Positions 1 through 64,000 of a stretch of 64,000 nucleotides of DNA are shown in pieces (the first letter of the stretch is position 1; every line of letters begins with the position of its first letter). Below the pieces are notes generated by a model. It was given only the letters and a program-made list of their open reading frames with translations. It was not told the DNA's origin and did not search any database. This stretch comes from Candidatus Moraniibacteriota bacterium. GTDB lineage: Bacteria > Patescibacteriota > Minisyncoccia > Moranbacterales > UBA9337. The translations under genes were made by a program, and so were the position numbers. The stretch spans positions 1,099 to 65,098 of the forward strand of contig JALSQF010000007.1 of assembly GCA_026985555.1 (NCBI GenBank), read 5' to 3'.

Positions 1-266
1 AGTATTGAGAGCATAGGCTGCGTAGGAAGTGCAGTTGCATTGGGCGAATTTCCATTTGTCAACATAATAACCACCGTCTGCATTAGTCCATGAATCACAG
101 GGAAATTGATTCCCATTTTCAGAGCATTTGGAGTAAATATAATATCCGGGAACAATACCTCTGGACCAATAGGACAAACACTCTTATACGGATAATTATT
201 CTCCGCTAAAGAAACATTTACAAAACAACCTATCATTAACCATACTAACCAGATTACTTTTTTCAT
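1..266 (-). pseudogene. Secreted CHAP-like peptidoglycan hydrolase gene, 5' part, apparently frameshifted (runs off window start)
   Basis: ATG at 266 with SD AAAGGAG gives signal-peptide-like MKKVIWLVWLMIGCFVNVSLAENNYPYKSVCP. A different frame, open from 183 to 1, reads ...YYVDKWKFAQCNCTSYAAYALNT, resembling the CHAP catalytic-Cys motif. Not in ORF track. Confidence 0.45.
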
Positions 267-398
267 AACCAATCTCCTTTGTTTTTTTGGTTTTAACAAC
301 AGTTTTGCTTTTTTACTTTTTTCTCGTTTTTTTCTCCTTTGTTTAATTGTTAAAGTACTACTTTTTTTGATTATTTAACATTGTAAATAATCACCTTT

Positions 399-423
399 CA
401 ATAGATAAATAACTTATCTATTG
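399..423. terminator. Hairpin just downstream of the 431-1198 gene
   Basis: CAATAGATAA-ataac-TTATCTATTG inverted repeat 7 nt past the stop; no clear U-tract. Confidence 0.35.
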
Positions 424-430
424 TCGGTAA

Positions 431-1198
431 TTATTTAATTGGTTGGATGGTGTTGAGGTAGATGCCGAAGGTTTTATTATTTTGATTTTGTATGTGAAAT
501 AGTTTTCTGTAGTTTGTATTGTTGATAGTGTAAGACTGAATAGACGAAAGTGTCACATTAGCACATACTAAATAATTATTTATTGCCATATTTTTTAAAC
601 TGTCACACCATTTAATTTGTGTCCAATTTTTTTTATAATTTTTTGATGCATATAATATCACTTGTGATTTTTTTAAAAATAACATATCTATCCATCCGCA
701 ACTCCAACCCTTTTCTTCGTCCAAAGTGCAACCAGATAAATTTTTGTCTGTTTCTGATTTACTAAATAACATTATGCTTTTAACATCCAAATAATCTCCT
801 TTTGGTGTGTTGTATCCTTTGTATGTTTTATAATCATACCTCAAATCCTCCTTTGTATCCTTCGTCACTAAAAACTTAATTCCCAGTTCCGGGATTTCAT
901 ACCAAACCAAATCTTTTTCTTTTTTTAGTTTTTCTATTTCTTTTGGAGAGAGTCGGGGAATCATTTGAGCTTCTAAATCCTCTGTTTTTTCTTGTTTGTT
1001 ATCATTCTTTTTATCGTATTCTTTATTCTTTCTACCTCCTTCATTTCCCCCTTGCTCTTGTTTGTCATTTTCAATAATTCTCTTTTCTACATTAACATGC
1101 ATTAAATCCGCTTTTTTCTGTAACCAAAGATAAAAACCACCGACTACAACAGCCAGTCCTAGAATTGTTAGAATTGTGATTAAGATTTTTTTGTTCAT
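431..1198 (-). CDS. Hypothetical membrane-anchored extracellular protein
   Basis: 255-aa ORF; N-terminal TM helix, charged linker, C-terminal domain with 4 Cys. Confidence 0.8.
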   Translation of the reverse strand: MNKKILITILTILGLAVVVGGFYLWLQKKADLMHVNVEKRIIENDKQEQGGNEGGRKNKEYDKKNDNKQEKTEDLEAQMIPRLSPKEIEKLKKEKDLVWYEIPELGIKFLVTKDTKEDLRYDYKTYKGYNTPKGDYLDVKSIMLFSKSETDKNLSGCTLDEEKGWSCGWIDMLFLKKSQVILYASKNYKKNWTQIKWCDSLKNMAINNYLVCANVTLSSIQSYTINNTNYRKLFHIQNQNNKTFGIYLNTIQPIK

Positions 1199-1283
1199 TT
1201 GAGTTTTTTAATAATCTATTTTTATCTGCTGACTTAGAATTAATAAATGAAAATAATAGTGTCAAAATATTTTTTATATTATA

Positions 1284-1781
1284 TCATATAAAAATACTTT
1301 TAAGATGTTTTACCCAACAATGAGCTTTGGTTTTTTTAAATAAAAAAGAACGTATAGGCATATAATAAATATTATTTTGATTTAAGAAGTGATTTTTAAT
1401 TTTATTAGAAATGTTCTTTTCAAAACTAATCCAAACTGAAATAGCATCTAATTGCCAGGGTATATTTTCTTGTTGAGTTTGAAAAAGATAATAATGAATA
1501 ATTTTTTGTAAGCGATGTATTTTGTTGACATTAATATTTTCTTCAGGCAAAATATAAAAATTAAACGCATTTTTAATTAAACGACTTTTAACTTCTATAA
1601 AAATTATCTTATTATTTTTTTGAGCAATAATATCAATTTCTCCTAAACGTTTCCCTTTTCTGTTGTAAAAATTAGACTGGATAATTTTATATTGATTTTT
1701 TTTTAAATACAAAAGAGCTACTTTTTCTCCCAGCTTTCCAATATTTGATTGTTCCTTTTCAAATAGTTTTTTTCTAGACAT
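1284..1781 (-). CDS. yraN: YraN (UPF0102) PD-(D/E)xK nuclease
   Basis: GKLGEKVA, GEIDIIA, FIEVK motifs. Confidence 0.93.
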   Translation of the reverse strand: MSRKKLFEKEQSNIGKLGEKVALLYLKKNQYKIIQSNFYNRKGKRLGEIDIIAQKNNKIIFIEVKSRLIKNAFNFYILPEENINVNKIHRLQKIIHYYLFQTQQENIPWQLDAISVWISFEKNISNKIKNHFLNQNNIYYMPIRSFLFKKTKAHCWVKHLKSIFI

Positions 1782-1794
1782 ATTAATTAACTTT

Positions 1795-1810
1795 TGTTAT
1801 TATAATAACA
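1795..1810. promoter_or_regulatory. Palindromic bidirectional -10 element between divergent yraN and dksA-like gene
   Basis: TGTTATTATAATAACA is a perfect 16-bp palindrome carrying TATAAT on both strands in a 54-bp divergent gap. Confidence 0.55.
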
Positions 1811-1835
1811 TAAAAATAATTTTTAATTTAAAAAT

Positions 1836-2204
1836 ATGGCTCTCAGTGAAGAAATTTTAAAAGAATTAAAAGAAAAATTAATAATTGAAAAGGAGAGATT
1901 AAAAAAAGAATTAAGAAAAATTGCACAACCAGTAGATGATGATGAATATAAAACAATTTATGAGGATATCGGAGAAGAGAAAGATGAAAACGCTACTGAA
2001 GTTCAAATGTATGCTAATCGGTTAGCTGTTAAAGAAGATCTAGAAAGACAGTTAAAAGATGTAGAAAATGCTTTAAAAAAAATAGAAGAACATAAATATG
2101 GAATTTGTGAAAAATGTGGAAAAGAGATAGAAATAGAGAGATTAAAGGCTTATCCAGCGGCTAAAACTTGTATCCGATGTGCTCGTGAAAATCAAGGAGA
2201 ATAA
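1836..2204 (+). CDS. TraR/DksA family C4 zinc-finger protein
   Basis: Coiled coil followed by YGICEKCGKEIEIERLKAYPAAKTCIRC. Confidence 0.92.
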   Translation: MALSEEILKELKEKLIIEKERLKKELRKIAQPVDDDEYKTIYEDIGEEKDENATEVQMYANRLAVKEDLERQLKDVENALKKIEEHKYGICEKCGKEIEIERLKAYPAAKTCIRCARENQGE

Positions 2205-2214
2205 AATCAGAAAT

Positions 2215-2652
2215 ATGCTTAAAAAAGTCATTTTCTATCTTTCTTTATTAATAGTATTGATTTTTTTTGATCAATTTTTTAAGCAAGCAATTATTCATCA
2301 AATTAAGACTCCTTTTATTTGTAATAAGTTTTTTTCTTTTGGGATAAATATCTCTTTTGGGTATTTAGGAATAATTTTGTTTTTATGGTTAAGTTTTTTC
2401 TTTTGGCAAAGAAAAAACATTATTTTTTTCTTAAGAAAAAAAAGAGGAACTCAAATGGCTCTAGCTTTTATTTTAGCTGGAGCTATAAGTAATCTAATAG
2501 ATAGGGTAAAACAAGGTTGTGTTATTGATTTTATTAATATTCATATTTTAAATTATCCCTGGTTTAATTTAGCGGATATTTTTATTGTAATAGGTAGTTT
2601 TTATTTAGGATTGCTAATTTTAATAAATAAAAAAGAAATTTTAAACACATAA
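2215..2652 (+). CDS. lspA: Signal peptidase II (lipoprotein signal peptidase)
   Basis: DQFFK, GAISNLIDR, VIDFI, FNLAD motifs; ATG at 2215 preferred to the ORF-track start at 2179. Confidence 0.9.
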   Translation: MLKKVIFYLSLLIVLIFFDQFFKQAIIHQIKTPFICNKFFSFGINISFGYLGIILFLWLSFFFWQRKNIIFFLRKKRGTQMALAFILAGAISNLIDRVKQGCVIDFINIHILNYPWFNLADIFIVIGSFYLGLLILINKKEILNT

Positions 2653-2662
2653 TATTAATTTT

Positions 2663-4183
2663 ATGTCTTCTAAAGTTTTTTCAGCGGCTACAATAGGATT
2701 AGAAAGTAAAGTGGTAGAAGTAGAAGTAGATGTCTTAACTCAAGGTATACATCATTTTTCTATAGTGGGATTGCCTGATACATCCATTAAAGAAGCTAAA
2801 GACAGAGTAGCTAGTGCAATAAAAAATAGTGGTTTTTCCCCTCCTCATCAGTCAGGGAGAATAACAGTAAATTTAGCTCCCGCTGATTTACCCAAAATCA
2901 ATCCTTTATATGATTTACCAATGGCGCTAGGCGTTTTAATGGCCACTAATCAATTAAATTTTGATTATAAAAAAAAGATTTTTTTAGGAGAACTTTCTTT
3001 AGATGGAAGATTACGTTCGGTGCAGGGAGTTCTACCTATAGCTTTGATGGCTAAAAATTTAGGGTTTCAAGAAATGTATTTACCTAAAGATAATGCGGCA
3101 GAAGCTAGTGTGGTAAAAGATTTAAAAATTGTTCCAGTAGAAACACTTTTTTCTTTAGCAAAACATTTGTTAGGGGAAAAAAAGATTTCTTATTTTTCTT
3201 TTCCTGAAAGAGAAAAGCTTTTTCAAAACAATCAGTGGAAAGTAGATATGAAGTATATCAAAGGGCAAGAGCAGGCCAAAAGAGCTTTAGAAATTGCTTC
3301 TGCGGGTGGTCACAATATTCTTTTAAATGGGCCTCCTGGTTCTGGAAAAACGCTTTTAGCTAAAACTGTTCCTTCTATACTACCACGTTTAACATTAGAA
3401 GAGTCTTTAGAAATCACTAAAATTTTTTCTGTATCTGGAAATTTATCTAAAGATATTTCGTTAATTACTCAACGTCCTTTTCGTTCTCCTCATCATAGTG
3501 CAAGTGCTGTATCTTTAATTGGAGGAGGAAGTTATCCAAAGCCAGGAGAAATAAGTTTAGCGCACAGAGGAGTTTTGTTTTTAGATGAGTTTGCTGAATT
3601 TCCTCGTAACGTGATGGAAAATTTACGTCAACCATTAGAAGATGGAATTGTAACTGTTTCTCGCGCTAAAGGAACTTTAAAATTTCCTGCTAAATTTATT
3701 TTAATTGCCGCTATGAATCCATGTCCTTGCGGCAATGCAACTGATCCTGAAAAAATTTGTACTTGTTCTCCTCAACAAATTATTAATTATCAAAGAAAAA
3801 TTTCTGGACCTATTTTAGACAGAATAGACTTACAGATAGAAGTTCCTCGTTTAAAATTTGAAAAATTACAAGAGGATGGTCAAGCTGAAAGTAGTGCGCA
3901 GATAAGAAAAAGAGTGGAAAAAGCTCGTTTTATTCAAAAAAGACGTTTCAAGAATACAAAAATTATTACTAATAGTGAAATGTCCTCTCAAGAAATAAAA
4001 AAATTTTGTCCCTTAGACAACTTATCTATTCAATTATTAAAAAAGGCAGTAAATAGCTTAAATTTAAGTGCTAGAGCCTATTATCGTATTATTAAAATTG
4101 CGCGCACCATTGCTGATTTATCTGGCGAAGAAAATATTTTATCTCAACACATTGCTGAAGCTGTGCAATATCGTTTTAAATAA
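2663..4183 (+). CDS. comM: YifB/ComM Mg-chelatase-like AAA+ ATPase (transformation branch-migration helicase)
   Basis: IVGLPD, ITVNLAPADLPK, GPPGSGKT, PFRSPHH, PGEISLAHRGVLFLDE, AAMNPCPCG. Confidence 0.95.
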   Translation: MSSKVFSAATIGLESKVVEVEVDVLTQGIHHFSIVGLPDTSIKEAKDRVASAIKNSGFSPPHQSGRITVNLAPADLPKINPLYDLPMALGVLMATNQLNFDYKKKIFLGELSLDGRLRSVQGVLPIALMAKNLGFQEMYLPKDNAAEASVVKDLKIVPVETLFSLAKHLLGEKKISYFSFPEREKLFQNNQWKVDMKYIKGQEQAKRALEIASAGGHNILLNGPPGSGKTLLAKTVPSILPRLTLEESLEITKIFSVSGNLSKDISLITQRPFRSPHHSASAVSLIGGGSYPKPGEISLAHRGVLFLDEFAEFPRNVMENLRQPLEDGIVTVSRAKGTLKFPAKFILIAAMNPCPCGNATDPEKICTCSPQQIINYQRKISGPILDRIDLQIEVPRLKFEKLQEDGQAESSAQIRKRVEKARFIQKRRFKNTKIITNSEMSSQEIKKFCPLDNLSIQLLKKAVNSLNLSARAYYRIIKIARTIADLSGEENILSQHIAEAVQYRFK

Positions 4184-4193
4184 TAATTTTTTT

Positions 4194-4967
4194 ATGATTT
4201 CTTTCATTATAATAAACTATAATTCTTTTAATTTTTTACCTGTTTTATTATCTTCTATAGAAAAAAAGATTAAGGATATAGATTATGAAATTATTGTAGT
4301 TAACAATGATAAAAAGAAAATTTTTTTAGAAAATGATAGAGAAAAATATAAAAAAGTAAAAATTTTAGAAATAAATAAAAATATTGGATTTGGAGCAGGA
4401 TGTAATAAAGGAGCAAAAGTAGCTCAAGGAGAAATTCTTGTTTTTCTAAATCCAGATACAGAAATAATTTCTAATAAAATAAAAAATGTTTTAAATTTTT
4501 TTCAAAAAAATGATCAAGTTGGCGCTTTAGGTTGTCAATTAATTAATTCTGAGAATAATATTCAAGCTTGGAGCGCTGGAGTAGAAACAAATTTATTAGA
4601 TATTTTTAAAAATAATTTAGGATTTCCTAGTAGTAAAAAAATTTGGGAAAGTAAAAAAGCCTTAGAAGTTGATTGGGTAAGTGGTGCGGTTCTATTCATA
4701 AGAAAAAATATATTTTTTCAAATAAATGGATTTGATGAGAAATTTTTTCTATATTTTGAGGATCTAGATCTTTGTAAAAGAGTCAGAAAGTTAAAATATA
4801 AAATTATTTATTATCCCTTTTTTCAAGTTAGACATTGGGGTGGCAGTAGTTTTTCTAGTAAAACAAAACAAAAAAAAGAATTTTATAAATCTCAAGATTA
4901 TTATTTTCAAAAACACTTAAAAAGACAACTGTTTTGGTTGAGAATTTTACGTAAAATTTTTCAATAA
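4194..4967 (+). CDS. Family 2 glycosyltransferase (GT2, WbbL-like)
   Basis: MISFIIINYNS, NIGFGAGCN, FLNPD, VSGA, GFDEKFFLYFEDLDLC; likely ATG at 4194. Confidence 0.92.
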   Translation: MISFIIINYNSFNFLPVLLSSIEKKIKDIDYEIIVVNNDKKKIFLENDREKYKKVKILEINKNIGFGAGCNKGAKVAQGEILVFLNPDTEIISNKIKNVLNFFQKNDQVGALGCQLINSENNIQAWSAGVETNLLDIFKNNLGFPSSKKIWESKKALEVDWVSGAVLFIRKNIFFQINGFDEKFFLYFEDLDLCKRVRKLKYKIIYYPFFQVRHWGGSSFSSKTKQKKEFYKSQDYYFQKHLKRQLFWLRILRKIFQ

Positions 4968-6299
4968 TTATTTTTTAAAGAGTTCAACTAGCAGAAAATT
5001 TAAAATTAAACCAGTTAAAAGAAAGCCACTAATTTGTGTCCAGATCCAGTGATCAAAAAAACCTATAGTTATTAATGTTCCTAGCGAAGCAAGAGTTGTG
5101 ATAGAAGAGATATTACTTGGCTTATTTTTTTTTCGGAAATTTATAAAAATAAAATAGAAAAATAATATAAGCAAAAAAACTCCTATGATTCCAATTTCAG
5201 TTAAAATTAAAAGATAGATATTATGCACTGGTTGCCATTGCCAAATAGGAATAGATGGGGTAGCTTGATGTTGATAAAGATAAATAACATAATTATTTAA
5301 ACCAATTCCTTTCCAGGGATGTTTTTGAAAAATATTCCAAGCTTGTTTTTTATAATCCCAACGTTGAGTTAAAGATGTTTGTTGGGAAATATCTAAAGAA
5401 AAACGTTGATTAAATAAAAAATAATAATGAGAAATAAAATAGAAAATAACAAAAAAACTAGCTAGTAACAAAGGATAAATTTTTTTAAAAATAAAGGATA
5501 AGGAACGATGAATATTTTTATTTAATAAAAAAATTAATATTAATAATCCAACTGTAAAACCTAGCCAGGAACTTCTAGAAAAGGTTGCTAAAAAGGAGAA
5601 AAATTGAATTAAAAAAATAATTAACAGAACAATTTTTTCTTTAATAGTTTGGGAATAAAAAAATAAAACCAATAAAAGAAGAAGGGAAATGGCTAAAAAT
5701 CCGCCAAAAATATTGGGATGATTAAATCCTCCATAAGCGCGTAAATATTTTATTCCGTTAACATTTAACTTAGCTGTTCCTCCAAAATCTAAGGAGTGAG
5801 AGCTAATTCCTAACCATTTATTGCTCCAAGTGTTTTGTTGAAAAAATTGTTGCTCCCCAATTAAAGAATGAAGAGTTAAAGAAAAAATAAAAAGAAGACT
5901 TATGCTTAAAAAAGAAATTTCATTTTTAAAATAAAACAAAAAAAGAAAAACTAAAAAAAGGATTAAAAAAAGAAGTAAATAATGATAAGATAAAACCTTG
6001 TTAGTGCTCCACAAAATAGAAAAAACAAGCCAAACAAAAAACAACAATCCAATCCAAAAATATTTTTGAGAAAAAATTAATAAAATAATTTTTTTGATTT
6101 TTGTCCAGGAACAACTCAAAAAGAAAAAGAAAAGAGAGAAAAATAAAACTATTTCAAAAAGATAAATTCCCCAACTAGCATATTGCCATTTTTCTTGAAC
6201 AAATTTTTCTTGAATAAGATAAATAGTTTGCCAAGGCAAAAGAAAAACAAATAGATAAAATAAATTTTTAGAAAAAGCTTGGAGTAATTTTAAATTCAT
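4968..6299 (-). CDS. O-antigen ligase/Wzy_C family membrane protein
   Basis: Multi-TM; RAYGGFNHPN, TFSRSSW, HPWKGIG, PVHNIYL; likely ATG at 6299 (track start 6317). Confidence 0.88.
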   Translation of the reverse strand: MNLKLLQAFSKNLFYLFVFLLPWQTIYLIQEKFVQEKWQYASWGIYLFEIVLFFSLFFFFLSCSWTKIKKIILLIFSQKYFWIGLLFFVWLVFSILWSTNKVLSYHYLLLFLILFLVFLFLFYFKNEISFLSISLLFIFSLTLHSLIGEQQFFQQNTWSNKWLGISSHSLDFGGTAKLNVNGIKYLRAYGGFNHPNIFGGFLAISLLLLLVLFFYSQTIKEKIVLLIIFLIQFFSFLATFSRSSWLGFTVGLLILIFLLNKNIHRSLSFIFKKIYPLLLASFFVIFYFISHYYFLFNQRFSLDISQQTSLTQRWDYKKQAWNIFQKHPWKGIGLNNYVIYLYQHQATPSIPIWQWQPVHNIYLLILTEIGIIGVFLLILFFYFIFINFRKKNKPSNISSITTLASLGTLITIGFFDHWIWTQISGFLLTGLILNFLLVELFKK

Positions 6300-6328
6300 T
6301 TTATAATTGTAACACAAATAGTAAAAAT

Positions 6329-6727
6329 ATGTTTAATTATTTAGGAATAGATTGGGGAAAAAATAAAATAGGATTAGCTTTAGCGGATGGAGAAAATAAA
6401 ATTGCACTGGCTTATCTTACTTTAAATAATGATAATAATTTTTTTAACTTATTGCAAAAAATTATTAAAAAAGAAAAAGTAAAATATATAATTATTGGAG
6501 TACCTTATTATTTTAATCAAACAGATAATCTTATTGAAATAAAAAGGATGGCGAAGCAATTAGAAGAGAAATTTTTTTTGAAAGTATTTTTTCAGAATGA
6601 AATGTTTACTACTCAATCAGCGCAAAAAAATTTGAAAGAGAAAGGTATAAGAAATATCAAAAAATTAGATAATCAGGAATCGGCACGTATTATTTTGCAG
6701 GATTGGTTAGACAGGAATTTGATTTAA
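6329..6727 (+). CDS. ruvX: YqgF/RuvX family nuclease (pre-16S rRNA maturation / putative resolvase)
   Basis: LGIDWG..KIGLAL, IIIGVP, NEMFTT, DNQESARIILQ. Confidence 0.9.
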   Translation: MFNYLGIDWGKNKIGLALADGENKIALAYLTLNNDNNFFNLLQKIIKKEKVKYIIIGVPYYFNQTDNLIEIKRMAKQLEEKFFLKVFFQNEMFTTQSAQKNLKEKGIRNIKKLDNQESARIILQDWLDRNLI

Positions 6728-7669
6728 AATATTTTCTACATCCTGAAGGTTTTTTATTTGGACAGCTTGTTGTTTCCAGTGCTTTGAGTGAGGCATGCCT
6801 TTTAAATAAAAAGATAAATGGGAACGAAACCTAAGAAAAGGATTTTCTTTTTGAGAATAATATTTTTGTATAAGTTGAGCATGTTGAAAGATAATTTGTT
6901 TAAAATTAGGTTGTTGATAAGGTGGAGTATAATTAGAAGTAAAATTAGAGGTGAAATATTTTTTTATTTCTTGAAAAATCCAAGGGTTTCCTAAACTAGC
7001 TTGCCCTATCATAAGAAACGGAATATTCGTTTTTTTATGATAAGAATAAGCATCTTGGGGTGTTTTTATTCCTCCATTATAAACAACAGGAATTTTTAAA
7101 TTTTTTTGTAATTGGGTTATTGTTTCCCAGTGAGGTTTTTCAATGAACATTCCTTGTAAGGTGCGAGCATGAACGACTAACTGGTTAATTCCAGCTTCTT
7201 CCAATAAGTTAGCCCAACTTAATATTTCAGTTGGTTGTTTTATACCTAGTCTGGTTTTTAAGGATAGAGGCAAAGATATTTTATCTTTAATAGAGTGGAT
7301 GATTTCTATTACTTGATGGATATTATTTATTTGTATAGCTCCGTAACCAGCTTTTTGCGCTTTAGGAACAGGACAACCTAAATTAATATCAATACCAAAA
7401 GGTTTAATTTCTTTTTCAATAATACTAGCTGCTTGAGACATGGCAGAGGCTGATTTTCCAAAAATCTGCACCCAATAATTTTTTTCCTTTGGAGAATATT
7501 TTTCTGCCAAAAAAAGAGATTTATTATTATCTAATGAGTGTCTTACTATGCCTTCAGAACTTACCATTTCACTCCAAGTAATATCGGCTCCTAATTGCTG
7601 GCATATTTGACGAAAAGCTTTATCTGTAAATCCAGCCATAGGAGCTAAAATTAATTTAATTTGAGACAT
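6707..7669 (-). CDS. dusB: tRNA-dihydrouridine synthase (DusB-like)
   Basis: LAPMAGFTD, SEMV, DINLGCP, VHART, NGGI motifs. Confidence 0.92.
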   Translation of the reverse strand: MSQIKLILAPMAGFTDKAFRQICQQLGADITWSEMVSSEGIVRHSLDNNKSLFLAEKYSPKEKNYWVQIFGKSASAMSQAASIIEKEIKPFGIDINLGCPVPKAQKAGYGAIQINNIHQVIEIIHSIKDKISLPLSLKTRLGIKQPTEILSWANLLEEAGINQLVVHARTLQGMFIEKPHWETITQLQKNLKIPVVYNGGIKTPQDAYSYHKKTNIPFLMIGQASLGNPWIFQEIKKYFTSNFTSNYTPPYQQPNFKQIIFQHAQLIQKYYSQKENPFLRFRSHLSFYLKGMPHSKHWKQQAVQIKNLQDVENILNQIPV

Positions 7670-7715
7670 AAATATTTTTTAGATAATTCTTTATAAAATT
7701 TAAATTATTCTTATT

Positions 7716-7743
7716 TTGACAAACTTTTAGAAAAAGGTAAACT
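7716..7743 (+). promoter_or_regulatory. Sigma70-type promoter of mreD-mrdA
   Basis: TTGACA-16 nt-TAAACT, ending 18 nt before the ATG. Confidence 0.5.
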
Positions 7744-7761
7744 TTATAAAGAAAAGTTATT

Positions 7762-8289
7762 ATGTTAAAATATTTTTTTCTAATAGGACTATTGTTATTT
7801 ATTGCTTCCTTCCAAGTTTTTGGAATTAATCCTTGGTTTTCTTTTTGGAGTCCTAGTTTGGTTTTGATGTTTATTTTAGCATTAGTATGGTCTTTTGAAT
7901 GGAAAACTGTTTTTTGGTTAATTGTTTTTTTAGGAATAGTTTTGGATCAACTAACTTTTTTAAAAATAGGAAGTTTTCTTATTTTGTTTTTATTTTTAGG
8001 TTATTTTTTTTATTGGTTAAAACAGAAAGTTTTCTGGAATCAAAGCAGAGGAAATAATTTTTTAATTTTTATAAGCATTAATTTTATTTATATAATATTT
8101 ATCCTTTTTAAGGAAGGATTATTTTTTGAGAATAACTTTAAAATTGATATTATAATAAATATTTGGAAAAATAATTTTTCTTTTTTGAAAATGATATTTA
8201 TATTTTTAATTAATGCTTTATTGTTTTTCTCTTTTATAAAAATAATTAAAAAAATTAGTTTTAATTTCTTTCTAAAAAATAAGTTGTAG
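7762..8289 (+). CDS. mreD: Probable rod-shape protein MreD
   Basis: 175-aa polytopic membrane protein with P-x-L and G-I-V-L-D pattern, directly upstream of PBP2. Confidence 0.65.
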   Translation: MLKYFFLIGLLLFIASFQVFGINPWFSFWSPSLVLMFILALVWSFEWKTVFWLIVFLGIVLDQLTFLKIGSFLILFLFLGYFFYWLKQKVFWNQSRGNNFLIFISINFIYIIFILFKEGLFFENNFKIDIIINIWKNNFSFLKMIFIFLINALLFFSFIKIIKKISFNFFLKNKL

Positions 8290-8300
8290 GAAACATACTA

Positions 8301-10199
8301 ATGTTTTTAAAAAATAAACCAACAAATAAATTTTTTCAAAAAACAAACGAAATAGAAGATGCCGTGCTTTCTCTTTCTGAAAAAGAAGTAACTATTATTG
8401 AAAAAAAGCCTCATCTTTTTTGGTTAAATTTTTTTTGGTGGATAATAATATTATTCTTATTAATATTGAGTGGAAGAGTTTTCTATTTAACTGTGGTAAG
8501 AGGTAATTATTATAATAAACTTGCTCAGAAAAATAAAATTCGTTCTTTAATTATAAAAGCTCCACGTGGCTTAATTTATGATTATAAAAGAAGATTATTA
8601 GTGCATAATATTCCAAGTATGAACGTAGTTGTTTATCCTTATGATCTTCCTTCTCAAAGTAAAAAAAGAAAAGAAATAGCAGAAAAATTAGCTAAAATAT
8701 TAAAAATTAATAGAGGTGAGATTTGGGGAATACTAGAAAATAGTGAGAAAAACATTGATAAAATTTATATATTAAAAAAAGGTGTTTCTTATGATGAATC
8801 TTTAAAAATAATAGAAAGAGCATCAGAGTTTCCTGGTGTTAAAATTGAAAAAGATGCTTTACGTCAATATGTGGATGGAATGATTTTTTCTCATTTAATT
8901 GGTTATACTGGGAAAATAGAGAAAAATGAATTAGATAAATTAAAAAAATATGGATATTTTATGTTTGATGATATTGGCAAAAGTGGTTTAGAAAAGTCTT
9001 ATGAAAAAATTTTGCGCGGAAAATTTGGTTATAAAAAAATAGAAGTTGATGCACAGGGGAAAATGAAGACAAGCTTAGGAGAACAAAGTCCTCAACCAGG
9101 AAATGATTTAGTTTTAAATATAGATGCGGATTTACAAAAAAAAATTTATGATGTTTTATCTCAAATATTAGAAAAAGAAAAATTAAAAGCAGCAGCGGCA
9201 GTAGCTTTAAATCCTAAAAATGGTGGAGTGCTAGCTTTGGTTAGCCTTCCTAGCTATGATAATAATCTTTTTGCACAAGGAATAACTTTAAAAGATTATC
9301 AGAAGTTGATTACTAATCCTTTAAAACCAATGTATAATAGAGCTCTAACAGGAGAATATCCACCAGGGTCCACTATAAAACCATTGTTAGCAGCAGCTGC
9401 GTTGAAAGAAGGTGTTATTACAGAGCATACGCAAATAGAAAGTAAAGGTGGAATTAAAGTAGGTAAATATTATTTTGGAGATTGGAAAGCTCATGGCTGG
9501 ACTGATGTTAGAAGAGCCATTGCTGTTTCTAGTGATGTTTTCTTTTATTCAGTAGGGGGAGGATATGGAAATATTAAAGGAATGGGAATGAGCACTATGA
9601 AGAAATATGAAGAATTATTTGGCTTAAATCATTTAACAGGAATAGATCTTCCAAATGAATCTACAGGTTTTATTCCTGACGAAAATTGGAAAAAACAAAA
9701 ATTTAATGAGCCTTGGTATAGAGGAAATAGTTATCATGCTGCTATTGGTCAAGGGTATATTACTGTTACTCCTTTACAAATTGCTAATTATATTTCGGCT
9801 ATAGCTAACAAGGGAACGTTATTTAAACCAAGAGTAGTTTCTCAAATTATTAAAAATAATGGTGAAACAATTAACTTGCCTCCTCAGATAATTAGGAAAA
9901 ATTTCATAGATAAATCTATTTTAAAAATAGTTAGAGAAGGTATGCGTATGACTATTACTCAAGGAACAGCTCAAATGTTAAAAGAATTACCAGTGGAAGT
10001 GGCTGGTAAAACAGGAACAGCTCAGTTTGGAAATAAAAACAAAACTCATGGTTGGTTTGTTTCTTTTGCTCCTTATAAAGATCCTAAAATAGTATTAGTT
10101 ATCTTATTTGAAAATCAAGAGGGACATGGATACTATGCTGTTCCTGCTACAAAAGAAATATATCAGTGGTATTTTCAAAATAAAAAAATACAAGAGTAA
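8301..10199 (+). CDS. mrdA: Penicillin-binding protein 2
   Basis: APRGLIYD, GKSGLEKSYE, YPPGSTIK (SxxK), SSD (SxN/D), KTGTAQ. Confidence 0.95.
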   Translation: MFLKNKPTNKFFQKTNEIEDAVLSLSEKEVTIIEKKPHLFWLNFFWWIIILFLLILSGRVFYLTVVRGNYYNKLAQKNKIRSLIIKAPRGLIYDYKRRLLVHNIPSMNVVVYPYDLPSQSKKRKEIAEKLAKILKINRGEIWGILENSEKNIDKIYILKKGVSYDESLKIIERASEFPGVKIEKDALRQYVDGMIFSHLIGYTGKIEKNELDKLKKYGYFMFDDIGKSGLEKSYEKILRGKFGYKKIEVDAQGKMKTSLGEQSPQPGNDLVLNIDADLQKKIYDVLSQILEKEKLKAAAAVALNPKNGGVLALVSLPSYDNNLFAQGITLKDYQKLITNPLKPMYNRALTGEYPPGSTIKPLLAAAALKEGVITEHTQIESKGGIKVGKYYFGDWKAHGWTDVRRAIAVSSDVFFYSVGGGYGNIKGMGMSTMKKYEELFGLNHLTGIDLPNESTGFIPDENWKKQKFNEPWYRGNSYHAAIGQGYITVTPLQIANYISAIANKGTLFKPRVVSQIIKNNGETINLPPQIIRKNFIDKSILKIVREGMRMTITQGTAQMLKELPVEVAGKTGTAQFGNKNKTHGWFVSFAPYKDPKIVLVILFENQEGHGYYAVPATKEIYQWYFQNKKIQE

Positions 10200-10211
10200 A
10201 AGTTTATTATT

Positions 10212-11519
10212 TTATTCTTGTTTGTTTAGTAAAAATAAAGCTATACGATTATAAAAAATGGTTAGAATTAGTTTGCTACTTGCTAAAGATATAAATAACC
10301 ACTCAATGGTAAAGGAGTTATTTATATAGGCAATGAAAATCAAAAAAATAAAAACAAACAAAGCTAAAATTGTTCCTTTGTTTTGGTAATAATATCCAGA
10401 AGAATGTAAACTAGCTAAAATCCATCCGTATAAATTGGCGCTAAAATGAAATAAAAAATAAAAACTTAAGATTATAAGCCAATTCCAATGAAGAGGATAA
10501 TCTTTTCCAAAAAAATAAAAAAGAATGCGCATTAAAAAAATATAACCAATAAAAATAGGAAGAGATAATTTTATTAAAAATTGATTGATTTTATTATAAA
10601 TTTTTTTCTTATTAACCAATTTAGTAATAGATGGGAAAAACACATTAACGAAAAGTTGAATAAGTCTAGCGCTTAATAAAATAGAAATAGTATAATAAGC
10701 CGAATATATTCCTAACTGATATGTTCCTAAAAGAGTGATGATAACAATTTTATCCAAACCTTTAAAAACTAAAGTGCTTAAAGAATTAATTATTCCGTAG
10801 CGAGAATAATTAAAGATTTGACGAATGTTTTTAAGGTAAACTAAAGATAAAGAAAAGTATTTTCTAATATAATGAAAATAAAGGAGAATTAAAATCGTTC
10901 CTCCAATTAAAATAGCAACTAAATAACTTTTATAAGTGGATTGTTTTAATAAAAAAATATTAAAAACTAATATCAATAATACAGAAATTCCTTCAGTTAT
11001 TTTAGATATAGATTGATATTTGAATTTTTTAGATCCCCGAATAATGGCTTCAGCTATTCTTTTATTAGCAATCAATAATCCTAACAATAATGAAGATAAT
11101 AAAATAGTTAAATTAACCCCCTCAATGTTTAAAAGAAAAAAAGAAGATAATATTAAAAGAGAAAATATTGTTAAACAAAGAAAGATAAAAAGAAAATAAA
11201 AAGAAGAAATATATTTTATTCTTTTCTTTTTCTCTGGATACTTAGAAATAAAGTAAGTTATTCCTGTATCAATATCTAAAACTAATAGTATGGAAAGTAT
11301 ATTGCCAATAGCTAAAATAAAATTATATTTCCCATATTCTTCCGGTCCTAACCAACGTCCAGCTAAAATATTAGCTAAAAACAAAAAGGAAAAAGCCAAT
11401 AAACCTCCTCCCATTGACCAAAAACTATTATGTAAAAATTTTTGAACATTTTTTCCTGGTAGTTGTTGAAAAACTATTTGATAAAAATGATTCAATAGAA
11501 TATTTTTTTTATTAAACAT
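10212..11519 (-). CDS. Oligosaccharide flippase (Wzx/MOP family)
   Basis: Multi-TM; RWLGPEEYG, DKIVI..LLG..LGIYS. Confidence 0.88.
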   Translation of the reverse strand: MFNKKNILLNHFYQIVFQQLPGKNVQKFLHNSFWSMGGGLLAFSFLFLANILAGRWLGPEEYGKYNFILAIGNILSILLVLDIDTGITYFISKYPEKKKRIKYISSFYFLFIFLCLTIFSLLILSSFFLLNIEGVNLTILLSSLLLGLLIANKRIAEAIIRGSKKFKYQSISKITEGISVLLILVFNIFLLKQSTYKSYLVAILIGGTILILLYFHYIRKYFSLSLVYLKNIRQIFNYSRYGIINSLSTLVFKGLDKIVIITLLGTYQLGIYSAYYTISILLSARLIQLFVNVFFPSITKLVNKKKIYNKINQFLIKLSLPIFIGYIFLMRILFYFFGKDYPLHWNWLIILSFYFLFHFSANLYGWILASLHSSGYYYQNKGTILALFVFIFLIFIAYINNSFTIEWLFISLASSKLILTIFYNRIALFLLNKQE

Positions 11520-11521
11520 AT

Positions 11522-12793
11522 TTATATTTTTTTGTTTTCGTTTTCTTTAATAACTTCCTTATATATTTGAAAAAGTTTTTTGTAATATAATTCTTCGTTG
11601 TTTATTTTATGCACACGTTGAAAGGCTTTCTTCCCCATTTCCTTTGCTTTCTGAGGATTGGAAATTAATTTTAATATTTTTTCAGCCAAATCTATTTTGT
11701 CTCTAGCTTCAAAAATAAGTCCACTTTTTTCGTTTTCAATCATTTCTGGTGTTCCTCCTAGATTGGATACAATTACTGGTGTGCCAAAGGCCATTGATTC
11801 AGAAATGGCTACAGGAGAGTTGTCGTACCAAATTGAAGGAAGAACAGTAAAACGAGCTTTTTGAAAAATATTTTTCCAATCCCGAGTATTTTTAGCTAAA
11901 AATCCTTTAAATTTTACGACATCGGTTATGTTTAACTTTTGAGCTAATTGGTGAAGTTTTTTTTCGGATGGTCCTTTTCCTACGATTAACAATTTATGAT
12001 TAAATAATTGTTGATTATTTTTTAAAAAAGCAACTGCTTTTAATAAAATATCTAATCCTTTTTCTTCGGATATTCTACCTACGTAAGCAAAATAATTTCT
12101 CTTTTCAAAATCAGCTTCAAATTGAGAAAAATTAAGCACATTGCGTAAAAGACTTATTTTTTTAGAAGGTATTCCCGCTGAAGAAACTATATCTATCATA
12201 AACTGACTAGGAGCTAAAAAGCGATTAACTTTAGTGTAAGTTTTTTTCCATTTATGGAAATAAGCTTCTAACATAGCTACGAAACTTATAGCATAAGAAT
12301 CTTTTAAACATTTATGTATAAATGTATTGTAATATCTTCCTTGCAAGCATTTTTGGCAAATATGTCCTTGTGTAAATAATTTATAATTAGGGCAAACGAT
12401 CTTATAATCAGATAATTTAAATACAATTGGAATATGATATTTTTTTAAAGAATCTATAATAGAAGGCGTAATATAATGATAAATATTGTGAATATGGGCT
12501 ATATCGGGTTTTTCTTTTTGAAGAAGTATTTCTAATTTTTTTTTCGCTTCACGATTATAAATAGAACGTATTCCTAATTTTATTTTCTCTCTAAAATTTT
12601 TAGTTTGATTAATATCAAAATGAGAAATAAAATATTTACTATAAGGAGATTTTTCATTAGTTTTATCCTGCATTGAAAATATAATAACTTGGTGTCCTCT
12701 TTCTTCTAATAGTTTTTTAGTTTCAAAAAAGGCTGAAACTGATCCGCCTCCTCGTTGAAAACTATAATATTTATGAATTTGAAGTATTTTCAT
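11522..12793 (-). CDS. Family 4 glycosyltransferase
   Basis: KPDIAHIHN, GRISEEKG, PSIWYDNSPVAISESMAFGTPV. Confidence 0.92.
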   Translation of the reverse strand: MKILQIHKYYSFQRGGGSVSAFFETKKLLEERGHQVIIFSMQDKTNEKSPYSKYFISHFDINQTKNFREKIKLGIRSIYNREAKKKLEILLQKEKPDIAHIHNIYHYITPSIIDSLKKYHIPIVFKLSDYKIVCPNYKLFTQGHICQKCLQGRYYNTFIHKCLKDSYAISFVAMLEAYFHKWKKTYTKVNRFLAPSQFMIDIVSSAGIPSKKISLLRNVLNFSQFEADFEKRNYFAYVGRISEEKGLDILLKAVAFLKNNQQLFNHKLLIVGKGPSEKKLHQLAQKLNITDVVKFKGFLAKNTRDWKNIFQKARFTVLPSIWYDNSPVAISESMAFGTPVIVSNLGGTPEMIENEKSGLIFEARDKIDLAEKILKLISNPQKAKEMGKKAFQRVHKINNEELYYKKLFQIYKEVIKENENKKI

Positions 12794-12821
12794 AAAACAG
12801 CTAGATATTACTAAACTTTCT

Positions 12822-12848
12822 TGTTATAATAGTAACTACATTATAACA
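12822..12848. promoter_or_regulatory. Pair of inverted extended -10 boxes for divergent genes
   Basis: TGTTATAAT (+, 12822-12830) and its reverse complement ATTATAACA (12840-12848). Confidence 0.55.
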
Positions 12849-12883
12849 TAAGATAGTTTATTTAAATAATAATTAGATAAGTT

Positions 12884-14248
12884 ATGAATAATTTTTTTCA
12901 AAAAACTGTGGGATTAGTATTGATAGTAGGTCTTTTATTTATTTTACTTTTAAGCTTTTTTCTTAATTGGAATATACTTACCACAATCTTTTTTCTGTTA
13001 GTGTGGATTTTCTTGCCAATTATTTTTAGTAATCCACTCTTAGGTTTTTTTATTTTTCTAATCATACGTCCTTCAATAGATACTATTTCTAATCAATATA
13101 ATTTACATTTAAGTGAAAATATTAGCATTAATTTAGCTTCTGCTATGGGAATTTTTGTTATATTTTTTACTTTATTTTATATAATAAAAAATCGTCTTAA
13201 TATTTTAAAAATTCCTTTATTCTGGATAATGATTTTTTTTTGGTTAGTTGTTAATATTAGTATTTTTTATTCTTTAAGTCCTTTAGCTAGCATACATGAA
13301 TCTGTTCGTGTGTTGAGTATTTTCTCTCTTTTTTTTCTAGCTTATTTTTTAGGAAATAATTTTCAAAACAGAAAGAAAATTATAAAAAGTATTTTAATTT
13401 CTGCTTGTATCCCAGTAATTTGGGCCATTATTCAGTTACTTACACACAGTGGATTAGGGGGAACATCTGGAATTGAAAGTCGTCTTTATGGAACGTTTGT
13501 GCATCCCAACTCTTTTGCTTCCTTTTTGATTATTATCTTTGTTTTAACTTTTTATTTTGTATGGAAATATAAGCAAGAATATGATTCAAAAAAAATTTAT
13601 TTTTGGTTGTATCTGGGATTGTTATTTATCATAAGTTTTTTATTGTTAGAAACCTTTAGTAGAGGAGCTTGGTTAGCTATGCTAACATTTTTTTTGTTAT
13701 TCGGAACTATTCGTTCTCCTAAAATTATTGTATTTTTAGGAGGTTTTTTAATTTTTTTATTCTTCACTATGCCTACTTTTCACGATAGAATAGAGGATAT
13801 TTATAATCCACCAGCAGATAGTTCTATTGTGTGGCGTTTTCAAAAATGGCAACGAGTTTTTAGCGTAATTAAAAAACATCCTTGGATAGGAGTAGGAGCA
13901 GGAACAGAAGTTCTTGTTCACGAAAAAGAATATGGATATTATGCGGGAAATCCTTATACACACAATGATTTTCTGAAAATATGGTTGGAAAATGGAATGC
14001 TAGGTTTGATTGCCTATTTAGCTTTAATATTTAGTGTCATTGTTCAACTTATAAAAAAATATTATCAAAGCAAAAGTGATAATGATAAATTTTTATTTTT
14101 AATAGCCATACTTTTATTTTTAGCGGAACTAGTTTTTTCTATGAGTAGTAATATTTGGCGAGGTACAGCTACTATGTGGATATTGTGGGCTTTTTTAGGG
14201 ACAATATTAAGTATTTCTGTTTCATCTAAAAAAAAGATAATTTATTAA
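12884..14248 (+). CDS. O-antigen ligase/polymerase (Wzy_C) family membrane protein
   Basis: RLYGTFVHPN, TFSRGAW, HPWIGVG, HNDFL...ENG. Confidence 0.88.
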   Translation: MNNFFQKTVGLVLIVGLLFILLLSFFLNWNILTTIFFLLVWIFLPIIFSNPLLGFFIFLIIRPSIDTISNQYNLHLSENISINLASAMGIFVIFFTLFYIIKNRLNILKIPLFWIMIFFWLVVNISIFYSLSPLASIHESVRVLSIFSLFFLAYFLGNNFQNRKKIIKSILISACIPVIWAIIQLLTHSGLGGTSGIESRLYGTFVHPNSFASFLIIIFVLTFYFVWKYKQEYDSKKIYFWLYLGLLFIISFLLLETFSRGAWLAMLTFFLLFGTIRSPKIIVFLGGFLIFLFFTMPTFHDRIEDIYNPPADSSIVWRFQKWQRVFSVIKKHPWIGVGAGTEVLVHEKEYGYYAGNPYTHNDFLKIWLENGMLGLIAYLALIFSVIVQLIKKYYQSKSDNDKFLFLIAILLFLAELVFSMSSNIWRGTATMWILWAFLGTILSISVSSKKKIIY

Positions 14249-14325
14249 TTTTTTTAGATATTGATTTTAAAAATATGTTATAATAAAAAAACTGTTATAT
14301 AGAAACAAAAATTAAAAAATAAAAT

Positions 14326-15069
14326 ATGTTTTTAGCCAAAGAAAGAAACCAAAAGAAAAGGAAGAGAACAAAAAGAAAAAAAACAATTAAAAGAAAACAA
14401 AACAAAAAAAGAAGTACTCTTTTCTTTTTAACTTTTTTTTCAAAAAAGAAAAAGACTAAGAAAAAGAAAAAAACAAAGAGAAAAAGAACAACAAAATCAA
14501 AAAATTTTTTATGGGTTAAATTAATTAAAATAAACTATGAAAGAATTACTCAAAAAATAGCTTTAATTGCTTTATTGTCATTGTTTTTTTTGATTATTTT
14601 TATAAATTATCAAACCATAGCTATTTCCTTGACCATAGAAACCAATGAGCACATAACGAAAATGATAAAAATTAATCAAAAAATTAAACAGCAAGAAGTT
14701 TGTTTGGAAAACGATTTAGATCTTTTAAAAGAGCATACTTTAACACTTAATGAAAGAAAAAAAATAATGCAAGATTTACGCGCTATGAACGAAATAAGCG
14801 CTGAAGTTTATCATGAAGTTTTTTCTTTTGAAAATGATTTAAGTGTTAATTTATGGATTCAAAAAAATAACTTTAATTCTATAATCAAAGCTTATAATAA
14901 TGCTAGAGTTTTAAAAATAGACGCTGATAATCTTACTCAAGATTTAAGATATTTGGTTTTCCTTGGTCATGTTAATTCTTTTCAATTAAAACTTACCGAA
15001 AAAGATTTAATTTTATTAAAGGAAAAATCTTCTTTAGTGGAAGAAAATTTATTTTTTCTTAAAAAATAA
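14326..15069 (+). CDS. Hypothetical bitopic membrane protein with very basic N-terminus
   Basis: 247-aa ORF, K/R-rich first ~60 aa, one TM, helical C-terminus; TGTTATAAT upstream. Confidence 0.7.
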   Translation: MFLAKERNQKKRKRTKRKKTIKRKQNKKRSTLFFLTFFSKKKKTKKKKKTKRKRTTKSKNFLWVKLIKINYERITQKIALIALLSLFFLIIFINYQTIAISLTIETNEHITKMIKINQKIKQQEVCLENDLDLLKEHTLTLNERKKIMQDLRAMNEISAEVYHEVFSFENDLSVNLWIQKNNFNSIIKAYNNARVLKIDADNLTQDLRYLVFLGHVNSFQLKLTEKDLILLKEKSSLVEENLFFLKK

Positions 15070-15110
15070 AATTTATTTTTTGTTAATTGTAAAATGTTTA
15101 ATTTAAATTT

Positions 15111-17138
15111 ATGAAATTATTCAAAAAATATTATTACTGGCTAATCATAGTAGTATCTTTTGTGTTTTTGTTTATTTCTATTTTTAATGCTCAAAATGAT
15201 GCCTTAACTTTTGATGAAGTAGCGCATATTCCGGCAGGATATTCTTATTTAACTTTGCATGATATGCGTCTTAATCCAGAACATCCTCCTCTTATTAAAG
15301 ATTTAGCGGCTTTTTCGTTATTATTTCAAAAATTAAGGTTTAATATAGAAAAAGATTTCTGGAAAAAAGATATTAATGGACAATGGGAGGCGGGACATGA
15401 TTTATTATGGCAAGAAAATAATGATCCAGATAAAATTGCTTTTTGGTCCCGGTTGCCCATCATAATAATTTCTTTATTATTAGGTTTATTTATTTTTAAA
15501 TGGACAAAAGAATTAGCAGGTGTTTATGCGGGATTGCTAGCTTTTTTACTTTATTCTTTTGATCCTAATATTTTAGGACATAATCATTTTGTTACAACTG
15601 ATATTGGTATTGCAGCTTTTTTAACTTTTTCTTTTTATTATTTTGTTAAATTTATAGTTAATCCTAATTGGAAGAATACATTTTGGGGTGGTATTTTTTT
15701 AGGGTTAGCCCATGTAGCAAAATTTTCATCTATTACTCTTATTCCTTTATATGGATTAATTTTATTTTCCTATCCCTTACTTAAAGCAGAAAAGGAAGAG
15801 AAAAAGTTGTCTTTTAAAAATATTGTTAAAAAACGATTATTAAAATTAAGTCAGTATTTATTAAAAGGATCAGTAGCTTTTCTGTTATCTTTTTTGATTA
15901 TTTGGCTAGTTTATTTACCTAGTGTTTGGTCAGCTTCTCCTCAATTTTTAGAAAAAACCATACAGCATTATATTCCACGGAATACTTTTGTTAATAATTG
16001 GTTGATTTTTTTGAATCATTATTGGACAACACGTCCTTTTAGTGAATATGGGTTGGGGTTAGCTATGGTTTTTCAGAGAGTAGCAGGTGGAAATGGGGCT
16101 TATTATTTCGGACAAGTTTCTAGCCAAGCGTTTCCTTCTTATTTTCCGGTGGTTTTTCTAATGAAGGAAACTTTAGCTTTTTTATCTTTTCTGTTTATTA
16201 CTTTTTTAGCAGGGCTATACTTTTTACCTAAAATTTGCAAAAGCATTTTAAATTGGTTGAAACCAAGCACCGCTAAAATCAAAGAAAATTCTAATCAAAC
16301 AGATTTTGTTTTAGTTAGTTTAATTCTTCTCTGGGGATATTTCTTGTTATATAGTTATATTAGTATAACAGGAAATCTGAATATTGGTTTACGTCATCTT
16401 TTTCCCGTTTTTCCTCCTTTAATTATTTTAGTTGCTGTTACCATAATTAAATTGGAAAAAATATTTTTTCATCGTTATCGTGTGGTATATCAAACTAGTA
16501 TAGTTATTCTATTAGCTCTATTAATTTTAGAAACTCTTAGCGCTTATCCTTATTACTTATCTTTCTTTAATAAGGCTGTGGGTGGACCTAAAAATGGTTA
16601 TCACTATGTAACTGATTCTAATGCTGATTGGGGACAAGATTTAAAAAGATTGAAAAAGTGGTTAGATCAACATCCAGAAATTAAAAAAATTAAAGTTGAT
16701 TATTTTGGTGGAGGTAATCCTCAATATTATTTAGGTAATAGATTTGAACCTTGGTGGGATAGCAAGCGACCTATAGAATCTGGATATTATGCTATCTCTA
16801 CTAATTTTCTAATGGGAAGTCTTTATGATAAAGAAAAAAAGGATAATCAAAGTTATCGTTGGATTTTGAAAAATAATCTCCATCCTATTTATCAAATAGG
16901 AACGTCTATTCTTGTTTATTATATTTCACCTCAAGAAGAAAAAACAATTCAGCTATCTCATAAAATAAGAAAGTGTCCAGAAGAATGGATAATTAATGCA
17001 ATGCCAACAATCCAATCAAAAGAAAATCAAAAAAACAAAGAGTATTTTATTTATAAAGGAAAAAGCTATAAAAAAGAAGAATTTGATTTAGATTGGGTTA
17101 AAAATAATTGTGAAGTTAAAAAAATAATTGCTTATTAA
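15111..17138 (+). CDS. GT-C fold (PMT/ArnT-like, GT39/83) lipid-carrier-dependent glycosyltransferase
   Basis: TFDEVAH, NPEHPPL, VTTD, AKFS, DSNADWGQDL; multi-TM. Confidence 0.88.
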   Translation: MKLFKKYYYWLIIVVSFVFLFISIFNAQNDALTFDEVAHIPAGYSYLTLHDMRLNPEHPPLIKDLAAFSLLFQKLRFNIEKDFWKKDINGQWEAGHDLLWQENNDPDKIAFWSRLPIIIISLLLGLFIFKWTKELAGVYAGLLAFLLYSFDPNILGHNHFVTTDIGIAAFLTFSFYYFVKFIVNPNWKNTFWGGIFLGLAHVAKFSSITLIPLYGLILFSYPLLKAEKEEKKLSFKNIVKKRLLKLSQYLLKGSVAFLLSFLIIWLVYLPSVWSASPQFLEKTIQHYIPRNTFVNNWLIFLNHYWTTRPFSEYGLGLAMVFQRVAGGNGAYYFGQVSSQAFPSYFPVVFLMKETLAFLSFLFITFLAGLYFLPKICKSILNWLKPSTAKIKENSNQTDFVLVSLILLWGYFLLYSYISITGNLNIGLRHLFPVFPPLIILVAVTIIKLEKIFFHRYRVVYQTSIVILLALLILETLSAYPYYLSFFNKAVGGPKNGYHYVTDSNADWGQDLKRLKKWLDQHPEIKKIKVDYFGGGNPQYYLGNRFEPWWDSKRPIESGYYAISTNFLMGSLYDKEKKDNQSYRWILKNNLHPIYQIGTSILVYYISPQEEKTIQLSHKIRKCPEEWIINAMPTIQSKENQKNKEYFIYKGKSYKKEEFDLDWVKNNCEVKKIIAY

Positions 17139-17141
17139 TTT

Positions 17142-18260
17142 TTAATTTAACAAAAAATCTAATGTTTCTTGGGCGCACTTTTCCCAAGAAAAATTTTTAA
17201 TCCAATTTTTTCCTTCGGCTATCATTTTTTCTTGTAGTATCTTATTGTAAAGCACATTTTCAATCAATTTAGCTAATTCATTTATGTTTTTTTCTGAAAA
17301 ATATTGAACAGCTTTTCCTCCTACTTCTGTTAAACTAGAATTGCGCGCTGCAAGCGTAGGTGTATTGCTAGCTAAAGCTTCTAAAATGGGGATACCAAAT
17401 CCTTCATAAAAAGAAGGAAAAACAAAGAGAGAGGCGTTTTGATACAAGGTAGTTATCTCTTGAAAATTTATTTTTCCAGTTAAAATAATGTCTTGAGAAA
17501 AAGGACTATTTTGAATAGTTTGAATAGTTTTTTTCCATTGCCAAGCTTTTTCTCCTGCTAAAACTAATTTAAAAGAGGACAAATTGTTTTTTTTAAAAAT
17601 TTCAAAGGCTTGAATAAGAGTTATTAAATTTTTTCTGGGTTGAATAGCTCCTACATATAAAATAAATTGTGATTTGTGGAGATTGAATTTTTTTAGAATT
17701 TTATTTGTTACATCCTTTTTGGGTTGTTTGAAAAACAAAGATTTATCAAAACCATGATAAATAACTTTAATCTTTTCTTCTTTAATATGAGGATAAAAAT
17801 TTAAAATATCTTGTTTGGTAGAATGTGAAACAGCAATGATTTTAGTTGATTTCTTGATAGCTAGATCAGTTAATATATTAAGTTTAGAAAGATTTTTAAA
17901 AGTAAAATATTGAGGAAATTTTTTAAAAGCAAGATCATGAATAGTAACTATTGTTTTAAGTCGTTTTTTTCTAAGCAAAGGAATATTATGCATTGGCATC
18001 CAAAGAATATCAACATTCTCTTTCCAGATATTCCAAGAAAAACTAGTTTGAGTCCATAAAAGGGGAAAATTAATTTTTTTAAAATAATAATTAGAAAAAT
18101 TAGGAGGGGTAAGTTGAGAATTAAATTTATTTTTATGATAAATTAAAAAATCGTTTTGAGGAGAAAGTTTACCAAAATATTTTAAAAGATTATAAAGATA
18201 AACTCTTGTTCCATCAATACGATTGTTATCTAAATCAGCTGCTTGGATTGCAATTTTCAT
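17142..18260 (-). CDS. Family 4 glycosyltransferase (MtfB/WbaZ-like)
   Basis: TIHDL, VGAIQPRKN, FPSFYEGFGIPILEA, FSWEKCA. Confidence 0.92.
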   Translation of the reverse strand: MKIAIQAADLDNNRIDGTRVYLYNLLKYFGKLSPQNDFLIYHKNKFNSQLTPPNFSNYYFKKINFPLLWTQTSFSWNIWKENVDILWMPMHNIPLLRKKRLKTIVTIHDLAFKKFPQYFTFKNLSKLNILTDLAIKKSTKIIAVSHSTKQDILNFYPHIKEEKIKVIYHGFDKSLFFKQPKKDVTNKILKKFNLHKSQFILYVGAIQPRKNLITLIQAFEIFKKNNLSSFKLVLAGEKAWQWKKTIQTIQNSPFSQDIILTGKINFQEITTLYQNASLFVFPSFYEGFGIPILEALASNTPTLAARNSSLTEVGGKAVQYFSEKNINELAKLIENVLYNKILQEKMIAEGKNWIKNFSWEKCAQETLDFLLN

Positions 18261-18328
18261 TTATCTTTAAATTAGTTAGAAATAATGATATAATTATAAT
18301 ATAAAAACAGGAAATAAAAAATAAATAT

Positions 18329-19789
18329 ATGAGATTTAAAAAACTTATTTATTTAGCAATAATTAGTTTTATTATTTTTCCAGTAGCAACTTTTGCTTCA
18401 GTAGGCAACAATGCTAAAATAAGATTTCTTCATCATTCTACTGGAGGAAATCTTTATTCCCAAGGCAATGTAGCTAGTTGGTTTACCAACTATAATGCTA
18501 ATCATGGTACAAATTATACTATTTCAGAAATAAATTATCCTACTAACGGTTATCCTTGGAACAATTATCCTTATGATTGGTGGAATTTATGGGTAACGGA
18601 AAATCCAGACGGAACACCAAGAACTCCCGCTTGTCAAAACGGAAATGCTAATATGGAATGTTTAAATAACTTAACTTCTCAATATGATGTAATTATCTTT
18701 AAACATTGTTTTCCTGGAGCTCATATTCAGCCAGATACCGGCAATCCAGACGTAACCTCTGATGTGAAAACATTAGAAAATTATAAAGCGCAGTATAGAG
18801 CTATTAGAAAAGAACTAGATAAATATCCCAATAATTTATTTATAGTTTGGACGTTAGTTCCTTTACATAGATTAGCTACAGATACTGAAGAAGCAAGTAG
18901 AGCTAAACAATTTGTAGATTGGGTGAAAAATAATTGGTTAACGGAAGACGGACAATCTCATCCCAATATAAAAATATTTGATTTTTGGAGCCAGGTAGCA
19001 GAAACAAATCCTAATCCACCTCAAGGAGAAGTAAATACTTTAAAATTTAATTATGAAAGAAGTCATACAGCTAATGATTCTCATCCTAATACTTTAGCCA
19101 ATCAAACCGTTGGACCAATTTTTGCTCAAAGTATAGTTGATGATATAAATGAATTTCAGAATCAAGATAGTAATGATGAAAATAATAATGGAAATACTAG
19201 TAATTCTAATAATCAAGGAGGAAGAGTTAATATTAAAAAATTAGAAATTAAATTTAATTCTAAGAAAAAAGCAAAAAAACTTTCAAAAAGAAAAAAAATT
19301 TACTCTAAAAAAAATAAAATTAAATTTAAAGGAATAGTGGAAGGACTATATCAAGGAAAAATAGAAATTTATATTGATAAGAAATTGAAAAAAATAATTG
19401 AATTAAAAGAGAAAGAAAGATGGGGTAAAAAAATAAAATTCAAAAAAAACGGGACACATTGGATAAGGTTTAAATATATAAATAATCAAGGGAAAGTTGT
19501 TAAAAAGTCTAGAAAATATAAAATTAAAATTGATGCTCAAAAACCAAAATTTAAAAAGATGCCATCATTTTTAATGAAACGTAAAGGAGATAGGGTTTGG
19601 TGGAAAGCTACCGATAATGATAAGATAAAATATTATAAATATTATTTTTGTGGCAAGAAAAAAATAACCAAAAAGGGTTCTTTTATTATTCCAGCTAATA
19701 TTTCCAGAGGATTACATCGGCTCAAGATTAAAGCTTATGATAAAGCGGGAAACAAAACTACTAAATATGTTGTTATTTTTGTAAGATAA
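18329..19789 (+). CDS. Secreted protein: SGNH-like N-terminal domain, Asn-rich linker, Lys-rich Ig-like C-terminal domains
   Basis: Signal peptide; HHSTG...FKHCFP...DSHP; C-terminal KAYDKAGN Ig-like motif. Confidence 0.7.
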   Translation: MRFKKLIYLAIISFIIFPVATFASVGNNAKIRFLHHSTGGNLYSQGNVASWFTNYNANHGTNYTISEINYPTNGYPWNNYPYDWWNLWVTENPDGTPRTPACQNGNANMECLNNLTSQYDVIIFKHCFPGAHIQPDTGNPDVTSDVKTLENYKAQYRAIRKELDKYPNNLFIVWTLVPLHRLATDTEEASRAKQFVDWVKNNWLTEDGQSHPNIKIFDFWSQVAETNPNPPQGEVNTLKFNYERSHTANDSHPNTLANQTVGPIFAQSIVDDINEFQNQDSNDENNNGNTSNSNNQGGRVNIKKLEIKFNSKKKAKKLSKRKKIYSKKNKIKFKGIVEGLYQGKIEIYIDKKLKKIIELKEKERWGKKIKFKKNGTHWIRFKYINNQGKVVKKSRKYKIKIDAQKPKFKKMPSFLMKRKGDRVWWKATDNDKIKYYKYYFCGKKKITKKGSFIIPANISRGLHRLKIKAYDKAGNKTTKYVVIFVR

Positions 19790-19810
19790 AATTTTTTTAA
19801 CCCTGTTTTT

Positions 19811-19854
19811 AACTTTCTGGCTATTTAAATATCCATTTAAATAGCCAGAAAGTT
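19811..19854. repeat. Palindromic repeat family, copy 1
   Basis: AACTTTCTGGCTATTTAAAT-atcc-ATTTAAATAGCCAGAAAGTT (20-bp arms). Confidence 0.92.
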
Positions 19855-19870
19855 TTTTAAAAATGAACAC

Positions 19871-19942
19871 TTTACATACAACTTGACTATTGTTATAATT
19901 ATTAAATAATTAGTTATTTAATAAAAAAATAAACAAAGGAGG
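19871..19942 (+). promoter_or_regulatory. Promoter + boxA-like leader + SD of orphan gene
   Basis: TTTACA-17-TATAAT with TG extension, TAGTTATTTAATAA at 19911, AAAGGAGG before ATG 19948. Confidence 0.65.
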
Positions 19943-19947
19943 AAATT

Positions 19948-20487
19948 ATGCATAATTTTTTTTCTTTTTTATTGCAAAGTAATTGTGTTTTGAGTGTATG
20001 TATAATAAGTGTTATAACGGTTGTAATAGCTGGTTTATTTTTATGGTTGGAGCAAAAAAATAGAAATGAGATAATAGCTTTGTTTCATATTAGAGCTAGA
20101 TCTAATATTCTCAAAAATTATTTATCAAGGAAAAATAAATTATCAGAAGGTGAAATAACTATTCTTATGAATAGATGTGTTCAAATAAAATATTGGCTGG
20201 AACAGTTATCAGGAGAGTTTTATTTGACAAGAGCAGGCTTCTTAAAAAAGACAGATAAAACGAAACATAGGTTACCTCAAGCGAGTATGGTAAATTGCTC
20301 TGTGATTGTAGATGATTTAATTTGGGAGGAACACCAAGGAGTTTTTATTTTAGAATTAAATCTAGTGAATAAATCTAAAAAAACCGATATAGTTGTTTGG
20401 AAAAAACAAGGAAAAATAAAACTCCAACTAAAATTATTCTACAATATGAAAAAATTTCCTATTTTTGCGGATATGTTTTTTTCTTAA
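19948..20487 (+). CDS. Orphan hypothetical protein with N-terminal TM
   Basis: 179-aa ORF with strong SD, own promoter and terminator. Confidence 0.75.
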   Translation: MHNFFSFLLQSNCVLSVCIISVITVVIAGLFLWLEQKNRNEIIALFHIRARSNILKNYLSRKNKLSEGEITILMNRCVQIKYWLEQLSGEFYLTRAGFLKKTDKTKHRLPQASMVNCSVIVDDLIWEEHQGVFILELNLVNKSKKTDIVVWKKQGKIKLQLKLFYNMKKFPIFADMFFS

Positions 20488-20498
20488 ATTTTTAAAAT

Positions 20499-20535
20499 AA
20501 AAGGATCTAAGTTTTTTTAATTTAGATCCTTTTTT
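20499..20535 (+). terminator. Rho-independent terminator
   Basis: AAAAGGATCTAA...TTAGATCCTTTT followed by T-run, 11 nt after the stop. Confidence 0.7.
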
Positions 20536-20663
20536 GTTTTATTAAATTTTTAAGTTTATAAAAAATTAATCTTTTTCTAACAACTAAATAGATTAATCAA
20601 ATAGTTTGATTTTTTCTAACTTCTATTATAAATTTAAAAGAGTAAACAATTAAGAATAAAATT

Positions 20664-23600
20664 ATGTTTTCTTCTGTAGATGTGCATAAAAAAATAGCTG
20701 AAAGAGAAAAAGAAATATTAAAACTTTGGAAAGAAAAAAAAGCTTTTGAGAAATCGTTAAAATTAACTAAAAATAAACCAAGGTATACTTTTTATGATGG
20801 ACCTCCTTTTGCTACGGGAACACCACATTACGGACATATTGTAGCCAGTGTTATGAAAGACATGGTTCCTCGTTATTGGAGTATGCGAGGCTATTATGTG
20901 GAAAGACGTTGGGGTTGGGATTGTCATGGATTGCCCATTGAAAATATTGTAGAGAAGGAAATGGGTTCTCAAAAGAAAAAAGATATAGAAAAGATTGGTG
21001 TAGCTAAGTTTAATCAAATGTGTCGGAGTAAAGTTTTAAGTTATGTAGAGGACTGGAAGAAAGTTATTAATCGCTTAGGTCGTTGGGTAGATATGGAAAA
21101 TGCTTACAAAACTATGGATTTAGAATATATGGAATCAGTTTGGTGGGTATTTAAACAGCTTTATGATAAAAAACTTATTTATAAAAATTATCGTTCTTTG
21201 CATATTTGTCCTCGTTGTGAAACTACCCTTTCTCAATCAGAGGTAACCGAAGGATATAAGGATATAAAAGATTTATCAGTGATTGCTAAATTTAAACTAA
21301 AACCCAATCAAAAAATAAATAAGCAAGAAGTTAAGAACAATGCTTATATTTTAGCTTGGACAACGACGCCTTGGACATTGCCAGGAAACGTGGCTTTGGC
21401 AGTAGGTCCAAAGATAAAATATTCTGTAATAGAAGTCCAAGAAAATAATCAGCAAGAAATTTATATTATAGCGCAACCAAAAGTTAAAGAAATATTAAAT
21501 GAAACATATCAAAATTATAAAATTTTAGCAGAGGTAAAAGGAAAAGAATTAGTCGGTTTAAAATATGAACCATTATGGAACACTTATACTCAGGATAGAA
21601 ACTTAAAAAACAGAGAAAATGGTTGGCGAATAGTTGAGGCTGATTTTGTAACTACTAAAGAAGGAACGGGAGTAGTGCATATTGCTCCGGCTTTCGGAGA
21701 AGACGATATGAAATTAGGTAAAGAAAAAAAATTACCTTTTGTTCAACATGTGGGAATGGATGGAATAGTTGATAAAAAAGTAGAAGCGGTAGGTGGTTTA
21801 AATGTCAAACCAATTGATAATCCTCAATCCACAGATGTAGAGGTGATTAAATATTTAGCTAGTAAAAAACTTTTGTTTCACAAAGAAAAATATGAACATA
21901 GTTATCCTCACTGTTGGCGATGTGATAGTCCTTTAATTAACTATGCTACTTCTTCTTGGTTTGTAAAAGTTACTGCTCTTAAGAAAGAAGCAATTCAATT
22001 AGCTCAAAAAATTAACTGGTCTCCGGCACACATTAAAACAGGACGTTTCGGCAAGTGGCTAGAAGGAGCTAGAGATTGGTCAATTTCTCGTCAACGATTT
22101 TGGGCTTCTGTAATTCCTATTTGGGAATGTGATCAGTGTGGAAAAAGAAAAGTTTTTGGTTCTACACGAGAAATTAATCAAAAGTTAGGAAAATTTTTAG
22201 TTTTAAGACATGGTGAAGCTGAAAATAACATTAAAAAAATTTGTTCTTCTTTAGTAACAGATAAATATTCCCTAACAGAAAAAGGAAGAAAACAAGTAAT
22301 TGCAACGGCTAAAAAATTAGAAAAAGAAAAAATAGATCTTATTCTAGCTTCTGACTTAATAAGAACAAAGGAAACCGCCGAAATTATAGCTCAAAAATTA
22401 GGCGTAAAAATTATTTTTGATAAACGTTTAAGAGAGGTAAATGTAGGAAAGTTTAATGGGAAAACTTTTAATGAAATTAAAGATTTTAAAGAAAAATGGA
22501 ATCAAGGAAAAAATATTCAATTTCCTCAAGGAGATAGTTGGGAAAGTATTAAAGAAAGAGTAACTAATTTTTATAATGATATTTTTTTAAAGTATAGAAA
22601 CAAAAATAAAAATATTTTAATTATTTCTCATGCGGATATTCTAATAACTTTAGAAGCTATATTGAAAGGGAAGAATTATAAGGCGCAGATTAAAAAAATT
22701 TATCAAAATAATTATATTAAAAACGGGGAATTAAGAAAAATTAATTACAAATTACTAGATTTACACAAGCATATAGTAGACGGGATTACTTTTAGTTGTG
22801 ATAAAAGAGGATGTCAAGGACAAATGAAAAGAGTGCCAGACGTTTTAGATACTTGGTTTGATAGCGGATCTATGCCATATGCTCAAAAACATTATCCTTT
22901 TGAAAATAAAAAAATTTTTGACAAAACTTTTCCAGCTGATTTTATTGCAGAGGGACAGGATCAGACTAGAGCCTGGTTTTATTATTTACACGTATTAGCT
23001 ATAGCTTTAAAACACAAACCAGCCTTTTATAATGTTATAGTAAATGGAATTGTTTTAGCGGAAGATGGAAAAAAAATGAGTAAGAAATTAAAAAATTATC
23101 CTGATCCAATGGAAATGTTTGAGAAATATGGCGCTGATGCAGTTCGTTTTTACCTAATGAGTTCCCCAGTGGTAGCGGCGCAAAATTTAAATTTTTCTGA
23201 AAAAGAGGTGGCCGAAATTGTAAGAGGAACTATTAGGATGTTGTTTAATTCTTATAGTTTTTTTATTACTTACGCTAAAATTGATCATTGGAAACCCCAG
23301 AAAAAAAATAATTTAAAAAGAAAAAATTTATTGGATAGATGGATTATTTCAGAATTAAATTTGTTAGTTAGAGAATTTAATCACAAAATGGAGGCTTATC
23401 AACTGCATAAGGCCACTCGTTTATTACCTGATTTTATTGATAATTTATCTAATTGGTATATACGGCGTAGTCGTCGTCGTTTTTGGAAAAGTGAAAACGA
23501 CGAAGACAAACAAGAAGCTTATGAAACTTTATATTATGTTTTACTTACTTTAAGCAAAATTATTGCTCCAGTTATGCCTTTTCTAGCGGAGGAGATATAT

Positions 23601-24227
23601 TCTAATTTAGCAAATAGTTTTCAAAAAAAATGGCAATCAGTTCACTGGCAATCATTTCCTCAAAGTCAAGAAAATTTAATTGATGAAAAAATCAATCAGA
23701 AAATGAAAAAAACGAGAGAAATTATTAGAGAAGCTTTGCAGTTAAGATCACAAGCGCAAATTAAAGTGAGACAACCTCTCAGTGTTCTTTATTTAGATTT
23801 TTCTGATAATTTTAATGCAGATTTAAAAGAAGTCATTCAAGAAGAAGTGAATATTAAGAAAATTATTTTTTTGAAAAAGGAAAATAAAAAAGTATTAAAA
23901 GAAAATCAAAAAAATATTATTTGGAATGAAACAAAAACAATCGGATTAGATAAAAACATAACTAATGATTTAAAACTAGAAGGACAAGCTAGAGAAATTA
24001 TTCGTTTTATTCAGCAGTTACGTAAAAAAGCTAATTATAACTTAGACGATAGAATTCAAGTGACGTATCAAGGTAAGGAAGAAGTTTGGCAAAGGTTTGG
24101 AGATCTGATTTCTAAGGAAGTTTTAGCCGCCCAAGTAAGTAATTCTTATTCTCAAGTAAAAAATTTTGATATAAAAGACAAGCAAGAAATAGAAAATGAT
24201 TGGTTAGAAATAAAATTAAAAAAATAG
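20664..24227 (+). CDS. ileS: Isoleucyl-tRNA synthetase (type 2) with inserted histidine-phosphatase domain
   Basis: DGPPFATGTPHYGH, GWDCHGLP, WTTTPWTLP, DWSISRQRFW, WFDSG, KMSKK; RHG-containing insert at aa ~510-696. Confidence 0.96.
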   Translation: MFSSVDVHKKIAEREKEILKLWKEKKAFEKSLKLTKNKPRYTFYDGPPFATGTPHYGHIVASVMKDMVPRYWSMRGYYVERRWGWDCHGLPIENIVEKEMGSQKKKDIEKIGVAKFNQMCRSKVLSYVEDWKKVINRLGRWVDMENAYKTMDLEYMESVWWVFKQLYDKKLIYKNYRSLHICPRCETTLSQSEVTEGYKDIKDLSVIAKFKLKPNQKINKQEVKNNAYILAWTTTPWTLPGNVALAVGPKIKYSVIEVQENNQQEIYIIAQPKVKEILNETYQNYKILAEVKGKELVGLKYEPLWNTYTQDRNLKNRENGWRIVEADFVTTKEGTGVVHIAPAFGEDDMKLGKEKKLPFVQHVGMDGIVDKKVEAVGGLNVKPIDNPQSTDVEVIKYLASKKLLFHKEKYEHSYPHCWRCDSPLINYATSSWFVKVTALKKEAIQLAQKINWSPAHIKTGRFGKWLEGARDWSISRQRFWASVIPIWECDQCGKRKVFGSTREINQKLGKFLVLRHGEAENNIKKICSSLVTDKYSLTEKGRKQVIATAKKLEKEKIDLILASDLIRTKETAEIIAQKLGVKIIFDKRLREVNVGKFNGKTFNEIKDFKEKWNQGKNIQFPQGDSWESIKERVTNFYNDIFLKYRNKNKNILIISHADILITLEAILKGKNYKAQIKKIYQNNYIKNGELRKINYKLLDLHKHIVDGITFSCDKRGCQGQMKRVPDVLDTWFDSGSMPYAQKHYPFENKKIFDKTFPADFIAEGQDQTRAWFYYLHVLAIALKHKPAFYNVIVNGIVLAEDGKKMSKKLKNYPDPMEMFEKYGADAVRFYLMSSPVVAAQNLNFSEKEVAEIVRGTIRMLFNSYSFFITYAKIDHWKPQKKNNLKRKNLLDRWIISELNLLVREFNHKMEAYQLHKATRLLPDFIDNLSNWYIRRSRRRFWKSENDEDKQEAYETLYYVLLTLSKIIAPVMPFLAEEIYSNLANSFQKKWQSVHWQSFPQSQENLIDEKINQKMKKTREIIREALQLRSQAQIKVRQPLSVLYLDFSDNFNADLKEVIQEEVNIKKIIFLKKENKKVLKENQKNIIWNETKTIGLDKNITNDLKLEGQAREIIRFIQQLRKKANYNLDDRIQVTYQGKEEVWQRFGDLISKEVLAAQVSNSYSQVKNFDIKDKQEIENDWLEIKLKK

Positions 24228-24238
24228 TATTTAAAAAC

Positions 24239-24258
24239 CGCAATCAAATTTGATTGCG
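24239..24258. terminator. Bidirectional terminator-like palindrome between convergent ileS and orphan gene
   Basis: CGCAATCAAATTTGATTGCG perfect 20-bp palindrome with A-rich and T-rich flanks. Confidence 0.65.
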
Positions 24259-24299
24259 ATTTCTTGTTTTCACTAAAATTCTATTTAAAATTTAAAATA

Positions 24300-24821
24300 T
24301 TATTTTCGTTTCATCTTCCAAAAACATTCTCTCCTCAAATTTATAACTTCACTTTGAGAGGAGGTGTAATTTTTGTCAAAAAAACTAATCATATTGAAAA
24401 TATTTTTCTCATCGTAAATTTTATCAAGACTTTTGAAAAATTTATCAACTAGATCAACATCTTCTCTTACTGAAAGGTCTAAAGTGTGAATAATATTTGA
24501 TTTAAGTTGAAGCAATACACTGCATATTGTCACACAATATTTTTCGCTATTCAGAGCCTTACCTGTTTTATATAGGTATTCACCGTAAAAAAGTAAGTAA
24601 CGCTCCTTCTTTTTTTCATCATTTTCTTTTTTAATCTCTCTTAAAATATTTTTATTTAGGAGAGATATAATTTCATTACCCATAATCCGTAGTTGATTCT
24701 GATAAGTCGTTTTTATTTTTTCCTTAATTTCCTGAAAAAATAAAAAAAGAAGATAGAAAATAATAACAAAAAAAACAATAACAACAGAATGTTGCGTAAA
24801 AAGATTCGTGTAATTTTCCAT
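24300..24821 (-). CDS. Orphan hypothetical protein with N-terminal TM
   Basis: 173-aa ORF, SD AAAGGAGG, own promoter. Confidence 0.75.
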   Translation of the reverse strand: MENYTNLFTQHSVVIVFFVIIFYLLFLFFQEIKEKIKTTYQNQLRIMGNEIISLLNKNILREIKKENDEKKKERYLLFYGEYLYKTGKALNSEKYCVTICSVLLQLKSNIIHTLDLSVREDVDLVDKFFKSLDKIYDEKNIFNMISFFDKNYTSSQSEVINLRRECFWKMKRK

Positions 24822-24826
24822 TTCTT

Positions 24827-24897
24827 GCCTCCTTTTTTATTCTTTATTTTAAAAAACTTAATTCAAATTATTGTATTGATTTTTTCTTTTTTGTCAA
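24827..24897 (-). promoter_or_regulatory. Promoter + boxA-like leader + SD of orphan gene
   Basis: Minus strand TTGACA-16-TACAAT, then AAGTTTTTTAAAA, then AAAGGAGG. Confidence 0.6.
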
Positions 24898-24941
24898 GTT
24901 TTCCTGTTTTTTTGTTGATTGTTTTAATTATTTTGTTCTTT

Positions 24942-24987
24942 TTTCTTTCTGGCTATTTAAATGGATATTTAAATAGCCAGAAAGAAA
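24942..24987. repeat. Palindromic repeat family, copy 2 (inverted relative to copy 1)
   Basis: TTTCTTTCTGGCTATTTAAAT-ggat-ATTTAAATAGCCAGAAAGAAA; loop GGAT is the reverse complement of copy 1 loop ATCC. Confidence 0.92.
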
Positions 24988-25092
24988 TTTTAATTTAACG
25001 AAAAAGTTTTTAAAATGAAGTTTTATTTTTTGTTTAATAGAGAAGAATATTTATTTGCTCCTTGATTAAATTTATTGTATAATTCAACTAAT

Positions 25093-26370
25093 ATGGAAAA
25101 GAAAAAGAAAAAATCTTTTTTTGTTTTAATGCTTTTGCTACTAATTATTAGTTTAGTAATAACTAATAAAAGTTTTTATTTTGCTAAAGTATTTGCTTCA
25201 GAATCAGAGGAAAAAGTTTCTAACAAAAAAGTAAAAGAAACTAAAAGTGATATTAAAACTTTAGAAAATAAAATAGAAAAAGCCGAGGCTTACAAAAAAT
25301 CTTTAGAAAATAAATTAAACCATATACAAGGATCTGTTTATTATACTCAAAAAGAAATTAATAAAACAAAACGATTAATTAAAGATACGGAAGAAAATAT
25401 TGCTAGAATGGAAGCAGAAATAAAACAAATTAATAATCGTTTAGAAGTGCAAAAAAAAATTCTTGCTGGTCTTACTTGGCAATTTTATAAAGAGTCCAAG
25501 AAACCTCTTTTGTTAGGATTACTAGGAGAAGGAAGTTTAGCTCAAGCTACTTTTGAAAAAGAAAGAATAACTATTTTAAAAGAAAAGATTCTTGCTTTAA
25601 TTGACGATATAAAAAAAGATAAAGAAAAGTTTACTAAAAGTAAAGAAAAATTAAGTGATAGCAAGGAAGAAAAGAATAAGCTTCTTTCTTTAAAACAAGC
25701 GCAACAACATAGCTTGCTACAAGAAAAACAAATTACTCAATCAAGAGTAGCTAAAAAAAACAGAGAAATTGCTAATATGCGAGCGCGTTTAAGTCGTTTA
25801 AGAGTCAATTTATCTAGAATGTTAGGTAAAGTATATAATACTCAAGACATAGAAGAAGCCGCTAAAATAGCGAGTAAATCTACAGGAGTGCGGAAAGATT
25901 TTTTGATGGGTATGTTGGTGGTAGAGTCAGATTTAGGTCGTTATACGGGAGGTTGTAATTACAAGGAAAGCAGAATGAGTAGTTATCGGAAAAAAATATT
26001 TAAAGATATTTGTAAAAGTTTAGATTTAAATTATAAAAAACAAAAAGTATCTTGTCCTCCTAAAAGTTATCGTGGAACAGGAGGAGCGATGGGGGTAGCG
26101 CAATTTATGCCAGATACTTGGAATGCTTACAAAACATCCATAGCTTTGCACACTGGACATAATCCTCCTAATCCCTGGAATTTAGTAGACGGAGTAACCG
26201 CTATGGCTTTAAAATTGGCTAAGGTGCCAGGTGTAACTTCTCATAAAAAATCAGGAGAGAAAAATGCTGCCAAACTTTATCTTTCGGGTTCTACCTCTAG
26301 TAAATTTAATTGGTATGCTGAAAGAGTTTTATATTGGGCGGATCATTATGAAAAATTATTAAATAATTAG
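25093..26370 (+). CDS. Coiled-coil protein with C-terminal lytic transglycosylase (SLT) domain
   Basis: Signal/TM, long coiled coil, VES catalytic Glu, GAMGVAQFMPDTW; likely ATG at 25093. Confidence 0.85.
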   Translation: MEKKKKKSFFVLMLLLLIISLVITNKSFYFAKVFASESEEKVSNKKVKETKSDIKTLENKIEKAEAYKKSLENKLNHIQGSVYYTQKEINKTKRLIKDTEENIARMEAEIKQINNRLEVQKKILAGLTWQFYKESKKPLLLGLLGEGSLAQATFEKERITILKEKILALIDDIKKDKEKFTKSKEKLSDSKEEKNKLLSLKQAQQHSLLQEKQITQSRVAKKNREIANMRARLSRLRVNLSRMLGKVYNTQDIEEAAKIASKSTGVRKDFLMGMLVVESDLGRYTGGCNYKESRMSSYRKKIFKDICKSLDLNYKKQKVSCPPKSYRGTGGAMGVAQFMPDTWNAYKTSIALHTGHNPPNPWNLVDGVTAMALKLAKVPGVTSHKKSGEKNAAKLYLSGSTSSKFNWYAERVLYWADHYEKLLNN

Positions 26371-26382
26371 AAAAATAAAAAT

Positions 26383-27141
26383 ATGGAAAACAAAAACAAT
26401 ATTTTAAATACTGCACTACTGGCTGGAATTTTTGTTATGTTAGCTTACTTAATTTTTATTGAAAAAAATATTAATGTGGAAATGATAAATACTAAGGGAG
26501 AAGAAAAAACTATTGCCGTTTCCGCTCAAGCAGAAAAATTTATTAAACCTGACACAGCTTCTTTAAATTTTTCTCTATTAAAAAAATCTAGTAGTGTTGC
26601 CACAGCTACTGATTCAATTAATAAACGTAGCCAGTCTTTAATAAAAGCATTAAAAAAACTAGGTGTTCAAGAAAAAGATATTAAAACAATAAATTATAAT
26701 ATCTATCCAGAATATTTTTATAATGAAGGAAAAAAGAAATTTGATGGATATAGGGTAACTCAACAATTTAAAGTAATTATACGTGATTTAGATAAAGCTT
26801 CTCAAATACTATCTTTAATAAATAATTCAGAAGTAGATAACGTTTCGCAGTTAAATTTTTATATAGATAAAACTGATGAAATAAAAAATAATCTTAGAAA
26901 AGAAGCTATTAAAAAAGCGAAAGAAAAAGCTCGGCAATTGTCAAGAGATTTAGGCGTTTCTTTGAATAAAATTGTGGGTTTTCAAACAAATAAAGGTGGC
27001 CCTTTCTATCAAGAAGCAAAAGCTATGACTTGGGATGCAAGCAAAGTGGAAGGAAACAATAAGAAAAGTGAGCCTATTTTACCTTCAGGAGAAAATAAAT
27101 TTCAAGAAAAAGTAACTATTATTTATAAAATAGATAATTAA
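26383..27141 (+). CDS. SIMPL (DUF541) domain protein
   Basis: KPDTA, DIKTINYNIYPEY, AIKKAKEKARQLSRDLGV. Confidence 0.9.
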   Translation: MENKNNILNTALLAGIFVMLAYLIFIEKNINVEMINTKGEEKTIAVSAQAEKFIKPDTASLNFSLLKKSSSVATATDSINKRSQSLIKALKKLGVQEKDIKTINYNIYPEYFYNEGKKKFDGYRVTQQFKVIIRDLDKASQILSLINNSEVDNVSQLNFYIDKTDEIKNNLRKEAIKKAKEKARQLSRDLGVSLNKIVGFQTNKGGPFYQEAKAMTWDASKVEGNNKKSEPILPSGENKFQEKVTIIYKIDN

Positions 27142-27148
27142 AATAATT

Positions 27149-27820
27149 ATGAGTAGGGTTATTTTAGATATAGAAACAATTGGTAAAAATTTTGATGATT
27201 TAGATAAAAAATCTCAAGAATATCTTTTGCAATTTGCGCAAGACAAAAAGGAAAAAGAAGAAATAAAAGATCGTCTAGCTCTCTATCCTTTTACGGGAGA
27301 AATAGTTGCTATTGGTTTGTTAAATCCAGACACAAATAAAGGTGTAATGTATTATCAAAACAACAAAAAAGGAAAAGAAATTTTTCAAGAAAAAGGAATT
27401 AAATTTGAAACAGGATCAGAAAAAGAAATTTTAAAAAATTTTTGGGAAGACATACGCAGTTATCAGCAAATAATTACTTTTAATGGACGAGGATTTGACG
27501 CTCCTTTTTTACATTTACGGAGTGCTTTATTGAAAATTAGACCAACTAAAAATTTAATGCCTTATCGTTACGATTATAAAATTCATTGTGATTTAATGGA
27601 GCAACTAACTTTTTATAGCGCAACTAGAAAGTTTAATTTAGATTTTTATACGCGATCCTTTGGTATTAAAAGTCCTAAGGATGACGGTGTAGATGGTTCT
27701 CAAGTGGGAGAATTATATAAAAAAGGAAAATATAAGGAAATTGCAAGATATTGTGTGCGTGATTTGCAAGCTACACGAGAATTGTATGAATATTGGGAAA
27801 AATATTTAAAATTGGAATAG
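27149..27820 (+). CDS. Stand-alone DEDD(y) 3'-5' exonuclease (PolB-exo/RNase H-like)
   Basis: LDIET (ExoI), TFNGRGFD (ExoII), YCVRD (ExoIII). Confidence 0.88.
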   Translation: MSRVILDIETIGKNFDDLDKKSQEYLLQFAQDKKEKEEIKDRLALYPFTGEIVAIGLLNPDTNKGVMYYQNNKKGKEIFQEKGIKFETGSEKEILKNFWEDIRSYQQIITFNGRGFDAPFLHLRSALLKIRPTKNLMPYRYDYKIHCDLMEQLTFYSATRKFNLDFYTRSFGIKSPKDDGVDGSQVGELYKKGKYKEIARYCVRDLQATRELYEYWEKYLKLE

Positions 27821-27825
27821 GGTTT

Positions 27826-28437
27826 ATGTTTAAAAAAGGGGATTTTTCAAAAAATTCTGATATAATAAAAAATGTTTCAGAAACAGAACAATTTTCTGGT
27901 AGTCATATTGTTGGCAAAAAAGAAAAAAGTGAAAATAATCAGGATAATCCAGAAGAGCATACTTTTCAGCAAAGAATGCAAGAGTTAGAAATTAAAAAAC
28001 AGGAACTAAGAAAATTTTTTGGCAAAGAAATTAATTTGGGGAACGCAGAACAGGAATTAAATTTATGGAAAGGAGAACAGCGAGATATAAAACAAGAAAA
28101 AGATAAAGAAAAAAATGGTTTTAAAAAAGTAATTTTAAAAGAAAGAAGTCAGAATAATGAAATGGAAAATGAATTTCAAGCAGTAAAAAAAAGTCTTGTT
28201 TTATTAAGAAAAAAAATAGCTATGAGTTTAGAAAAATGGAAGAATTTAGAAAATAAAAAAGTTACAGATCAAGTAAATTTGATTTATTGGAAAGATGTTT
28301 TTCAAGATATTCTACAAGAGGGTGAAGTAGAACCATTAAAAAATGAAACAGTTAATATGTGGACAAGAAGAATAGTGAAACTAGCTTTTAAAGAAGGTAA
28401 AATTAGCCAATTAGTGCAAAAATTAGAAAATTTATAA
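27826..28437 (+). CDS. Hypothetical charged helical protein
   Basis: ORF in tightly packed run; likely ATG at 27826. Confidence 0.7.
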   Translation: MFKKGDFSKNSDIIKNVSETEQFSGSHIVGKKEKSENNQDNPEEHTFQQRMQELEIKKQELRKFFGKEINLGNAEQELNLWKGEQRDIKQEKDKEKNGFKKVILKERSQNNEMENEFQAVKKSLVLLRKKIAMSLEKWKNLENKKVTDQVNLIYWKDVFQDILQEGEVEPLKNETVNMWTRRIVKLAFKEGKISQLVQKLENL

Positions 28438-28456
28438 ATTTAATAATAAAAAAAAT

Positions 28457-28897
28457 ATGTGGAATCAAAATCAAAATAATCAAAAACAAGAGAATTCACA
28501 AGAAAAAAAAGTTAATCTAGATAAATTAAAAAAAGATATTCAGTTTTCTCAAAAAAAAGAACAAGAAAATAGTCAAGAAAAAAGTGAACGAATTTCATCT
28601 TTAGAAAAAAAAGAGAATATTTATGATAAAATTTTAAGAAGCGTCAAAAAACAAGTAGAGGAAGATACTTCTCCTCAAGAAATAAAAAAAGATGCAGAAG
28701 AAATAGCAGATGAGAAAAGTGCGGAAGATCAGGTTAAAATGTTAGTAAAATTAGCTCAACACAGAGGGGTAGTGCATGCAGTAAAAGTAGCTCAACATAT
28801 GGAAAATTATTATATTTTGGATAGACTTCATGACGAAATGAGTTTAGGAGAAAGGATGTATCAATCTTTAGAAAAGGAAAATTTGATTAAAGAATAA
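28457..28897 (+). CDS. Hypothetical protein upstream of VirD4-like ATPase
   Basis: 146-aa ORF; C-terminal GVVHAVKVA...YILDRLHD. Confidence 0.8.
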   Translation: MWNQNQNNQKQENSQEKKVNLDKLKKDIQFSQKKEQENSQEKSERISSLEKKENIYDKILRSVKKQVEEDTSPQEIKKDAEEIADEKSAEDQVKMLVKLAQHRGVVHAVKVAQHMENYYILDRLHDEMSLGERMYQSLEKENLIKE

Positions 28898-28903
28898 AAA
28901 TTT

Positions 28904-31393
28904 ATGAATTTAGATTTACTTTTAATTAGTATTATTATTGTTTCTGCTGTAATTTCTTTGCTAAGCGGTCTTTGGTTATTGATAAAAAGTTTTCTTACTT
29001 TTCGGGCGCAAATTAATTATTCTATCAATATGGATTTAGAAATAGTGAGAGTTTCTTTGCCTACTGATGATAATCAGGAACATTCTCTTAATAATCAAGA
29101 ACGACCTGCTTGGAAAAATGAAATAAAATTAATGGAACAATGGTTGGGTACCTTATCAGCATTAAGAGTAAAAAAAACTTGGAAAGAATGGTTTTATGGT
29201 GATCCTTATATTGCTTTAGAAATAACTAATCCTTCCGATGACGAAGAAATTAGTTTTTATTTATCTGTGCCAAAAAAATTTAGAGAAAGAATAGAAAAAC
29301 AAATTCATAGTTTTTTCCCCGAGGCTAAGCTAGAAGGTGTTTCTGATTATACAATTTTTACACCTAATAGTTATACAGCCATAGCTTTTGTTAAATTAAA
29401 AGAAGAACCATTCCTTCCACTTAAAACTTATGAAACAATGGATGCAGATCCCTTAAATGAAATTTCTAATGCTATTAGTAAACTAAACACTATAGAAGAA
29501 GGAGCTACCTTACAATTAGTTCTTGGTCCAGCGCCTAAAGAATGGCGAAGAAATGGTTTAAAAATAGCTCATGAAATGCAACAAGGAAAACAATTAAAAA
29601 AAGTTTACCATTCTTCTTGGTTAGGAAAAGCATTCAAGGAGATAGGAAAAGGGATTTTAACCGTTCTTTTTTATAAAACTAAAACGGATGCTAATATTAG
29701 CAACACAAAGGATAAAGATGAACCGATACAATTAACTCCAGAAGAACAAGAATTAATTAAAACAATAGAAACAAAAGCAAAAAAACCAGCTTTTCAAGTT
29801 AATATTAGAATTATATCTTCAGCTAGTACACCTGAGAGAGCAGAAGAGATTTTAGCGCAGATGGAAAATTCTTTAGCTCAATTTGAAAATCCGGAAGTGA
29901 ATAATTTCGTAATAACGGAAAGAAAAAAAGATAAAAAAATGGTCTTTAATTATATCTTCCGTAATTTTAATCCAGAAAAAGCTATAATTTTAGGAGTAGA
30001 AGAAATTGCTAGTCTTTTTCATTTTCCTACTTCTCTTACTAAAACACCTAAAATTAAATGGCTAAAATCTGGAACAGCTCCTCCGCCTGTACATATTCCT
30101 CAAAAAGGCATTTTATTAGGATTTAATGACTATAGAGGAGTTAAAACAGAAATTCGTTTAGCTGATAATGACAGAAGAAGACATTTATATACTATTGGAC
30201 AAACGGGAACAGGAAAATCTACTTTTTTAACTGAAATGGCTAAACAAGATGTTAAAAATGGAAAAGGGATTTGCGTTGTTGATCCTCATGGTGATTTAGT
30301 AGAGGATATTTTAACTGCTATTCCTAAAGAAAGAGCAGAGGATGTTATATATTTTAATCCGGCTGATACAGAAAGACCTTTGGGTTTAAATATGTTAGAA
30401 TATGAAAAACCAGAGGAAAAAAGTTTTGTAGTAAATGAAATGATTAGTATTTTTGATAGACTTTATGATTTAAAACAAACTGGAGGACCGATGTTTGAAC
30501 AATACGCGCGAAATGCTATGTTGTTAATAATGGAACATCCAGAATCCGGATCTACTTTAATGGAAATTTCTAAAGTCTTAGCCAATGAAGATTTTAGAAA
30601 AATGAAGTTAGATCATTGTAAAAATCAAGTGGTAAAAGATTTTTGGATTAAGGAAGCTGAAAAGGCAGGAGGAGAAGCGGCTTTGGCTAATATCGTTCCT
30701 TATGTAACTTCTAAATTAAATACTTTTGTAACTAATGATATAATGCGTCCTATTATTGCTCAGCAAAAAAGTAGTTTGGATTTTAGAGAAATTATGGATA
30801 GTGGAAAAATATTATTAGTTAATCTTTCTAAGGGAAAACTGGGAGAAATTAATAGTCATCTATTAGGTATGGTGGTAGTGGGAAAAATTTTGATGGCAGC
30901 TCTTAGTAGAGTAGATTTACCAGAAAAGAAAAGAAAAGATTTTTATCTTTATATTGATGAATTTCAAAATGTGACTACTGATTCTATCGCTCAAATTTTA
31001 TCTGAAGCGCGAAAGTATCATCTTAATTTAATTATCGCGCATCAATTTATCGGACAATTAAGTGAAGAAATATCTAAAGCTGTTTTTGGTAATGTAGGTT
31101 CTCTTTGCGCTTTTAGAGTTGGACCAGAAGATGCTGAATTTTTAGAAAAACAATTTGAACCGATTTTTCATCGCAATGATTTAATTAATATAAACAATTA
31201 TAGTTGTTATACTAAATTATTGCTAAACGGAGAAACTAGTCGTCCTTTTGATATGAAAACTTATCCACCCTCTGAAGGTGATCAAGAGTTAGCTAACAAT
31301 ATAAAAGAACTTTCTCGTTTAAAATATGGAAGGGATAAAAAGATAATAGAAGAGGAAATTAATAGTAGAAATGTAAATTTGAGTAAATTTTAA
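28904..31393 (+). CDS. VirD4/TraD(TraG)-like type IV secretion coupling ATPase (FtsK/HerA clan)
   Basis: N-terminal TM; DRRRHLYTIGQTGTGKS, VDPHGD, LYIDEFQ, SEARKY, IAHQ. Confidence 0.88.
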   Translation: MNLDLLLISIIIVSAVISLLSGLWLLIKSFLTFRAQINYSINMDLEIVRVSLPTDDNQEHSLNNQERPAWKNEIKLMEQWLGTLSALRVKKTWKEWFYGDPYIALEITNPSDDEEISFYLSVPKKFRERIEKQIHSFFPEAKLEGVSDYTIFTPNSYTAIAFVKLKEEPFLPLKTYETMDADPLNEISNAISKLNTIEEGATLQLVLGPAPKEWRRNGLKIAHEMQQGKQLKKVYHSSWLGKAFKEIGKGILTVLFYKTKTDANISNTKDKDEPIQLTPEEQELIKTIETKAKKPAFQVNIRIISSASTPERAEEILAQMENSLAQFENPEVNNFVITERKKDKKMVFNYIFRNFNPEKAIILGVEEIASLFHFPTSLTKTPKIKWLKSGTAPPPVHIPQKGILLGFNDYRGVKTEIRLADNDRRRHLYTIGQTGTGKSTFLTEMAKQDVKNGKGICVVDPHGDLVEDILTAIPKERAEDVIYFNPADTERPLGLNMLEYEKPEEKSFVVNEMISIFDRLYDLKQTGGPMFEQYARNAMLLIMEHPESGSTLMEISKVLANEDFRKMKLDHCKNQVVKDFWIKEAEKAGGEAALANIVPYVTSKLNTFVTNDIMRPIIAQQKSSLDFREIMDSGKILLVNLSKGKLGEINSHLLGMVVVGKILMAALSRVDLPEKKRKDFYLYIDEFQNVTTDSIAQILSEARKYHLNLIIAHQFIGQLSEEISKAVFGNVGSLCAFRVGPEDAEFLEKQFEPIFHRNDLININNYSCYTKLLLNGETSRPFDMKTYPPSEGDQELANNIKELSRLKYGRDKKIIEEEINSRNVNLSKF

Positions 31394-31402
31394 TTTATAG
31401 TT

Positions 31403-33940
31403 TTATTTAGATAATAATTTAAATTCTACAGTATTTGTTTTTCTGTTAAGATTAATTTTAATATGAGTTATTAGATTAGTTGGGTTTTGAATAGTTTTAT
31501 TCTCAAGTAATTCTTTGGCTAAAGGAATTTCAATATATTTTTGAATATTTTTACGCACAAGACGAGCACCTTCTTGATCATCAATACTTTTTTCAGTTAT
31601 CCATTTAATAAGATTAGAATCAAAACTTATATTAATTTTTTGATAAGCAAGATTTTTTTCTAGCTCCTTTAAGTGTAAGCGGACTATTTTATTAAGGTTA
31701 GATGAACTGAGTTTTTGAAAAACAAGAATATCATCTAAACGGTTAAGTAATTCAGGACGAAATTGTTTTCTTAATTTTTTTAAAATATCCTTTTTAATTT
31801 CTTCAATTTCTTTTTTTTGTGTTCCTTTTTTTGAATATTTAGAAAATCCAATGGAGTTAATTTGATTAAAATTCTCAGTTCCTAAATTAGAAGTTAGAAT
31901 AATTATAGTATTTTTAAAATCTATTTTGTGTCCACTAGCATCAGTTAGGAAGCCTCCATCTAGTATTTGCAACAAGATGTTACTTATATCAGAGTGAGCT
32001 TTTTCAATTTCGTCAAAAAGAATAAGACTATAAGGTTGACGTTTTATTTTTTCGGTTAATTGTCCGCCTTCTTCATATCCAATATAACCGGCGGGAGCTC
32101 CAATTAAACGTGAGATATTATGACGCTCCATAAACTCGCTCATATCAATACGAATTAAGGATTGAGGAGAATTGAAAAAATAATTGGCTAGACTTTGCGC
32201 TAAAAAAGTTTTTCCAACCCCAGTTGGTCCCACAAAAAGAAAAGAAGCTAGTGGTTTAGGTAAATTAGATATTCCGCTTTGCGAATAATAAAGAGTATCG
32301 GTAATTTTTTCTATAATTTTCTTTTGTCCAATAACAATTTGATTTAATTTTGAAGGGAGTTTTTTTAATTTATCAGACTGAGAAGAAAGAATTTTTTCAA
32401 GAGAGATTCCTGTATTATCAGCAATAGTTTGTGCAACATGTAACAATTCTAGATTTGCTTCTTTTTCTTTTTTATTTTTTAATGTTTTTTTAATTCTTTT
32501 AATTTTATTTAATAATTGCTTTTCTTCTTTTTCTTTTTTAATAGCCTCAGTATAACGTTCTTCTAAAATTAAATATTCCTTTTGTTTAGTTAACTGTTTG
32601 CGATATTGTTTTAATTGGATAATTCTTTTTTCTTGAGTGTCATTCTGCTGATTATGTAAATAAGCAGAACTTTCATCTAAAACGTCAATAGCTTTATCAG
32701 GAAAAAAACGTTCTGGCAAATAACGTTGAGTTAATTGAATAATTTTTTCTAAAATATGATCGGAAATGTTTATGGAATGATATTTTTCAAAATCTTTTCT
32801 AATTCCTTTTAAAATAGTGAGTGTTTCCTGAAAAGAAGGTTCAGTGACTTGAATAGTTTGGAAGCGTCTTTCTAAGGCAGCATCTTTTTCAATGTATTTT
32901 TTATATTCATCAAAAGTGGTGGCGCCAATACATTGTATTTCTCCACGGGATAAAGCAGGTTTTAAAATATTAGCTGCATCTAGAGATCCATTAACATTCC
33001 CTGTTCCCACTAGAGAATGAATTTCATCTATAAAAAGGATTATATTTTTATCATGTTTTACCTCTTTTATGATTTCCTTAAGTCGGTTTTCAAATTCTCC
33101 TCTAAAAGTTGTTCCTGCCACGACAGCTGTTAAATCAAGGTTGATAATTTTTTTATTAAGAAGATTATAAGGAACGTTTCCTTTTTTTATTTCTAAAGCT
33201 AATTTTTCTACAAGAGCTGTTTTACCTACTCCTGGATCACCAATTAAAAGTGGATTGTTTTTTATTTTTCTACTAAGAATATTTATTATTTTATTAATTT
33301 CTTTTTTTCTTCCTATGATAGAATGAGATTTGTAAAAATTTTGTTTATTAAGAATTGTGCCAAATTCTTTTAAATAGCCGCTTTCTTTTTCATATTCAGA
33401 GGATTTTAAATTAGAACGAAAAGGTAAATTAAATAATTTGGCTAACTGATCAGGTGTTATTTTCATTTGAGAAAAAGTGGTATCAGATGTTTCTATAGTT
33501 CTAAGTGGCTTATCAAAAGTATCAATTATTTTTTTAACAGAAGGTAGTGGATTTTCTATTAGGGTATAAATTAAGTGTTCCGTTCCTACATAAGAAAAAC
33601 CAGCTGTTCCCGCAATGGAAAAAGCTCTTATAAGAATATTTTTTAATTCTTGAGAGAAATTGTTTAAAGTGGTGTTATTCAGTTTACTAGAAAAAAGATG
33701 CTTAATTTTTTGAGATTCAATAGTAGTTTTAAACTGTTGTAAAATCTTTTTATTTTCAATACTTTGCGCTCCCATTTGAATTAAAATATTTCTTCCAGCA
33801 CTTCCTTTTTGTGATAAAATAGCCAAAAGTAAATGATCAGGATTAACTTTTTTAAAGCCATAATAACGAGATATTTCAATCGCTTTTAAAAGACTTTCTT
33901 TAGCATTGTGAGTTAATTTTTGCAATATTTTATCGTTCAT
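31403..33940 (-). CDS. clpC: ATP-dependent Clp protease ATP-binding subunit (ClpC-like)
   Basis: Clp_N repeats, [39 protein letters not shown] loop, GAR. Confidence 0.9.
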
Positions 33941-34085
33941 GTTACAATAGTTAAAAATTGTTAATTTTTTAATGTTGTTGTATAATTTAAGTATACTTTA
34001 TTAATTTTAGAATGTATTGATATTATTAAGTCTTTCTTAATAAAAGTCAAATCTTTTAAATATTAAGCGGATTAAAATAAAAATA

Positions 34086-35243
34086 ATGTGGAACTTGTTT
34101 AAAGCTAAATCAAATGTTTTTTTAGGAGTAGATTTTGGAACTTCTTCTATTAAAGTTGTGGAGTTATTGTATGATAATGATAGAACTCATTTGAAAAATT
34201 ATGGTTGGATTGATTTTAAAAAACAACCGAAAAAAGATGATGCTAATAATTTAAATATTGTTTTAGATACGACAGAGAAAAATAACAGACAAATGAATTT
34301 AAAAAATAGTTTAGCTGTTTTGTTATCTGCTATGAAACCAGAATCACATTCTGTTTATGCAGCTATGCCAGGTATAAGTGGACTTGTGGCCTTAATAGAT
34401 TTTCCTCAAATGGATAAAAAAGAATTAGATAAAGCTATTCAATACGAAGCTCATAAATATATTCCTGTTCCGTTAGATGAAGTTTATTTAAGTTGGGATG
34501 TAGTTTCCAGAATTAAAGATGAAGAAACAGGACTGTTGTCTTTATATAACCAAAAAAATGAAAGAAAGGATACTAAAAAAAACAAAAATAAAAAAGCTAT
34601 GCAAGTTTTGTTAGTAGCAGCACCTAAAGATGAAGTAGAAAATTATGAGAATCTAATTACATCCTTAAATTTTAAAATGACATCCTTAGAATTATCTATG
34701 TTTGCGAGTGCGCGATCTTTAGTGGGGGACGACTTGGGCGGTTATCTCATAATTGATATAGGAGCGGATACAACAGATATTATTTTAGTAGATAGAGGAG
34801 TAATTAAAATTAATAGAATTATAGATGTAGGAGGAAATGAAGTTACTAAGGCTGTAGCTTCTAGTATGAATATATCTTGGCAAAGAGCAGAATCTTTTAA
34901 AAGACAAAAAAGAGGAATAATTTTTAGTCAAAATAGTCAATTGATTATACCTGCATTAGATTTAATTTCTGGAGAAGCAATCAGAACTATAGAGAATTAT
35001 CGTCACAAAAGTTTAACGGATGTTAGGATAGATAAAATTATTTTATCAGGAGGAGGTTCTCGTTTAAGTGGCATAGATAAATATTTTTCTCAAGCATTAA
35101 ATATATCAACTGAAATAGGAAATCCATGGAAAGGAATTGTGATAGATAAAAATATAGAAAAAAAAGTTAAAAACTATGGGACATCTCTGGCAGTGGCTAT
35201 TGGTCTAGCTGAAAAAGGAATAAAAGATTTTCAACGAAATTAG
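34086..35243 (+). CDS. pilM: Type IV pilus assembly protein PilM
   Basis: LGVDFGTSSIKVVEL, IIDIGA, ILSGGGS, AVAIGLA (actin-like ATPase fold). Confidence 0.92.
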   Translation: MWNLFKAKSNVFLGVDFGTSSIKVVELLYDNDRTHLKNYGWIDFKKQPKKDDANNLNIVLDTTEKNNRQMNLKNSLAVLLSAMKPESHSVYAAMPGISGLVALIDFPQMDKKELDKAIQYEAHKYIPVPLDEVYLSWDVVSRIKDEETGLLSLYNQKNERKDTKKNKNKKAMQVLLVAAPKDEVENYENLITSLNFKMTSLELSMFASARSLVGDDLGGYLIIDIGADTTDIILVDRGVIKINRIIDVGGNEVTKAVASSMNISWQRAESFKRQKRGIIFSQNSQLIIPALDLISGEAIRTIENYRHKSLTDVRIDKIILSGGGSRLSGIDKYFSQALNISTEIGNPWKGIVIDKNIEKKVKNYGTSLAVAIGLAEKGIKDFQRN

Positions 35244-35260
35244 AATATTTTAAAAGTTGT

Positions 35261-35288
35261 TTGACAAAGTTTAATTTTAGGTTAAAAT
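35261..35288 (+). promoter_or_regulatory. Internal promoter upstream of pilN
   Basis: TTGACA-16-TAAAAT. Confidence 0.5.
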
Positions 35289-35399
35289 TAAAATAATAAG
35301 ATAATTATTTTAATTTTTTTATTATTTAATAAAAATAAAAATAAAAAATAATTTTTTGATTTTTTTAGTAGTTTTACTAAAAAAAATTAAAACAAAAAA

Positions 35400-35939
35400 A
35401 TGGTTAATATTGACTTTCATGAACAAGTAGAACAACAAAATGAAGAAAACAAAGGGGCCGTTTCATTTTTAACGGGATGGCAGATATCTGTTCTTCTTCT
35501 TCTGGTAGTTTTTACTATTTATGGAGTAAGTTACTATTATAAAAAAATAGTAAAAAATCAAGTGAAAAAAGTAGAATTAGCTATTCAAAAAGAAAAACAA
35601 ACTGTTAATAAAGATGATATTAAAACGGTAGTTAATTTTGTGAAAAGAAAAAATGTAATTGAAAAAGTTAATTCTCAAGAAAACTCTGAAGCTTTAGCTA
35701 AACTTTTAATGCTGGAGAAAAATATTAATCAAGGAATTTATCTAACATCTTATAATTATTCTAAAAATCAGTCAGTAATTGAAATAAAAGGGATAGGAGC
35801 TAATTATCATACCGTTGCTCAGCAAGTATATAATTTTAAAAATGATAGTCAAAATGTTCGTTTTGTAAAAATACATACAGTAAATAAAAATGAAGATGGT
35901 GGAGTTGATTTTGGTTTAACAATTGGTCTTAAAAACTAA
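35400..35939 (+). CDS. pilN: PilN-like pilus alignment protein
   Basis: TM + coiled coil + ferredoxin-like C-terminus, positioned between pilM and pilO. Confidence 0.7.
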   Translation: MVNIDFHEQVEQQNEENKGAVSFLTGWQISVLLLLVVFTIYGVSYYYKKIVKNQVKKVELAIQKEKQTVNKDDIKTVVNFVKRKNVIEKVNSQENSEALAKLLMLEKNINQGIYLTSYNYSKNQSVIEIKGIGANYHTVAQQVYNFKNDSQNVRFVKIHTVNKNEDGGVDFGLTIGLKN

Positions 35940-35969
35940 ATATTTTTTAATTAATATAAAAACAAATAA

Positions 35970-36004
35970 TTTCTTTTTTGTAATCTTAGATTACAAAAAA
36001 GAAA
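35970..36004. repeat. Near-perfect palindrome between pilN and pilO
   Basis: TTTCTTTTTTGTAATCT-t-AGATTACAAAAAAGAAA (17-bp arms). Confidence 0.85.
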
Positions 36005-36013
36005 AATAAAAAT

Positions 36014-36841
36014 ATGAGACTAAAGTTATTCTTCTTTCCTACAGCATTACTTATTACAGTTGTTATGTTTATTTGGTATATTTATCCTTTGTGGCAGGGA
36101 AAGGGAGGTATATCTGATCAGCACAAAAAACTAAAAGAAACAAAACAAACCTTAGAGACTTTTCGGGCTAAAAAAACTTCGTTGAATCAAGCAGTTGAGA
36201 TGCTAGATAATCACAATGATGACGTAAAATTTGCTTTTCAATTTATTCCTTTAAAAAGTAACGATTTGTTTATTTTAAATTCCTTAAGTCAAATAGCTGA
36301 TCAATCGGGATTGATTTTAAATTCAATTAATGTGAGCGAAGAAAAAAAGAGTAATAAAAAAGAGCAAAGCGAAAAAAATAAAACAGTAGATGTGCTTAAT
36401 GATATGAATTGGAGAAGTGCAGTTGCTTCTGTTAATGTAATAGGAAGTTATGAACAAGTTAAAAGTTTTTTAACTAGTCTTTATCATCTTGATAGGTATA
36501 ATCAAATAGATTCTTTGGATATAGAAACTAATAATAAATCAGAAAATGCAAACGAAAATGAAAATCAAGCCAATTTGTTAACATTTAATGCTAAAATTAA
36601 TTTCAGATATCTTCCAGATGCATTAATACCAGTTGAAGGGGAAGAAAAATTTTTAGATAATTTTCAGTTTTCTGAAAATTATTTTAATTTTTTAGCTATC
36701 AATAGTTTAAAAGAAAAAAATAATATTCAATCACAGGGAGGTGGTTTAGAAGAGGGTATTACTGGTCAAATAACCAATCCATTCACTCCTTTTTCTTCTA
36801 ATACTGTTAATGTCGCTAGTGCTAATAATACTTCTAATTAA
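36014..36841 (+). CDS. pilO: PilO-like pilus alignment protein
   Basis: TM, coiled coil, GSYEQVKSFL..L..LDR motif. Confidence 0.8.
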   Translation: MRLKLFFFPTALLITVVMFIWYIYPLWQGKGGISDQHKKLKETKQTLETFRAKKTSLNQAVEMLDNHNDDVKFAFQFIPLKSNDLFILNSLSQIADQSGLILNSINVSEEKKSNKKEQSEKNKTVDVLNDMNWRSAVASVNVIGSYEQVKSFLTSLYHLDRYNQIDSLDIETNNKSENANENENQANLLTFNAKINFRYLPDALIPVEGEEKFLDNFQFSENYFNFLAINSLKEKNNIQSQGGGLEEGITGQITNPFTPFSSNTVNVASANNTSN

Positions 36842-36979
36842 TTTGAATTAGCTTAAGCTTGGAATGATATAAATATAAAAATTATACACATTTTACTGTA
36901 TTGCAGTTATTATATAATTATACTTATCTTTTGTGATTAAAAAAATAAAACTAAAAAACAAAAATAGAAAAAGAAATAG

Positions 36980-38674
36980 ATGGATAAAAATTCAAAAAAT
37001 AAAAAATCAAATCAAATTAAAAAAAACTTAGCGTTAAAAAAAGAAGCTGATGCAATGGGCATTTCTTTTTTAGAAGAAGCTCCCTCTAAAATTAAAAAAG
37101 AGGTACTTTATTTAATTAATCGTGAATTGGCTAGAAAATATAAGATGGTTGTTTTTGAAAAAAGAGGAAATTTGATTAAAGTAGCCATGAGTGATCCTCG
37201 TAATATTGAAGCTTTAAATATTTTACGTTTTTTAGCAGAAAAAAAGAAGTTAGAAATAGAAATTTATCTAACAGCAGAAAATACTATTCAAGAAATGATT
37301 GATCAGTATGAAACTACAGAAAAAGCCGTGGAAAATGTTTTAAGATCTTTTCAGCTGGAAAATGAGAAAAGAAAAAATAAGATTGAAGAGAAAAAAGGTG
37401 ATCTTGATGAATATAATGAAATGTTACAAGACGCGCCTGTTTCAAAATTAGTTAAAGTAATTGTTAGTCATGCTATAGAAGGACGAGCTAGTGATATTCA
37501 TATTGAACCTGTCGGGAAAGAATATAAAGTTCGTTTTAGAATTGATGGTATTTTGCATACTTCTTTAGTTTTACCAAGAGAAGTGGGGTTGGCAGTCATT
37601 TCAAGAGTAAAAATATTATCTAATTTAAAAATAGACGAAAAAAGAAAACCTCAGGATGGAAGATTTTCTATGGAATGGGAGGATGAACAAATTGATTTTC
37701 GTGTTTCTACTTTTCCGGTAGTGGAAGGTGAAAAGGTGGTAATGAGAGTTTTAGACAAAGAGGGTGTGTCTATTTCTGTAAAGCAGTTAGGCTTAATAGG
37801 AAGAAATAAAGAGATTTTAACTAATTTAGATGAAAGTAATGGAATTATTTTAATGACAGGTCCGACAGGGTCTGGAAAATCAACTACTCTTTATACTCTT
37901 TTGCAAATGATTGATAAGGAAGCAAAAAACATAGTAACCTTGGAAGATCCAGTGGAATATTCCATTGATGGTATTAATCAAAGTCAAATTAAACCAGAAA
38001 TAGGTTATACTTTTGCTACTGGATTGCGTTCTATCTTAAGACAAGATCCTGATGTTATTATGGTAGGAGAAATTAGGGATAATGAAACAGCAGAATTAGC
38101 TATTCATGCTGCTTTAACTGGACATTTGGTTTTCTCCACTTTGCATACTAATAATGCTATCGGGGCTGTTCCTCGTTTAATAGATATGGGACTAGAACCA
38201 TTTTTAATCACTTCTTCCTTAAGAGTAGTAGCAGCACAAAGATTAGTGAGAAGAGTTTGTAATAATTGCAAAATAAAAAAAGATATTGGACAAACTACTA
38301 AAGAAAGAATTAAAAATGAAATTAAAAATATTTCTACTAAAGAATTGAAAAAATATAAGATTAATGATAGAATGGTAGAGGATATGTTTTTTTATCAAGG
38401 AAAAGGTTGTGAAAAATGTAATGGTTCTGGTTATAAAGGAAGAATTGCTGTTTATGAGTGTGTAAGAATAGATAATAAAAAAATGGAAGAAAAAATTTTA
38501 GAAGGAGCCAATGAAAATGAATTAGAAAATATCGCTAGAAAACAAGGTTTTATTGATATGCGACAAGATGGAATTTTAAAAGCTTTATTAGGGCTGACTT
38601 CTTTATCGGAAATAGAGAGGGTAACTAAAGGGAGTATGACAGTTGGAGGAGATGTTGGTGATGATAGAGGGTAG
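36980..38674 (+). CDS. pilB: Type IV pilus assembly ATPase PilB/GspE
   Basis: ASDIHIEP, PQDGR, GPTGSGKS, TLEDPVE, LRQDPD, TLHTN, tetra-Cys motif. Confidence 0.94.
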   Translation: MDKNSKNKKSNQIKKNLALKKEADAMGISFLEEAPSKIKKEVLYLINRELARKYKMVVFEKRGNLIKVAMSDPRNIEALNILRFLAEKKKLEIEIYLTAENTIQEMIDQYETTEKAVENVLRSFQLENEKRKNKIEEKKGDLDEYNEMLQDAPVSKLVKVIVSHAIEGRASDIHIEPVGKEYKVRFRIDGILHTSLVLPREVGLAVISRVKILSNLKIDEKRKPQDGRFSMEWEDEQIDFRVSTFPVVEGEKVVMRVLDKEGVSISVKQLGLIGRNKEILTNLDESNGIILMTGPTGSGKSTTLYTLLQMIDKEAKNIVTLEDPVEYSIDGINQSQIKPEIGYTFATGLRSILRQDPDVIMVGEIRDNETAELAIHAALTGHLVFSTLHTNNAIGAVPRLIDMGLEPFLITSSLRVVAAQRLVRRVCNNCKIKKDIGQTTKERIKNEIKNISTKELKKYKINDRMVEDMFFYQGKGCEKCNGSGYKGRIAVYECVRIDNKKMEEKILEGANENELENIARKQGFIDMRQDGILKALLGLTSLSEIERVTKGSMTVGGDVGDDRG

Positions 38675-38707
38675 CTTAAAATATTTTTATTTTTTAGTAA
38701 TAAACAT

Positions 38708-39094
38708 ATGACACAAAAAAAATCTCAAAAAAAAGTAGTTTTATTAGTAGAAGACGATATTTTTATTAGAGAAATTTATGATAGAAAAATAACTGCTGAA
38801 GGATATGAGGTAGAATTAGCTAAGGATGGAGTAGAAGCTATTAATTTTTTAAAAAAACAAATCCCGGATTTAATTTTATTAGATATTGTAATGCCCAGAA
38901 TGGACGGAAGAGAAGTTTTAGCAAAATTAAAATCTCATAAAGAATGGAAAAATATTCCGGTTATAATGTTAACTAATCTTTCTGAAAAAGAAGAAATAGA
39001 AGAAGAACTGGGGCAAGGAGTAGATGAGTATATAATTAAAGCGCATTTTACTCCATCAGAAGTAATGGCTAAAATAAAAAAATTTTTAATTTGA
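38708..39094 (+). CDS. Single-domain response regulator (CheY-like receiver)
   Basis: LLVEDD, PDLILLDIVMP, MLTN, YIIK. Confidence 0.93.
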   Translation: MTQKKSQKKVVLLVEDDIFIREIYDRKITAEGYEVELAKDGVEAINFLKKQIPDLILLDIVMPRMDGREVLAKLKSHKEWKNIPVIMLTNLSEKEEIEEELGQGVDEYIIKAHFTPSEVMAKIKKFLI

Positions 39095-39129
39095 TTAACT
39101 TTAATTAACAAAAAAACAAAAAGAAAAGT

Positions 39130-40206
39130 ATGTCACTTTTACACGCAGAGCAAAAAGTAAAAAGTTTATTGTTAACAGTTTCGCAACAAAATGCTTCTGA
39201 TATTCATTTTGTAGTGGGACGTTATCCTACCTTAAGGATTGACGGAAAGCTTTTTCCCTTACGTAAAGAAAAAGTTTTGACTGCTGAAGATACTCAGGCA
39301 GTAAGTGATGTTTTATTAACAGAAGACAATAAAAAAACGTTACTTGACGCTGGTCAAGTTGATTTTTCTTATAGTTTTGAAAATAAATCTCGTTTTCGTG
39401 TTAATATTTATTTTCAGAAAGGAAATATTAGCATAGCTATGCGTTTAATTTCTTCTAAAATAAAAACTTTAGAAGAATTAAATTTACCTACCTCTCTTTA
39501 TGATTTTTGTAATTATTCTCAAGGTCTGATTTTAGTGACAGGACCAGTGGGTCATGGTAAATCAACCACATTAGCGGCTTTATTAGATTATATTAATCAT
39601 AATTTTGATCAAAATATTCTAACCATTGAAGATCCTATTGAATATGTTTATGAACAAGATCGTTGTATTGTTAATCAAAGGGAAATAGGTAGTGATGCTA
39701 AATCTTTTCCCGCTGCGTTAAAAGCTCTTTTTCGTGAGGATGCTAATGTGGTAATGATTGGTGAGATGCGTGATCTAGAGACTATTGGAACCACTATTAC
39801 TGCAGCAGAAATTGGACATTTAATTTTTGCTACTTTGCACACTAATAACAGCGCGCAGACCATTGATAGGATTATTGACAGTTTTCCAGCTCATCAACAA
39901 AATCAGATTCGTTTGCAATTGGCCAGTGTTCTAGTGGGAGTTATTTCCCAAAGGCTATTGCCTCGTATAGGGGGAGGAAGAGTGCCTGCTATTGAAATTA
40001 TGATTAAGAATAAAGCTATAGAAAATCTAATTAGAGAAAATAAAATCTATCAAATTGATTCGGTAATAGAAACTAATTTAGGCAACAATATGATTTCTTT
40101 AGATCGTTCTCTAGCTAATCTGGTAGAAAAAGGTCTTATTACCATGAATGATGCTACTACCTATGCTCAAGATAGAGAATATTTAAAAATGATTATTAAA
40201 GGGTAA
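39130..40206 (+). CDS. pilT: Type IV pilus retraction ATPase PilT
   Basis: ASDIH, GPVGHGKS, TIEDPIE, GEMRD, TLHTN, AIENLIRE (AIRNLIRE-like). Confidence 0.93.
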   Translation: MSLLHAEQKVKSLLLTVSQQNASDIHFVVGRYPTLRIDGKLFPLRKEKVLTAEDTQAVSDVLLTEDNKKTLLDAGQVDFSYSFENKSRFRVNIYFQKGNISIAMRLISSKIKTLEELNLPTSLYDFCNYSQGLILVTGPVGHGKSTTLAALLDYINHNFDQNILTIEDPIEYVYEQDRCIVNQREIGSDAKSFPAALKALFREDANVVMIGEMRDLETIGTTITAAEIGHLIFATLHTNNSAQTIDRIIDSFPAHQQNQIRLQLASVLVGVISQRLLPRIGGGRVPAIEIMIKNKAIENLIRENKIYQIDSVIETNLGNNMISLDRSLANLVEKGLITMNDATTYAQDREYLKMIIKG

Positions 40207-40281
40207 TTGTGAAAAAAGAATAAATATAGTATAATTTGTTTAAGAATTTTTATTAAAAATATAAATCGGAAAAACAAAAAT

Positions 40282-41490
40282 ATGATCTTTATTTTTAAAG
40301 CTAAAACAAACAAAGGCGATATCAAAAAAGGAAAAATAGAAGCATTAAGCAGAGAAGCAGCTGTGCGGACTTTACAAGATAATAATTTAATACCCATCTT
40401 TATCACACAACAGAAGGAAGAACCAGAAATTTTAAAAGAATTAAAAAGAGTCTGGGAAGGAGTTACTACTAAAGATTTAATGTTTCTTTTTCGTCAGTTA
40501 GCTACTTTGATTGGAGCTAGAGTGCCTATTGTATCATCCTTAAAAGCTATTTCAGATCAAAGCAATAACAAGTATTTAAAAGAAGTCTTAAATGATATTA
40601 TAGAAAATGTAGAAGATGGAATGTCTTTATCAGAAGCTATGAAAAATCATCCCGATGTTTTTTCTAGTATAGAAATAAATTTAATTGCTGCTGGAGAAGT
40701 TTCTGGTGGCTTACAGAAAACCATAGAATATATTGCTAACAATATAGAAAAAAACTATAAACTAACTTCTAAAGTAAAAGGAGCTTTGTTTTATCCTGCT
40801 TTTGTGGTGAGTGCTGCGGGTTTAATTGGATTTCTAACAATTAGTTTTATTTTACCTAATATTACTAGCATTATTAAAGACATGGAATTAGAGGTGGCTT
40901 GGTATACTCAAGCATTGATGTCTTTAGGTGATTTTATGAAAGCTTATTGGTGGGCGGTTTTAATAGCTATATTTAGTGCTATAGGTGGTTTTATTTATTA
41001 TATTAATACTTCTGCAGGAAGAAAAGATTGGGATATTTTGCAGTTGAAAATACCTGTTATTGGAAAAATATTACGCTATGTCTATCTTTCTCGTTTTGGA
41101 AGTAATTTAGCTATTCTTTTAAAAGGGGGTTTGCCAGTGGTGAAAGCCTTGATTATTTCTTCTAGTGTAGTAGGTAACGGAGTGTATCGGGGTATAATTT
41201 TAAAAGCGGCTGATGAAGTGAAGGTAGGAGGAACAATGAGTAGTTATTTTCAAGGTGTCAGAGAAATTCCACCCATTGTTACTAAAATGATTAAAGTGGG
41301 AGAGGAAACAGGAAAGCTAGATGAATCCTTATCTAATGTGGCTAATTTTTATGAAGGAGAAGCTGATAATATGGTAAGAAATTTATCTACCTTAATTGAA
41401 CCGGTATTAATTGTTATTTTAGGCATAGGTGTAGCTATTTTAGTGTTTGGAATTATGATGCCTATTTATGGAATTATTAATCAATTGTAA
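40282..41490 (+). CDS. pilC: Type IV pilus platform protein PilC/GspF
   Basis: FRQLATL, AGEVSG, ALFYP, VGEETG, LIEP. Confidence 0.94.
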   Translation: MIFIFKAKTNKGDIKKGKIEALSREAAVRTLQDNNLIPIFITQQKEEPEILKELKRVWEGVTTKDLMFLFRQLATLIGARVPIVSSLKAISDQSNNKYLKEVLNDIIENVEDGMSLSEAMKNHPDVFSSIEINLIAAGEVSGGLQKTIEYIANNIEKNYKLTSKVKGALFYPAFVVSAAGLIGFLTISFILPNITSIIKDMELEVAWYTQALMSLGDFMKAYWWAVLIAIFSAIGGFIYYINTSAGRKDWDILQLKIPVIGKILRYVYLSRFGSNLAILLKGGLPVVKALIISSSVVGNGVYRGIILKAADEVKVGGTMSSYFQGVREIPPIVTKMIKVGEETGKLDESLSNVANFYEGEADNMVRNLSTLIEPVLIVILGIGVAILVFGIMMPIYGIINQL

Positions 41491-41617
41491 ACAGATATTT
41501 TTTAAAGAGTAATAATCTGTTATAATAGATAAAGTGAAACATTAATAATAATTTGAAGAAGGAAAGTTTTAATATAGTTAATAACTAAAATAAAAATAGA
41601 ATGGAGGTGAAATATAA

Positions 41618-42061
41618 ATGATAAATCAAACTAAAAAAGGATTTACTTTAATTGAATTATTGATTGTGATTGCTATTATTGGTATTTTAGCTTCTATTAT
41701 TTTGGTAAGTTTGAATAGTGCAAGAAATAAGGCAACGGTAGCTGCCTATAAGTCAACAGTTAGTAGTTTAGTTCCGGCAGTAACAATGTGTTGTGATAAT
41801 GCTACTAATACTCTTCAAACTACTGCTGGAAGTGATATATGTAGTGTTGCAGTTGGTTCTAATCTTCCTTCAGCAGCTGATATGAAAGCATCATCTGTAA
41901 CATATGCATCTGTAAATGATTGCAGCACAAGTAATCCTGCTATTTCCGTTACACCTGCAGGCTTACCTATCTCTGCTTGTAATGCAACTGTTTATGTGTC
42001 AACACAAGGAATTTATTCTGATTCTAGTTTAACAACTTCTGGTTTTCCGTCAGGTTGTTAA
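41618..42061 (+). CDS. Type IV pilin, probable major pilin
   Basis: KKG|[16 protein letters not shown]; strong SD GGAGGTGA, upstream TGTTATAAT, downstream hairpin. Confidence 0.92.
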
Positions 42062-42079
42062 TTTCACTCAAAGATTTTT

Positions 42080-42106
42080 TTGCTTGTTGAATAATTCAAC
42101 AAGCAA
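42080..42106. terminator. Hairpin after pilin gene (terminator or mRNA stabiliser)
   Basis: TTGCTTGTTGAAT-a-ATTCAACAAGCAA (13-bp arms). Confidence 0.6.
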
Positions 42107-42157
42107 GTTAAGTTTTTGAATGAAATAATATATGGTTTATTTATTAAGTGGCGCACA

Positions 42158-42508
42158 ATGAAAACAGATCAAATAGCGATTAAAAAACATTTTTTAATTT
42201 TCATATTTAGTGGGTTGTTTTTAATGGGAACACTATTTTTATTTGGAAAAGCCAGTAATCAAGCAAATATTAAAAAAGTGGAGTTTGGTTATCCCTTTAG
42301 TTTTTTAAAAGAAGATTTCAGTGATTATAATGAAAATTTTTCTTTTTTTCCTCGTTATTTTAAATTAGAACTAAAAAAGCTTTTTTGGAAAAATGTTAAT
42401 TGGATAAATTTGTTATTCTCTTGGCTAAGCATATTTTTTGGTTTAGAATTAATTATTTATATATTAGAAGAAATAATTTTTAGAATTAAATTGAGATTTA
42501 AAAAATAA
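42158..42508 (+). CDS. Small two-TM membrane protein between pilin genes
   Basis: Two hydrophobic segments, FGYPFSF motif; likely ATG at 42158. Confidence 0.65.
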   Translation: MKTDQIAIKKHFLIFIFSGLFLMGTLFLFGKASNQANIKKVEFGYPFSFLKEDFSDYNENFSFFPRYFKLELKKLFWKNVNWINLLFSWLSIFFGLELIIYILEEIIFRIKLRFKK

Positions 42509-42515
42509 AAAGAAA

Positions 42516-42938
42516 ATGAAAATAAATTTTAAAAAAAAAGGATTTACTTTAATTGAATTATTGATTGTGGTGGCCATTATTAGTATTTTAGTGTCTGTTA
42601 TTTTAGTTTCAGTTATTTCCGGCAAAAGAAAAGCAAAAGATGCTTCTTTCAAGAGCACTGTTAGTAGTTTAAGTAAAGCGATGGTGATGTGTTGTGGTAA
42701 AAGAAATGGATTAATTCAAACAGATGTAGATGGGAGTGTGTGTAATCCTCCTGATGCAGGAGTTAATTATCCAGGATCTGATAGTATTGGTAGCATAGAT
42801 GTTTCTGCAGGTTCTAATCATAATTGTTCTAATGGCTCTTTTCGTGTAACTGTTACTCCAGGAAGTAAAAATAAAGGTAATTGTAATAGTGCAGTAATTA
42901 CAATAAATGGTCCTGATTATAGTAATTCTGGATGTTAG
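42516..42938 (+). CDS. Type IV pilin paralogue
   Basis: KKG|[16 protein letters not shown]; shares KSTVSSL..MCC and terminal SGC with the 41618 pilin. Confidence 0.9.
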   Translation: MKINFKKKGFTLIELLIVVAIISILVSVILVSVISGKRKAKDASFKSTVSSLSKAMVMCCGKRNGLIQTDVDGSVCNPPDAGVNYPGSDSIGSIDVSAGSNHNCSNGSFRVTVTPGSKNKGNCNSAVITINGPDYSNSGC

Positions 42939-42975
42939 TTTTTTAATCAAGAATAATCAATTTTTAATAGGAAAT

Positions 42976-43782
42976 ATGGAGTTGATTATATTTTTTATTG
43001 TAGGTCTTATGGTGGGTAGTTTTTTGAATGTGGTAATTTATCGCTTAAACTTAGCAGAATCTATTTTTTGGGGAAGATCACATTGTCCTCATTGTAAGGC
43101 TAAAATTAATTGGTATGACAATATTCCTTTGTTAAGTTTTATTTTGTTGCAAGGAAAATGTCGCTATTGTGGAGAAAAAATATCTTGGCAATATCCTATA
43201 GTGGAATTTTCAACGGGATTATCTTTTATCTTGTTAGCGGAAATTTTTTTGCAAAATCATTCTTGGTTAAATTGGTTAGAAGTAATTTTTTATTTGGTGT
43301 TAGTAAGTTTACTGATAGTTATTTTGGTCTACGATCTTAAGTTTTTAAAAATACCTTTATTAATTATTTGGTTAGCCGTAGCTTGGACAAGCGCTTATTA
43401 TTTATTAGTAGATAGCTTTAATTTTCCTGTTTTAATTAATTTTTGGGATTCTCGTTTTTTAAGCGGTTTAATAGGCGGAGCGATAGCCAGTAGCTTCTTT
43501 TTATTTTTAGTAATTATTTCACGAGAAAAATGGATGGGAATGGGAGATGTTTATTTGGGTTTTTTAATCGGATTAGTAATTGGTTGGCCAAATATTTTAT
43601 TAGTTTTAATGCTTTCTTTTTTGTTAGGATCAGTGGTAGGACTTACTTTAGTGATAAGTAAAAGAAAAAAAATGAGTAGCCAATTACCTTTCGGACCATT
43701 TTTAATAATTAGTTTATTTTTAATTATTTTTTTGTTAAAATTTTTTCCAGCTATAGATAGTTATTTAAGATTTTATTATTAA
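42976..43782 (+). CDS. pilD: Prepilin peptidase
   Basis: GSFLNVVIYR, RSHCPHC, DNIPLLSF..LQGKCRYC, MGMGD, PFGPFL; likely ATG at 42976. Confidence 0.94.
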   Translation: MELIIFFIVGLMVGSFLNVVIYRLNLAESIFWGRSHCPHCKAKINWYDNIPLLSFILLQGKCRYCGEKISWQYPIVEFSTGLSFILLAEIFLQNHSWLNWLEVIFYLVLVSLLIVILVYDLKFLKIPLLIIWLAVAWTSAYYLLVDSFNFPVLINFWDSRFLSGLIGGAIASSFFLFLVIISREKWMGMGDVYLGFLIGLVIGWPNILLVLMLSFLLGSVVGLTLVISKRKKMSSQLPFGPFLIISLFLIIFLLKFFPAIDSYLRFYY

Positions 43783-43805
43783 ATAAAAAATAATTTTCCA
43801 TAAAA

Positions 43806-44297
43806 ATGTTTAATGCAATAAAAAATTATAAAAAAAATCAAGGAGTAACCTTAATTGAATTAGTGGTAGTAATAGCTATTATTAGTATTATGTCAGTGGT
43901 TGTTTTGGTTATAGTGAGTAAACAAACAAGAACTAAAAAAGATTTAGAAATAGAGGCTAGAAAAGTTCTAGCCGTTATAGAACAAACAAGAAATTTTTCT
44001 TTAACGGGTAAAAACGCTGGAACAAATAATTGCACAAATAATGTTTTTGAAGCTGCTATGGGTGGAGATCATACTAAATATGGTATTTCTGGTTGTAATT
44101 CTGTTGTCTATAATTTAAGCTCTGGTTTTACTTTTGATTCGTCTGTTAGTTTTGCTTTTAGTATTCCACATGGTAAACTAGATTTTGGAAGTGGGTGCAA
44201 AGATGTGCATATAAAGAAAAATAATCAGCATTATCATATTTGTGTTTATTCCAATGGAGAAGTTGAATTAAAGGGAGGTCAAAGTTGTGGTTGTTAA
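43806..44297 (+). CDS. Minor pilin (FimT/GspH-like)
   Basis: NQG|VTLIELVVVIAII class III signal. Confidence 0.85.
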   Translation: MFNAIKNYKKNQGVTLIELVVVIAIISIMSVVVLVIVSKQTRTKKDLEIEARKVLAVIEQTRNFSLTGKNAGTNNCTNNVFEAAMGGDHTKYGISGCNSVVYNLSSGFTFDSSVSFAFSIPHGKLDFGSGCKDVHIKKNNQHYHICVYSNGEVELKGGQSCGC

Positions 44298-44331
44298 CTA
44301 AATTTATAAAATTATCCAAAGAAAAAATATT

Positions 44332-44937
44332 ATGTTAAAAAAGAATCTTAAAAAACAGAAAATTAAGAAGAAGAAAAGAAATTATTTTCTTCCGGGTTTT
44401 TCTTTGGGAGAGGTTCTTTTATCCGTATTTATTTTAGCTTCAGTTTTAACTGTGGCAGTGGGATTAATAGCTGGAGATTTGCGCTATATGATAAATAGCC
44501 AAGATAGGGTAATTGCTAGTGGTTTAGCCCAGGAAGGAATAGAATTAGTGATGAATATTCGGGATAATAATTGGGAGAAAGGAAATGGAGCCTTTGAAAA
44601 TGGTTTTCCTAATGATAGTAGTTATAATCAAATAATAAATTATGATAGTAATAGTCTAGAATCAGGATCAAGAAAGAACAAATTAAATATTAATAACAAT
44701 AATTTTTATACTCACAATAGTGGCACAGAGACAAAGTTTCAAAGAAAAATTATTGTTAATTATTATCAAAATGGTAGTAGTATCAATAGTAAAAATAATG
44801 CTGACGAAGCAGAAATATTTTCAGTAGTTATATGGGGAAATAGTTTTCCATCAGGAACATCAATAAATGAAAGTAATTGTAATGCTTCTACTAAGTGCGC
44901 CTTTGCTAAAGTAACCTTAACTAAATGGAATGGATAA
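44332..44937 (+). CDS. Minor pilin (PilV-like)
   Basis: PG|FSLGEVLL; ASGLAQEGIELVMNIRD motif. Confidence 0.82.
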   Translation: MLKKNLKKQKIKKKKRNYFLPGFSLGEVLLSVFILASVLTVAVGLIAGDLRYMINSQDRVIASGLAQEGIELVMNIRDNNWEKGNGAFENGFPNDSSYNQIINYDSNSLESGSRKNKLNINNNNFYTHNSGTETKFQRKIIVNYYQNGSSINSKNNADEAEIFSVVIWGNSFPSGTSINESNCNASTKCAFAKVTLTKWNG

Positions 44938-45478
44938 AAATATGTTAAAGAAAAAAATAATCTTTAAGGACAAGAGAAACAAGCAAGCTTTTACTTTAAT
45001 AGAAGTAGTGGTCGCTATGGCAATTTTTTCTATTATTATGTTAGCGGTTACTCAGGTTTTTGTGAGTATTATAAAAAGTTATCGGGTAGCTAAACGAATG
45101 CAAAGAAATATAGAAAATTCTCAGTATGCATTGAATTTTATTAGTAAAACACTGAGAACGAGTGAAATAAAAGATTCTTCTGATCCTTCTACTTTAGAAC
45201 TTTTTGATCCTTCTCAGGGAAAGTGTTTTGTTTTTCAATTAAAGGATAATCATTTGCAATGGGCATCAGATGATTCAAATTCTCCTACTCAATTATCTGA
45301 GTGTAATTTTGGTAGTATGTTCCCAGTTAATTTTATTAATAGTGAAATTACCGGTAGATTTCTTATAGTTTCAAATAATTCAGGAAATACAGTAGGAAAA
45401 GTGACGATTAATTTAACAACACAAGAGGGAAATAAGTCAGCTCATTTTCAAACTACACTTTCTTTAAGAAATCATTAA
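44930..45478 (+). CDS. Minor pilin (PilW/GspJ-like)
   Basis: QA|FTLIEVVVAMAIFS; FQTTLSLRN terminus. Confidence 0.85.
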   Translation: MDKNMLKKKIIFKDKRNKQAFTLIEVVVAMAIFSIIMLAVTQVFVSIIKSYRVAKRMQRNIENSQYALNFISKTLRTSEIKDSSDPSTLELFDPSQGKCFVFQLKDNHLQWASDDSNSPTQLSECNFGSMFPVNFINSEITGRFLIVSNNSGNTVGKVTINLTTQEGNKSAHFQTTLSLRNH

Positions 45479-45479
45479 A

Positions 45480-45701
45480 ATGTTGCGTCTTTATATTAAA
45501 GTTATCCCTCGTTCTCAAAAAAATAAAATAGAAAAAATATCTGCTGAAGAATATAAAATTTGGGTAACTGTTCCTCCGGAAAAAGGAAAAGCTAACCAAG
45601 CGGTGATTGAAGTCTTAGCTGACTATTTTCAAAAATCAAAAAGCAGAATTCAAATTAAAGCTGGAAAAAGTAGTCGTCAAAAAATAGTTGATATTTTTTA
45701 A
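45480..45701 (+). CDS. DUF167 (YggU/UPF0235) protein
   Basis: VIPRS, PPEKGKAN, GKSSRQK. Confidence 0.9.
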   Translation: MLRLYIKVIPRSQKNKIEKISAEEYKIWVTVPPEKGKANQAVIEVLADYFQKSKSRIQIKAGKSSRQKIVDIF

Positions 45702-45742
45702 TTTATAGTGTATACTATCAAGATAAAATAATTTATTAAGAT

Positions 45743-45770
45743 AAACTTTTCTCAAGGAAAGTTTTTTATT
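45743..45770 (+). terminator. Possible terminator at end of pilus operon
   Basis: AAACTTTTC-tcaa-GGAAAGTTT plus T-run. Confidence 0.45.
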
Positions 45771-45780
45771 TGTCAAAAAT

Positions 45781-47574
45781 ATGGAAATTAGAAATATAGC
45801 AATGATTGCCCATGTTGATCATGGTAAAACTACACTAACAGATGCTCTAATGCAACAAGCAGGTATGGTTAAGGAGGAAACTACGATGGATAGTAACGAC
45901 TTAGAAAAGGAAAGGGGCATTACCATTTATGCTAAAAATACTTCTATTTTTTATCAAGGAACAAAAATTAATATTGTAGATACTCCTGGACACGCTGATT
46001 TTGGTAGTGAAGTGGAAAGAGTTTTGCGCGCAGTGGATGCAGTTCTCTTAATTGTTGATGCCCAAGAAGGTCCTATGCCACAAACGAAATTTGTTTTAAA
46101 AAAATCTTTAGAACTAGGATTAAAACCCATTGTAGTCATTAATAAAATTGATAAACCGGCAGCACGTATTGCGGAAGTGGAAGAAGAAATTTTTGAATTG
46201 TTTTTAGATTTAGGAGCTAATGATGAGCAATTAGAATTTACTACTGTTTATACTGTTGCTAAACAGGGCATAGCAAAATTAAATAAGGAAGATAATCAAA
46301 AAAACAATCTCAATGATTTATTAGATGTTATTTTAAAAGAAGTTCCAGTGGCTTCTCAAAAAGAATGGCAAGAAAAAGAATTTCGTTTACAGCCTTTTAA
46401 TTTAGGTTATGATGAATTTTTAGGTCGTTTAGCTATTGGTCGTATTTACGAAGGAAAAATCAAAACGGGACAAGAAGTTTTTATTAAAAATATTCATCAA
46501 ACTAACAGAAAAGGAAAAATTACGCAATTATTTGTTTTTGAGGGAATCCAAAGGAAAGAAGTAGAAGAAGCTAGTGCCGGAGAAATTGTTATGCTAGCTG
46601 GTTTACCAGATATTGATATAGGAGAAACTATAACGAAAACAGAAAAAGCAGAATTGTTGCCAGCTATTGAAATTGATGAACCAACCATTACTTTAAATTT
46701 TTTAGTTAACGATTCTCCTTTTGCAGGAAAGGAAGGTAATCTAGTTACTAATCGTCAGATAAGAGAAAGGTTGCAAAAAGAATTAGAAGTTAACGTTGGT
46801 TTAAAAATTGATTTTTCTGCTAGTGATCATTATGCGGTATCAGGTAGAGGAGAATTGCATATTGCTATTTTATTAGAGAATATGAGGCGGGAAGGTTATG
46901 AGCTTCAAATTTCTCAACCGCAAGTTATTATTAAAGAAAATTCTCAAGGGAAAAAACAAGAACCTTTTGAAGAAGTTATTATTGAAGTTCCTGATGAAAT
47001 GAGTGGGGACGTGATTAAAAAGTTAGGGCAGCGAAAGGGAAATTTAATGACTATGCAATCAGAAAACGGAACAACTAGAATGGTTTTTGAAATTCCTACA
47101 CGAGGACTTTTAGGTTATAGAAATGAATTTGTAGTAGATACTAGAGGAGAAGGAATATTTTATAGTCGGGTAATTGGTTTTAGAGATTTTGTGGGTTCTA
47201 TTACGAGACATGTTTATGGTTCTATGATTTCTAAAGGAACAGGAAAAGCGTTAGGTTTCTCTCTATATAACTTACAGGAAAGAGGCATTTTATATATTGG
47301 AGCAGGAGAGGAAGTTTATGAAGGAATGGTAATTGGTAATGTTTCTAAAGGTAATGATATGGTGGTTAATCCACTAAAAGGAAAACACCTTACCAACATG
47401 AGAGCTTCTGGATCAGATGAAGCTATTCAGCTAACTCCTCCTTTAAAATTAAACTTAGAAAAAGGAATGGAGATTATGAAGAAAGATGAGTATTTAGAAA
47501 TTACTCCTCAGAGCATTCGTTTACGCAAGCAAGTTTTAAATGAAATAGAAAGAAAGAGAGCTAAAAGAAAATAA
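45781..47574 (+). CDS. typA: Translational GTPase TypA/BipA
   Basis: AHVDHGKTT, ERGITI, DTPGHADF, NKID, GRGELH, MRREGYE, IPTRGL. Confidence 0.97.
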   Translation: MEIRNIAMIAHVDHGKTTLTDALMQQAGMVKEETTMDSNDLEKERGITIYAKNTSIFYQGTKINIVDTPGHADFGSEVERVLRAVDAVLLIVDAQEGPMPQTKFVLKKSLELGLKPIVVINKIDKPAARIAEVEEEIFELFLDLGANDEQLEFTTVYTVAKQGIAKLNKEDNQKNNLNDLLDVILKEVPVASQKEWQEKEFRLQPFNLGYDEFLGRLAIGRIYEGKIKTGQEVFIKNIHQTNRKGKITQLFVFEGIQRKEVEEASAGEIVMLAGLPDIDIGETITKTEKAELLPAIEIDEPTITLNFLVNDSPFAGKEGNLVTNRQIRERLQKELEVNVGLKIDFSASDHYAVSGRGELHIAILLENMRREGYELQISQPQVIIKENSQGKKQEPFEEVIIEVPDEMSGDVIKKLGQRKGNLMTMQSENGTTRMVFEIPTRGLLGYRNEFVVDTRGEGIFYSRVIGFRDFVGSITRHVYGSMISKGTGKALGFSLYNLQERGILYIGAGEEVYEGMVIGNVSKGNDMVVNPLKGKHLTNMRASGSDEAIQLTPPLKLNLEKGMEIMKKDEYLEITPQSIRLRKQVLNEIERKRAKRK

Positions 47575-47593
47575 AATATTTTTAACTAAAAAA

Positions 47594-49078
47594 TTATTTT
47601 TCTTTTAATGTAATATAAGAGAGATTTTGTAAATGATTGTGTTTATGAATAAAATATAAACGATCTTCAAAAGAATTAAAAGTGATTTTTGCAGATGCAT
47701 TAGAACAAGTAAATAAATCTTGCATATTCCGATAATCTCTCTGATCTAACTCAATGATTTTAATTTGTTTTCCTGCATTGAAAATAATATGTTCATAATC
47801 TTTATACCATTGAACATTATTTATTTTTTGAGAAAAACGAGTGATATTTTGAATTTCATCTTCTGAACGAATGGGTTGAGTTTTCCAATCACGAGTAAAA
47901 TAAACAAAAATTTCATTATTATTCCAATAAAGTAATTTTTTACCATCATCAGAAAATTGAGCATTAATAATGTTATTGTTTAATAATTTTTGATAATATT
48001 TTCTTTCTCCTTGATTATAAATATAAAGATTTCTTTCATTGTCTATAATAAATCCTCTAGTTTTATCATAAATAACTATTTTAGTGGATGGTTGTAATAC
48101 TTTATCAGAAAAAGGTTGAGTGACGGATTGGGGATCCTGATAACTTTCACCAGCTATGCGATAAATAATTGCGTCTAGAGAGGATAGAAAATAAAGTTCT
48201 TTGTCAGAAATATTATAAGCTACAATATTTTCTAATATTTTTTGAGGCTGATAAGTTTCGTTGTTAATTTTATCTAAATATAGAGCGTAAAGATTATGAT
48301 GAGCAAGAAAAAATAATCTATTTTTTTTCTTGTCATCCCAACGAACTTGTTTTATTTCCTGAGAAAAAGGAAAATTATGTTGTGAAAGTATTTCATTTAA
48401 ATTTATAATTTCTTTAGTTTTTAAAGTATAAATAAAATATTGAAAATTTTTTTCCTGATCAAGGAGAGGAATAATTAATTGCCTTTCATTAGGAGACCAT
48501 TCTATATTTTCAGAATTTAGAGGCAAAAAAGAAAATTTATCGGAAGCAAAAATATTTGTTTTTGTAAATTCTCCAAAGAGTTTTCCTTGAATTTTTAATA
48601 AAGAAATAACTATTCGCTTTCCTTTTCTTTCTTCTAAAGCAATTTTTTTATTGGAAGGGGCAATAAAAAAATTAATTAAATTATAATTAGAAAAATAAAA
48701 ATTTTCTTGATAATGTGTTTTAGCTAAGAAAATATTCCAAAATTCAGTAGAAATACCACTATGAACTATGATATGTTTTTGCCAAGTTTGATGTTTATCA
48801 GCTACGATAGAAAGAAAATGTTCTCCAGGATGAATGCCGTCAATATTGTAAGCATAATTTAAAAAATCAATTTTTCTGTCAGGTATTTTTTTGTTGTCTA
48901 AATAAATTCTTATTTTTTTTAAAGTCGTTTTTATAGTAACGGAACCGGTGTAAACAAAAATCCCGCGTTCTCTATTAAAGCGATAACCGAAAGAATAAAT
49001 GATGATAGAAGTGGCAGAGAATAAAAAAAGAAAAGTTAGAATCCAAAAAAGAATCTTGCGCGAGAGAGAACTGTTCAT
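47594..49078 (-). CDS. Membrane-anchored PEGA-like / beta-propeller protein
   Basis: N-terminal TM + GYRF..TG, PEGA-like segment, WSP and FSDDG propeller-type repeats. Confidence 0.75.
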   Translation of the reverse strand: MNSSLSRKILFWILTFLFLFSATSIIIYSFGYRFNRERGIFVYTGSVTIKTTLKKIRIYLDNKKIPDRKIDFLNYAYNIDGIHPGEHFLSIVADKHQTWQKHIIVHSGISTEFWNIFLAKTHYQENFYFSNYNLINFFIAPSNKKIALEERKGKRIVISLLKIQGKLFGEFTKTNIFASDKFSFLPLNSENIEWSPNERQLIIPLLDQEKNFQYFIYTLKTKEIINLNEILSQHNFPFSQEIKQVRWDDKKKNRLFFLAHHNLYALYLDKINNETYQPQKILENIVAYNISDKELYFLSSLDAIIYRIAGESYQDPQSVTQPFSDKVLQPSTKIVIYDKTRGFIIDNERNLYIYNQGERKYYQKLLNNNIINAQFSDDGKKLLYWNNNEIFVYFTRDWKTQPIRSEDEIQNITRFSQKINNVQWYKDYEHIIFNAGKQIKIIELDQRDYRNMQDLFTCSNASAKITFNSFEDRLYFIHKHNHLQNLSYITLKEK

Positions 49079-49096
49079 AAAAAAATAAATTTAAGG

Positions 49097-49169
49097 TGCG
49101 CCGTGAGGGATTCGAACCCCCGACCATCAGCTTAAAAGGCTGCTGCTCTACCACCTGAGCTAACGGCGC
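49097..49169 (-). tRNA. tRNA-Lys(UUU)
   Basis: GCGCCGT/ACGGCGC acceptor stem, D-arm GCTCAGGTGGTAGAGC, anticodon loop CTTTTAA, T-loop GTTCGAATC; followed by CC-T, so CCA is not fully encoded. Confidence 0.96.
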
Positions 49170-49318
49170 TTAAAAATATTGCAAAAAGAACAACAATTAA
49201 TATTATTGACCAAACTAAAAAAATAGTCAATACTTTAAAATAACTTTCATTTTTAATATTATGTGTTATTATAACATATAATATTGTTTATAAAACATTA
49301 TAATATTACCAAAATCTT

Positions 49319-50338
49319 ATGTCTGAAAAAAGAAGCATAGATATTTCTACAAAAATTATTCTTAAAATAGTAATTGTCTTTTTAGGATTATGGTTTTTGT
49401 TTTTAATTCGTGATATTTTAGTGTTGCTAATTATAGCTTTAATATTAACAGCGGCTTTAGAACCTTTAATAAATTGGTTAGAAAAGAAAAAAATACCTCG
49501 TTCTTTAAGTATAATGTTAGTTTATTTCTTTCTTTTTTTAACAATAGGAGGAATGTTTTCTTTTTTGATTCCAGCTGTTATTTATCAGTTTAAAGAATTA
49601 ATGCAAAAATTTCCTCAGTATCTTAATAGTTTTAGTGAGCAATTTTATATTTTTAAAAATTATTTACACGATCAAGGCGTTAATTTAGAAATAGAACAAT
49701 TAGTTAATCAAGCGGGAAATGGATTAACCTATTCTTCTAAAAGTATTTTTTCCACTACCTTAGGAGTTTTTTCTGGTTTTATTTCTACGATAGCTATTTT
49801 TTCTTTGACTTTTTATATGTTAGTTAGAAAAGATGGAATAGAAGAGTTTTTACAAGTGATCATTCCTAAAAATTATATTTCTAGAGTAATTGAAATAACA
49901 CATAAAATAAAACATAAATTAAGTTGGTGGATGTTAGGACAATTATCTATAATGTTTATTATTTTTCTTTTAGATTTTACGGTATTGTATTTATTAAATA
50001 TTCCTTATGCTTTAACTTTAGCTGTTATAGGAGGAACATTAGAGTTGATTCCTTATGCTGGACCTATTTTATCTACAATCATTGCTTCAATAGTCGGTTT
50101 TTTTGTTTCTCCTATAATAGGATTTTTTGTTTTAGGGAGTTATATTATTATTCAACAAATAGAAAATCATATTATTTTACCTCAAATAATGAAAAAGGCA
50201 GTGGGGCTTAATCCAGCTATTGTTATTTTAGTTATTTTAATTGGAGCTAAATTAGCCGGGATTATGGGAGCTATTTTAGCTGTTCCTTTAGCCACTGCTT
50301 TAGGTGTAGTTATTAAAGAAATTCTAAGAGATAAATAA
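49319..50338 (+). CDS. AI-2E family transporter (UPF0118)
   Basis: IPYAGP, QQIENHIILP, GLNP, GIMGAILAVP. Confidence 0.93.
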   Translation: MSEKRSIDISTKIILKIVIVFLGLWFLFLIRDILVLLIIALILTAALEPLINWLEKKKIPRSLSIMLVYFFLFLTIGGMFSFLIPAVIYQFKELMQKFPQYLNSFSEQFYIFKNYLHDQGVNLEIEQLVNQAGNGLTYSSKSIFSTTLGVFSGFISTIAIFSLTFYMLVRKDGIEEFLQVIIPKNYISRVIEITHKIKHKLSWWMLGQLSIMFIIFLLDFTVLYLLNIPYALTLAVIGGTLELIPYAGPILSTIIASIVGFFVSPIIGFFVLGSYIIIQQIENHIILPQIMKKAVGLNPAIVILVILIGAKLAGIMGAILAVPLATALGVVIKEILRDK

Positions 50339-51304
50339 ATGGTTTCTAAAAATCAATTAGTTAAAAATATTTGGACAACAATTTGTTTTTATGATGCTCT
50401 GAATTATCCTCTAACTAGCTTTGAAATTTGGAAATTATTGATTAATGAAAAATCTCTTTCTTCTTCTAAAAAGTTTAATGTTAAAGAGAATCAATTTTCC
50501 TTAGATGAAATTGAAGATGCACTTTTGGAAAATAGCTTTTTGAAATCAAAAATTAAATCTCAAAAAGGATTTTATTTTTTAAAAGGGCGAGAATACTTAA
50601 TATGGCAACGTCTTCAAAAAGAAAAAATTTCTGGGCAAAAAATAAAAAGATTAAAAAGGATAATAAAATTTCTGCGTTGGATTCCTTTTTTAAGAGCAAT
50701 TTTAATAACAGGAAGATTAGCCTCTAAAACTGCTGATGAAAAAAGCGATTGGGATATTTTAGTAATAACTCAAGCGGGCAGAATTTGGACAGCGAGAACC
50801 GGGATAACTTTAATAACAGAATTAATTGGAAAAAGAAGAAAAGGTAAAAAAATAAAAGACAGAATTTGTTTGAATTATTTTATTACTGAACGAAGTCTTA
50901 CTATAAGCGTGCAGGATTTGTTTGCCTCTCATGAATATTTTTTTGCTATTCCTTTATTTGATACGGGTGATGTCTTTTTTCGTTTTAGAAAAAACAATAT
51001 TTGGATTAAAAAAATACGGCCTCATTATTTTTTAGAAAATAATTCTTCTTTTTGTTTAAAAGATGATTATTTGAGTAAATTTTTAAGAAATAAACTAGAA
51101 TTTTTAATTAATTTTCTTCAAGGAGATAAAATTGAAAAATGGTTATCTCAATGGCAAACAAAAAAAATTAAGAAAAATCCGCTTACTCATTTAAAAGGTA
51201 GTTTAATAAGAGCTTCTTCTAGTGAATTAGTTTTTCTTCCTCGTCCTGCTGGACCGCGGATTTTTGAAAAATTTAAAAAAATTAAAAAAGAAGCATTTTT
51301 TTAA
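50339..51304 (+). CDS. Hypothetical protein with Pol-beta-type nucleotidyltransferase motif
   Basis: YPLT N-terminus; ITGRLAS...SDWDILVI resembles hG[GS]x9-13DxD; R.CLNYF. Confidence 0.7.
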   Translation: MVSKNQLVKNIWTTICFYDALNYPLTSFEIWKLLINEKSLSSSKKFNVKENQFSLDEIEDALLENSFLKSKIKSQKGFYFLKGREYLIWQRLQKEKISGQKIKRLKRIIKFLRWIPFLRAILITGRLASKTADEKSDWDILVITQAGRIWTARTGITLITELIGKRRKGKKIKDRICLNYFITERSLTISVQDLFASHEYFFAIPLFDTGDVFFRFRKNNIWIKKIRPHYFLENNSSFCLKDDYLSKFLRNKLEFLINFLQGDKIEKWLSQWQTKKIKKNPLTHLKGSLIRASSSELVFLPRPAGPRIFEKFKKIKKEAFF

Positions 51305-51318
51305 AAACTAACTTAATA

Positions 51319-51345
51319 AAAAAACGATTTTAAAATCGCTTTTTT
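51319..51345. terminator. Bidirectional terminator between convergent genes
   Basis: A-run, CGATTTTAAAATCG palindrome, T-run. Confidence 0.6.
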
Positions 51346-51372
51346 AATTTATTTTTTAGCAAAAGAAGAATA

Positions 51373-51549
51373 TTAAACAGTAACTTTATTTAAAGTTTTA
51401 ATGCAACGAGAGCAAATTCTCATTTTTTTACCCTCAATAGTTTTAGTTTGTAAGTTTATTTTAAATTTTCTTTTTGTGGCAATGTTAGAATGACTGCGAG
51501 AATGGCCAGATTGAGTTCCACGTCCACAAATTTCACAAGTTCTACTCAT
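51373..51549 (-). CDS. rpmB: 50S ribosomal protein L28 (Zn-ribbon form)
   Basis: Manual translation: [58 protein letters not shown]; absent from ORF track. Confidence 0.96.
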
Positions 51550-51623
51550 AAAATAAATTTTAATATTGCTTAATCATAATTTTTAGGTTAGCATAAGAAA
51601 TATAATTTGTAAAGTGTAAATCA

Positions 51624-52325
51624 ATGGCTGAAACAATTTTAATTTTATTTCAAGTGATTGTTTTAATTATGTCAGTAGTTATTCATGAGGTATCTCATGG
51701 TTTAGCAGCTTTGTATTTAGGTGATTCTACAGCGCAACGCGCTGGTAGACTAACACTTAATCCATTGAAACACCTGGATCTCTGGGGTTCTATCATTGTT
51801 CCTCTTTTAATGATTGTTACTTTAGGAATTGGTTTTGGTTGGGCAAAACCTGTTCCGTATAATCCTTATAATTTAAAGGATCAAAAAAATGGTCCAGCGC
51901 TAGTGGCTTTAGCTGGTCCACTGGCTAATTTAATAGTAGCTTTAGTTTTTGGTTTAGCAGCAAGATTTATTCATCTTAATTATTTAGCGCAGCAGGATAT
52001 TATAAAGGAATTTCTAGCTAGTAATTATGAAAATCTTAGTTTAAGTATCTCAGGATCTTTTCTGGCTATTTTTTATTTATTATTTATTATGATAGTGGTA
52101 ATCAACGTTTTGTTAGCTTTTTTTAATTTAATTCCTATTCCTCCTTTAGATGGTTCTAAAATTTTATTTGCTATAATTCCCTTAAAGATGGAAACTAAAA
52201 TTGTTTTAGAGCAATTTGGTTTTATGCTATTGTTAATTTTTATTTTCTTTTTTTCTCCTTTGCTAAGTTATTTTTTACAGGGAAGCTTAAGGCTATTCTT
52301 TCATTATGTAGTAGGAATTGGATGA
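51624..52325 (+). CDS. Site-2 protease (M50 family)
   Basis: HEVSH, GWAKPVP, AGPLAN, FNLIPIPPLDG. Confidence 0.95.
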   Translation: MAETILILFQVIVLIMSVVIHEVSHGLAALYLGDSTAQRAGRLTLNPLKHLDLWGSIIVPLLMIVTLGIGFGWAKPVPYNPYNLKDQKNGPALVALAGPLANLIVALVFGLAARFIHLNYLAQQDIIKEFLASNYENLSLSISGSFLAIFYLLFIMIVVINVLLAFFNLIPIPPLDGSKILFAIIPLKMETKIVLEQFGFMLLLIFIFFFSPLLSYFLQGSLRLFFHYVVGIG

Positions 52326-52334
52326 TTTAAGTTT

Positions 52335-52871
52335 ATGAAAAATGTTTTACCTTTAAATTTTTATGAAAAACATCCTCAAGAAGTAGCTCAAGCATTGATA
52401 GGAAATTATCTGGTTAGAGAATTTAGAGGGAAAATTATTAAAGGGATAATTACAGAAACAGAGGCTTATTATAATGAAACTGATTTAGCTTCTCATGCGC
52501 GCTTTGGAAAAACTAAACGTAATTATCCGATGTTTGGTCCAGCAGGAAAAGTTTATGTTTATTTAATTTATGGAATGTATTATTGTTTTAATGTGGTTAC
52601 AGAAAAAAAGAATCAACCAAGCGCTGTTTTGATTAGGGCTGTAAAAATTAAAGATGTAGATTATCAGAAAACTAACGGACCAGGGAAATTAACTCGCCAG
52701 TTAAGAATTTCTAAAAGTTTAAATTATTGGAATTTAACCAAAGGGAAAAAAATTTGGATTGAAAAAGGTAAAAAAATTTCTCTAAATAAAATTGAACAAA
52801 CTCCTAGAATTGGAGTAGAATATGCGCAACAATCAAGCCAATGGTTATGGAGATTTGTGTTAAAATTTTAG
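52335..52871 (+). CDS. 3-methyladenine DNA glycosylase (MPG/AAG family)
   Basis: ITETEAY, DLASH, YVYLIYGMY, AVLIRA, GPGKL, PRIGV. Confidence 0.95.
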   Translation: MKNVLPLNFYEKHPQEVAQALIGNYLVREFRGKIIKGIITETEAYYNETDLASHARFGKTKRNYPMFGPAGKVYVYLIYGMYYCFNVVTEKKNQPSAVLIRAVKIKDVDYQKTNGPGKLTRQLRISKSLNYWNLTKGKKIWIEKGKKISLNKIEQTPRIGVEYAQQSSQWLWRFVLKF

Positions 52872-52891
52872 TATTTTATAAATTATAATTT

Positions 52892-53920
52892 ATGCTTTAT
52901 TTAATATCATTTTTTGCTTCTTTTCTTACCGCTTTTTTGGCATTATTTTTATTAGTTAAAATAACTTCTTATTTTAAAATTAAAAGCAGAAAAAACAAAA
53001 GACACATTCATGCTATTCAAGTTTCTCGCTTAGGAGGAGTGGCAATTATTTTAGCTTTTGTAATAGGAATATTAGTTAATCCTTATCTTGTTTTAGAGAA
53101 TCAACATTTAGCTATTATCTTATCTAGTGGAATAATTTTAATAATTGGATTAGCAGATGATTTTTGGAAATTAGATTGGAAAACTCAACTTTTTTTTCAG
53201 GTAGCCATAGCTATTTTAATTTTTATTTTAGGCATTCAAATAGAATATATTACTAATCCTTGGGGTGGAATGTTTTTTTTAAAAACAGGACGTTGGCTTT
53301 TACCTAGTTTGTTGTTAGGTATTATTTGGATTGTAACTTTAATGAACGCTATGAATTGGTTAGACGGATTAGATGGTTTAGCAGGAGGAATAATCTTAAT
53401 TGGAAGTTTTATTATTTTTGCCTTAAGTTTAAAACCAGAAGTTGATCAACCGCCTTTAGCTATTATAGCCGTTAGCTTAATGGGCGCTATTTTAGCTTTT
53501 CTTTTTTTTAATTTTTATCCAGCTAAAATTATGGCTGGAACAAGCGGTTCTATGTTTATGGGATTTATTCTAGCAGTATTAGCTATTTTTGCGGGAGCTA
53601 AAATAGCTACTACTTTATTAGTTTTAATTCTTCCTTTACTAGATGCTTTTTGGGTTTTATTAGAACGTTTTTATAGGGGTACATCTTTAGTTAATCCAGA
53701 CCAGAGGCATTTACATTATAAACTTTTAAAGTTAGGTTATTCTCCACGTCAAATTGCTTTTTTCTTTTATGGTTTAACTATATTAATGGGTTGGTCAGCT
53801 TTACAATTATCAACAAGAGAAAAATTGAAAATTCTTTTAGGCGTAGCTTTTATTTTAGTAATGACTATTATTATTGTTACTAATCTACTAGAAAAAAAGT
53901 CAAAGAAAAATAATTTTTAA
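52892..53920 (+). CDS. MraY/WecA/TagO family undecaprenyl-phosphate sugar-1-phosphate transferase
   Basis: RLGG, GLADD, NAMNWLDGLDGL, FNFYPAKIMAG, HLHY. Confidence 0.92.
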   Translation: MLYLISFFASFLTAFLALFLLVKITSYFKIKSRKNKRHIHAIQVSRLGGVAIILAFVIGILVNPYLVLENQHLAIILSSGIILIIGLADDFWKLDWKTQLFFQVAIAILIFILGIQIEYITNPWGGMFFLKTGRWLLPSLLLGIIWIVTLMNAMNWLDGLDGLAGGIILIGSFIIFALSLKPEVDQPPLAIIAVSLMGAILAFLFFNFYPAKIMAGTSGSMFMGFILAVLAIFAGAKIATTLLVLILPLLDAFWVLLERFYRGTSLVNPDQRHLHYKLLKLGYSPRQIAFFFYGLTILMGWSALQLSTREKLKILLGVAFILVMTIIIVTNLLEKKSKKNNF

Positions 53921-53937
53921 AATAAGAAAAAAATTTT

Positions 53938-54816
53938 ATGTGGAGATGGAGAAAAATAGTTTATAGTGTTTTATTAATTATTTTTGTATTAGATGTTGTT
54001 TTAGCTTTAATAATTAGAAGCAGTTTTTTTTCTCAAAAATTTCAAATAATATTTTTTAACATAGGACAAGGAGACGCTATTCTAGTTCAACAAGGAAAAA
54101 ATCAAGTTTTAATTGATGGAGGAAGATCGGAAAAAAAACTTTTAGAAAAGTTAGGAAAATATGTGCCTTTTTGGGACAGAGAGATAGAAGTGATAGAAGC
54201 TACTCATCCTGATAGTGATCACATTACAGGATTAATTGGAGCTTTAAAAAATTATAAGGTTGATTATATTTTAAAAACCAGAAATCAGAGCCAAACAAAG
54301 ACTTTTCAGGCTTTTCAGCAAGCTATCAAGGAAGAAGTAAGAAATGGCGGAAAAATTTTAGAAGCTTCTCAAGGACTGAAAATTAAGTTTCCGCAAGGAG
54401 GAGAAGCTAAAATAATATATCCTTTTAACCCACTTCAAAATAATTCTTTTAACAAAAATGAAAACAGTATAGTTACTCAAATTCTTTATAAAAAAAATTC
54501 TTTTTTACTAATGGGAGATCTTCCTAGTCAACAAGAAAGAGAATTAATTAAACATCATTTATCTCTTCAGTCGCAAGTTTTAAAAATAGGGCATCATGGC
54601 TCTCGTTCGTCTAGTTGTAATGAATTTTTAACTTATGTACATCCTCAAGTGGCTATTATTTCAGTGGGAAAAAATAGTTATGGGCATCCCCATAAAGAGG
54701 TTTTAAAGCGATTAGTTCAACATCAGATTAAATTTTGGCGGACGGATAAAGTAGGAGATATAGAATATCTTTGCAACAAGGATGAGTGTCATTTGGTTTT
54801 ATCTCAAGAGAAATAA
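53938..54816 (+). CDS. ComEC-type metallo-beta-lactamase nuclease domain (stand-alone)
   Basis: IGQGDA, LIDGG, THPDSDH, LLMGD, HHGS, SVGKNSYGHP. Confidence 0.9.
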   Translation: MWRWRKIVYSVLLIIFVLDVVLALIIRSSFFSQKFQIIFFNIGQGDAILVQQGKNQVLIDGGRSEKKLLEKLGKYVPFWDREIEVIEATHPDSDHITGLIGALKNYKVDYILKTRNQSQTKTFQAFQQAIKEEVRNGGKILEASQGLKIKFPQGGEAKIIYPFNPLQNNSFNKNENSIVTQILYKKNSFLLMGDLPSQQERELIKHHLSLQSQVLKIGHHGSRSSSCNEFLTYVHPQVAIISVGKNSYGHPHKEVLKRLVQHQIKFWRTDKVGDIEYLCNKDECHLVLSQEK

Positions 54817-54825
54817 ACAATTAGT

Positions 54826-54875
54826 TTTCTGGCTATTTAAATATCCATTTAAATGGATATTTAAATAGCCAGAAA
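54826..54875. repeat. Palindromic repeat family, copy 3 (perfect 50-bp palindrome)
   Basis: TTTCTGGCTATTTAAATATCCATTT|AAATGGATATTTAAATAGCCAGAAA; contains both ATCC and GGAT spacers and three ATTTAAAT. Confidence 0.93.
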
Positions 54876-55047
54876 GAAATTTTACCTAAATTGGCTTAAA
54901 AAATAACTTAACTTTTTAAGGTTTACTTTTAAAAAATCAGAAGAAAAAATTTTTTAAATTCAATTTTTGGAAAATCTAGAATTTGAGTTTAAGAGGATAA
55001 GTTAAAAAGTTTGCTAAAAATATCTATTAAGTAGTATTAATAATATA

Positions 55048-55117
55048 TTGACAAATTATTTTAAATATGTTATTTCTAGACAACTAGTTATTTAACAAAA
55101 AAAGAAATCAAGGAGGA
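55048..55117 (+). promoter_or_regulatory. Promoter + boxA-like leader + SD of orphan gene
   Basis: TTGACA-17-TATTTC (TG-extended), TAGTTATTTAACAA at 55085, AAGGAGG before ATG 55125. Confidence 0.6.
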
Positions 55118-55124
55118 TTAAAAA

Positions 55125-55643
55125 ATGAAAAAGTTTATTATTGTTGTGTTGGTGGTTTTGTGTTTTGTTGAGATTTCTTACGGATATAGAGTTTCAATAA
55201 ATGAGGATATTGAGGGCAGGGGATTTTCTTCAATAGAAGTTAAATTTCCGTTTTTTGACAAGAAATCTAAATGTTATTATCAAGAAAACTTCTATCCAGG
55301 TAAAAATGGTAATGTTGTTTTTCTATGTACCGATCCTGGAGATGGTAAAATAATTTATGCCAGAAGACGTTTTTCTATAACTGACCCGCCGGTTTGTATT
55401 ATAACAGAATACAAACCTCCAGCCATTTGGGAATGGGGAAGTTTAGGATGTACTAGTGAGATAACAATGATTAAAAAAATATATTTTAAATGGGGGAATA
55501 AAACAGTAGTAAGCATTCCTCCTTATCAGTTTCCTGAAAAAGGTATTACTGATAAACAGGTTGCTTCTGTGCAGTTGTTTATGAAATTTTTTGAAGATGT
55601 TTTTCAAAAAAAAGTAAAAAAGAAAATAAAATATCACTGGTGA
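55125..55643 (+). CDS. Orphan secreted hypothetical protein
   Basis: 172 aa, signal peptide MKKFIIVVLVVLCF, strong SD. Confidence 0.78.
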   Translation: MKKFIIVVLVVLCFVEISYGYRVSINEDIEGRGFSSIEVKFPFFDKKSKCYYQENFYPGKNGNVVFLCTDPGDGKIIYARRRFSITDPPVCIITEYKPPAIWEWGSLGCTSEITMIKKIYFKWGNKTVVSIPPYQFPEKGITDKQVASVQLFMKFFEDVFQKKVKKKIKYHW

Positions 55644-55667
55644 TATTTTATTTTCTTTTAAAATGAG

Positions 55668-55693
55668 AACCTTGCTATTAAGCAAGGTTTTTT
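55668..55693 (+). terminator. Rho-independent terminator
   Basis: AACCTTGCT-atta-AGCAAGGTT plus T-run. Confidence 0.75.
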
Positions 55694-55813
55694 ATTTTTA
55701 TTTACTTTTTTGGAAAGTTTCTTTGAAATATAGTTGTTACTTCTTTGAAAATATGTTATATTAAAAATGAAATTTTTTATATTTTTTAAATAATCATTTT
55801 AAAAAAGGATTTA

Positions 55814-57793
55814 ATGATTTTCAGTCAGAAAACAAAAAGAAAAAAAAAGAATAAACTTAAAATTTTATTTTTAGCAGTTTTGATAATTTTTATTTTTTCA
55901 GGAAGTAATTTAAAGGTGTGTTTAGCAGAAAGAACATGGCAGCCGTCTGATGCATTTGGTATTCAAAAAAGTGGTTGGTTATATTATTTAGGTGGGTGGG
56001 GATTAACAGATTATGTATATGATTTTTTTACTGGACATATTAAAAATAACTGGAGATCAATGGGTCAAGTAATAAAGGATACAGCTACAGATGGTTTTCT
56101 TTGGGTTTTTAATTGGATATTATTTGCAGTTTGGTGGGTTTTAGCTTGGTTTATTGGAATAGCAGGGTTACTTTTTGATTGGGCAATAGATGCTAATAAT
56201 TTAAAAGCAATTATTCATAATGAAGGGATTTATGATGCCTGGAAGATTGTGAGAGATTTTCTTAATTTAGGATTTATTTTAGTTTTACTTTTCAGTGCTT
56301 TTTCTACGGTATTTCAAATTGAAAAATATCATTTAAAAAAAATTCTTTTGATGTTAGTTTTGATGGCGCTTTTAGTTAATTTTAGTTTTCCTATTTCACG
56401 TTTCATTATTGATTCTTCTAATATGACGATGTATTATTTATTAAATCAACGTTTCAGTGACGAATCTAGGAGCGATAGCATTAGCTCTAAAATAATGTAT
56501 TATTCTAACATAACCAGACAGTTTGTTCCTAATATAAGTAAAACAAATGCAAATTATACAAAGCAAATTTTAATTGTAATCATTTTTACTTTCATTTTAA
56601 TGATAACCTTGGCATCTCTAGCAGCTATTATGGTTGTGCGTATTTTTGCTTTGGCTTTGCTAATTATTTTTTCTTCGGTTGGTTTTGTAGCTGCTATTTT
56701 GCCTAGCGCAGAATCTTTTTCTAGTAAATGGTGGGATAATTTATTTAAATATTCTTTTGTGGGACCAACAATGATATTTATGTTAATTATATCTTTTCGG
56801 ATGATGGATAGCTTAGGTGGGAGCGAATTAGGAAGCGCCATAAATCAATTAAAAACTTTAGCTTCTGATTATGATCCTGTTAGCGGAGAAATAGCAAAAC
56901 AAAGCATAGCTGACGCGGCTTATTTTTTTCTTCCGATAGTTTTACTCTGGGCTTCTATTTTGGTGGCGCAATCCATGGGTGTTTATGGAGCTAGCGCAGT
57001 GGTTAATACAGCAGGTAGAGTTAAAAGTTGGGGAGCAAAATATTTAACAGGTTATAGTTTAGCTAAGTGGGGTGTAAAAACTTTGCCCAAAAAAGCAGTT
57101 CAATCAACCGGTGTTCCTGGTGGCGTGAAACAAAGATGGCTTAGTTTTAAAGACAGGTTAGAGTCTAAACAAAAAAGTAGAGAAGCTCGTGTGGCAGCTC
57201 GTTTAGGAGATAAAACAGCTAAAAGAAAAGATATGTTAAGAAGAGCGGATGAATATGAAAAAGAACATATTATAGATGATGAATTAAAAAATAGAGCTAA
57301 GAAAGGAGATAATGCAGCTGCTTATGCTTTGGCTAATAGAGGGAAAATGGATAGAGAGACCTATTTGAGTGTGCAGGATAAAATAAAAGATAAAGAAGTT
57401 CTGGATATAATTAATGGCAAAGTTAAAGAAAAGAGAATTGATTTAGTGGTTGATTATAAAGTTAATAATCCTATAGAATTAAGTAAAGCAAGAAATCAAT
57501 TAGCTCAAATTCAGGGTGTAGAACCAGGATCAATTAATGATGAAGATGTAAAAGAATATATTGTTCGTGAAGAAATAGGAAATTTATCGCCAGAACAATT
57601 TGCAGGACAAAACTGGAAGGGTATAAATACTGATATTAGTAGGAGAGGAAATGAAAAATTAGCTGATACAATTAAAGAAGTAACGGAAAAAACTTTTGAT
57701 GAAATGTCAGAAGATGCTAAAAAAAGAATACGTTCTAATGTAAGTGCTAATCAAGCTAAAGTTCTTAGAAAAGAATTTGCGGTAATTGTTTAA
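55814..57793 (+). CDS. VirB6/TrbL-like polytopic membrane protein with long soluble C-terminus
   Basis: WKIVRDFLN, ALLVNFS..I.RFIID, R...L..L.IFS, WW motif; upstream of PrgI/VirB4-like genes. Confidence 0.75.
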   Translation: MIFSQKTKRKKKNKLKILFLAVLIIFIFSGSNLKVCLAERTWQPSDAFGIQKSGWLYYLGGWGLTDYVYDFFTGHIKNNWRSMGQVIKDTATDGFLWVFNWILFAVWWVLAWFIGIAGLLFDWAIDANNLKAIIHNEGIYDAWKIVRDFLNLGFILVLLFSAFSTVFQIEKYHLKKILLMLVLMALLVNFSFPISRFIIDSSNMTMYYLLNQRFSDESRSDSISSKIMYYSNITRQFVPNISKTNANYTKQILIVIIFTFILMITLASLAAIMVVRIFALALLIIFSSVGFVAAILPSAESFSSKWWDNLFKYSFVGPTMIFMLIISFRMMDSLGGSELGSAINQLKTLASDYDPVSGEIAKQSIADAAYFFLPIVLLWASILVAQSMGVYGASAVVNTAGRVKSWGAKYLTGYSLAKWGVKTLPKKAVQSTGVPGGVKQRWLSFKDRLESKQKSREARVAARLGDKTAKRKDMLRRADEYEKEHIIDDELKNRAKKGDNAAAYALANRGKMDRETYLSVQDKIKDKEVLDIINGKVKEKRIDLVVDYKVNNPIELSKARNQLAQIQGVEPGSINDEDVKEYIVREEIGNLSPEQFAGQNWKGINTDISRRGNEKLADTIKEVTEKTFDEMSEDAKKRIRSNVSANQAKVLRKEFAVIV

Positions 57794-57801
57794 TTTGTCA
57801 T

Positions 57802-59079
57802 ATGCAAACTAAATTTAAATTTTCTCAACTGAATAAAAAAAAGCAAATAGAGTTGTGCACCCTGCCACAAAGTGTTTTTGTTACAGTTAATCCAGATGAT
57901 GAAACAGAGGAAGATATAGAAAATCGTCAAGAAAAATTTTTAGCTTTACCGACAGATATAAAGGAAAAATTAGTTTCTTATGAAACGGCTAAAATTATTC
58001 AAAAGATTGGTAAAAAATATAACTTAGAGCTATTGCAATTAGCCTCTCTAGCGCGTGCTATCAGAAGTTATTATTTTAAAGAATTAAAGCTAGATGATTT
58101 TCCGCGAATTTTTATTAGAGAGGCAAAAATTGATAGGGAAACAGCGCAAAATATTTCTCAAGAACTAATTAATAAAATTATAAACAATAACAATGTATCA
58201 AATAAAATAAAAGAAAATATAATTTTATTGCCGATACAACAGGCCTTAAATCAGTATGAAAGGTTAGGAGAGCAGACAATTACTAGTGAAAGAATAAAAA
58301 TTAAACCTTTATCGGAATCGGCCCGTCCATCTATAAAAAATTGGATTTATGATTATCATTATCATTTAGGAACAGGAAGCCATACCGTTATGGAAAGAGG
58401 AAACTATTTGTTTCATAGTGAAAATACAAAAAAATTAACCAATATGGAAAGAAAGAAATTAGCGCTTATTTTAAAATCATTGGATGAGCAAGATCCTTTA
58501 AAAATAGATAAAGAAAAAGAGGAAGTTATTTTTCCGGTAGAAAATAATATAGATTTAGTTGATCTTTATCCAAAACCGAAAAAAAAGATGCGACATATTA
58601 AACAGAAAATAGAAAATAATTTTCCTAATAATTTTTCTTCAAATAAAATTTCTAAAAATATTTCTAAAAATAAACAAAGAAAAGCTTCTTTTCAAAAGAA
58701 AAAGGTTAAATTAGCTAAAGAAACTATTTCTCATCCAGAACATTGGTTAGTAGGTCAAGATCATAAAACGATGTTTCAGTCTGTCTTTAATGAATTAAAG
58801 AACAAAGAAAAGGATCAAGCACAATTAAAAACAGAAATGAAAAATAAAGTTGATAAAACTAAACAATATAAAGAAAATAAGCAGTCTGATCAAAAAACAA
58901 TGAAAAAGGATTCAAAAAGTATTGATAATACTAAAAAAAATAAAGATGAATTTAATCAATTAAAGAAAGATACTAAAAACAACTATTTAAAATCAAGATT
59001 GTTTCGCATTCGTCCCAGTGGCGCGCAAAGAGAGATTTTAAAAAGCGCGCAAAATGTAATTAACTTAAAAGAAAAATAA
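57802..59079 (+). CDS. Hypothetical protein in T4SS-like cluster
   Basis: 425 aa; PSIKNWIYDY core, low-complexity charged tail, terminal NVINLK. Confidence 0.78.
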   Translation: MQTKFKFSQLNKKKQIELCTLPQSVFVTVNPDDETEEDIENRQEKFLALPTDIKEKLVSYETAKIIQKIGKKYNLELLQLASLARAIRSYYFKELKLDDFPRIFIREAKIDRETAQNISQELINKIINNNNVSNKIKENIILLPIQQALNQYERLGEQTITSERIKIKPLSESARPSIKNWIYDYHYHLGTGSHTVMERGNYLFHSENTKKLTNMERKKLALILKSLDEQDPLKIDKEKEEVIFPVENNIDLVDLYPKPKKKMRHIKQKIENNFPNNFSSNKISKNISKNKQRKASFQKKKVKLAKETISHPEHWLVGQDHKTMFQSVFNELKNKEKDQAQLKTEMKNKVDKTKQYKENKQSDQKTMKKDSKSIDNTKKNKDEFNQLKKDTKNNYLKSRLFRIRPSGAQREILKSAQNVINLKEK

Positions 59080-59085
59080 ACAACA

Positions 59086-59484
59086 ATGCTATTTAATGTT
59101 CCTCAGTTTGTTGATATAGAAGATAAAATAGTAGGGCCCTTTACTGCTAAGCAGTTGCTTTGGATGTTTGGTATGGCTGCTGTTTTATTAATTGTATGGA
59201 ATGTTTTTGATCAAAAAACTTTTTGGATTTCAAGTATTCCTATTGTTTTACTTTTTTTAGCGTTAGCTTTTTATCGTCCTTTTGGATTGCCTTTTATTAA
59301 ATTTATTTTTCTAACAATCTTATTTTTAATAAGACCTAAGGTGTATGTTTGGCAGAGAGAGGTAGGTCCCATAAGAAAAAATCTGGTTGAAAATTTAGAA
59401 AAAGTTTCTAAGAAAAAGAAAAAAACTAAAAAATTTGAAACAAAAAAAGCGAAACAAATAGCTCAGTTAATGGATAAATACTAA
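59086..59484 (+). CDS. PrgI family (VirB3-like) protein
   Basis: VPQFVDIEDKIVGPFT.KQ, two TMs, PKVYVWQ. Confidence 0.88.
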   Translation: MLFNVPQFVDIEDKIVGPFTAKQLLWMFGMAAVLLIVWNVFDQKTFWISSIPIVLLFLALAFYRPFGLPFIKFIFLTILFLIRPKVYVWQREVGPIRKNLVENLEKVSKKKKKTKKFETKKAKQIAQLMDKY

Positions 59485-59513
59485 TTTATTATTTATTGGT
59501 AAATAATTATTTT

Positions 59514-60197
59514 ATGAAATTATTTAAAAAGAAAGCAACTAAAAATCCAGCCATTAGCACTCAACGTTATGTAGACGTGGATAGTGTCAAGGATAATGTG
59601 ATTATTTTAAAAAATGGTTCTTTAAGAGCGGTTTTAATGGTGTCTTCTATAAATTTTGATTTAAAATCTGCTGAGGAGCAGGATGCTATTATTGCGAGTT
59701 ATCAAAATTTTCTTAATTCTTTAGATTTCTCTGTGCAAATTATAGTCAACTCTCGTCGTTTTGATATTAACCCTTATTTGAAAATGTTAAGAGAAAAAGA
59801 AATGTTACAAGAAAATGAATTATTAAAAATGCAAATAGCTGAATATCATGATTTTATTAAAAGTCTAGTAGATGTTTCTCAAATAATGTCAAAAATGTTT
59901 TATATAGTTGTTCCTTTTTATCCAGTGGAGAATAAAAAAGGTGGTATAATAGATAGAATTACAAATGTAATTATGCCTGAAAAAAAATTTATTTTTAATA
60001 AAGAAATTTTTGAAACGTATAAAAATCAGCTTTGGCAAAGAGTGGAGCAGGTACAGACAGCTTTGAATGGAACAGGAATTAGAATGGTTTTATTAAAAAC
60101 GGACGAATTAATAGAGTTATTGTATAATTCTTATAATCCATCTTTAGAGAGATATAGTACACTTAAAGATGTGGATAAGTTAGATTTTGAAATTTAA
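59514..60197 (+). CDS. T4SS-associated protein resembling a detached VirB4/TraE N-terminal domain
   Basis: STQ, SINFDLKSAEEQ, FLNSL, LYNSYNP; between PrgI and VirB4; likely ATG at 59514. Confidence 0.75.
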   Translation: MKLFKKKATKNPAISTQRYVDVDSVKDNVIILKNGSLRAVLMVSSINFDLKSAEEQDAIIASYQNFLNSLDFSVQIIVNSRRFDINPYLKMLREKEMLQENELLKMQIAEYHDFIKSLVDVSQIMSKMFYIVVPFYPVENKKGGIIDRITNVIMPEKKFIFNKEIFETYKNQLWQRVEQVQTALNGTGIRMVLLKTDELIELLYNSYNPSLERYSTLKDVDKLDFEI

Positions 60198-60229
60198 TGT
60201 TTTAAATAATTATTTATTTAATTTTTATA

Positions 60230-62083
60230 GTGGTTATGTTTTTTAGCGAAAAGAAGCCTAAAACAAAAAAAGAAATAGAAACAATGGATGCCATTTCAGC
60301 TAATGAGAGTTTATATAAAGAAGGATTAAGCACCTTGCGTGATTTAATTGCCCCAGCTGCTATTAAAACTGCTCCTCAATATGTAGAAATAGGTGATGCT
60401 TTTTCTAAAACGATTTTTGTAATGACCTATCCTAAATTTTTAAATACAAACTGGTTTTCTCCCATTATTAATATTGATTTTCCTCTAAATATTGCTATGT
60501 TCATACATCCAATGGAAACAGCTGACGTTTTAAGAAATTTGAGAAAAAGTGCTACCCAAGTGCAATCTCAAATAAATATAGAAGCTGAAGAGGGAAAAAT
60601 TCGTAATCCAGTTTTAGAATCAGCTCTTACTAATATAGAGGATTTGCGAGATAAACTGCAACAAGGAACAGAAAGGTTTTTTCGTTTTGGTCTTTATATC
60701 ACTGTTTTTGGTGAAGATTTAAGTGAAGCAGAGAAAAATATTGCTTCGGTAGAAACTATTTTAGAAGCCCAATTAGTTTATACTAAACCAGCTATTATGA
60801 GAATGGAGCAGGGGTTGATTTCAACCATACCTTTAGGTGAGGACAAATTAGATGCAGCTAATAATTTAAACACTTCTCCTTTATCTACCACTTTTCCTTT
60901 TGTTTCTTCCGATTTAACTTCTAATCAGGGAATTTTATATGGAATCAATCGTCATAATAATAGCCTTATTTTATTTGATCGTTTTGAAATGGAAAATGCT
61001 AATATGGTTATTTTTGCTAAATCAGGAGCAGGAAAAAGTTATATGGTTAAATTAGAAATTCTAAGATCAATGATGCTGGATACCGATATTATCGTAATTG
61101 ATCCCGAAAATGAATATAAGCATTTAAGTGAAACAGTGGGAGGTTCTTTTGTAAAGATTTCTCTTAATTCTAAAGTGCATCTTAATCCATTTGATTTACC
61201 CAAACCCAGAAAAGATGAGGATAATGCAGATATTTTTAGGTCTAGCGTAGCTCAATTAATTGGTTTGTTACATATTATGTTAGGTTCGGTAACTCCTGAA
61301 GAAGATTCTATATTAGATGAAGCTATTAGAGAAACTTATGCAGTTAGAGATATAACTCCAGAAAGTAATTTTAATATTTTAACTAAAGATGCTTTTCCTA
61401 CAATGACAGATCTTTATGAAGTTTTACGTAACATGGATGGAGCTGAATCCTTAACTCAACGTTTAAAAAAATATACGGAAGGAATTTTTGCTGGATTTAC
61501 TAATCATCATACTAATATAGAAATAAATAATCAATTGATGGTATTTAATATTAGAGATTTAGAAGATGAATTAAGGCCAGTGGCAATGCATTTAATTATG
61601 CAATATGTTTGGAACGAAATGAGAAGTGAATTGAGAAAAAGATTGTTAATAGTAGATGAGGCTTGGATAATGATGCGACATGAAGATGCAGCCGCTTTTT
61701 TCTTTAGTATAGCTAAACGTTGTCGTAAGTATTATACGGGATTAACTACTATTACACAGGATATTAATGATTTTATGACATCTAGATATGGAAAACCTAT
61801 TATAACCAACTCTTCTTTACAAGTACTTTTAAGACAATCTCCAGCTTCTATTGATACCATTACTGAAACTTTTTACCTTACTGAACAAGAAAAATTTTTA
61901 CTTTTAGAAAGTAACGTAGGAGAAGGAATATTTTTTGCTGGCAATAAGCATGCAGCAATAAAAGTGGTTGCTTCTTACAGTGAAGATCAAATTATAACTT
62001 CTGATCCACGTCAATTATTAGAAATAGAAGAGGCTAAAAAAGAATTAGAAGAGGAAGATGAGCATTTTGAAGAAAGAAAATAA
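60230..62083 (+). CDS. VirB4-like type IV secretion ATPase
   Basis: YGIN, AKSGAGKS, IDPENEY, LNPFD, VDEAW, RCRKY, ITQ. Confidence 0.9.
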   Translation: MVMFFSEKKPKTKKEIETMDAISANESLYKEGLSTLRDLIAPAAIKTAPQYVEIGDAFSKTIFVMTYPKFLNTNWFSPIINIDFPLNIAMFIHPMETADVLRNLRKSATQVQSQINIEAEEGKIRNPVLESALTNIEDLRDKLQQGTERFFRFGLYITVFGEDLSEAEKNIASVETILEAQLVYTKPAIMRMEQGLISTIPLGEDKLDAANNLNTSPLSTTFPFVSSDLTSNQGILYGINRHNNSLILFDRFEMENANMVIFAKSGAGKSYMVKLEILRSMMLDTDIIVIDPENEYKHLSETVGGSFVKISLNSKVHLNPFDLPKPRKDEDNADIFRSSVAQLIGLLHIMLGSVTPEEDSILDEAIRETYAVRDITPESNFNILTKDAFPTMTDLYEVLRNMDGAESLTQRLKKYTEGIFAGFTNHHTNIEINNQLMVFNIRDLEDELRPVAMHLIMQYVWNEMRSELRKRLLIVDEAWIMMRHEDAAAFFFSIAKRCRKYYTGLTTITQDINDFMTSRYGKPIITNSSLQVLLRQSPASIDTITETFYLTEQEKFLLLESNVGEGIFFAGNKHAAIKVVASYSEDQIITSDPRQLLEIEEAKKELEEEDEHFEERK

Positions 62084-62099
62084 AAATAAATTTTAAATT

Positions 62100-62492
62100 A
62101 TGTTTTTGGGACTACCTTTTTCAATTGCTATATTTTATATAGTAGCTCTGGCAATAGCCATACTAAAAGATTTATTAGATTTGGTTTTTATAACATCTCT
62201 TCCTGGTATTGGATCTATTTTAACTTTGCTTTTTTCTGGTTTAATATTCATTCTTATTTTTTTAGCTGGAATAATGGGTATAATTTTAGGCAAAGGAAAA
62301 ACGAAAATAAGTTCTACTATGAGGTTTTTAAGGTTTTTGAAACGTTTCGGAGTATTTTTAGGAGGAACAGTTACAGAGGAGCTGTTGGGTTTAAATTTTT
62401 TTCCTTTTGAAACAGTTACAGTAGCAATAATTATGTGGATGCATGGTCATTCCTATAAGAAAGCCAAAAAAGAAAAAAACCAAGGTAGTTAA
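62100..62492 (+). CDS. Small hydrophobic membrane protein
   Basis: 130 aa, multiple TM segments, directly after VirB4-like gene. Confidence 0.7.
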   Translation: MFLGLPFSIAIFYIVALAIAILKDLLDLVFITSLPGIGSILTLLFSGLIFILIFLAGIMGIILGKGKTKISSTMRFLRFLKRFGVFLGGTVTEELLGLNFFPFETVTVAIIMWMHGHSYKKAKKEKNQGS

Positions 62493-62518
62493 TTATTCTA
62501 ATTTTAAAATAATAGCAG

Positions 62519-63196
62519 ATGAGAAAAAATATAGAGAAAAAAATAAAACCGTTAGATAAAAAATTTTTTTTCGTTTCCATTTTTTTCCTAATTTTGATTT
62601 TAATAAGTCAATATTATCCTATAAATAAGGACGACACTTTTCAAAATATTAGTTTAGCTATTGTTTTTATGTTGGTAATACCTATTTTATTTATTAAAAT
62701 AGTTCTCAAAGAAAAACTAGAAAGCTATGGCTTTAAATTAATAACCAAAAAGAAAGTAATTTTTAATATTATATTGTTTTTAATGATTGTTCTAGTGTTA
62801 TTTTTAGCACTATTTAAATATATTTTAATTAAGCAAAATTATAATTTACCTCTTATTTTTCATCAATATTTTCTCTCCTTTTTTCTTTTAGAGTTTTTAG
62901 TTATGTCCCTAGTTTTATTATTGATAGAAGTTTTTTTCAGAGGCGTTATTCAGTTTTTTTTAGAACAATATTTTAGTTCAATAAAAGCTATATTATTGCA
63001 ATCAATATTATTTTTTCTTCTTTTGTATTTTTCTGGCTCAAAAAATGAAATATTAGAATGGCCTTTTTTACAATTGATTTTAATAGCTCCTCTAGCTGGT
63101 TGGATTGCTAAAGAAAGTAAATCCTGGTTTTATTCTTGGCTATTTAGTTGGTTATTTATGATTTTAAGTGATGCAATTATTATTTATTTTAAATAA
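62519..63196 (+). CDS. CPBP/Abi-like intramembrane protease homologue (degenerate)
   Basis: Multi-TM, IEVFFRG motif, SKSW region; expected His residues absent. Confidence 0.65.
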   Translation: MRKNIEKKIKPLDKKFFFVSIFFLILILISQYYPINKDDTFQNISLAIVFMLVIPILFIKIVLKEKLESYGFKLITKKKVIFNIILFLMIVLVLFLALFKYILIKQNYNLPLIFHQYFLSFFLLEFLVMSLVLLLIEVFFRGVIQFFLEQYFSSIKAILLQSILFFLLLYFSGSKNEILEWPFLQLILIAPLAGWIAKESKSWFYSWLFSWLFMILSDAIIIYFK

Positions 63197-63255
63197 GTTG
63201 TCAATAAATAAAAAAAAGGTTAAAATAAAAATAAAGAAAATATAAAAAACAAAAT

Positions 63256-64000
63256 ATGAAAAAAATAATAAAAATAAACTCAATCTTTTTCATAATTTTT
63301 GTAGGGATTTTTTTAAATTTTAAAAATGTTTCAGCTATTGTTGTGCATAGTATCACTAGATCAGCTGTAATGGACGTAATACGTTATACAGAAGATCATT
63401 ATCATATTGATGATAATAGTGTGAGAGATTCTATGGAAAGAATGAATGTAGCTAATCGGAAAGGATCAGCGCCAGAAGTTAAACTCTTTTTTTCTCCTAG
63501 TGACCCTAAGCCAGGAGAAAAAATAACCGCTACTGCTTTACCGATGTATTTTTCTCAACCTAAAGAGAAATCTTATTTTACTTGGTATTTAAAACAAAAA
63601 GGGTGTGATTTATGTGAAAATAATTCTACTGTGAATAGATGTTCTTCTATGCAATTAAAAAAATGTGATGAAAATAAAGATAATAGAGTTACCGTAGAAG
63701 ACTGGAAAATAACAGCTATGAAAATAATTGCTCAAAATGGTTTTGACAAAAATACAGAGGGTAAAAATAATACTGATGATGATGGTTACCGTGCTCATTT
63801 AGGAGGAGATACTAATCGTCGTCCTACTTTTGGATATCATTGTTTTTTACATGACTTTAATAATGGAAAAAATTATGAAATGATAAATCATTGTGAGCAT
63901 ATTTTTCCTAATGCTTTATTGTTTAGGGATGGAAGGACGCATCACTATGTAACAGGAGACGGAGTTTTTGGTAAAGATGAAGAATCTTTTTGGGGGACTG
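63256..64000 (+). CDS. Large secreted Cys-containing protein, 5' part (runs off window end)
   Basis: ATG at 63256, signal peptide MKKIIKINSIFFIIFVGIFLNFKNVSA, Ig-like FSPSDPKPGEKITATA...YFTWYL; no stop seen to 64000. Confidence 0.8.
   Translation, partial: MKKIIKINSIFFIIFVGIFLNFKNVSAIVVHSITRSAVMDVIRYTEDHYHIDDNSVRDSMERMNVANRKGSAPEVKLFFSPSDPKPGEKITATALPMYFSQPKEKSYFTWYLKQKGCDLCENNSTVNRCSSMQLKKCDENKDNRVTVEDWKITAMKIIAQNGFDKNTEGKNNTDDDGYRAHLGGDTNRRPTFGYHCFLHDFNNGKNYEMINHCEHIFPNALLFRDGRTHHYVTGDGVFGKDEESFWGT

Follow-up and report, generated by a model that had tools for sequence, protein, structure and literature searches.

A set of mostly lineage-specific genes in a patescibacterial genome shares a promoter, boxA-like motif and Shine-Dalgarno leader

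Three orphan genes and their leaders

The window analysed here is a stretch of 64,000 nucleotides from a Candidatus Moraniibacteriota genome (G000; 0.74 Mb, 28% GC, 95% complete), and it contains three genes of similar size that are preceded by similar leaders (Table 1). The original prediction was that these form a system of cassettes, each composed of a palindrome, a promoter, a boxA-like motif, a Shine-Dalgarno (SD) sequence, an orphan gene of about 175 codons and a hairpin. The aligned leaders were recovered at 19911, 24859 (minus strand) and 55085, and palindrome cores were found upstream of ORFs 179, 173 and 172 amino acids long, at distances of 99, 127 and 252 nt from the respective start codons. 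Copy 1 of the palindrome lies 27 nt past the stop codon of the preceding gene, and copy 3 lies 12 nt past the stop of a metallo-beta-lactamase-domain gene; in copies 1 and 2, ATCC reads towards the associated ORF, as had been observed. Each gene is followed by a hairpin (z = -6.4, -4.6 and -4.7; 0, 0 and 1 of 200 shuffled sequences reach an equally stable fold). The -35/-10 pair ascribed to each leader is good in units 1 and 2, but in unit 3 TTGACA is followed by only TATTTC at -10. A search of the window with Rfam returned one tRNA and nothing else.

Table 1. Features of the three units and of the palindromes upstream of them
Feature	Position	Strand	Remarks
REP-like palindrome copy 1, short form	19817..19848	.	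loop ATCC on +; extended stem 19811-19854
Unit 1 promoter (predicted), sigma70-type TTTACA-17-TATAAT	19871..19899	+	TG before -10
Unit 1 boxA-like motif GTTATTTAATA	19913..19923	+	
Unit 1 Shine-Dalgarno AAAGGAGG	19935..19942	+	16S tail with CCTCC
ORFan 1, 179 aa	19948..20487	+	N-terminal membrane segment; no homologue found
Unit 1 intrinsic-terminator-like hairpin	20499..20533	+	U tail
Unit 2 intrinsic-terminator-like hairpin	24235..24262	-	between ORFan 2 and convergent ileS
ORFan 2, 173 aa	24300..24821	-	N-terminal membrane segment; 80% to P0004, the one homologue; hypervariability in strain X3
Unit 2 Shine-Dalgarno AAAGGAGG	24828..24835	-	
Unit 2 boxA-like motif GTTTTTTAAAA	24847..24857	-	
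Unit 2 promoter (predicted), sigma70-type TTGACA-16-TACAAT	24870..24897	-	
REP-like palindrome copy 2, short form	24949..24980	.	loop GGAT on +; in divergent spacer
REP-like palindrome copy 3, long perfect form	54829..54872	.	
Unit 3 promoter candidate TTGACA-17-TATTTC	55048..55076	+	weak -10, TG before; not called by consensus scan
Unit 3 boxA-like motif GTTATTTAACA	55087..55097	+	one base off the genome's 16S-leader motif GTAATTTAACA
Unit 3 Shine-Dalgarno AAGGAGG	55110..55116	+	
ORFan 3, 172 aa	55125..55643	+	signal-peptide-like N terminus; no homologue found
Unit 3 intrinsic-terminator-like hairpin	55665..55692	+	both strands

The three proteins belong to no Pfam or PHROG family (there was one sub-cutoff Pfam match, E 0.019), and the N-terminal membrane or signal segment expected in each is present as a hydrophobic stretch (KD15 3.0, 3.4 and 3.1). 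Homologue searches covered protein lengths of 0.55-1.75x, a range outside which fused forms may fall. ORFan 1 and ORFan 3 each recovered only themselves, the Atlas giving no usable match for the latter; ORFan 2 gave the single match, for which no locus was found in the genome contigs searched. Judged by these searches, the three window proteins are ORFans. ORFan 2 carries 14 substitutions and 9 inserted bases within 253 nt in strain X3, whereas the neighbouring 4589 nt contain 13 differences; ORFan 1 showed no sign of hypervariability. Only two of the six listed changes in ORFan 2 are at A sites on the coding strand and RVT_1 was not found, so neither the adenine-specific variation nor the reverse transcriptase of a diversity-generating retroelement was seen. 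The flanks of the three loci are not syntenic in G004, G013 or G016, where empty sites were sought, and no empty-site joint was present among the 15 listed of 89 in four runs.

Accessory units and palindromes across the genome

Genome-wide, 32 units combine the box with an SD sequence. Their layout is a sigma70 promoter, boxA, an unstructured A-rich spacer, a strong SD sequence, an ORF and an intrinsic terminator, with boxA starting 4-27 nt after the -10 box. The box, SD sequence and terminator are all strongly enriched beyond chance (terminators follow 17/32 units vs 22/218 conserved genes), and 28 of the 32 units have no match in three relatives, which bears out the expectation of self-contained units of shared layout on lineage-specific genes. 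Other parts of the original prediction did not survive at this scale. Unit proteins range from 63 to 582 amino acids, and the common size of about 175 is therefore a coincidence; envelope proteins account for only 12 of the 32; and there is no shared protein family, the sole cross-match being one weak pair (E 0.004). The term ‘cassette system’ also overstates the case, because no unit-specific integrase or attachment site was found. The genome encodes two tyrosine recombinases of ordinary size and no others, and the units do not resemble integron cassettes, being dispersed, equipped with promoters and, in 27/32 instances, devoid of a palindrome. As a class, they surround single genes with their own promoter and terminator and are variably present between conserved genes. 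The class is therefore one of moron-like accessory transcription units with a single expression grammar, and the three window genes are members of it.

Rapid turnover of these genes had been proposed and was confirmed: SD genes were common to congeners in 23 of 55 cases, vs 664 of 842 in the comparison set, and pN/pS was 0.40 (n=9) for SD genes vs 0.20 (n=526; p 0.001). Leaders are kept at the same site while the coding part falls to 25-46% identity. These comparisons show in part that the control signals persist despite fast replacement of the coding part, through allele swaps or through insertion and loss.

The palindrome occurs in 25 copies, all intergenic and lying beside rRNA, tRNA and core genes. 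The proposal that it is an insertion or recombination site for cassettes of envelope genes of about 175 amino acids drew on all three window copies preceding such a unit, and it could appeal to unit C10:58726, bracketed by two copies with a common flank, and to the 10/25 copies that have an SD gene as a neighbour on at least one side (p 0.02 after length weighting, in one of four tests). However, just five of the 25 copies lie upstream of a box+SD unit and, conversely, five of the 32 units have one, an association with p 0.08 once weighted for spacer length; no SD-led orphan follows any of the five additional copies found on unbinned contigs; and the palindrome arm is absent from 39/40 relatives, although the leader grammar occurs in relatives. 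Neither a Y1 transposase nor a reverse transcriptase was found in G000. The orientation of ATCC holds for only three of the four short copies preceding such a unit and is not a feature of the system. Because no genome-wide association with orphans is left when spacer length is controlled, the outcome that the original prediction had itself named as counting against it, the palindrome is not part of the unit, and the full system as first proposed is now very improbable. The palindrome is a lineage-specific REP-like repeat separate from the expression units, ordinary in itself: a young, unrelated repeat that lands in long spacers, those of the units included. It is not a marker of cassettes, with 20/25 copies elsewhere than before a box+SD unit, nor a universal terminator, with 7/25 copies in divergent spacers. 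Identification as parS was also rejected; a distinct 14-mer family is present in the genome that is presumably parS-like.

The boxA-like motif and the Shine-Dalgarno sequences

The consensus fitted to the units, AGTT(C/T/A)TTTAA(A/C)AA, matches the boxA consensus GYTCTTTAANA (10.1101/091223), fitting at positions 1-3 and 5-11 on the transcribed strand of the leader. The E. coli boxA, a motif not fitted on this genome, was found with at most two mismatches ahead of 15/54 SD genes vs 2/275 non-SD genes with a spacer of at least 80 nt, and on the reverse strand of 0/54 SD genes. A box follows the promoter of 15/18 SD genes vs 1/68 promoters of non-SD genes in G000, the fitted set; in genomes outside the fitting the counts were 4/15 vs 1/70 (G004) and 6/21 vs 2/74 (G013), with no enrichment in G016 (0/13 vs 4/79). 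The 16S leaders of G000, G004, G013 and G016 carry AGTAATTTAACAA, AGAACTTTGACAA, AGAACTTTAACAA and TGAACTTTAACAA ahead of the conserved processing-stem sequence, so that a like motif occupies the boxA position of the organism's own 16S leader. At positions 2-3, rRNA boxes in this family read TA or AA, whereas the mRNA boxes mostly read TT. No high-scoring box was found upstream of the 23S gene of G000 (best 5.3).

A phylum sample outside G000 gave 37 box+SD matches vs 3 for the reversed pattern, with C at position 4 in 29/37, though A, C and T were all allowed. This C is critical for NusB/E in E. coli (10.1101/091223). The window copies have A, T and A at this position, C is found in 14/32 units, and the 16S leader of G000 has A. 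The box also precedes RNase P RNA in G000 and G016 and follows tRNA genes in two units; it was found before 2/39 tRNAs. When rpsJ and rplC were examined, a high-scoring box before rplC in G000 was not kept in G004 or G013. The likeness to the 16S leader and the recurrence across the phylum make it plausible that the unit motif is a true boxA; the degenerate position 4, the differing positions 2-3 and the missing 23S box count against this.

An SD sequence of at least 6 nt precedes 5/450 conserved genes, 7/93 patchy genes and 42/157 genes absent from three relatives (p 1e-21), which leaves 115/157 lineage-specific genes without one. The split between conserved and lineage-specific genes was repeated in G004 (5/315 vs 37/238), G013 (3/302 vs 47/266) and G016 (5/368 vs 26/159). 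Leaderless transcription of core genes was considered and rejected, -10 boxes being no commoner 5-9 nt upstream of their starts than at control positions (44/263 vs 51 and 34). The anti-SD is nonetheless kept in the 16S tail (CCTCC), and rpsU, encoding bS21, has a strong SD sequence in 16/16 genomes (15/15 matches of an SD-blind pattern, plus G016), ranking 3 of 450, 2 of 333, 1 of 317 and 1 of 384 conserved genes by pairing energy. Not included in this count are ten putative rpsU matches of a phylum-wide pattern outside G000, eight of them with an SD-like site as judged by eye. The SD sequences of the units (-8.3 to -14.6) pair more weakly than that of rpsU (-15.8; ViennaRNA duplexfold energies, which are not comparable with the -13 kcal/mol threshold of PMC9976891). 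The two strongest in G000 belong to HU-like and Hsp20-like genes, encoding apparently abundant proteins, and a pilin-like gene is also among the strongest (labels assigned by eye). In Bacteroidia, a pocket of bS21, bS18 and bS6 that includes bS21 Tyr54 holds the 16S tail, and Flavobacterium johnsoniae has SD-blind ribosomes and autoregulated rpsU (PMC9976891). By the numbering of the protein's own sequence, a Tyr stands at position 53 of bS21 in G000 and is invariant there in three relatives.

Expression of the units and comparison with known systems

NusB is encoded in 41/41 genomes, and G000 encodes NusA, NusG and, recognised by eye after tuf, S10 (NusE). Rho turned up in 1/41 genomes, at the end of a contig in a bin with 5% contamination. 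SuhB, which is needed for the E. coli boxA complex, was sought as Inositol_P and not found in G000. The published mechanism of repression plus Rho therefore cannot apply whole, and protection from Rho would not be the job of boxA here.

These observations tentatively favour a class of moron-like accessory genes whose expression is gated both by Nus factors and by ribosome state. A somewhat less favoured, though possible, explanation is that the units are ungated and built for output, the consensus promoter, boxA (through fast, pause-resistant elongation or as an S1-binding enhancer) and strong SD sequence simply maximising accessory expression, with rpsU alone autoregulated. Plain high expression would account equally well for unit SD sequences that pair more weakly than that of rpsU and for the strongest ones lying on HU- and Hsp20-like genes; the pilin-like gene, the A-rich, unstructured leaders and the binding of S1 to boxA in E. 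coli, as cited within PMC8632103, also favour it. However, neither an SD sequence nor a box is found at the many ribosomal genes or at other strongly expressed core genes, and the spacing between box and SD in relatives ranges up to about 100 nt with the box remaining close to the promoter, unlike a translation enhancer. In addition, no rpsA was found in G000, whereas 10/10 relatives have it; this may reflect an assembly gap.

It is unlikely that the signals are leftovers without a present regulatory role, inherited with morons from phages or mobile DNA that used SD and boxA. Patchy presence favours such an origin, as do four G000 units whose flanking genes are adjacent in relatives with a shorter spacer, and a filled/empty site pair with a direct repeat of about 45 nt in another genus; yet the units match the host in GC (median 0.283 vs 0.287) and lack PHROG matches, viral contigs are not enriched for box+SD (23 vs 17 with a reversed box, at one spacing only), and leaders outlast their diverging coding parts. 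Less likely still is that the motif carries no RNA signal and is either AT-rich noise or an element of the promoter start or of the initially transcribed region. In 6/16 G000 motifs the start lies 4-8 nt after the -10 box and may therefore overlap the transcription start site, 210 sites within coding sequence score at least 10 in this AT-rich genome, and box conservation in orthologous leaders is only 72/88 vs 113/172 in spacer. Against this, offsets reach 27 nt, the box follows almost exclusively the promoters of SD genes in the fitted set, it is strand-specific with C4 preferred across the phylum, and it occurs also after tRNA genes and before RNase P RNA.

In the gated reading, the motif would be the rRNA boxA of the lineage, loading NusB-S10, NusA and NusG onto the mRNA as it is transcribed. 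Perhaps it restrains or uncouples translation, as at E. coli suhB, and might thereby report the free Nus-factor pool. The SD sequence would be a second gate. SD-less core genes together with the strong rpsU SD suggest that the anti-SD is hidden in a bS21-dependent manner, like that of Bacteroidia, in which case ribosomes whose anti-SD is accessible would translate SD-led mRNAs best. Leader signals may thus tie accessory-gene expression to ribosome state. More speculatively, and doubtfully, this order of Patescibacteria would have a second expression mode for its rapidly evolving accessory genes, many of which encode membrane-anchored products. Transcription of these genes would resemble that of stable RNAs, with boxA and Nus factors but no Rho, and their mRNAs would be translated mostly by a bS21-lacking ribosome sub-population whose anti-SD is exposed, as would those of rpsU and the HU-, Hsp20- and pilin-like genes. 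If true, cells with very few transcription factors would possess a ribosome-state-switched regulon, possibly for a free, host-seeking stage. The grammar offers a sequence rule that singles out accessory, fast-evolving genes of uncultured Patescibacteria, and a testable answer to two questions: the function of NusB and boxA where Rho is absent, and the use that a retained anti-SD has in cells whose core genes lack SD sequences.

Literature searches found no description of the SD/boxA grammar, the rpsU SD or the palindrome. Phage morons are promoter-gene-terminator units between conserved genes. The units described here are likewise self-contained single-gene units with patchy presence and some empty sites, but they lie on a cellular chromosome, have host-like GC and a shared boxA+SD leader, and no phage homologues were found. 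REP/REPIN elements are palindromes paired with RAYT transposases. The present palindrome is similarly short, near-identical, strictly intergenic and restricted to one lineage, with shorter and longer forms; it differs in its AT-rich, ATTTAAAT-based sequence, in having only 25-30 copies, and in that no cognate Y1 transposase flanked by the repeat was found. PF01797 (RAYT/Y1_Tnp), present in 20/41 genomes of the order, was not found in the binned contigs of G000, to which that search was confined.

The boxA-controlled mRNAs of gamma-proteobacteria (E. coli suhB and Citrobacter CKO_00699; 10.1101/091223) and the rrn leaders also have boxA in the 5' leader, shortly before the SD sequence in the mRNAs, and, of the NusB-NusE-NusA-NusG-SuhB complex that acts there, NusB, S10, NusA and NusG are encoded here, with a similar motif in the 16S leader. 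Those genomes have 0-7 exact matches each under a stricter criterion, whereas about 32 targets occur here in 0.74 Mb; the targets are lineage-specific accessory genes, and C4 is degenerate in G000. The SD-blind ribosomes of Bacteroidia (PMC9976891) share with this unrelated phylum the kept anti-SD, the SD-less conserved genes and an rpsU SD among the strongest of the genome; the difference is the dozens of other strong-SD genes found here. Should the gating hold, specialised-ribosome control, which in Bacteroidia concerns the single gene rpsU, would extend to a whole regulon.

The palindrome as a separate intergenic repeat

All three units of the window were found where the original prediction had placed them, each with its palindrome, leader, ORF (ORFans 1, 2 and 3; 179, 173 and 172 aa) and hairpin. 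The description of their genes as unrecognisable held: no Pfam or PHROG family was found for ORFans 1-3, homologue searches with ORFans 1 and 3 returned only the queries themselves, and ORFan 2 had a single relative (P0004, 80%). Synteny with relatives was absent at all three sites. The promoter proposed for each unit was recovered in part at unit 3, where the -35 element is good, the -10 element is weak and the consensus scan made no call.

The 14-nt arm of the palindrome has 48 exact occurrences at 25 loci of the genome (G000), every locus being intergenic; these comprise 15 long perfect copies, eight short copies (three ATCC and five GGAT on the + strand) and two halves. They adjoin, among others, both rRNA leaders (16S and 23S), tRNAs, and genes that were labelled by eye as tuf-, gyrA-, smc-, clpP- and thrS-like. 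The palindrome had been regarded as part of a cassette together with a promoter, a boxA-like motif (box), a Shine-Dalgarno sequence (SD), an ORF and a terminator hairpin. However, it lies upstream of such a box+SD unit at 5 of 25 loci (six, if any SD gene is counted), and 5 of 32 units have one upstream. The association gave p 0.004 against all spacers, and 0.08 both among spacers of at least 100 nt and in a length-weighted permutation, which argues against membership of the cassette. SD genes adjoined 10 of the 25 palindromes on either side (p 0.02, one among four tests), and five further copies on contigs outside G000 adjoin housekeeping-type or other SD-less genes. The leader layout is independent of the palindrome.

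The arm was missing from 39 of 40 sampled relatives, among which the genus of G000 is not represented; the exception, G016, has one lone arm. The three relatives used for comparison (G004, G013 and G016) each carry unrelated multi-copy repeats of their own. A 14-mer family, which we take to be parS-like, is multi-copy in all four genomes. Four palindrome copies have a downstream flank of 60-120 nt in common, which points to multiplication by duplication. In its behaviour the palindrome is like REP elements; it differs in respect of their cognate transposase, since a Y1 transposase was not found in G000.

Coordinates of features in G000 (contigs C1-C11), the window and two relatives
Feature	Location	Strand	Observation
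Palindromes with common downstream flank	C3:134165; C3:148330; C7:71165; C11:35550		
GC-rich (0.42) box+SD ORFan	C10:58570-59513		After tRNA-Asn, between two palindromes with a common upstream hairpin
VirB6/PrgI/VirB4-type-looking cluster	window 55814-62083		Labels by eye; immediately after ORFan 3
IleS with ~180-aa internal insert	window 20664-24227		Residues ~510-690; insert missing from most relatives, separate ORF in some; presumably resembles a histidine-phosphatase domain
16S gene	C7:71.9-73.4 kb		Unlinked to 23S; own promoter and upstream palindrome
23S gene	C3:112.6 kb onward		Own promoter and upstream palindrome
Identical SD+ATG 17-mer, 125-nt period	C1:36916-37057		Contig end; probably a tandem array that broke the assembly
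Same 17-mer	C2:53-319	-	Contig end; as for C1
18-nt perfect complement of the 16S 3' end	C11:~35390-35410	+	No start codon behind; within a box+SD unit having three consecutive SD-like motifs; possibly a ribosome-binding RNA
High-scoring boxA-like motif	C2:16281-16480	+	A GC-rich non-coding stretch, apparently self-complementary, comes directly after it
Diverged bS21 gene (rpsU)	C10:53993-54247	+	
Two-gene box+SD unit	G004 L053:~12010-12900		
Matching empty site	G013 L126:16800-16980		

A leader layout largely restricted to lineage-specific genes

G000 comprises 740,893 bases in 11 contigs (~28% GC, 94.9% complete), and its size and gene content suggest a Patescibacterium; the window is C7:1099-65098. 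Genes were taken from our own ORF scan (710 ORFs of at least 60 aa), and SDs were counted on 700 of these, with short, GC-rich SD-less and contig-edge ORFs left out. Genes were classed as conserved if matched by tblastn (E<1e-10) in at least two of the three relatives, and as absent if no match at E<1e-3 was obtained in any of them; the sequence used was the whole of G004 (923 kb), 917 kb minus 16 kb of G013, and 774 kb of the ~1.1 Mb of G016. rpsA (S1), present in 10 of 10 relatives, was not found in G000 and probably sits on an unbinned contig.

An SD of at least 6 nt was found before 5 of the 450 conserved genes, 7 of the 93 patchy ones and 42 of the 157 absent ones (p 1e-21), the absent class being wider than 'ORFan' and taking in some recognisable foreign genes; 115 of the 157 are without any SD. 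The same split between conserved and absent genes was observed in all three relatives. The 16S gene of G000 retains the anti-SD, and short SD words are not enriched at conserved starts relative to positions further upstream (GGAG, 8 versus 19 of 450).

The box was sought between 70 and 15 nt upstream of the start with the pattern GTT[ACT]TTTAA[AC]A, which is fitted, as it derives from the examples of the original prediction; it occurred in 21 of 54 SD genes and in 2 of 275 non-SD genes with spacers of at least 80 nt. The unfitted Escherichia coli boxA, with up to two mismatches, matched 15 of the 54 SD genes and 2 of the 275 others, and none of the 54 on the opposite strand. A looser pattern yielded 32 units of host-like GC, 28 of them absent from the relatives, one patchy and three conserved. 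A perfect terminator-like stem with a U tail follows 17 of the 32, compared with 22 of 218 conserved genes. The shared layout that had been proposed is real and largely restricted to a lineage-specific class of genes. Neither the standard size of ~175 aa nor the envelope location proposed for the products defines the class, since the proteins range from 63 to 582 aa (median 154) and a hydrophobic N-terminal stretch is present in just 12 of 32, compared with 101 of 445 among conserved genes and 39 of 100 among absent genes lacking an SD.

The units turn over fast, as predicted. SD genes were common to two congeners in 23 of 55 and 20 of 62 cases, compared with 664 of 842 and 680 of 832 other genes. 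For the unshared SD genes (n=36 and n=43), the corresponding sites were scored as empty in four and three cases and as having other content in 12 and 14, the remainder being unplaceable; some sites with other content carried a diverged version of the gene (25-29% identity) with its SD conserved, and one gene pair with nearly identical leaders showed 46% identity. Purifying selection acts on the shared box+SD genes but is relaxed (pN/pS 0.40, n=9, versus 0.20, n=526). In G000, 4 of 32 units have flanking genes that are adjacent, with a shorter spacer, in relatives. A two-gene unit of G004 lies between ~45-nt direct repeats that copy the 3' end of the neighbouring gene, and the matching empty site of G013 holds one copy of the repeat. 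In a strain comparison that took in ORFans 1 and 2, ORFan 2 proved hypervariable in strain X3, known from sequencing-run reads: it carries 14 substitutions and nine inserted bases over 253 nt, whereas the adjoining 4589 nt, including ORFan 1, show 13 differences (p 9e-12). Five of the six substitutions listed change the residue, with no adenine bias, and a reverse transcriptase was not found in G000. Alleles of unit genes may be exchanged by natural transformation, a route suggested by a competence-type gene set (labelled by eye) within the window.

Likeness of the box to boxA

The fitted consensus of the leader motif is AGTT(C/T/A)TTTAA(A/C)AA; a boxA study concerned with gamma-proteobacteria gives GYTCTTTAANA, with C4 critical (10.1101/091223). 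After recognisable promoters the motif was found in 15 of 18 SD genes versus 1 of 68 others in G000 (the fitted set), 4 of 15 versus 1 of 70 in G004 and 6 of 21 versus 2 of 74 in G013, with no enrichment in G016 (0 of 13 versus 4 of 79). A similar motif stands upstream of a conserved stem-forming sequence in the 16S leader of each of the four genomes; rrn leaders are described as having boxA followed by boxC (PMC8632103). In G000 and G016, though not in G004 and G013, the RNase P RNA too has the motif upstream, and no good match was found ahead of the 23S gene.

Of 41 genomes from the order, 17 contain the arrangement of box, SD and ATG and none the reversed pattern. Across the phylum the forward arrangement occurred in 20 of 201 genomes, with 37 matches outside G000 versus three reversed; C4 is present in 29 of the 37. 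The degeneracy of this position in G000 (A, T and A in the window copies, C in 14 of 32 units) counts against boxA identity. NusB was found in 41 of 41 genomes, and NusA and NusG in G000; Rho was found in one of 41, at the end of a contig from a contaminated bin, and SuhB was not found. Judged from these sequences, NusB-S10 would probably load at the box of unit mRNAs.

bS21, the anti-SD and known systems

The diverged bS21 of G000, which Pfam alone misses, shares 68% identity with a G013 protein matching solved bS21 chains. Its presence qualifies, for this order, the statement in a paper on anti-SD loss that bS21 is often absent from Parcubacteria (PMC9297842). A search pattern based on the first codons of rpsU, with no SD required, matched 15 of 41 genomes, and in all 15 GAAAGGAGGT, GAAAGGGGGT or a near variant precedes the start; with G016 added, the SD was strong in 16 of 16 genomes examined. 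When the conserved genes were ranked by pairing energy, rpsU stood at 3 of 450, 2 of 333, 1 of 317 and 1 of 384. In Flavobacterium, such a signature reflects an anti-SD that bS21, bS18 and bS6 conceal, and ribosomes without bS21 read SD-led mRNA faster (PMC9976891). G000 is alike in its SD-less conserved genes and strong rpsU SD, and by this analogy the balance leans modestly towards an anti-SD whose exposure depends on bS21. Loss of bS21 from ribosomes would then expose the anti-SD, favouring SD-led mRNAs.

The pairing of unit SDs (-8.3 to -14.6) is weaker than that of rpsU (-15.8), and the two strongest SDs of G000 belong to HU-like and Hsp20-like genes (labelled by eye); plain high expression, with no gating, would also explain this pattern. 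Gating of the units by the state of the ribosome, as opposed to plain high output, is plausible, if slightly doubtful, and a full ribosome-state regulon is unlikely. A search that took in few subscription papers and no supplements found no published account of accessory units led by box and SD, or of Patescibacteria with an SD at rpsU. The components are each already known separately: mRNAs carrying boxA, SD-less genomes whose rpsU has an SD, and morons.
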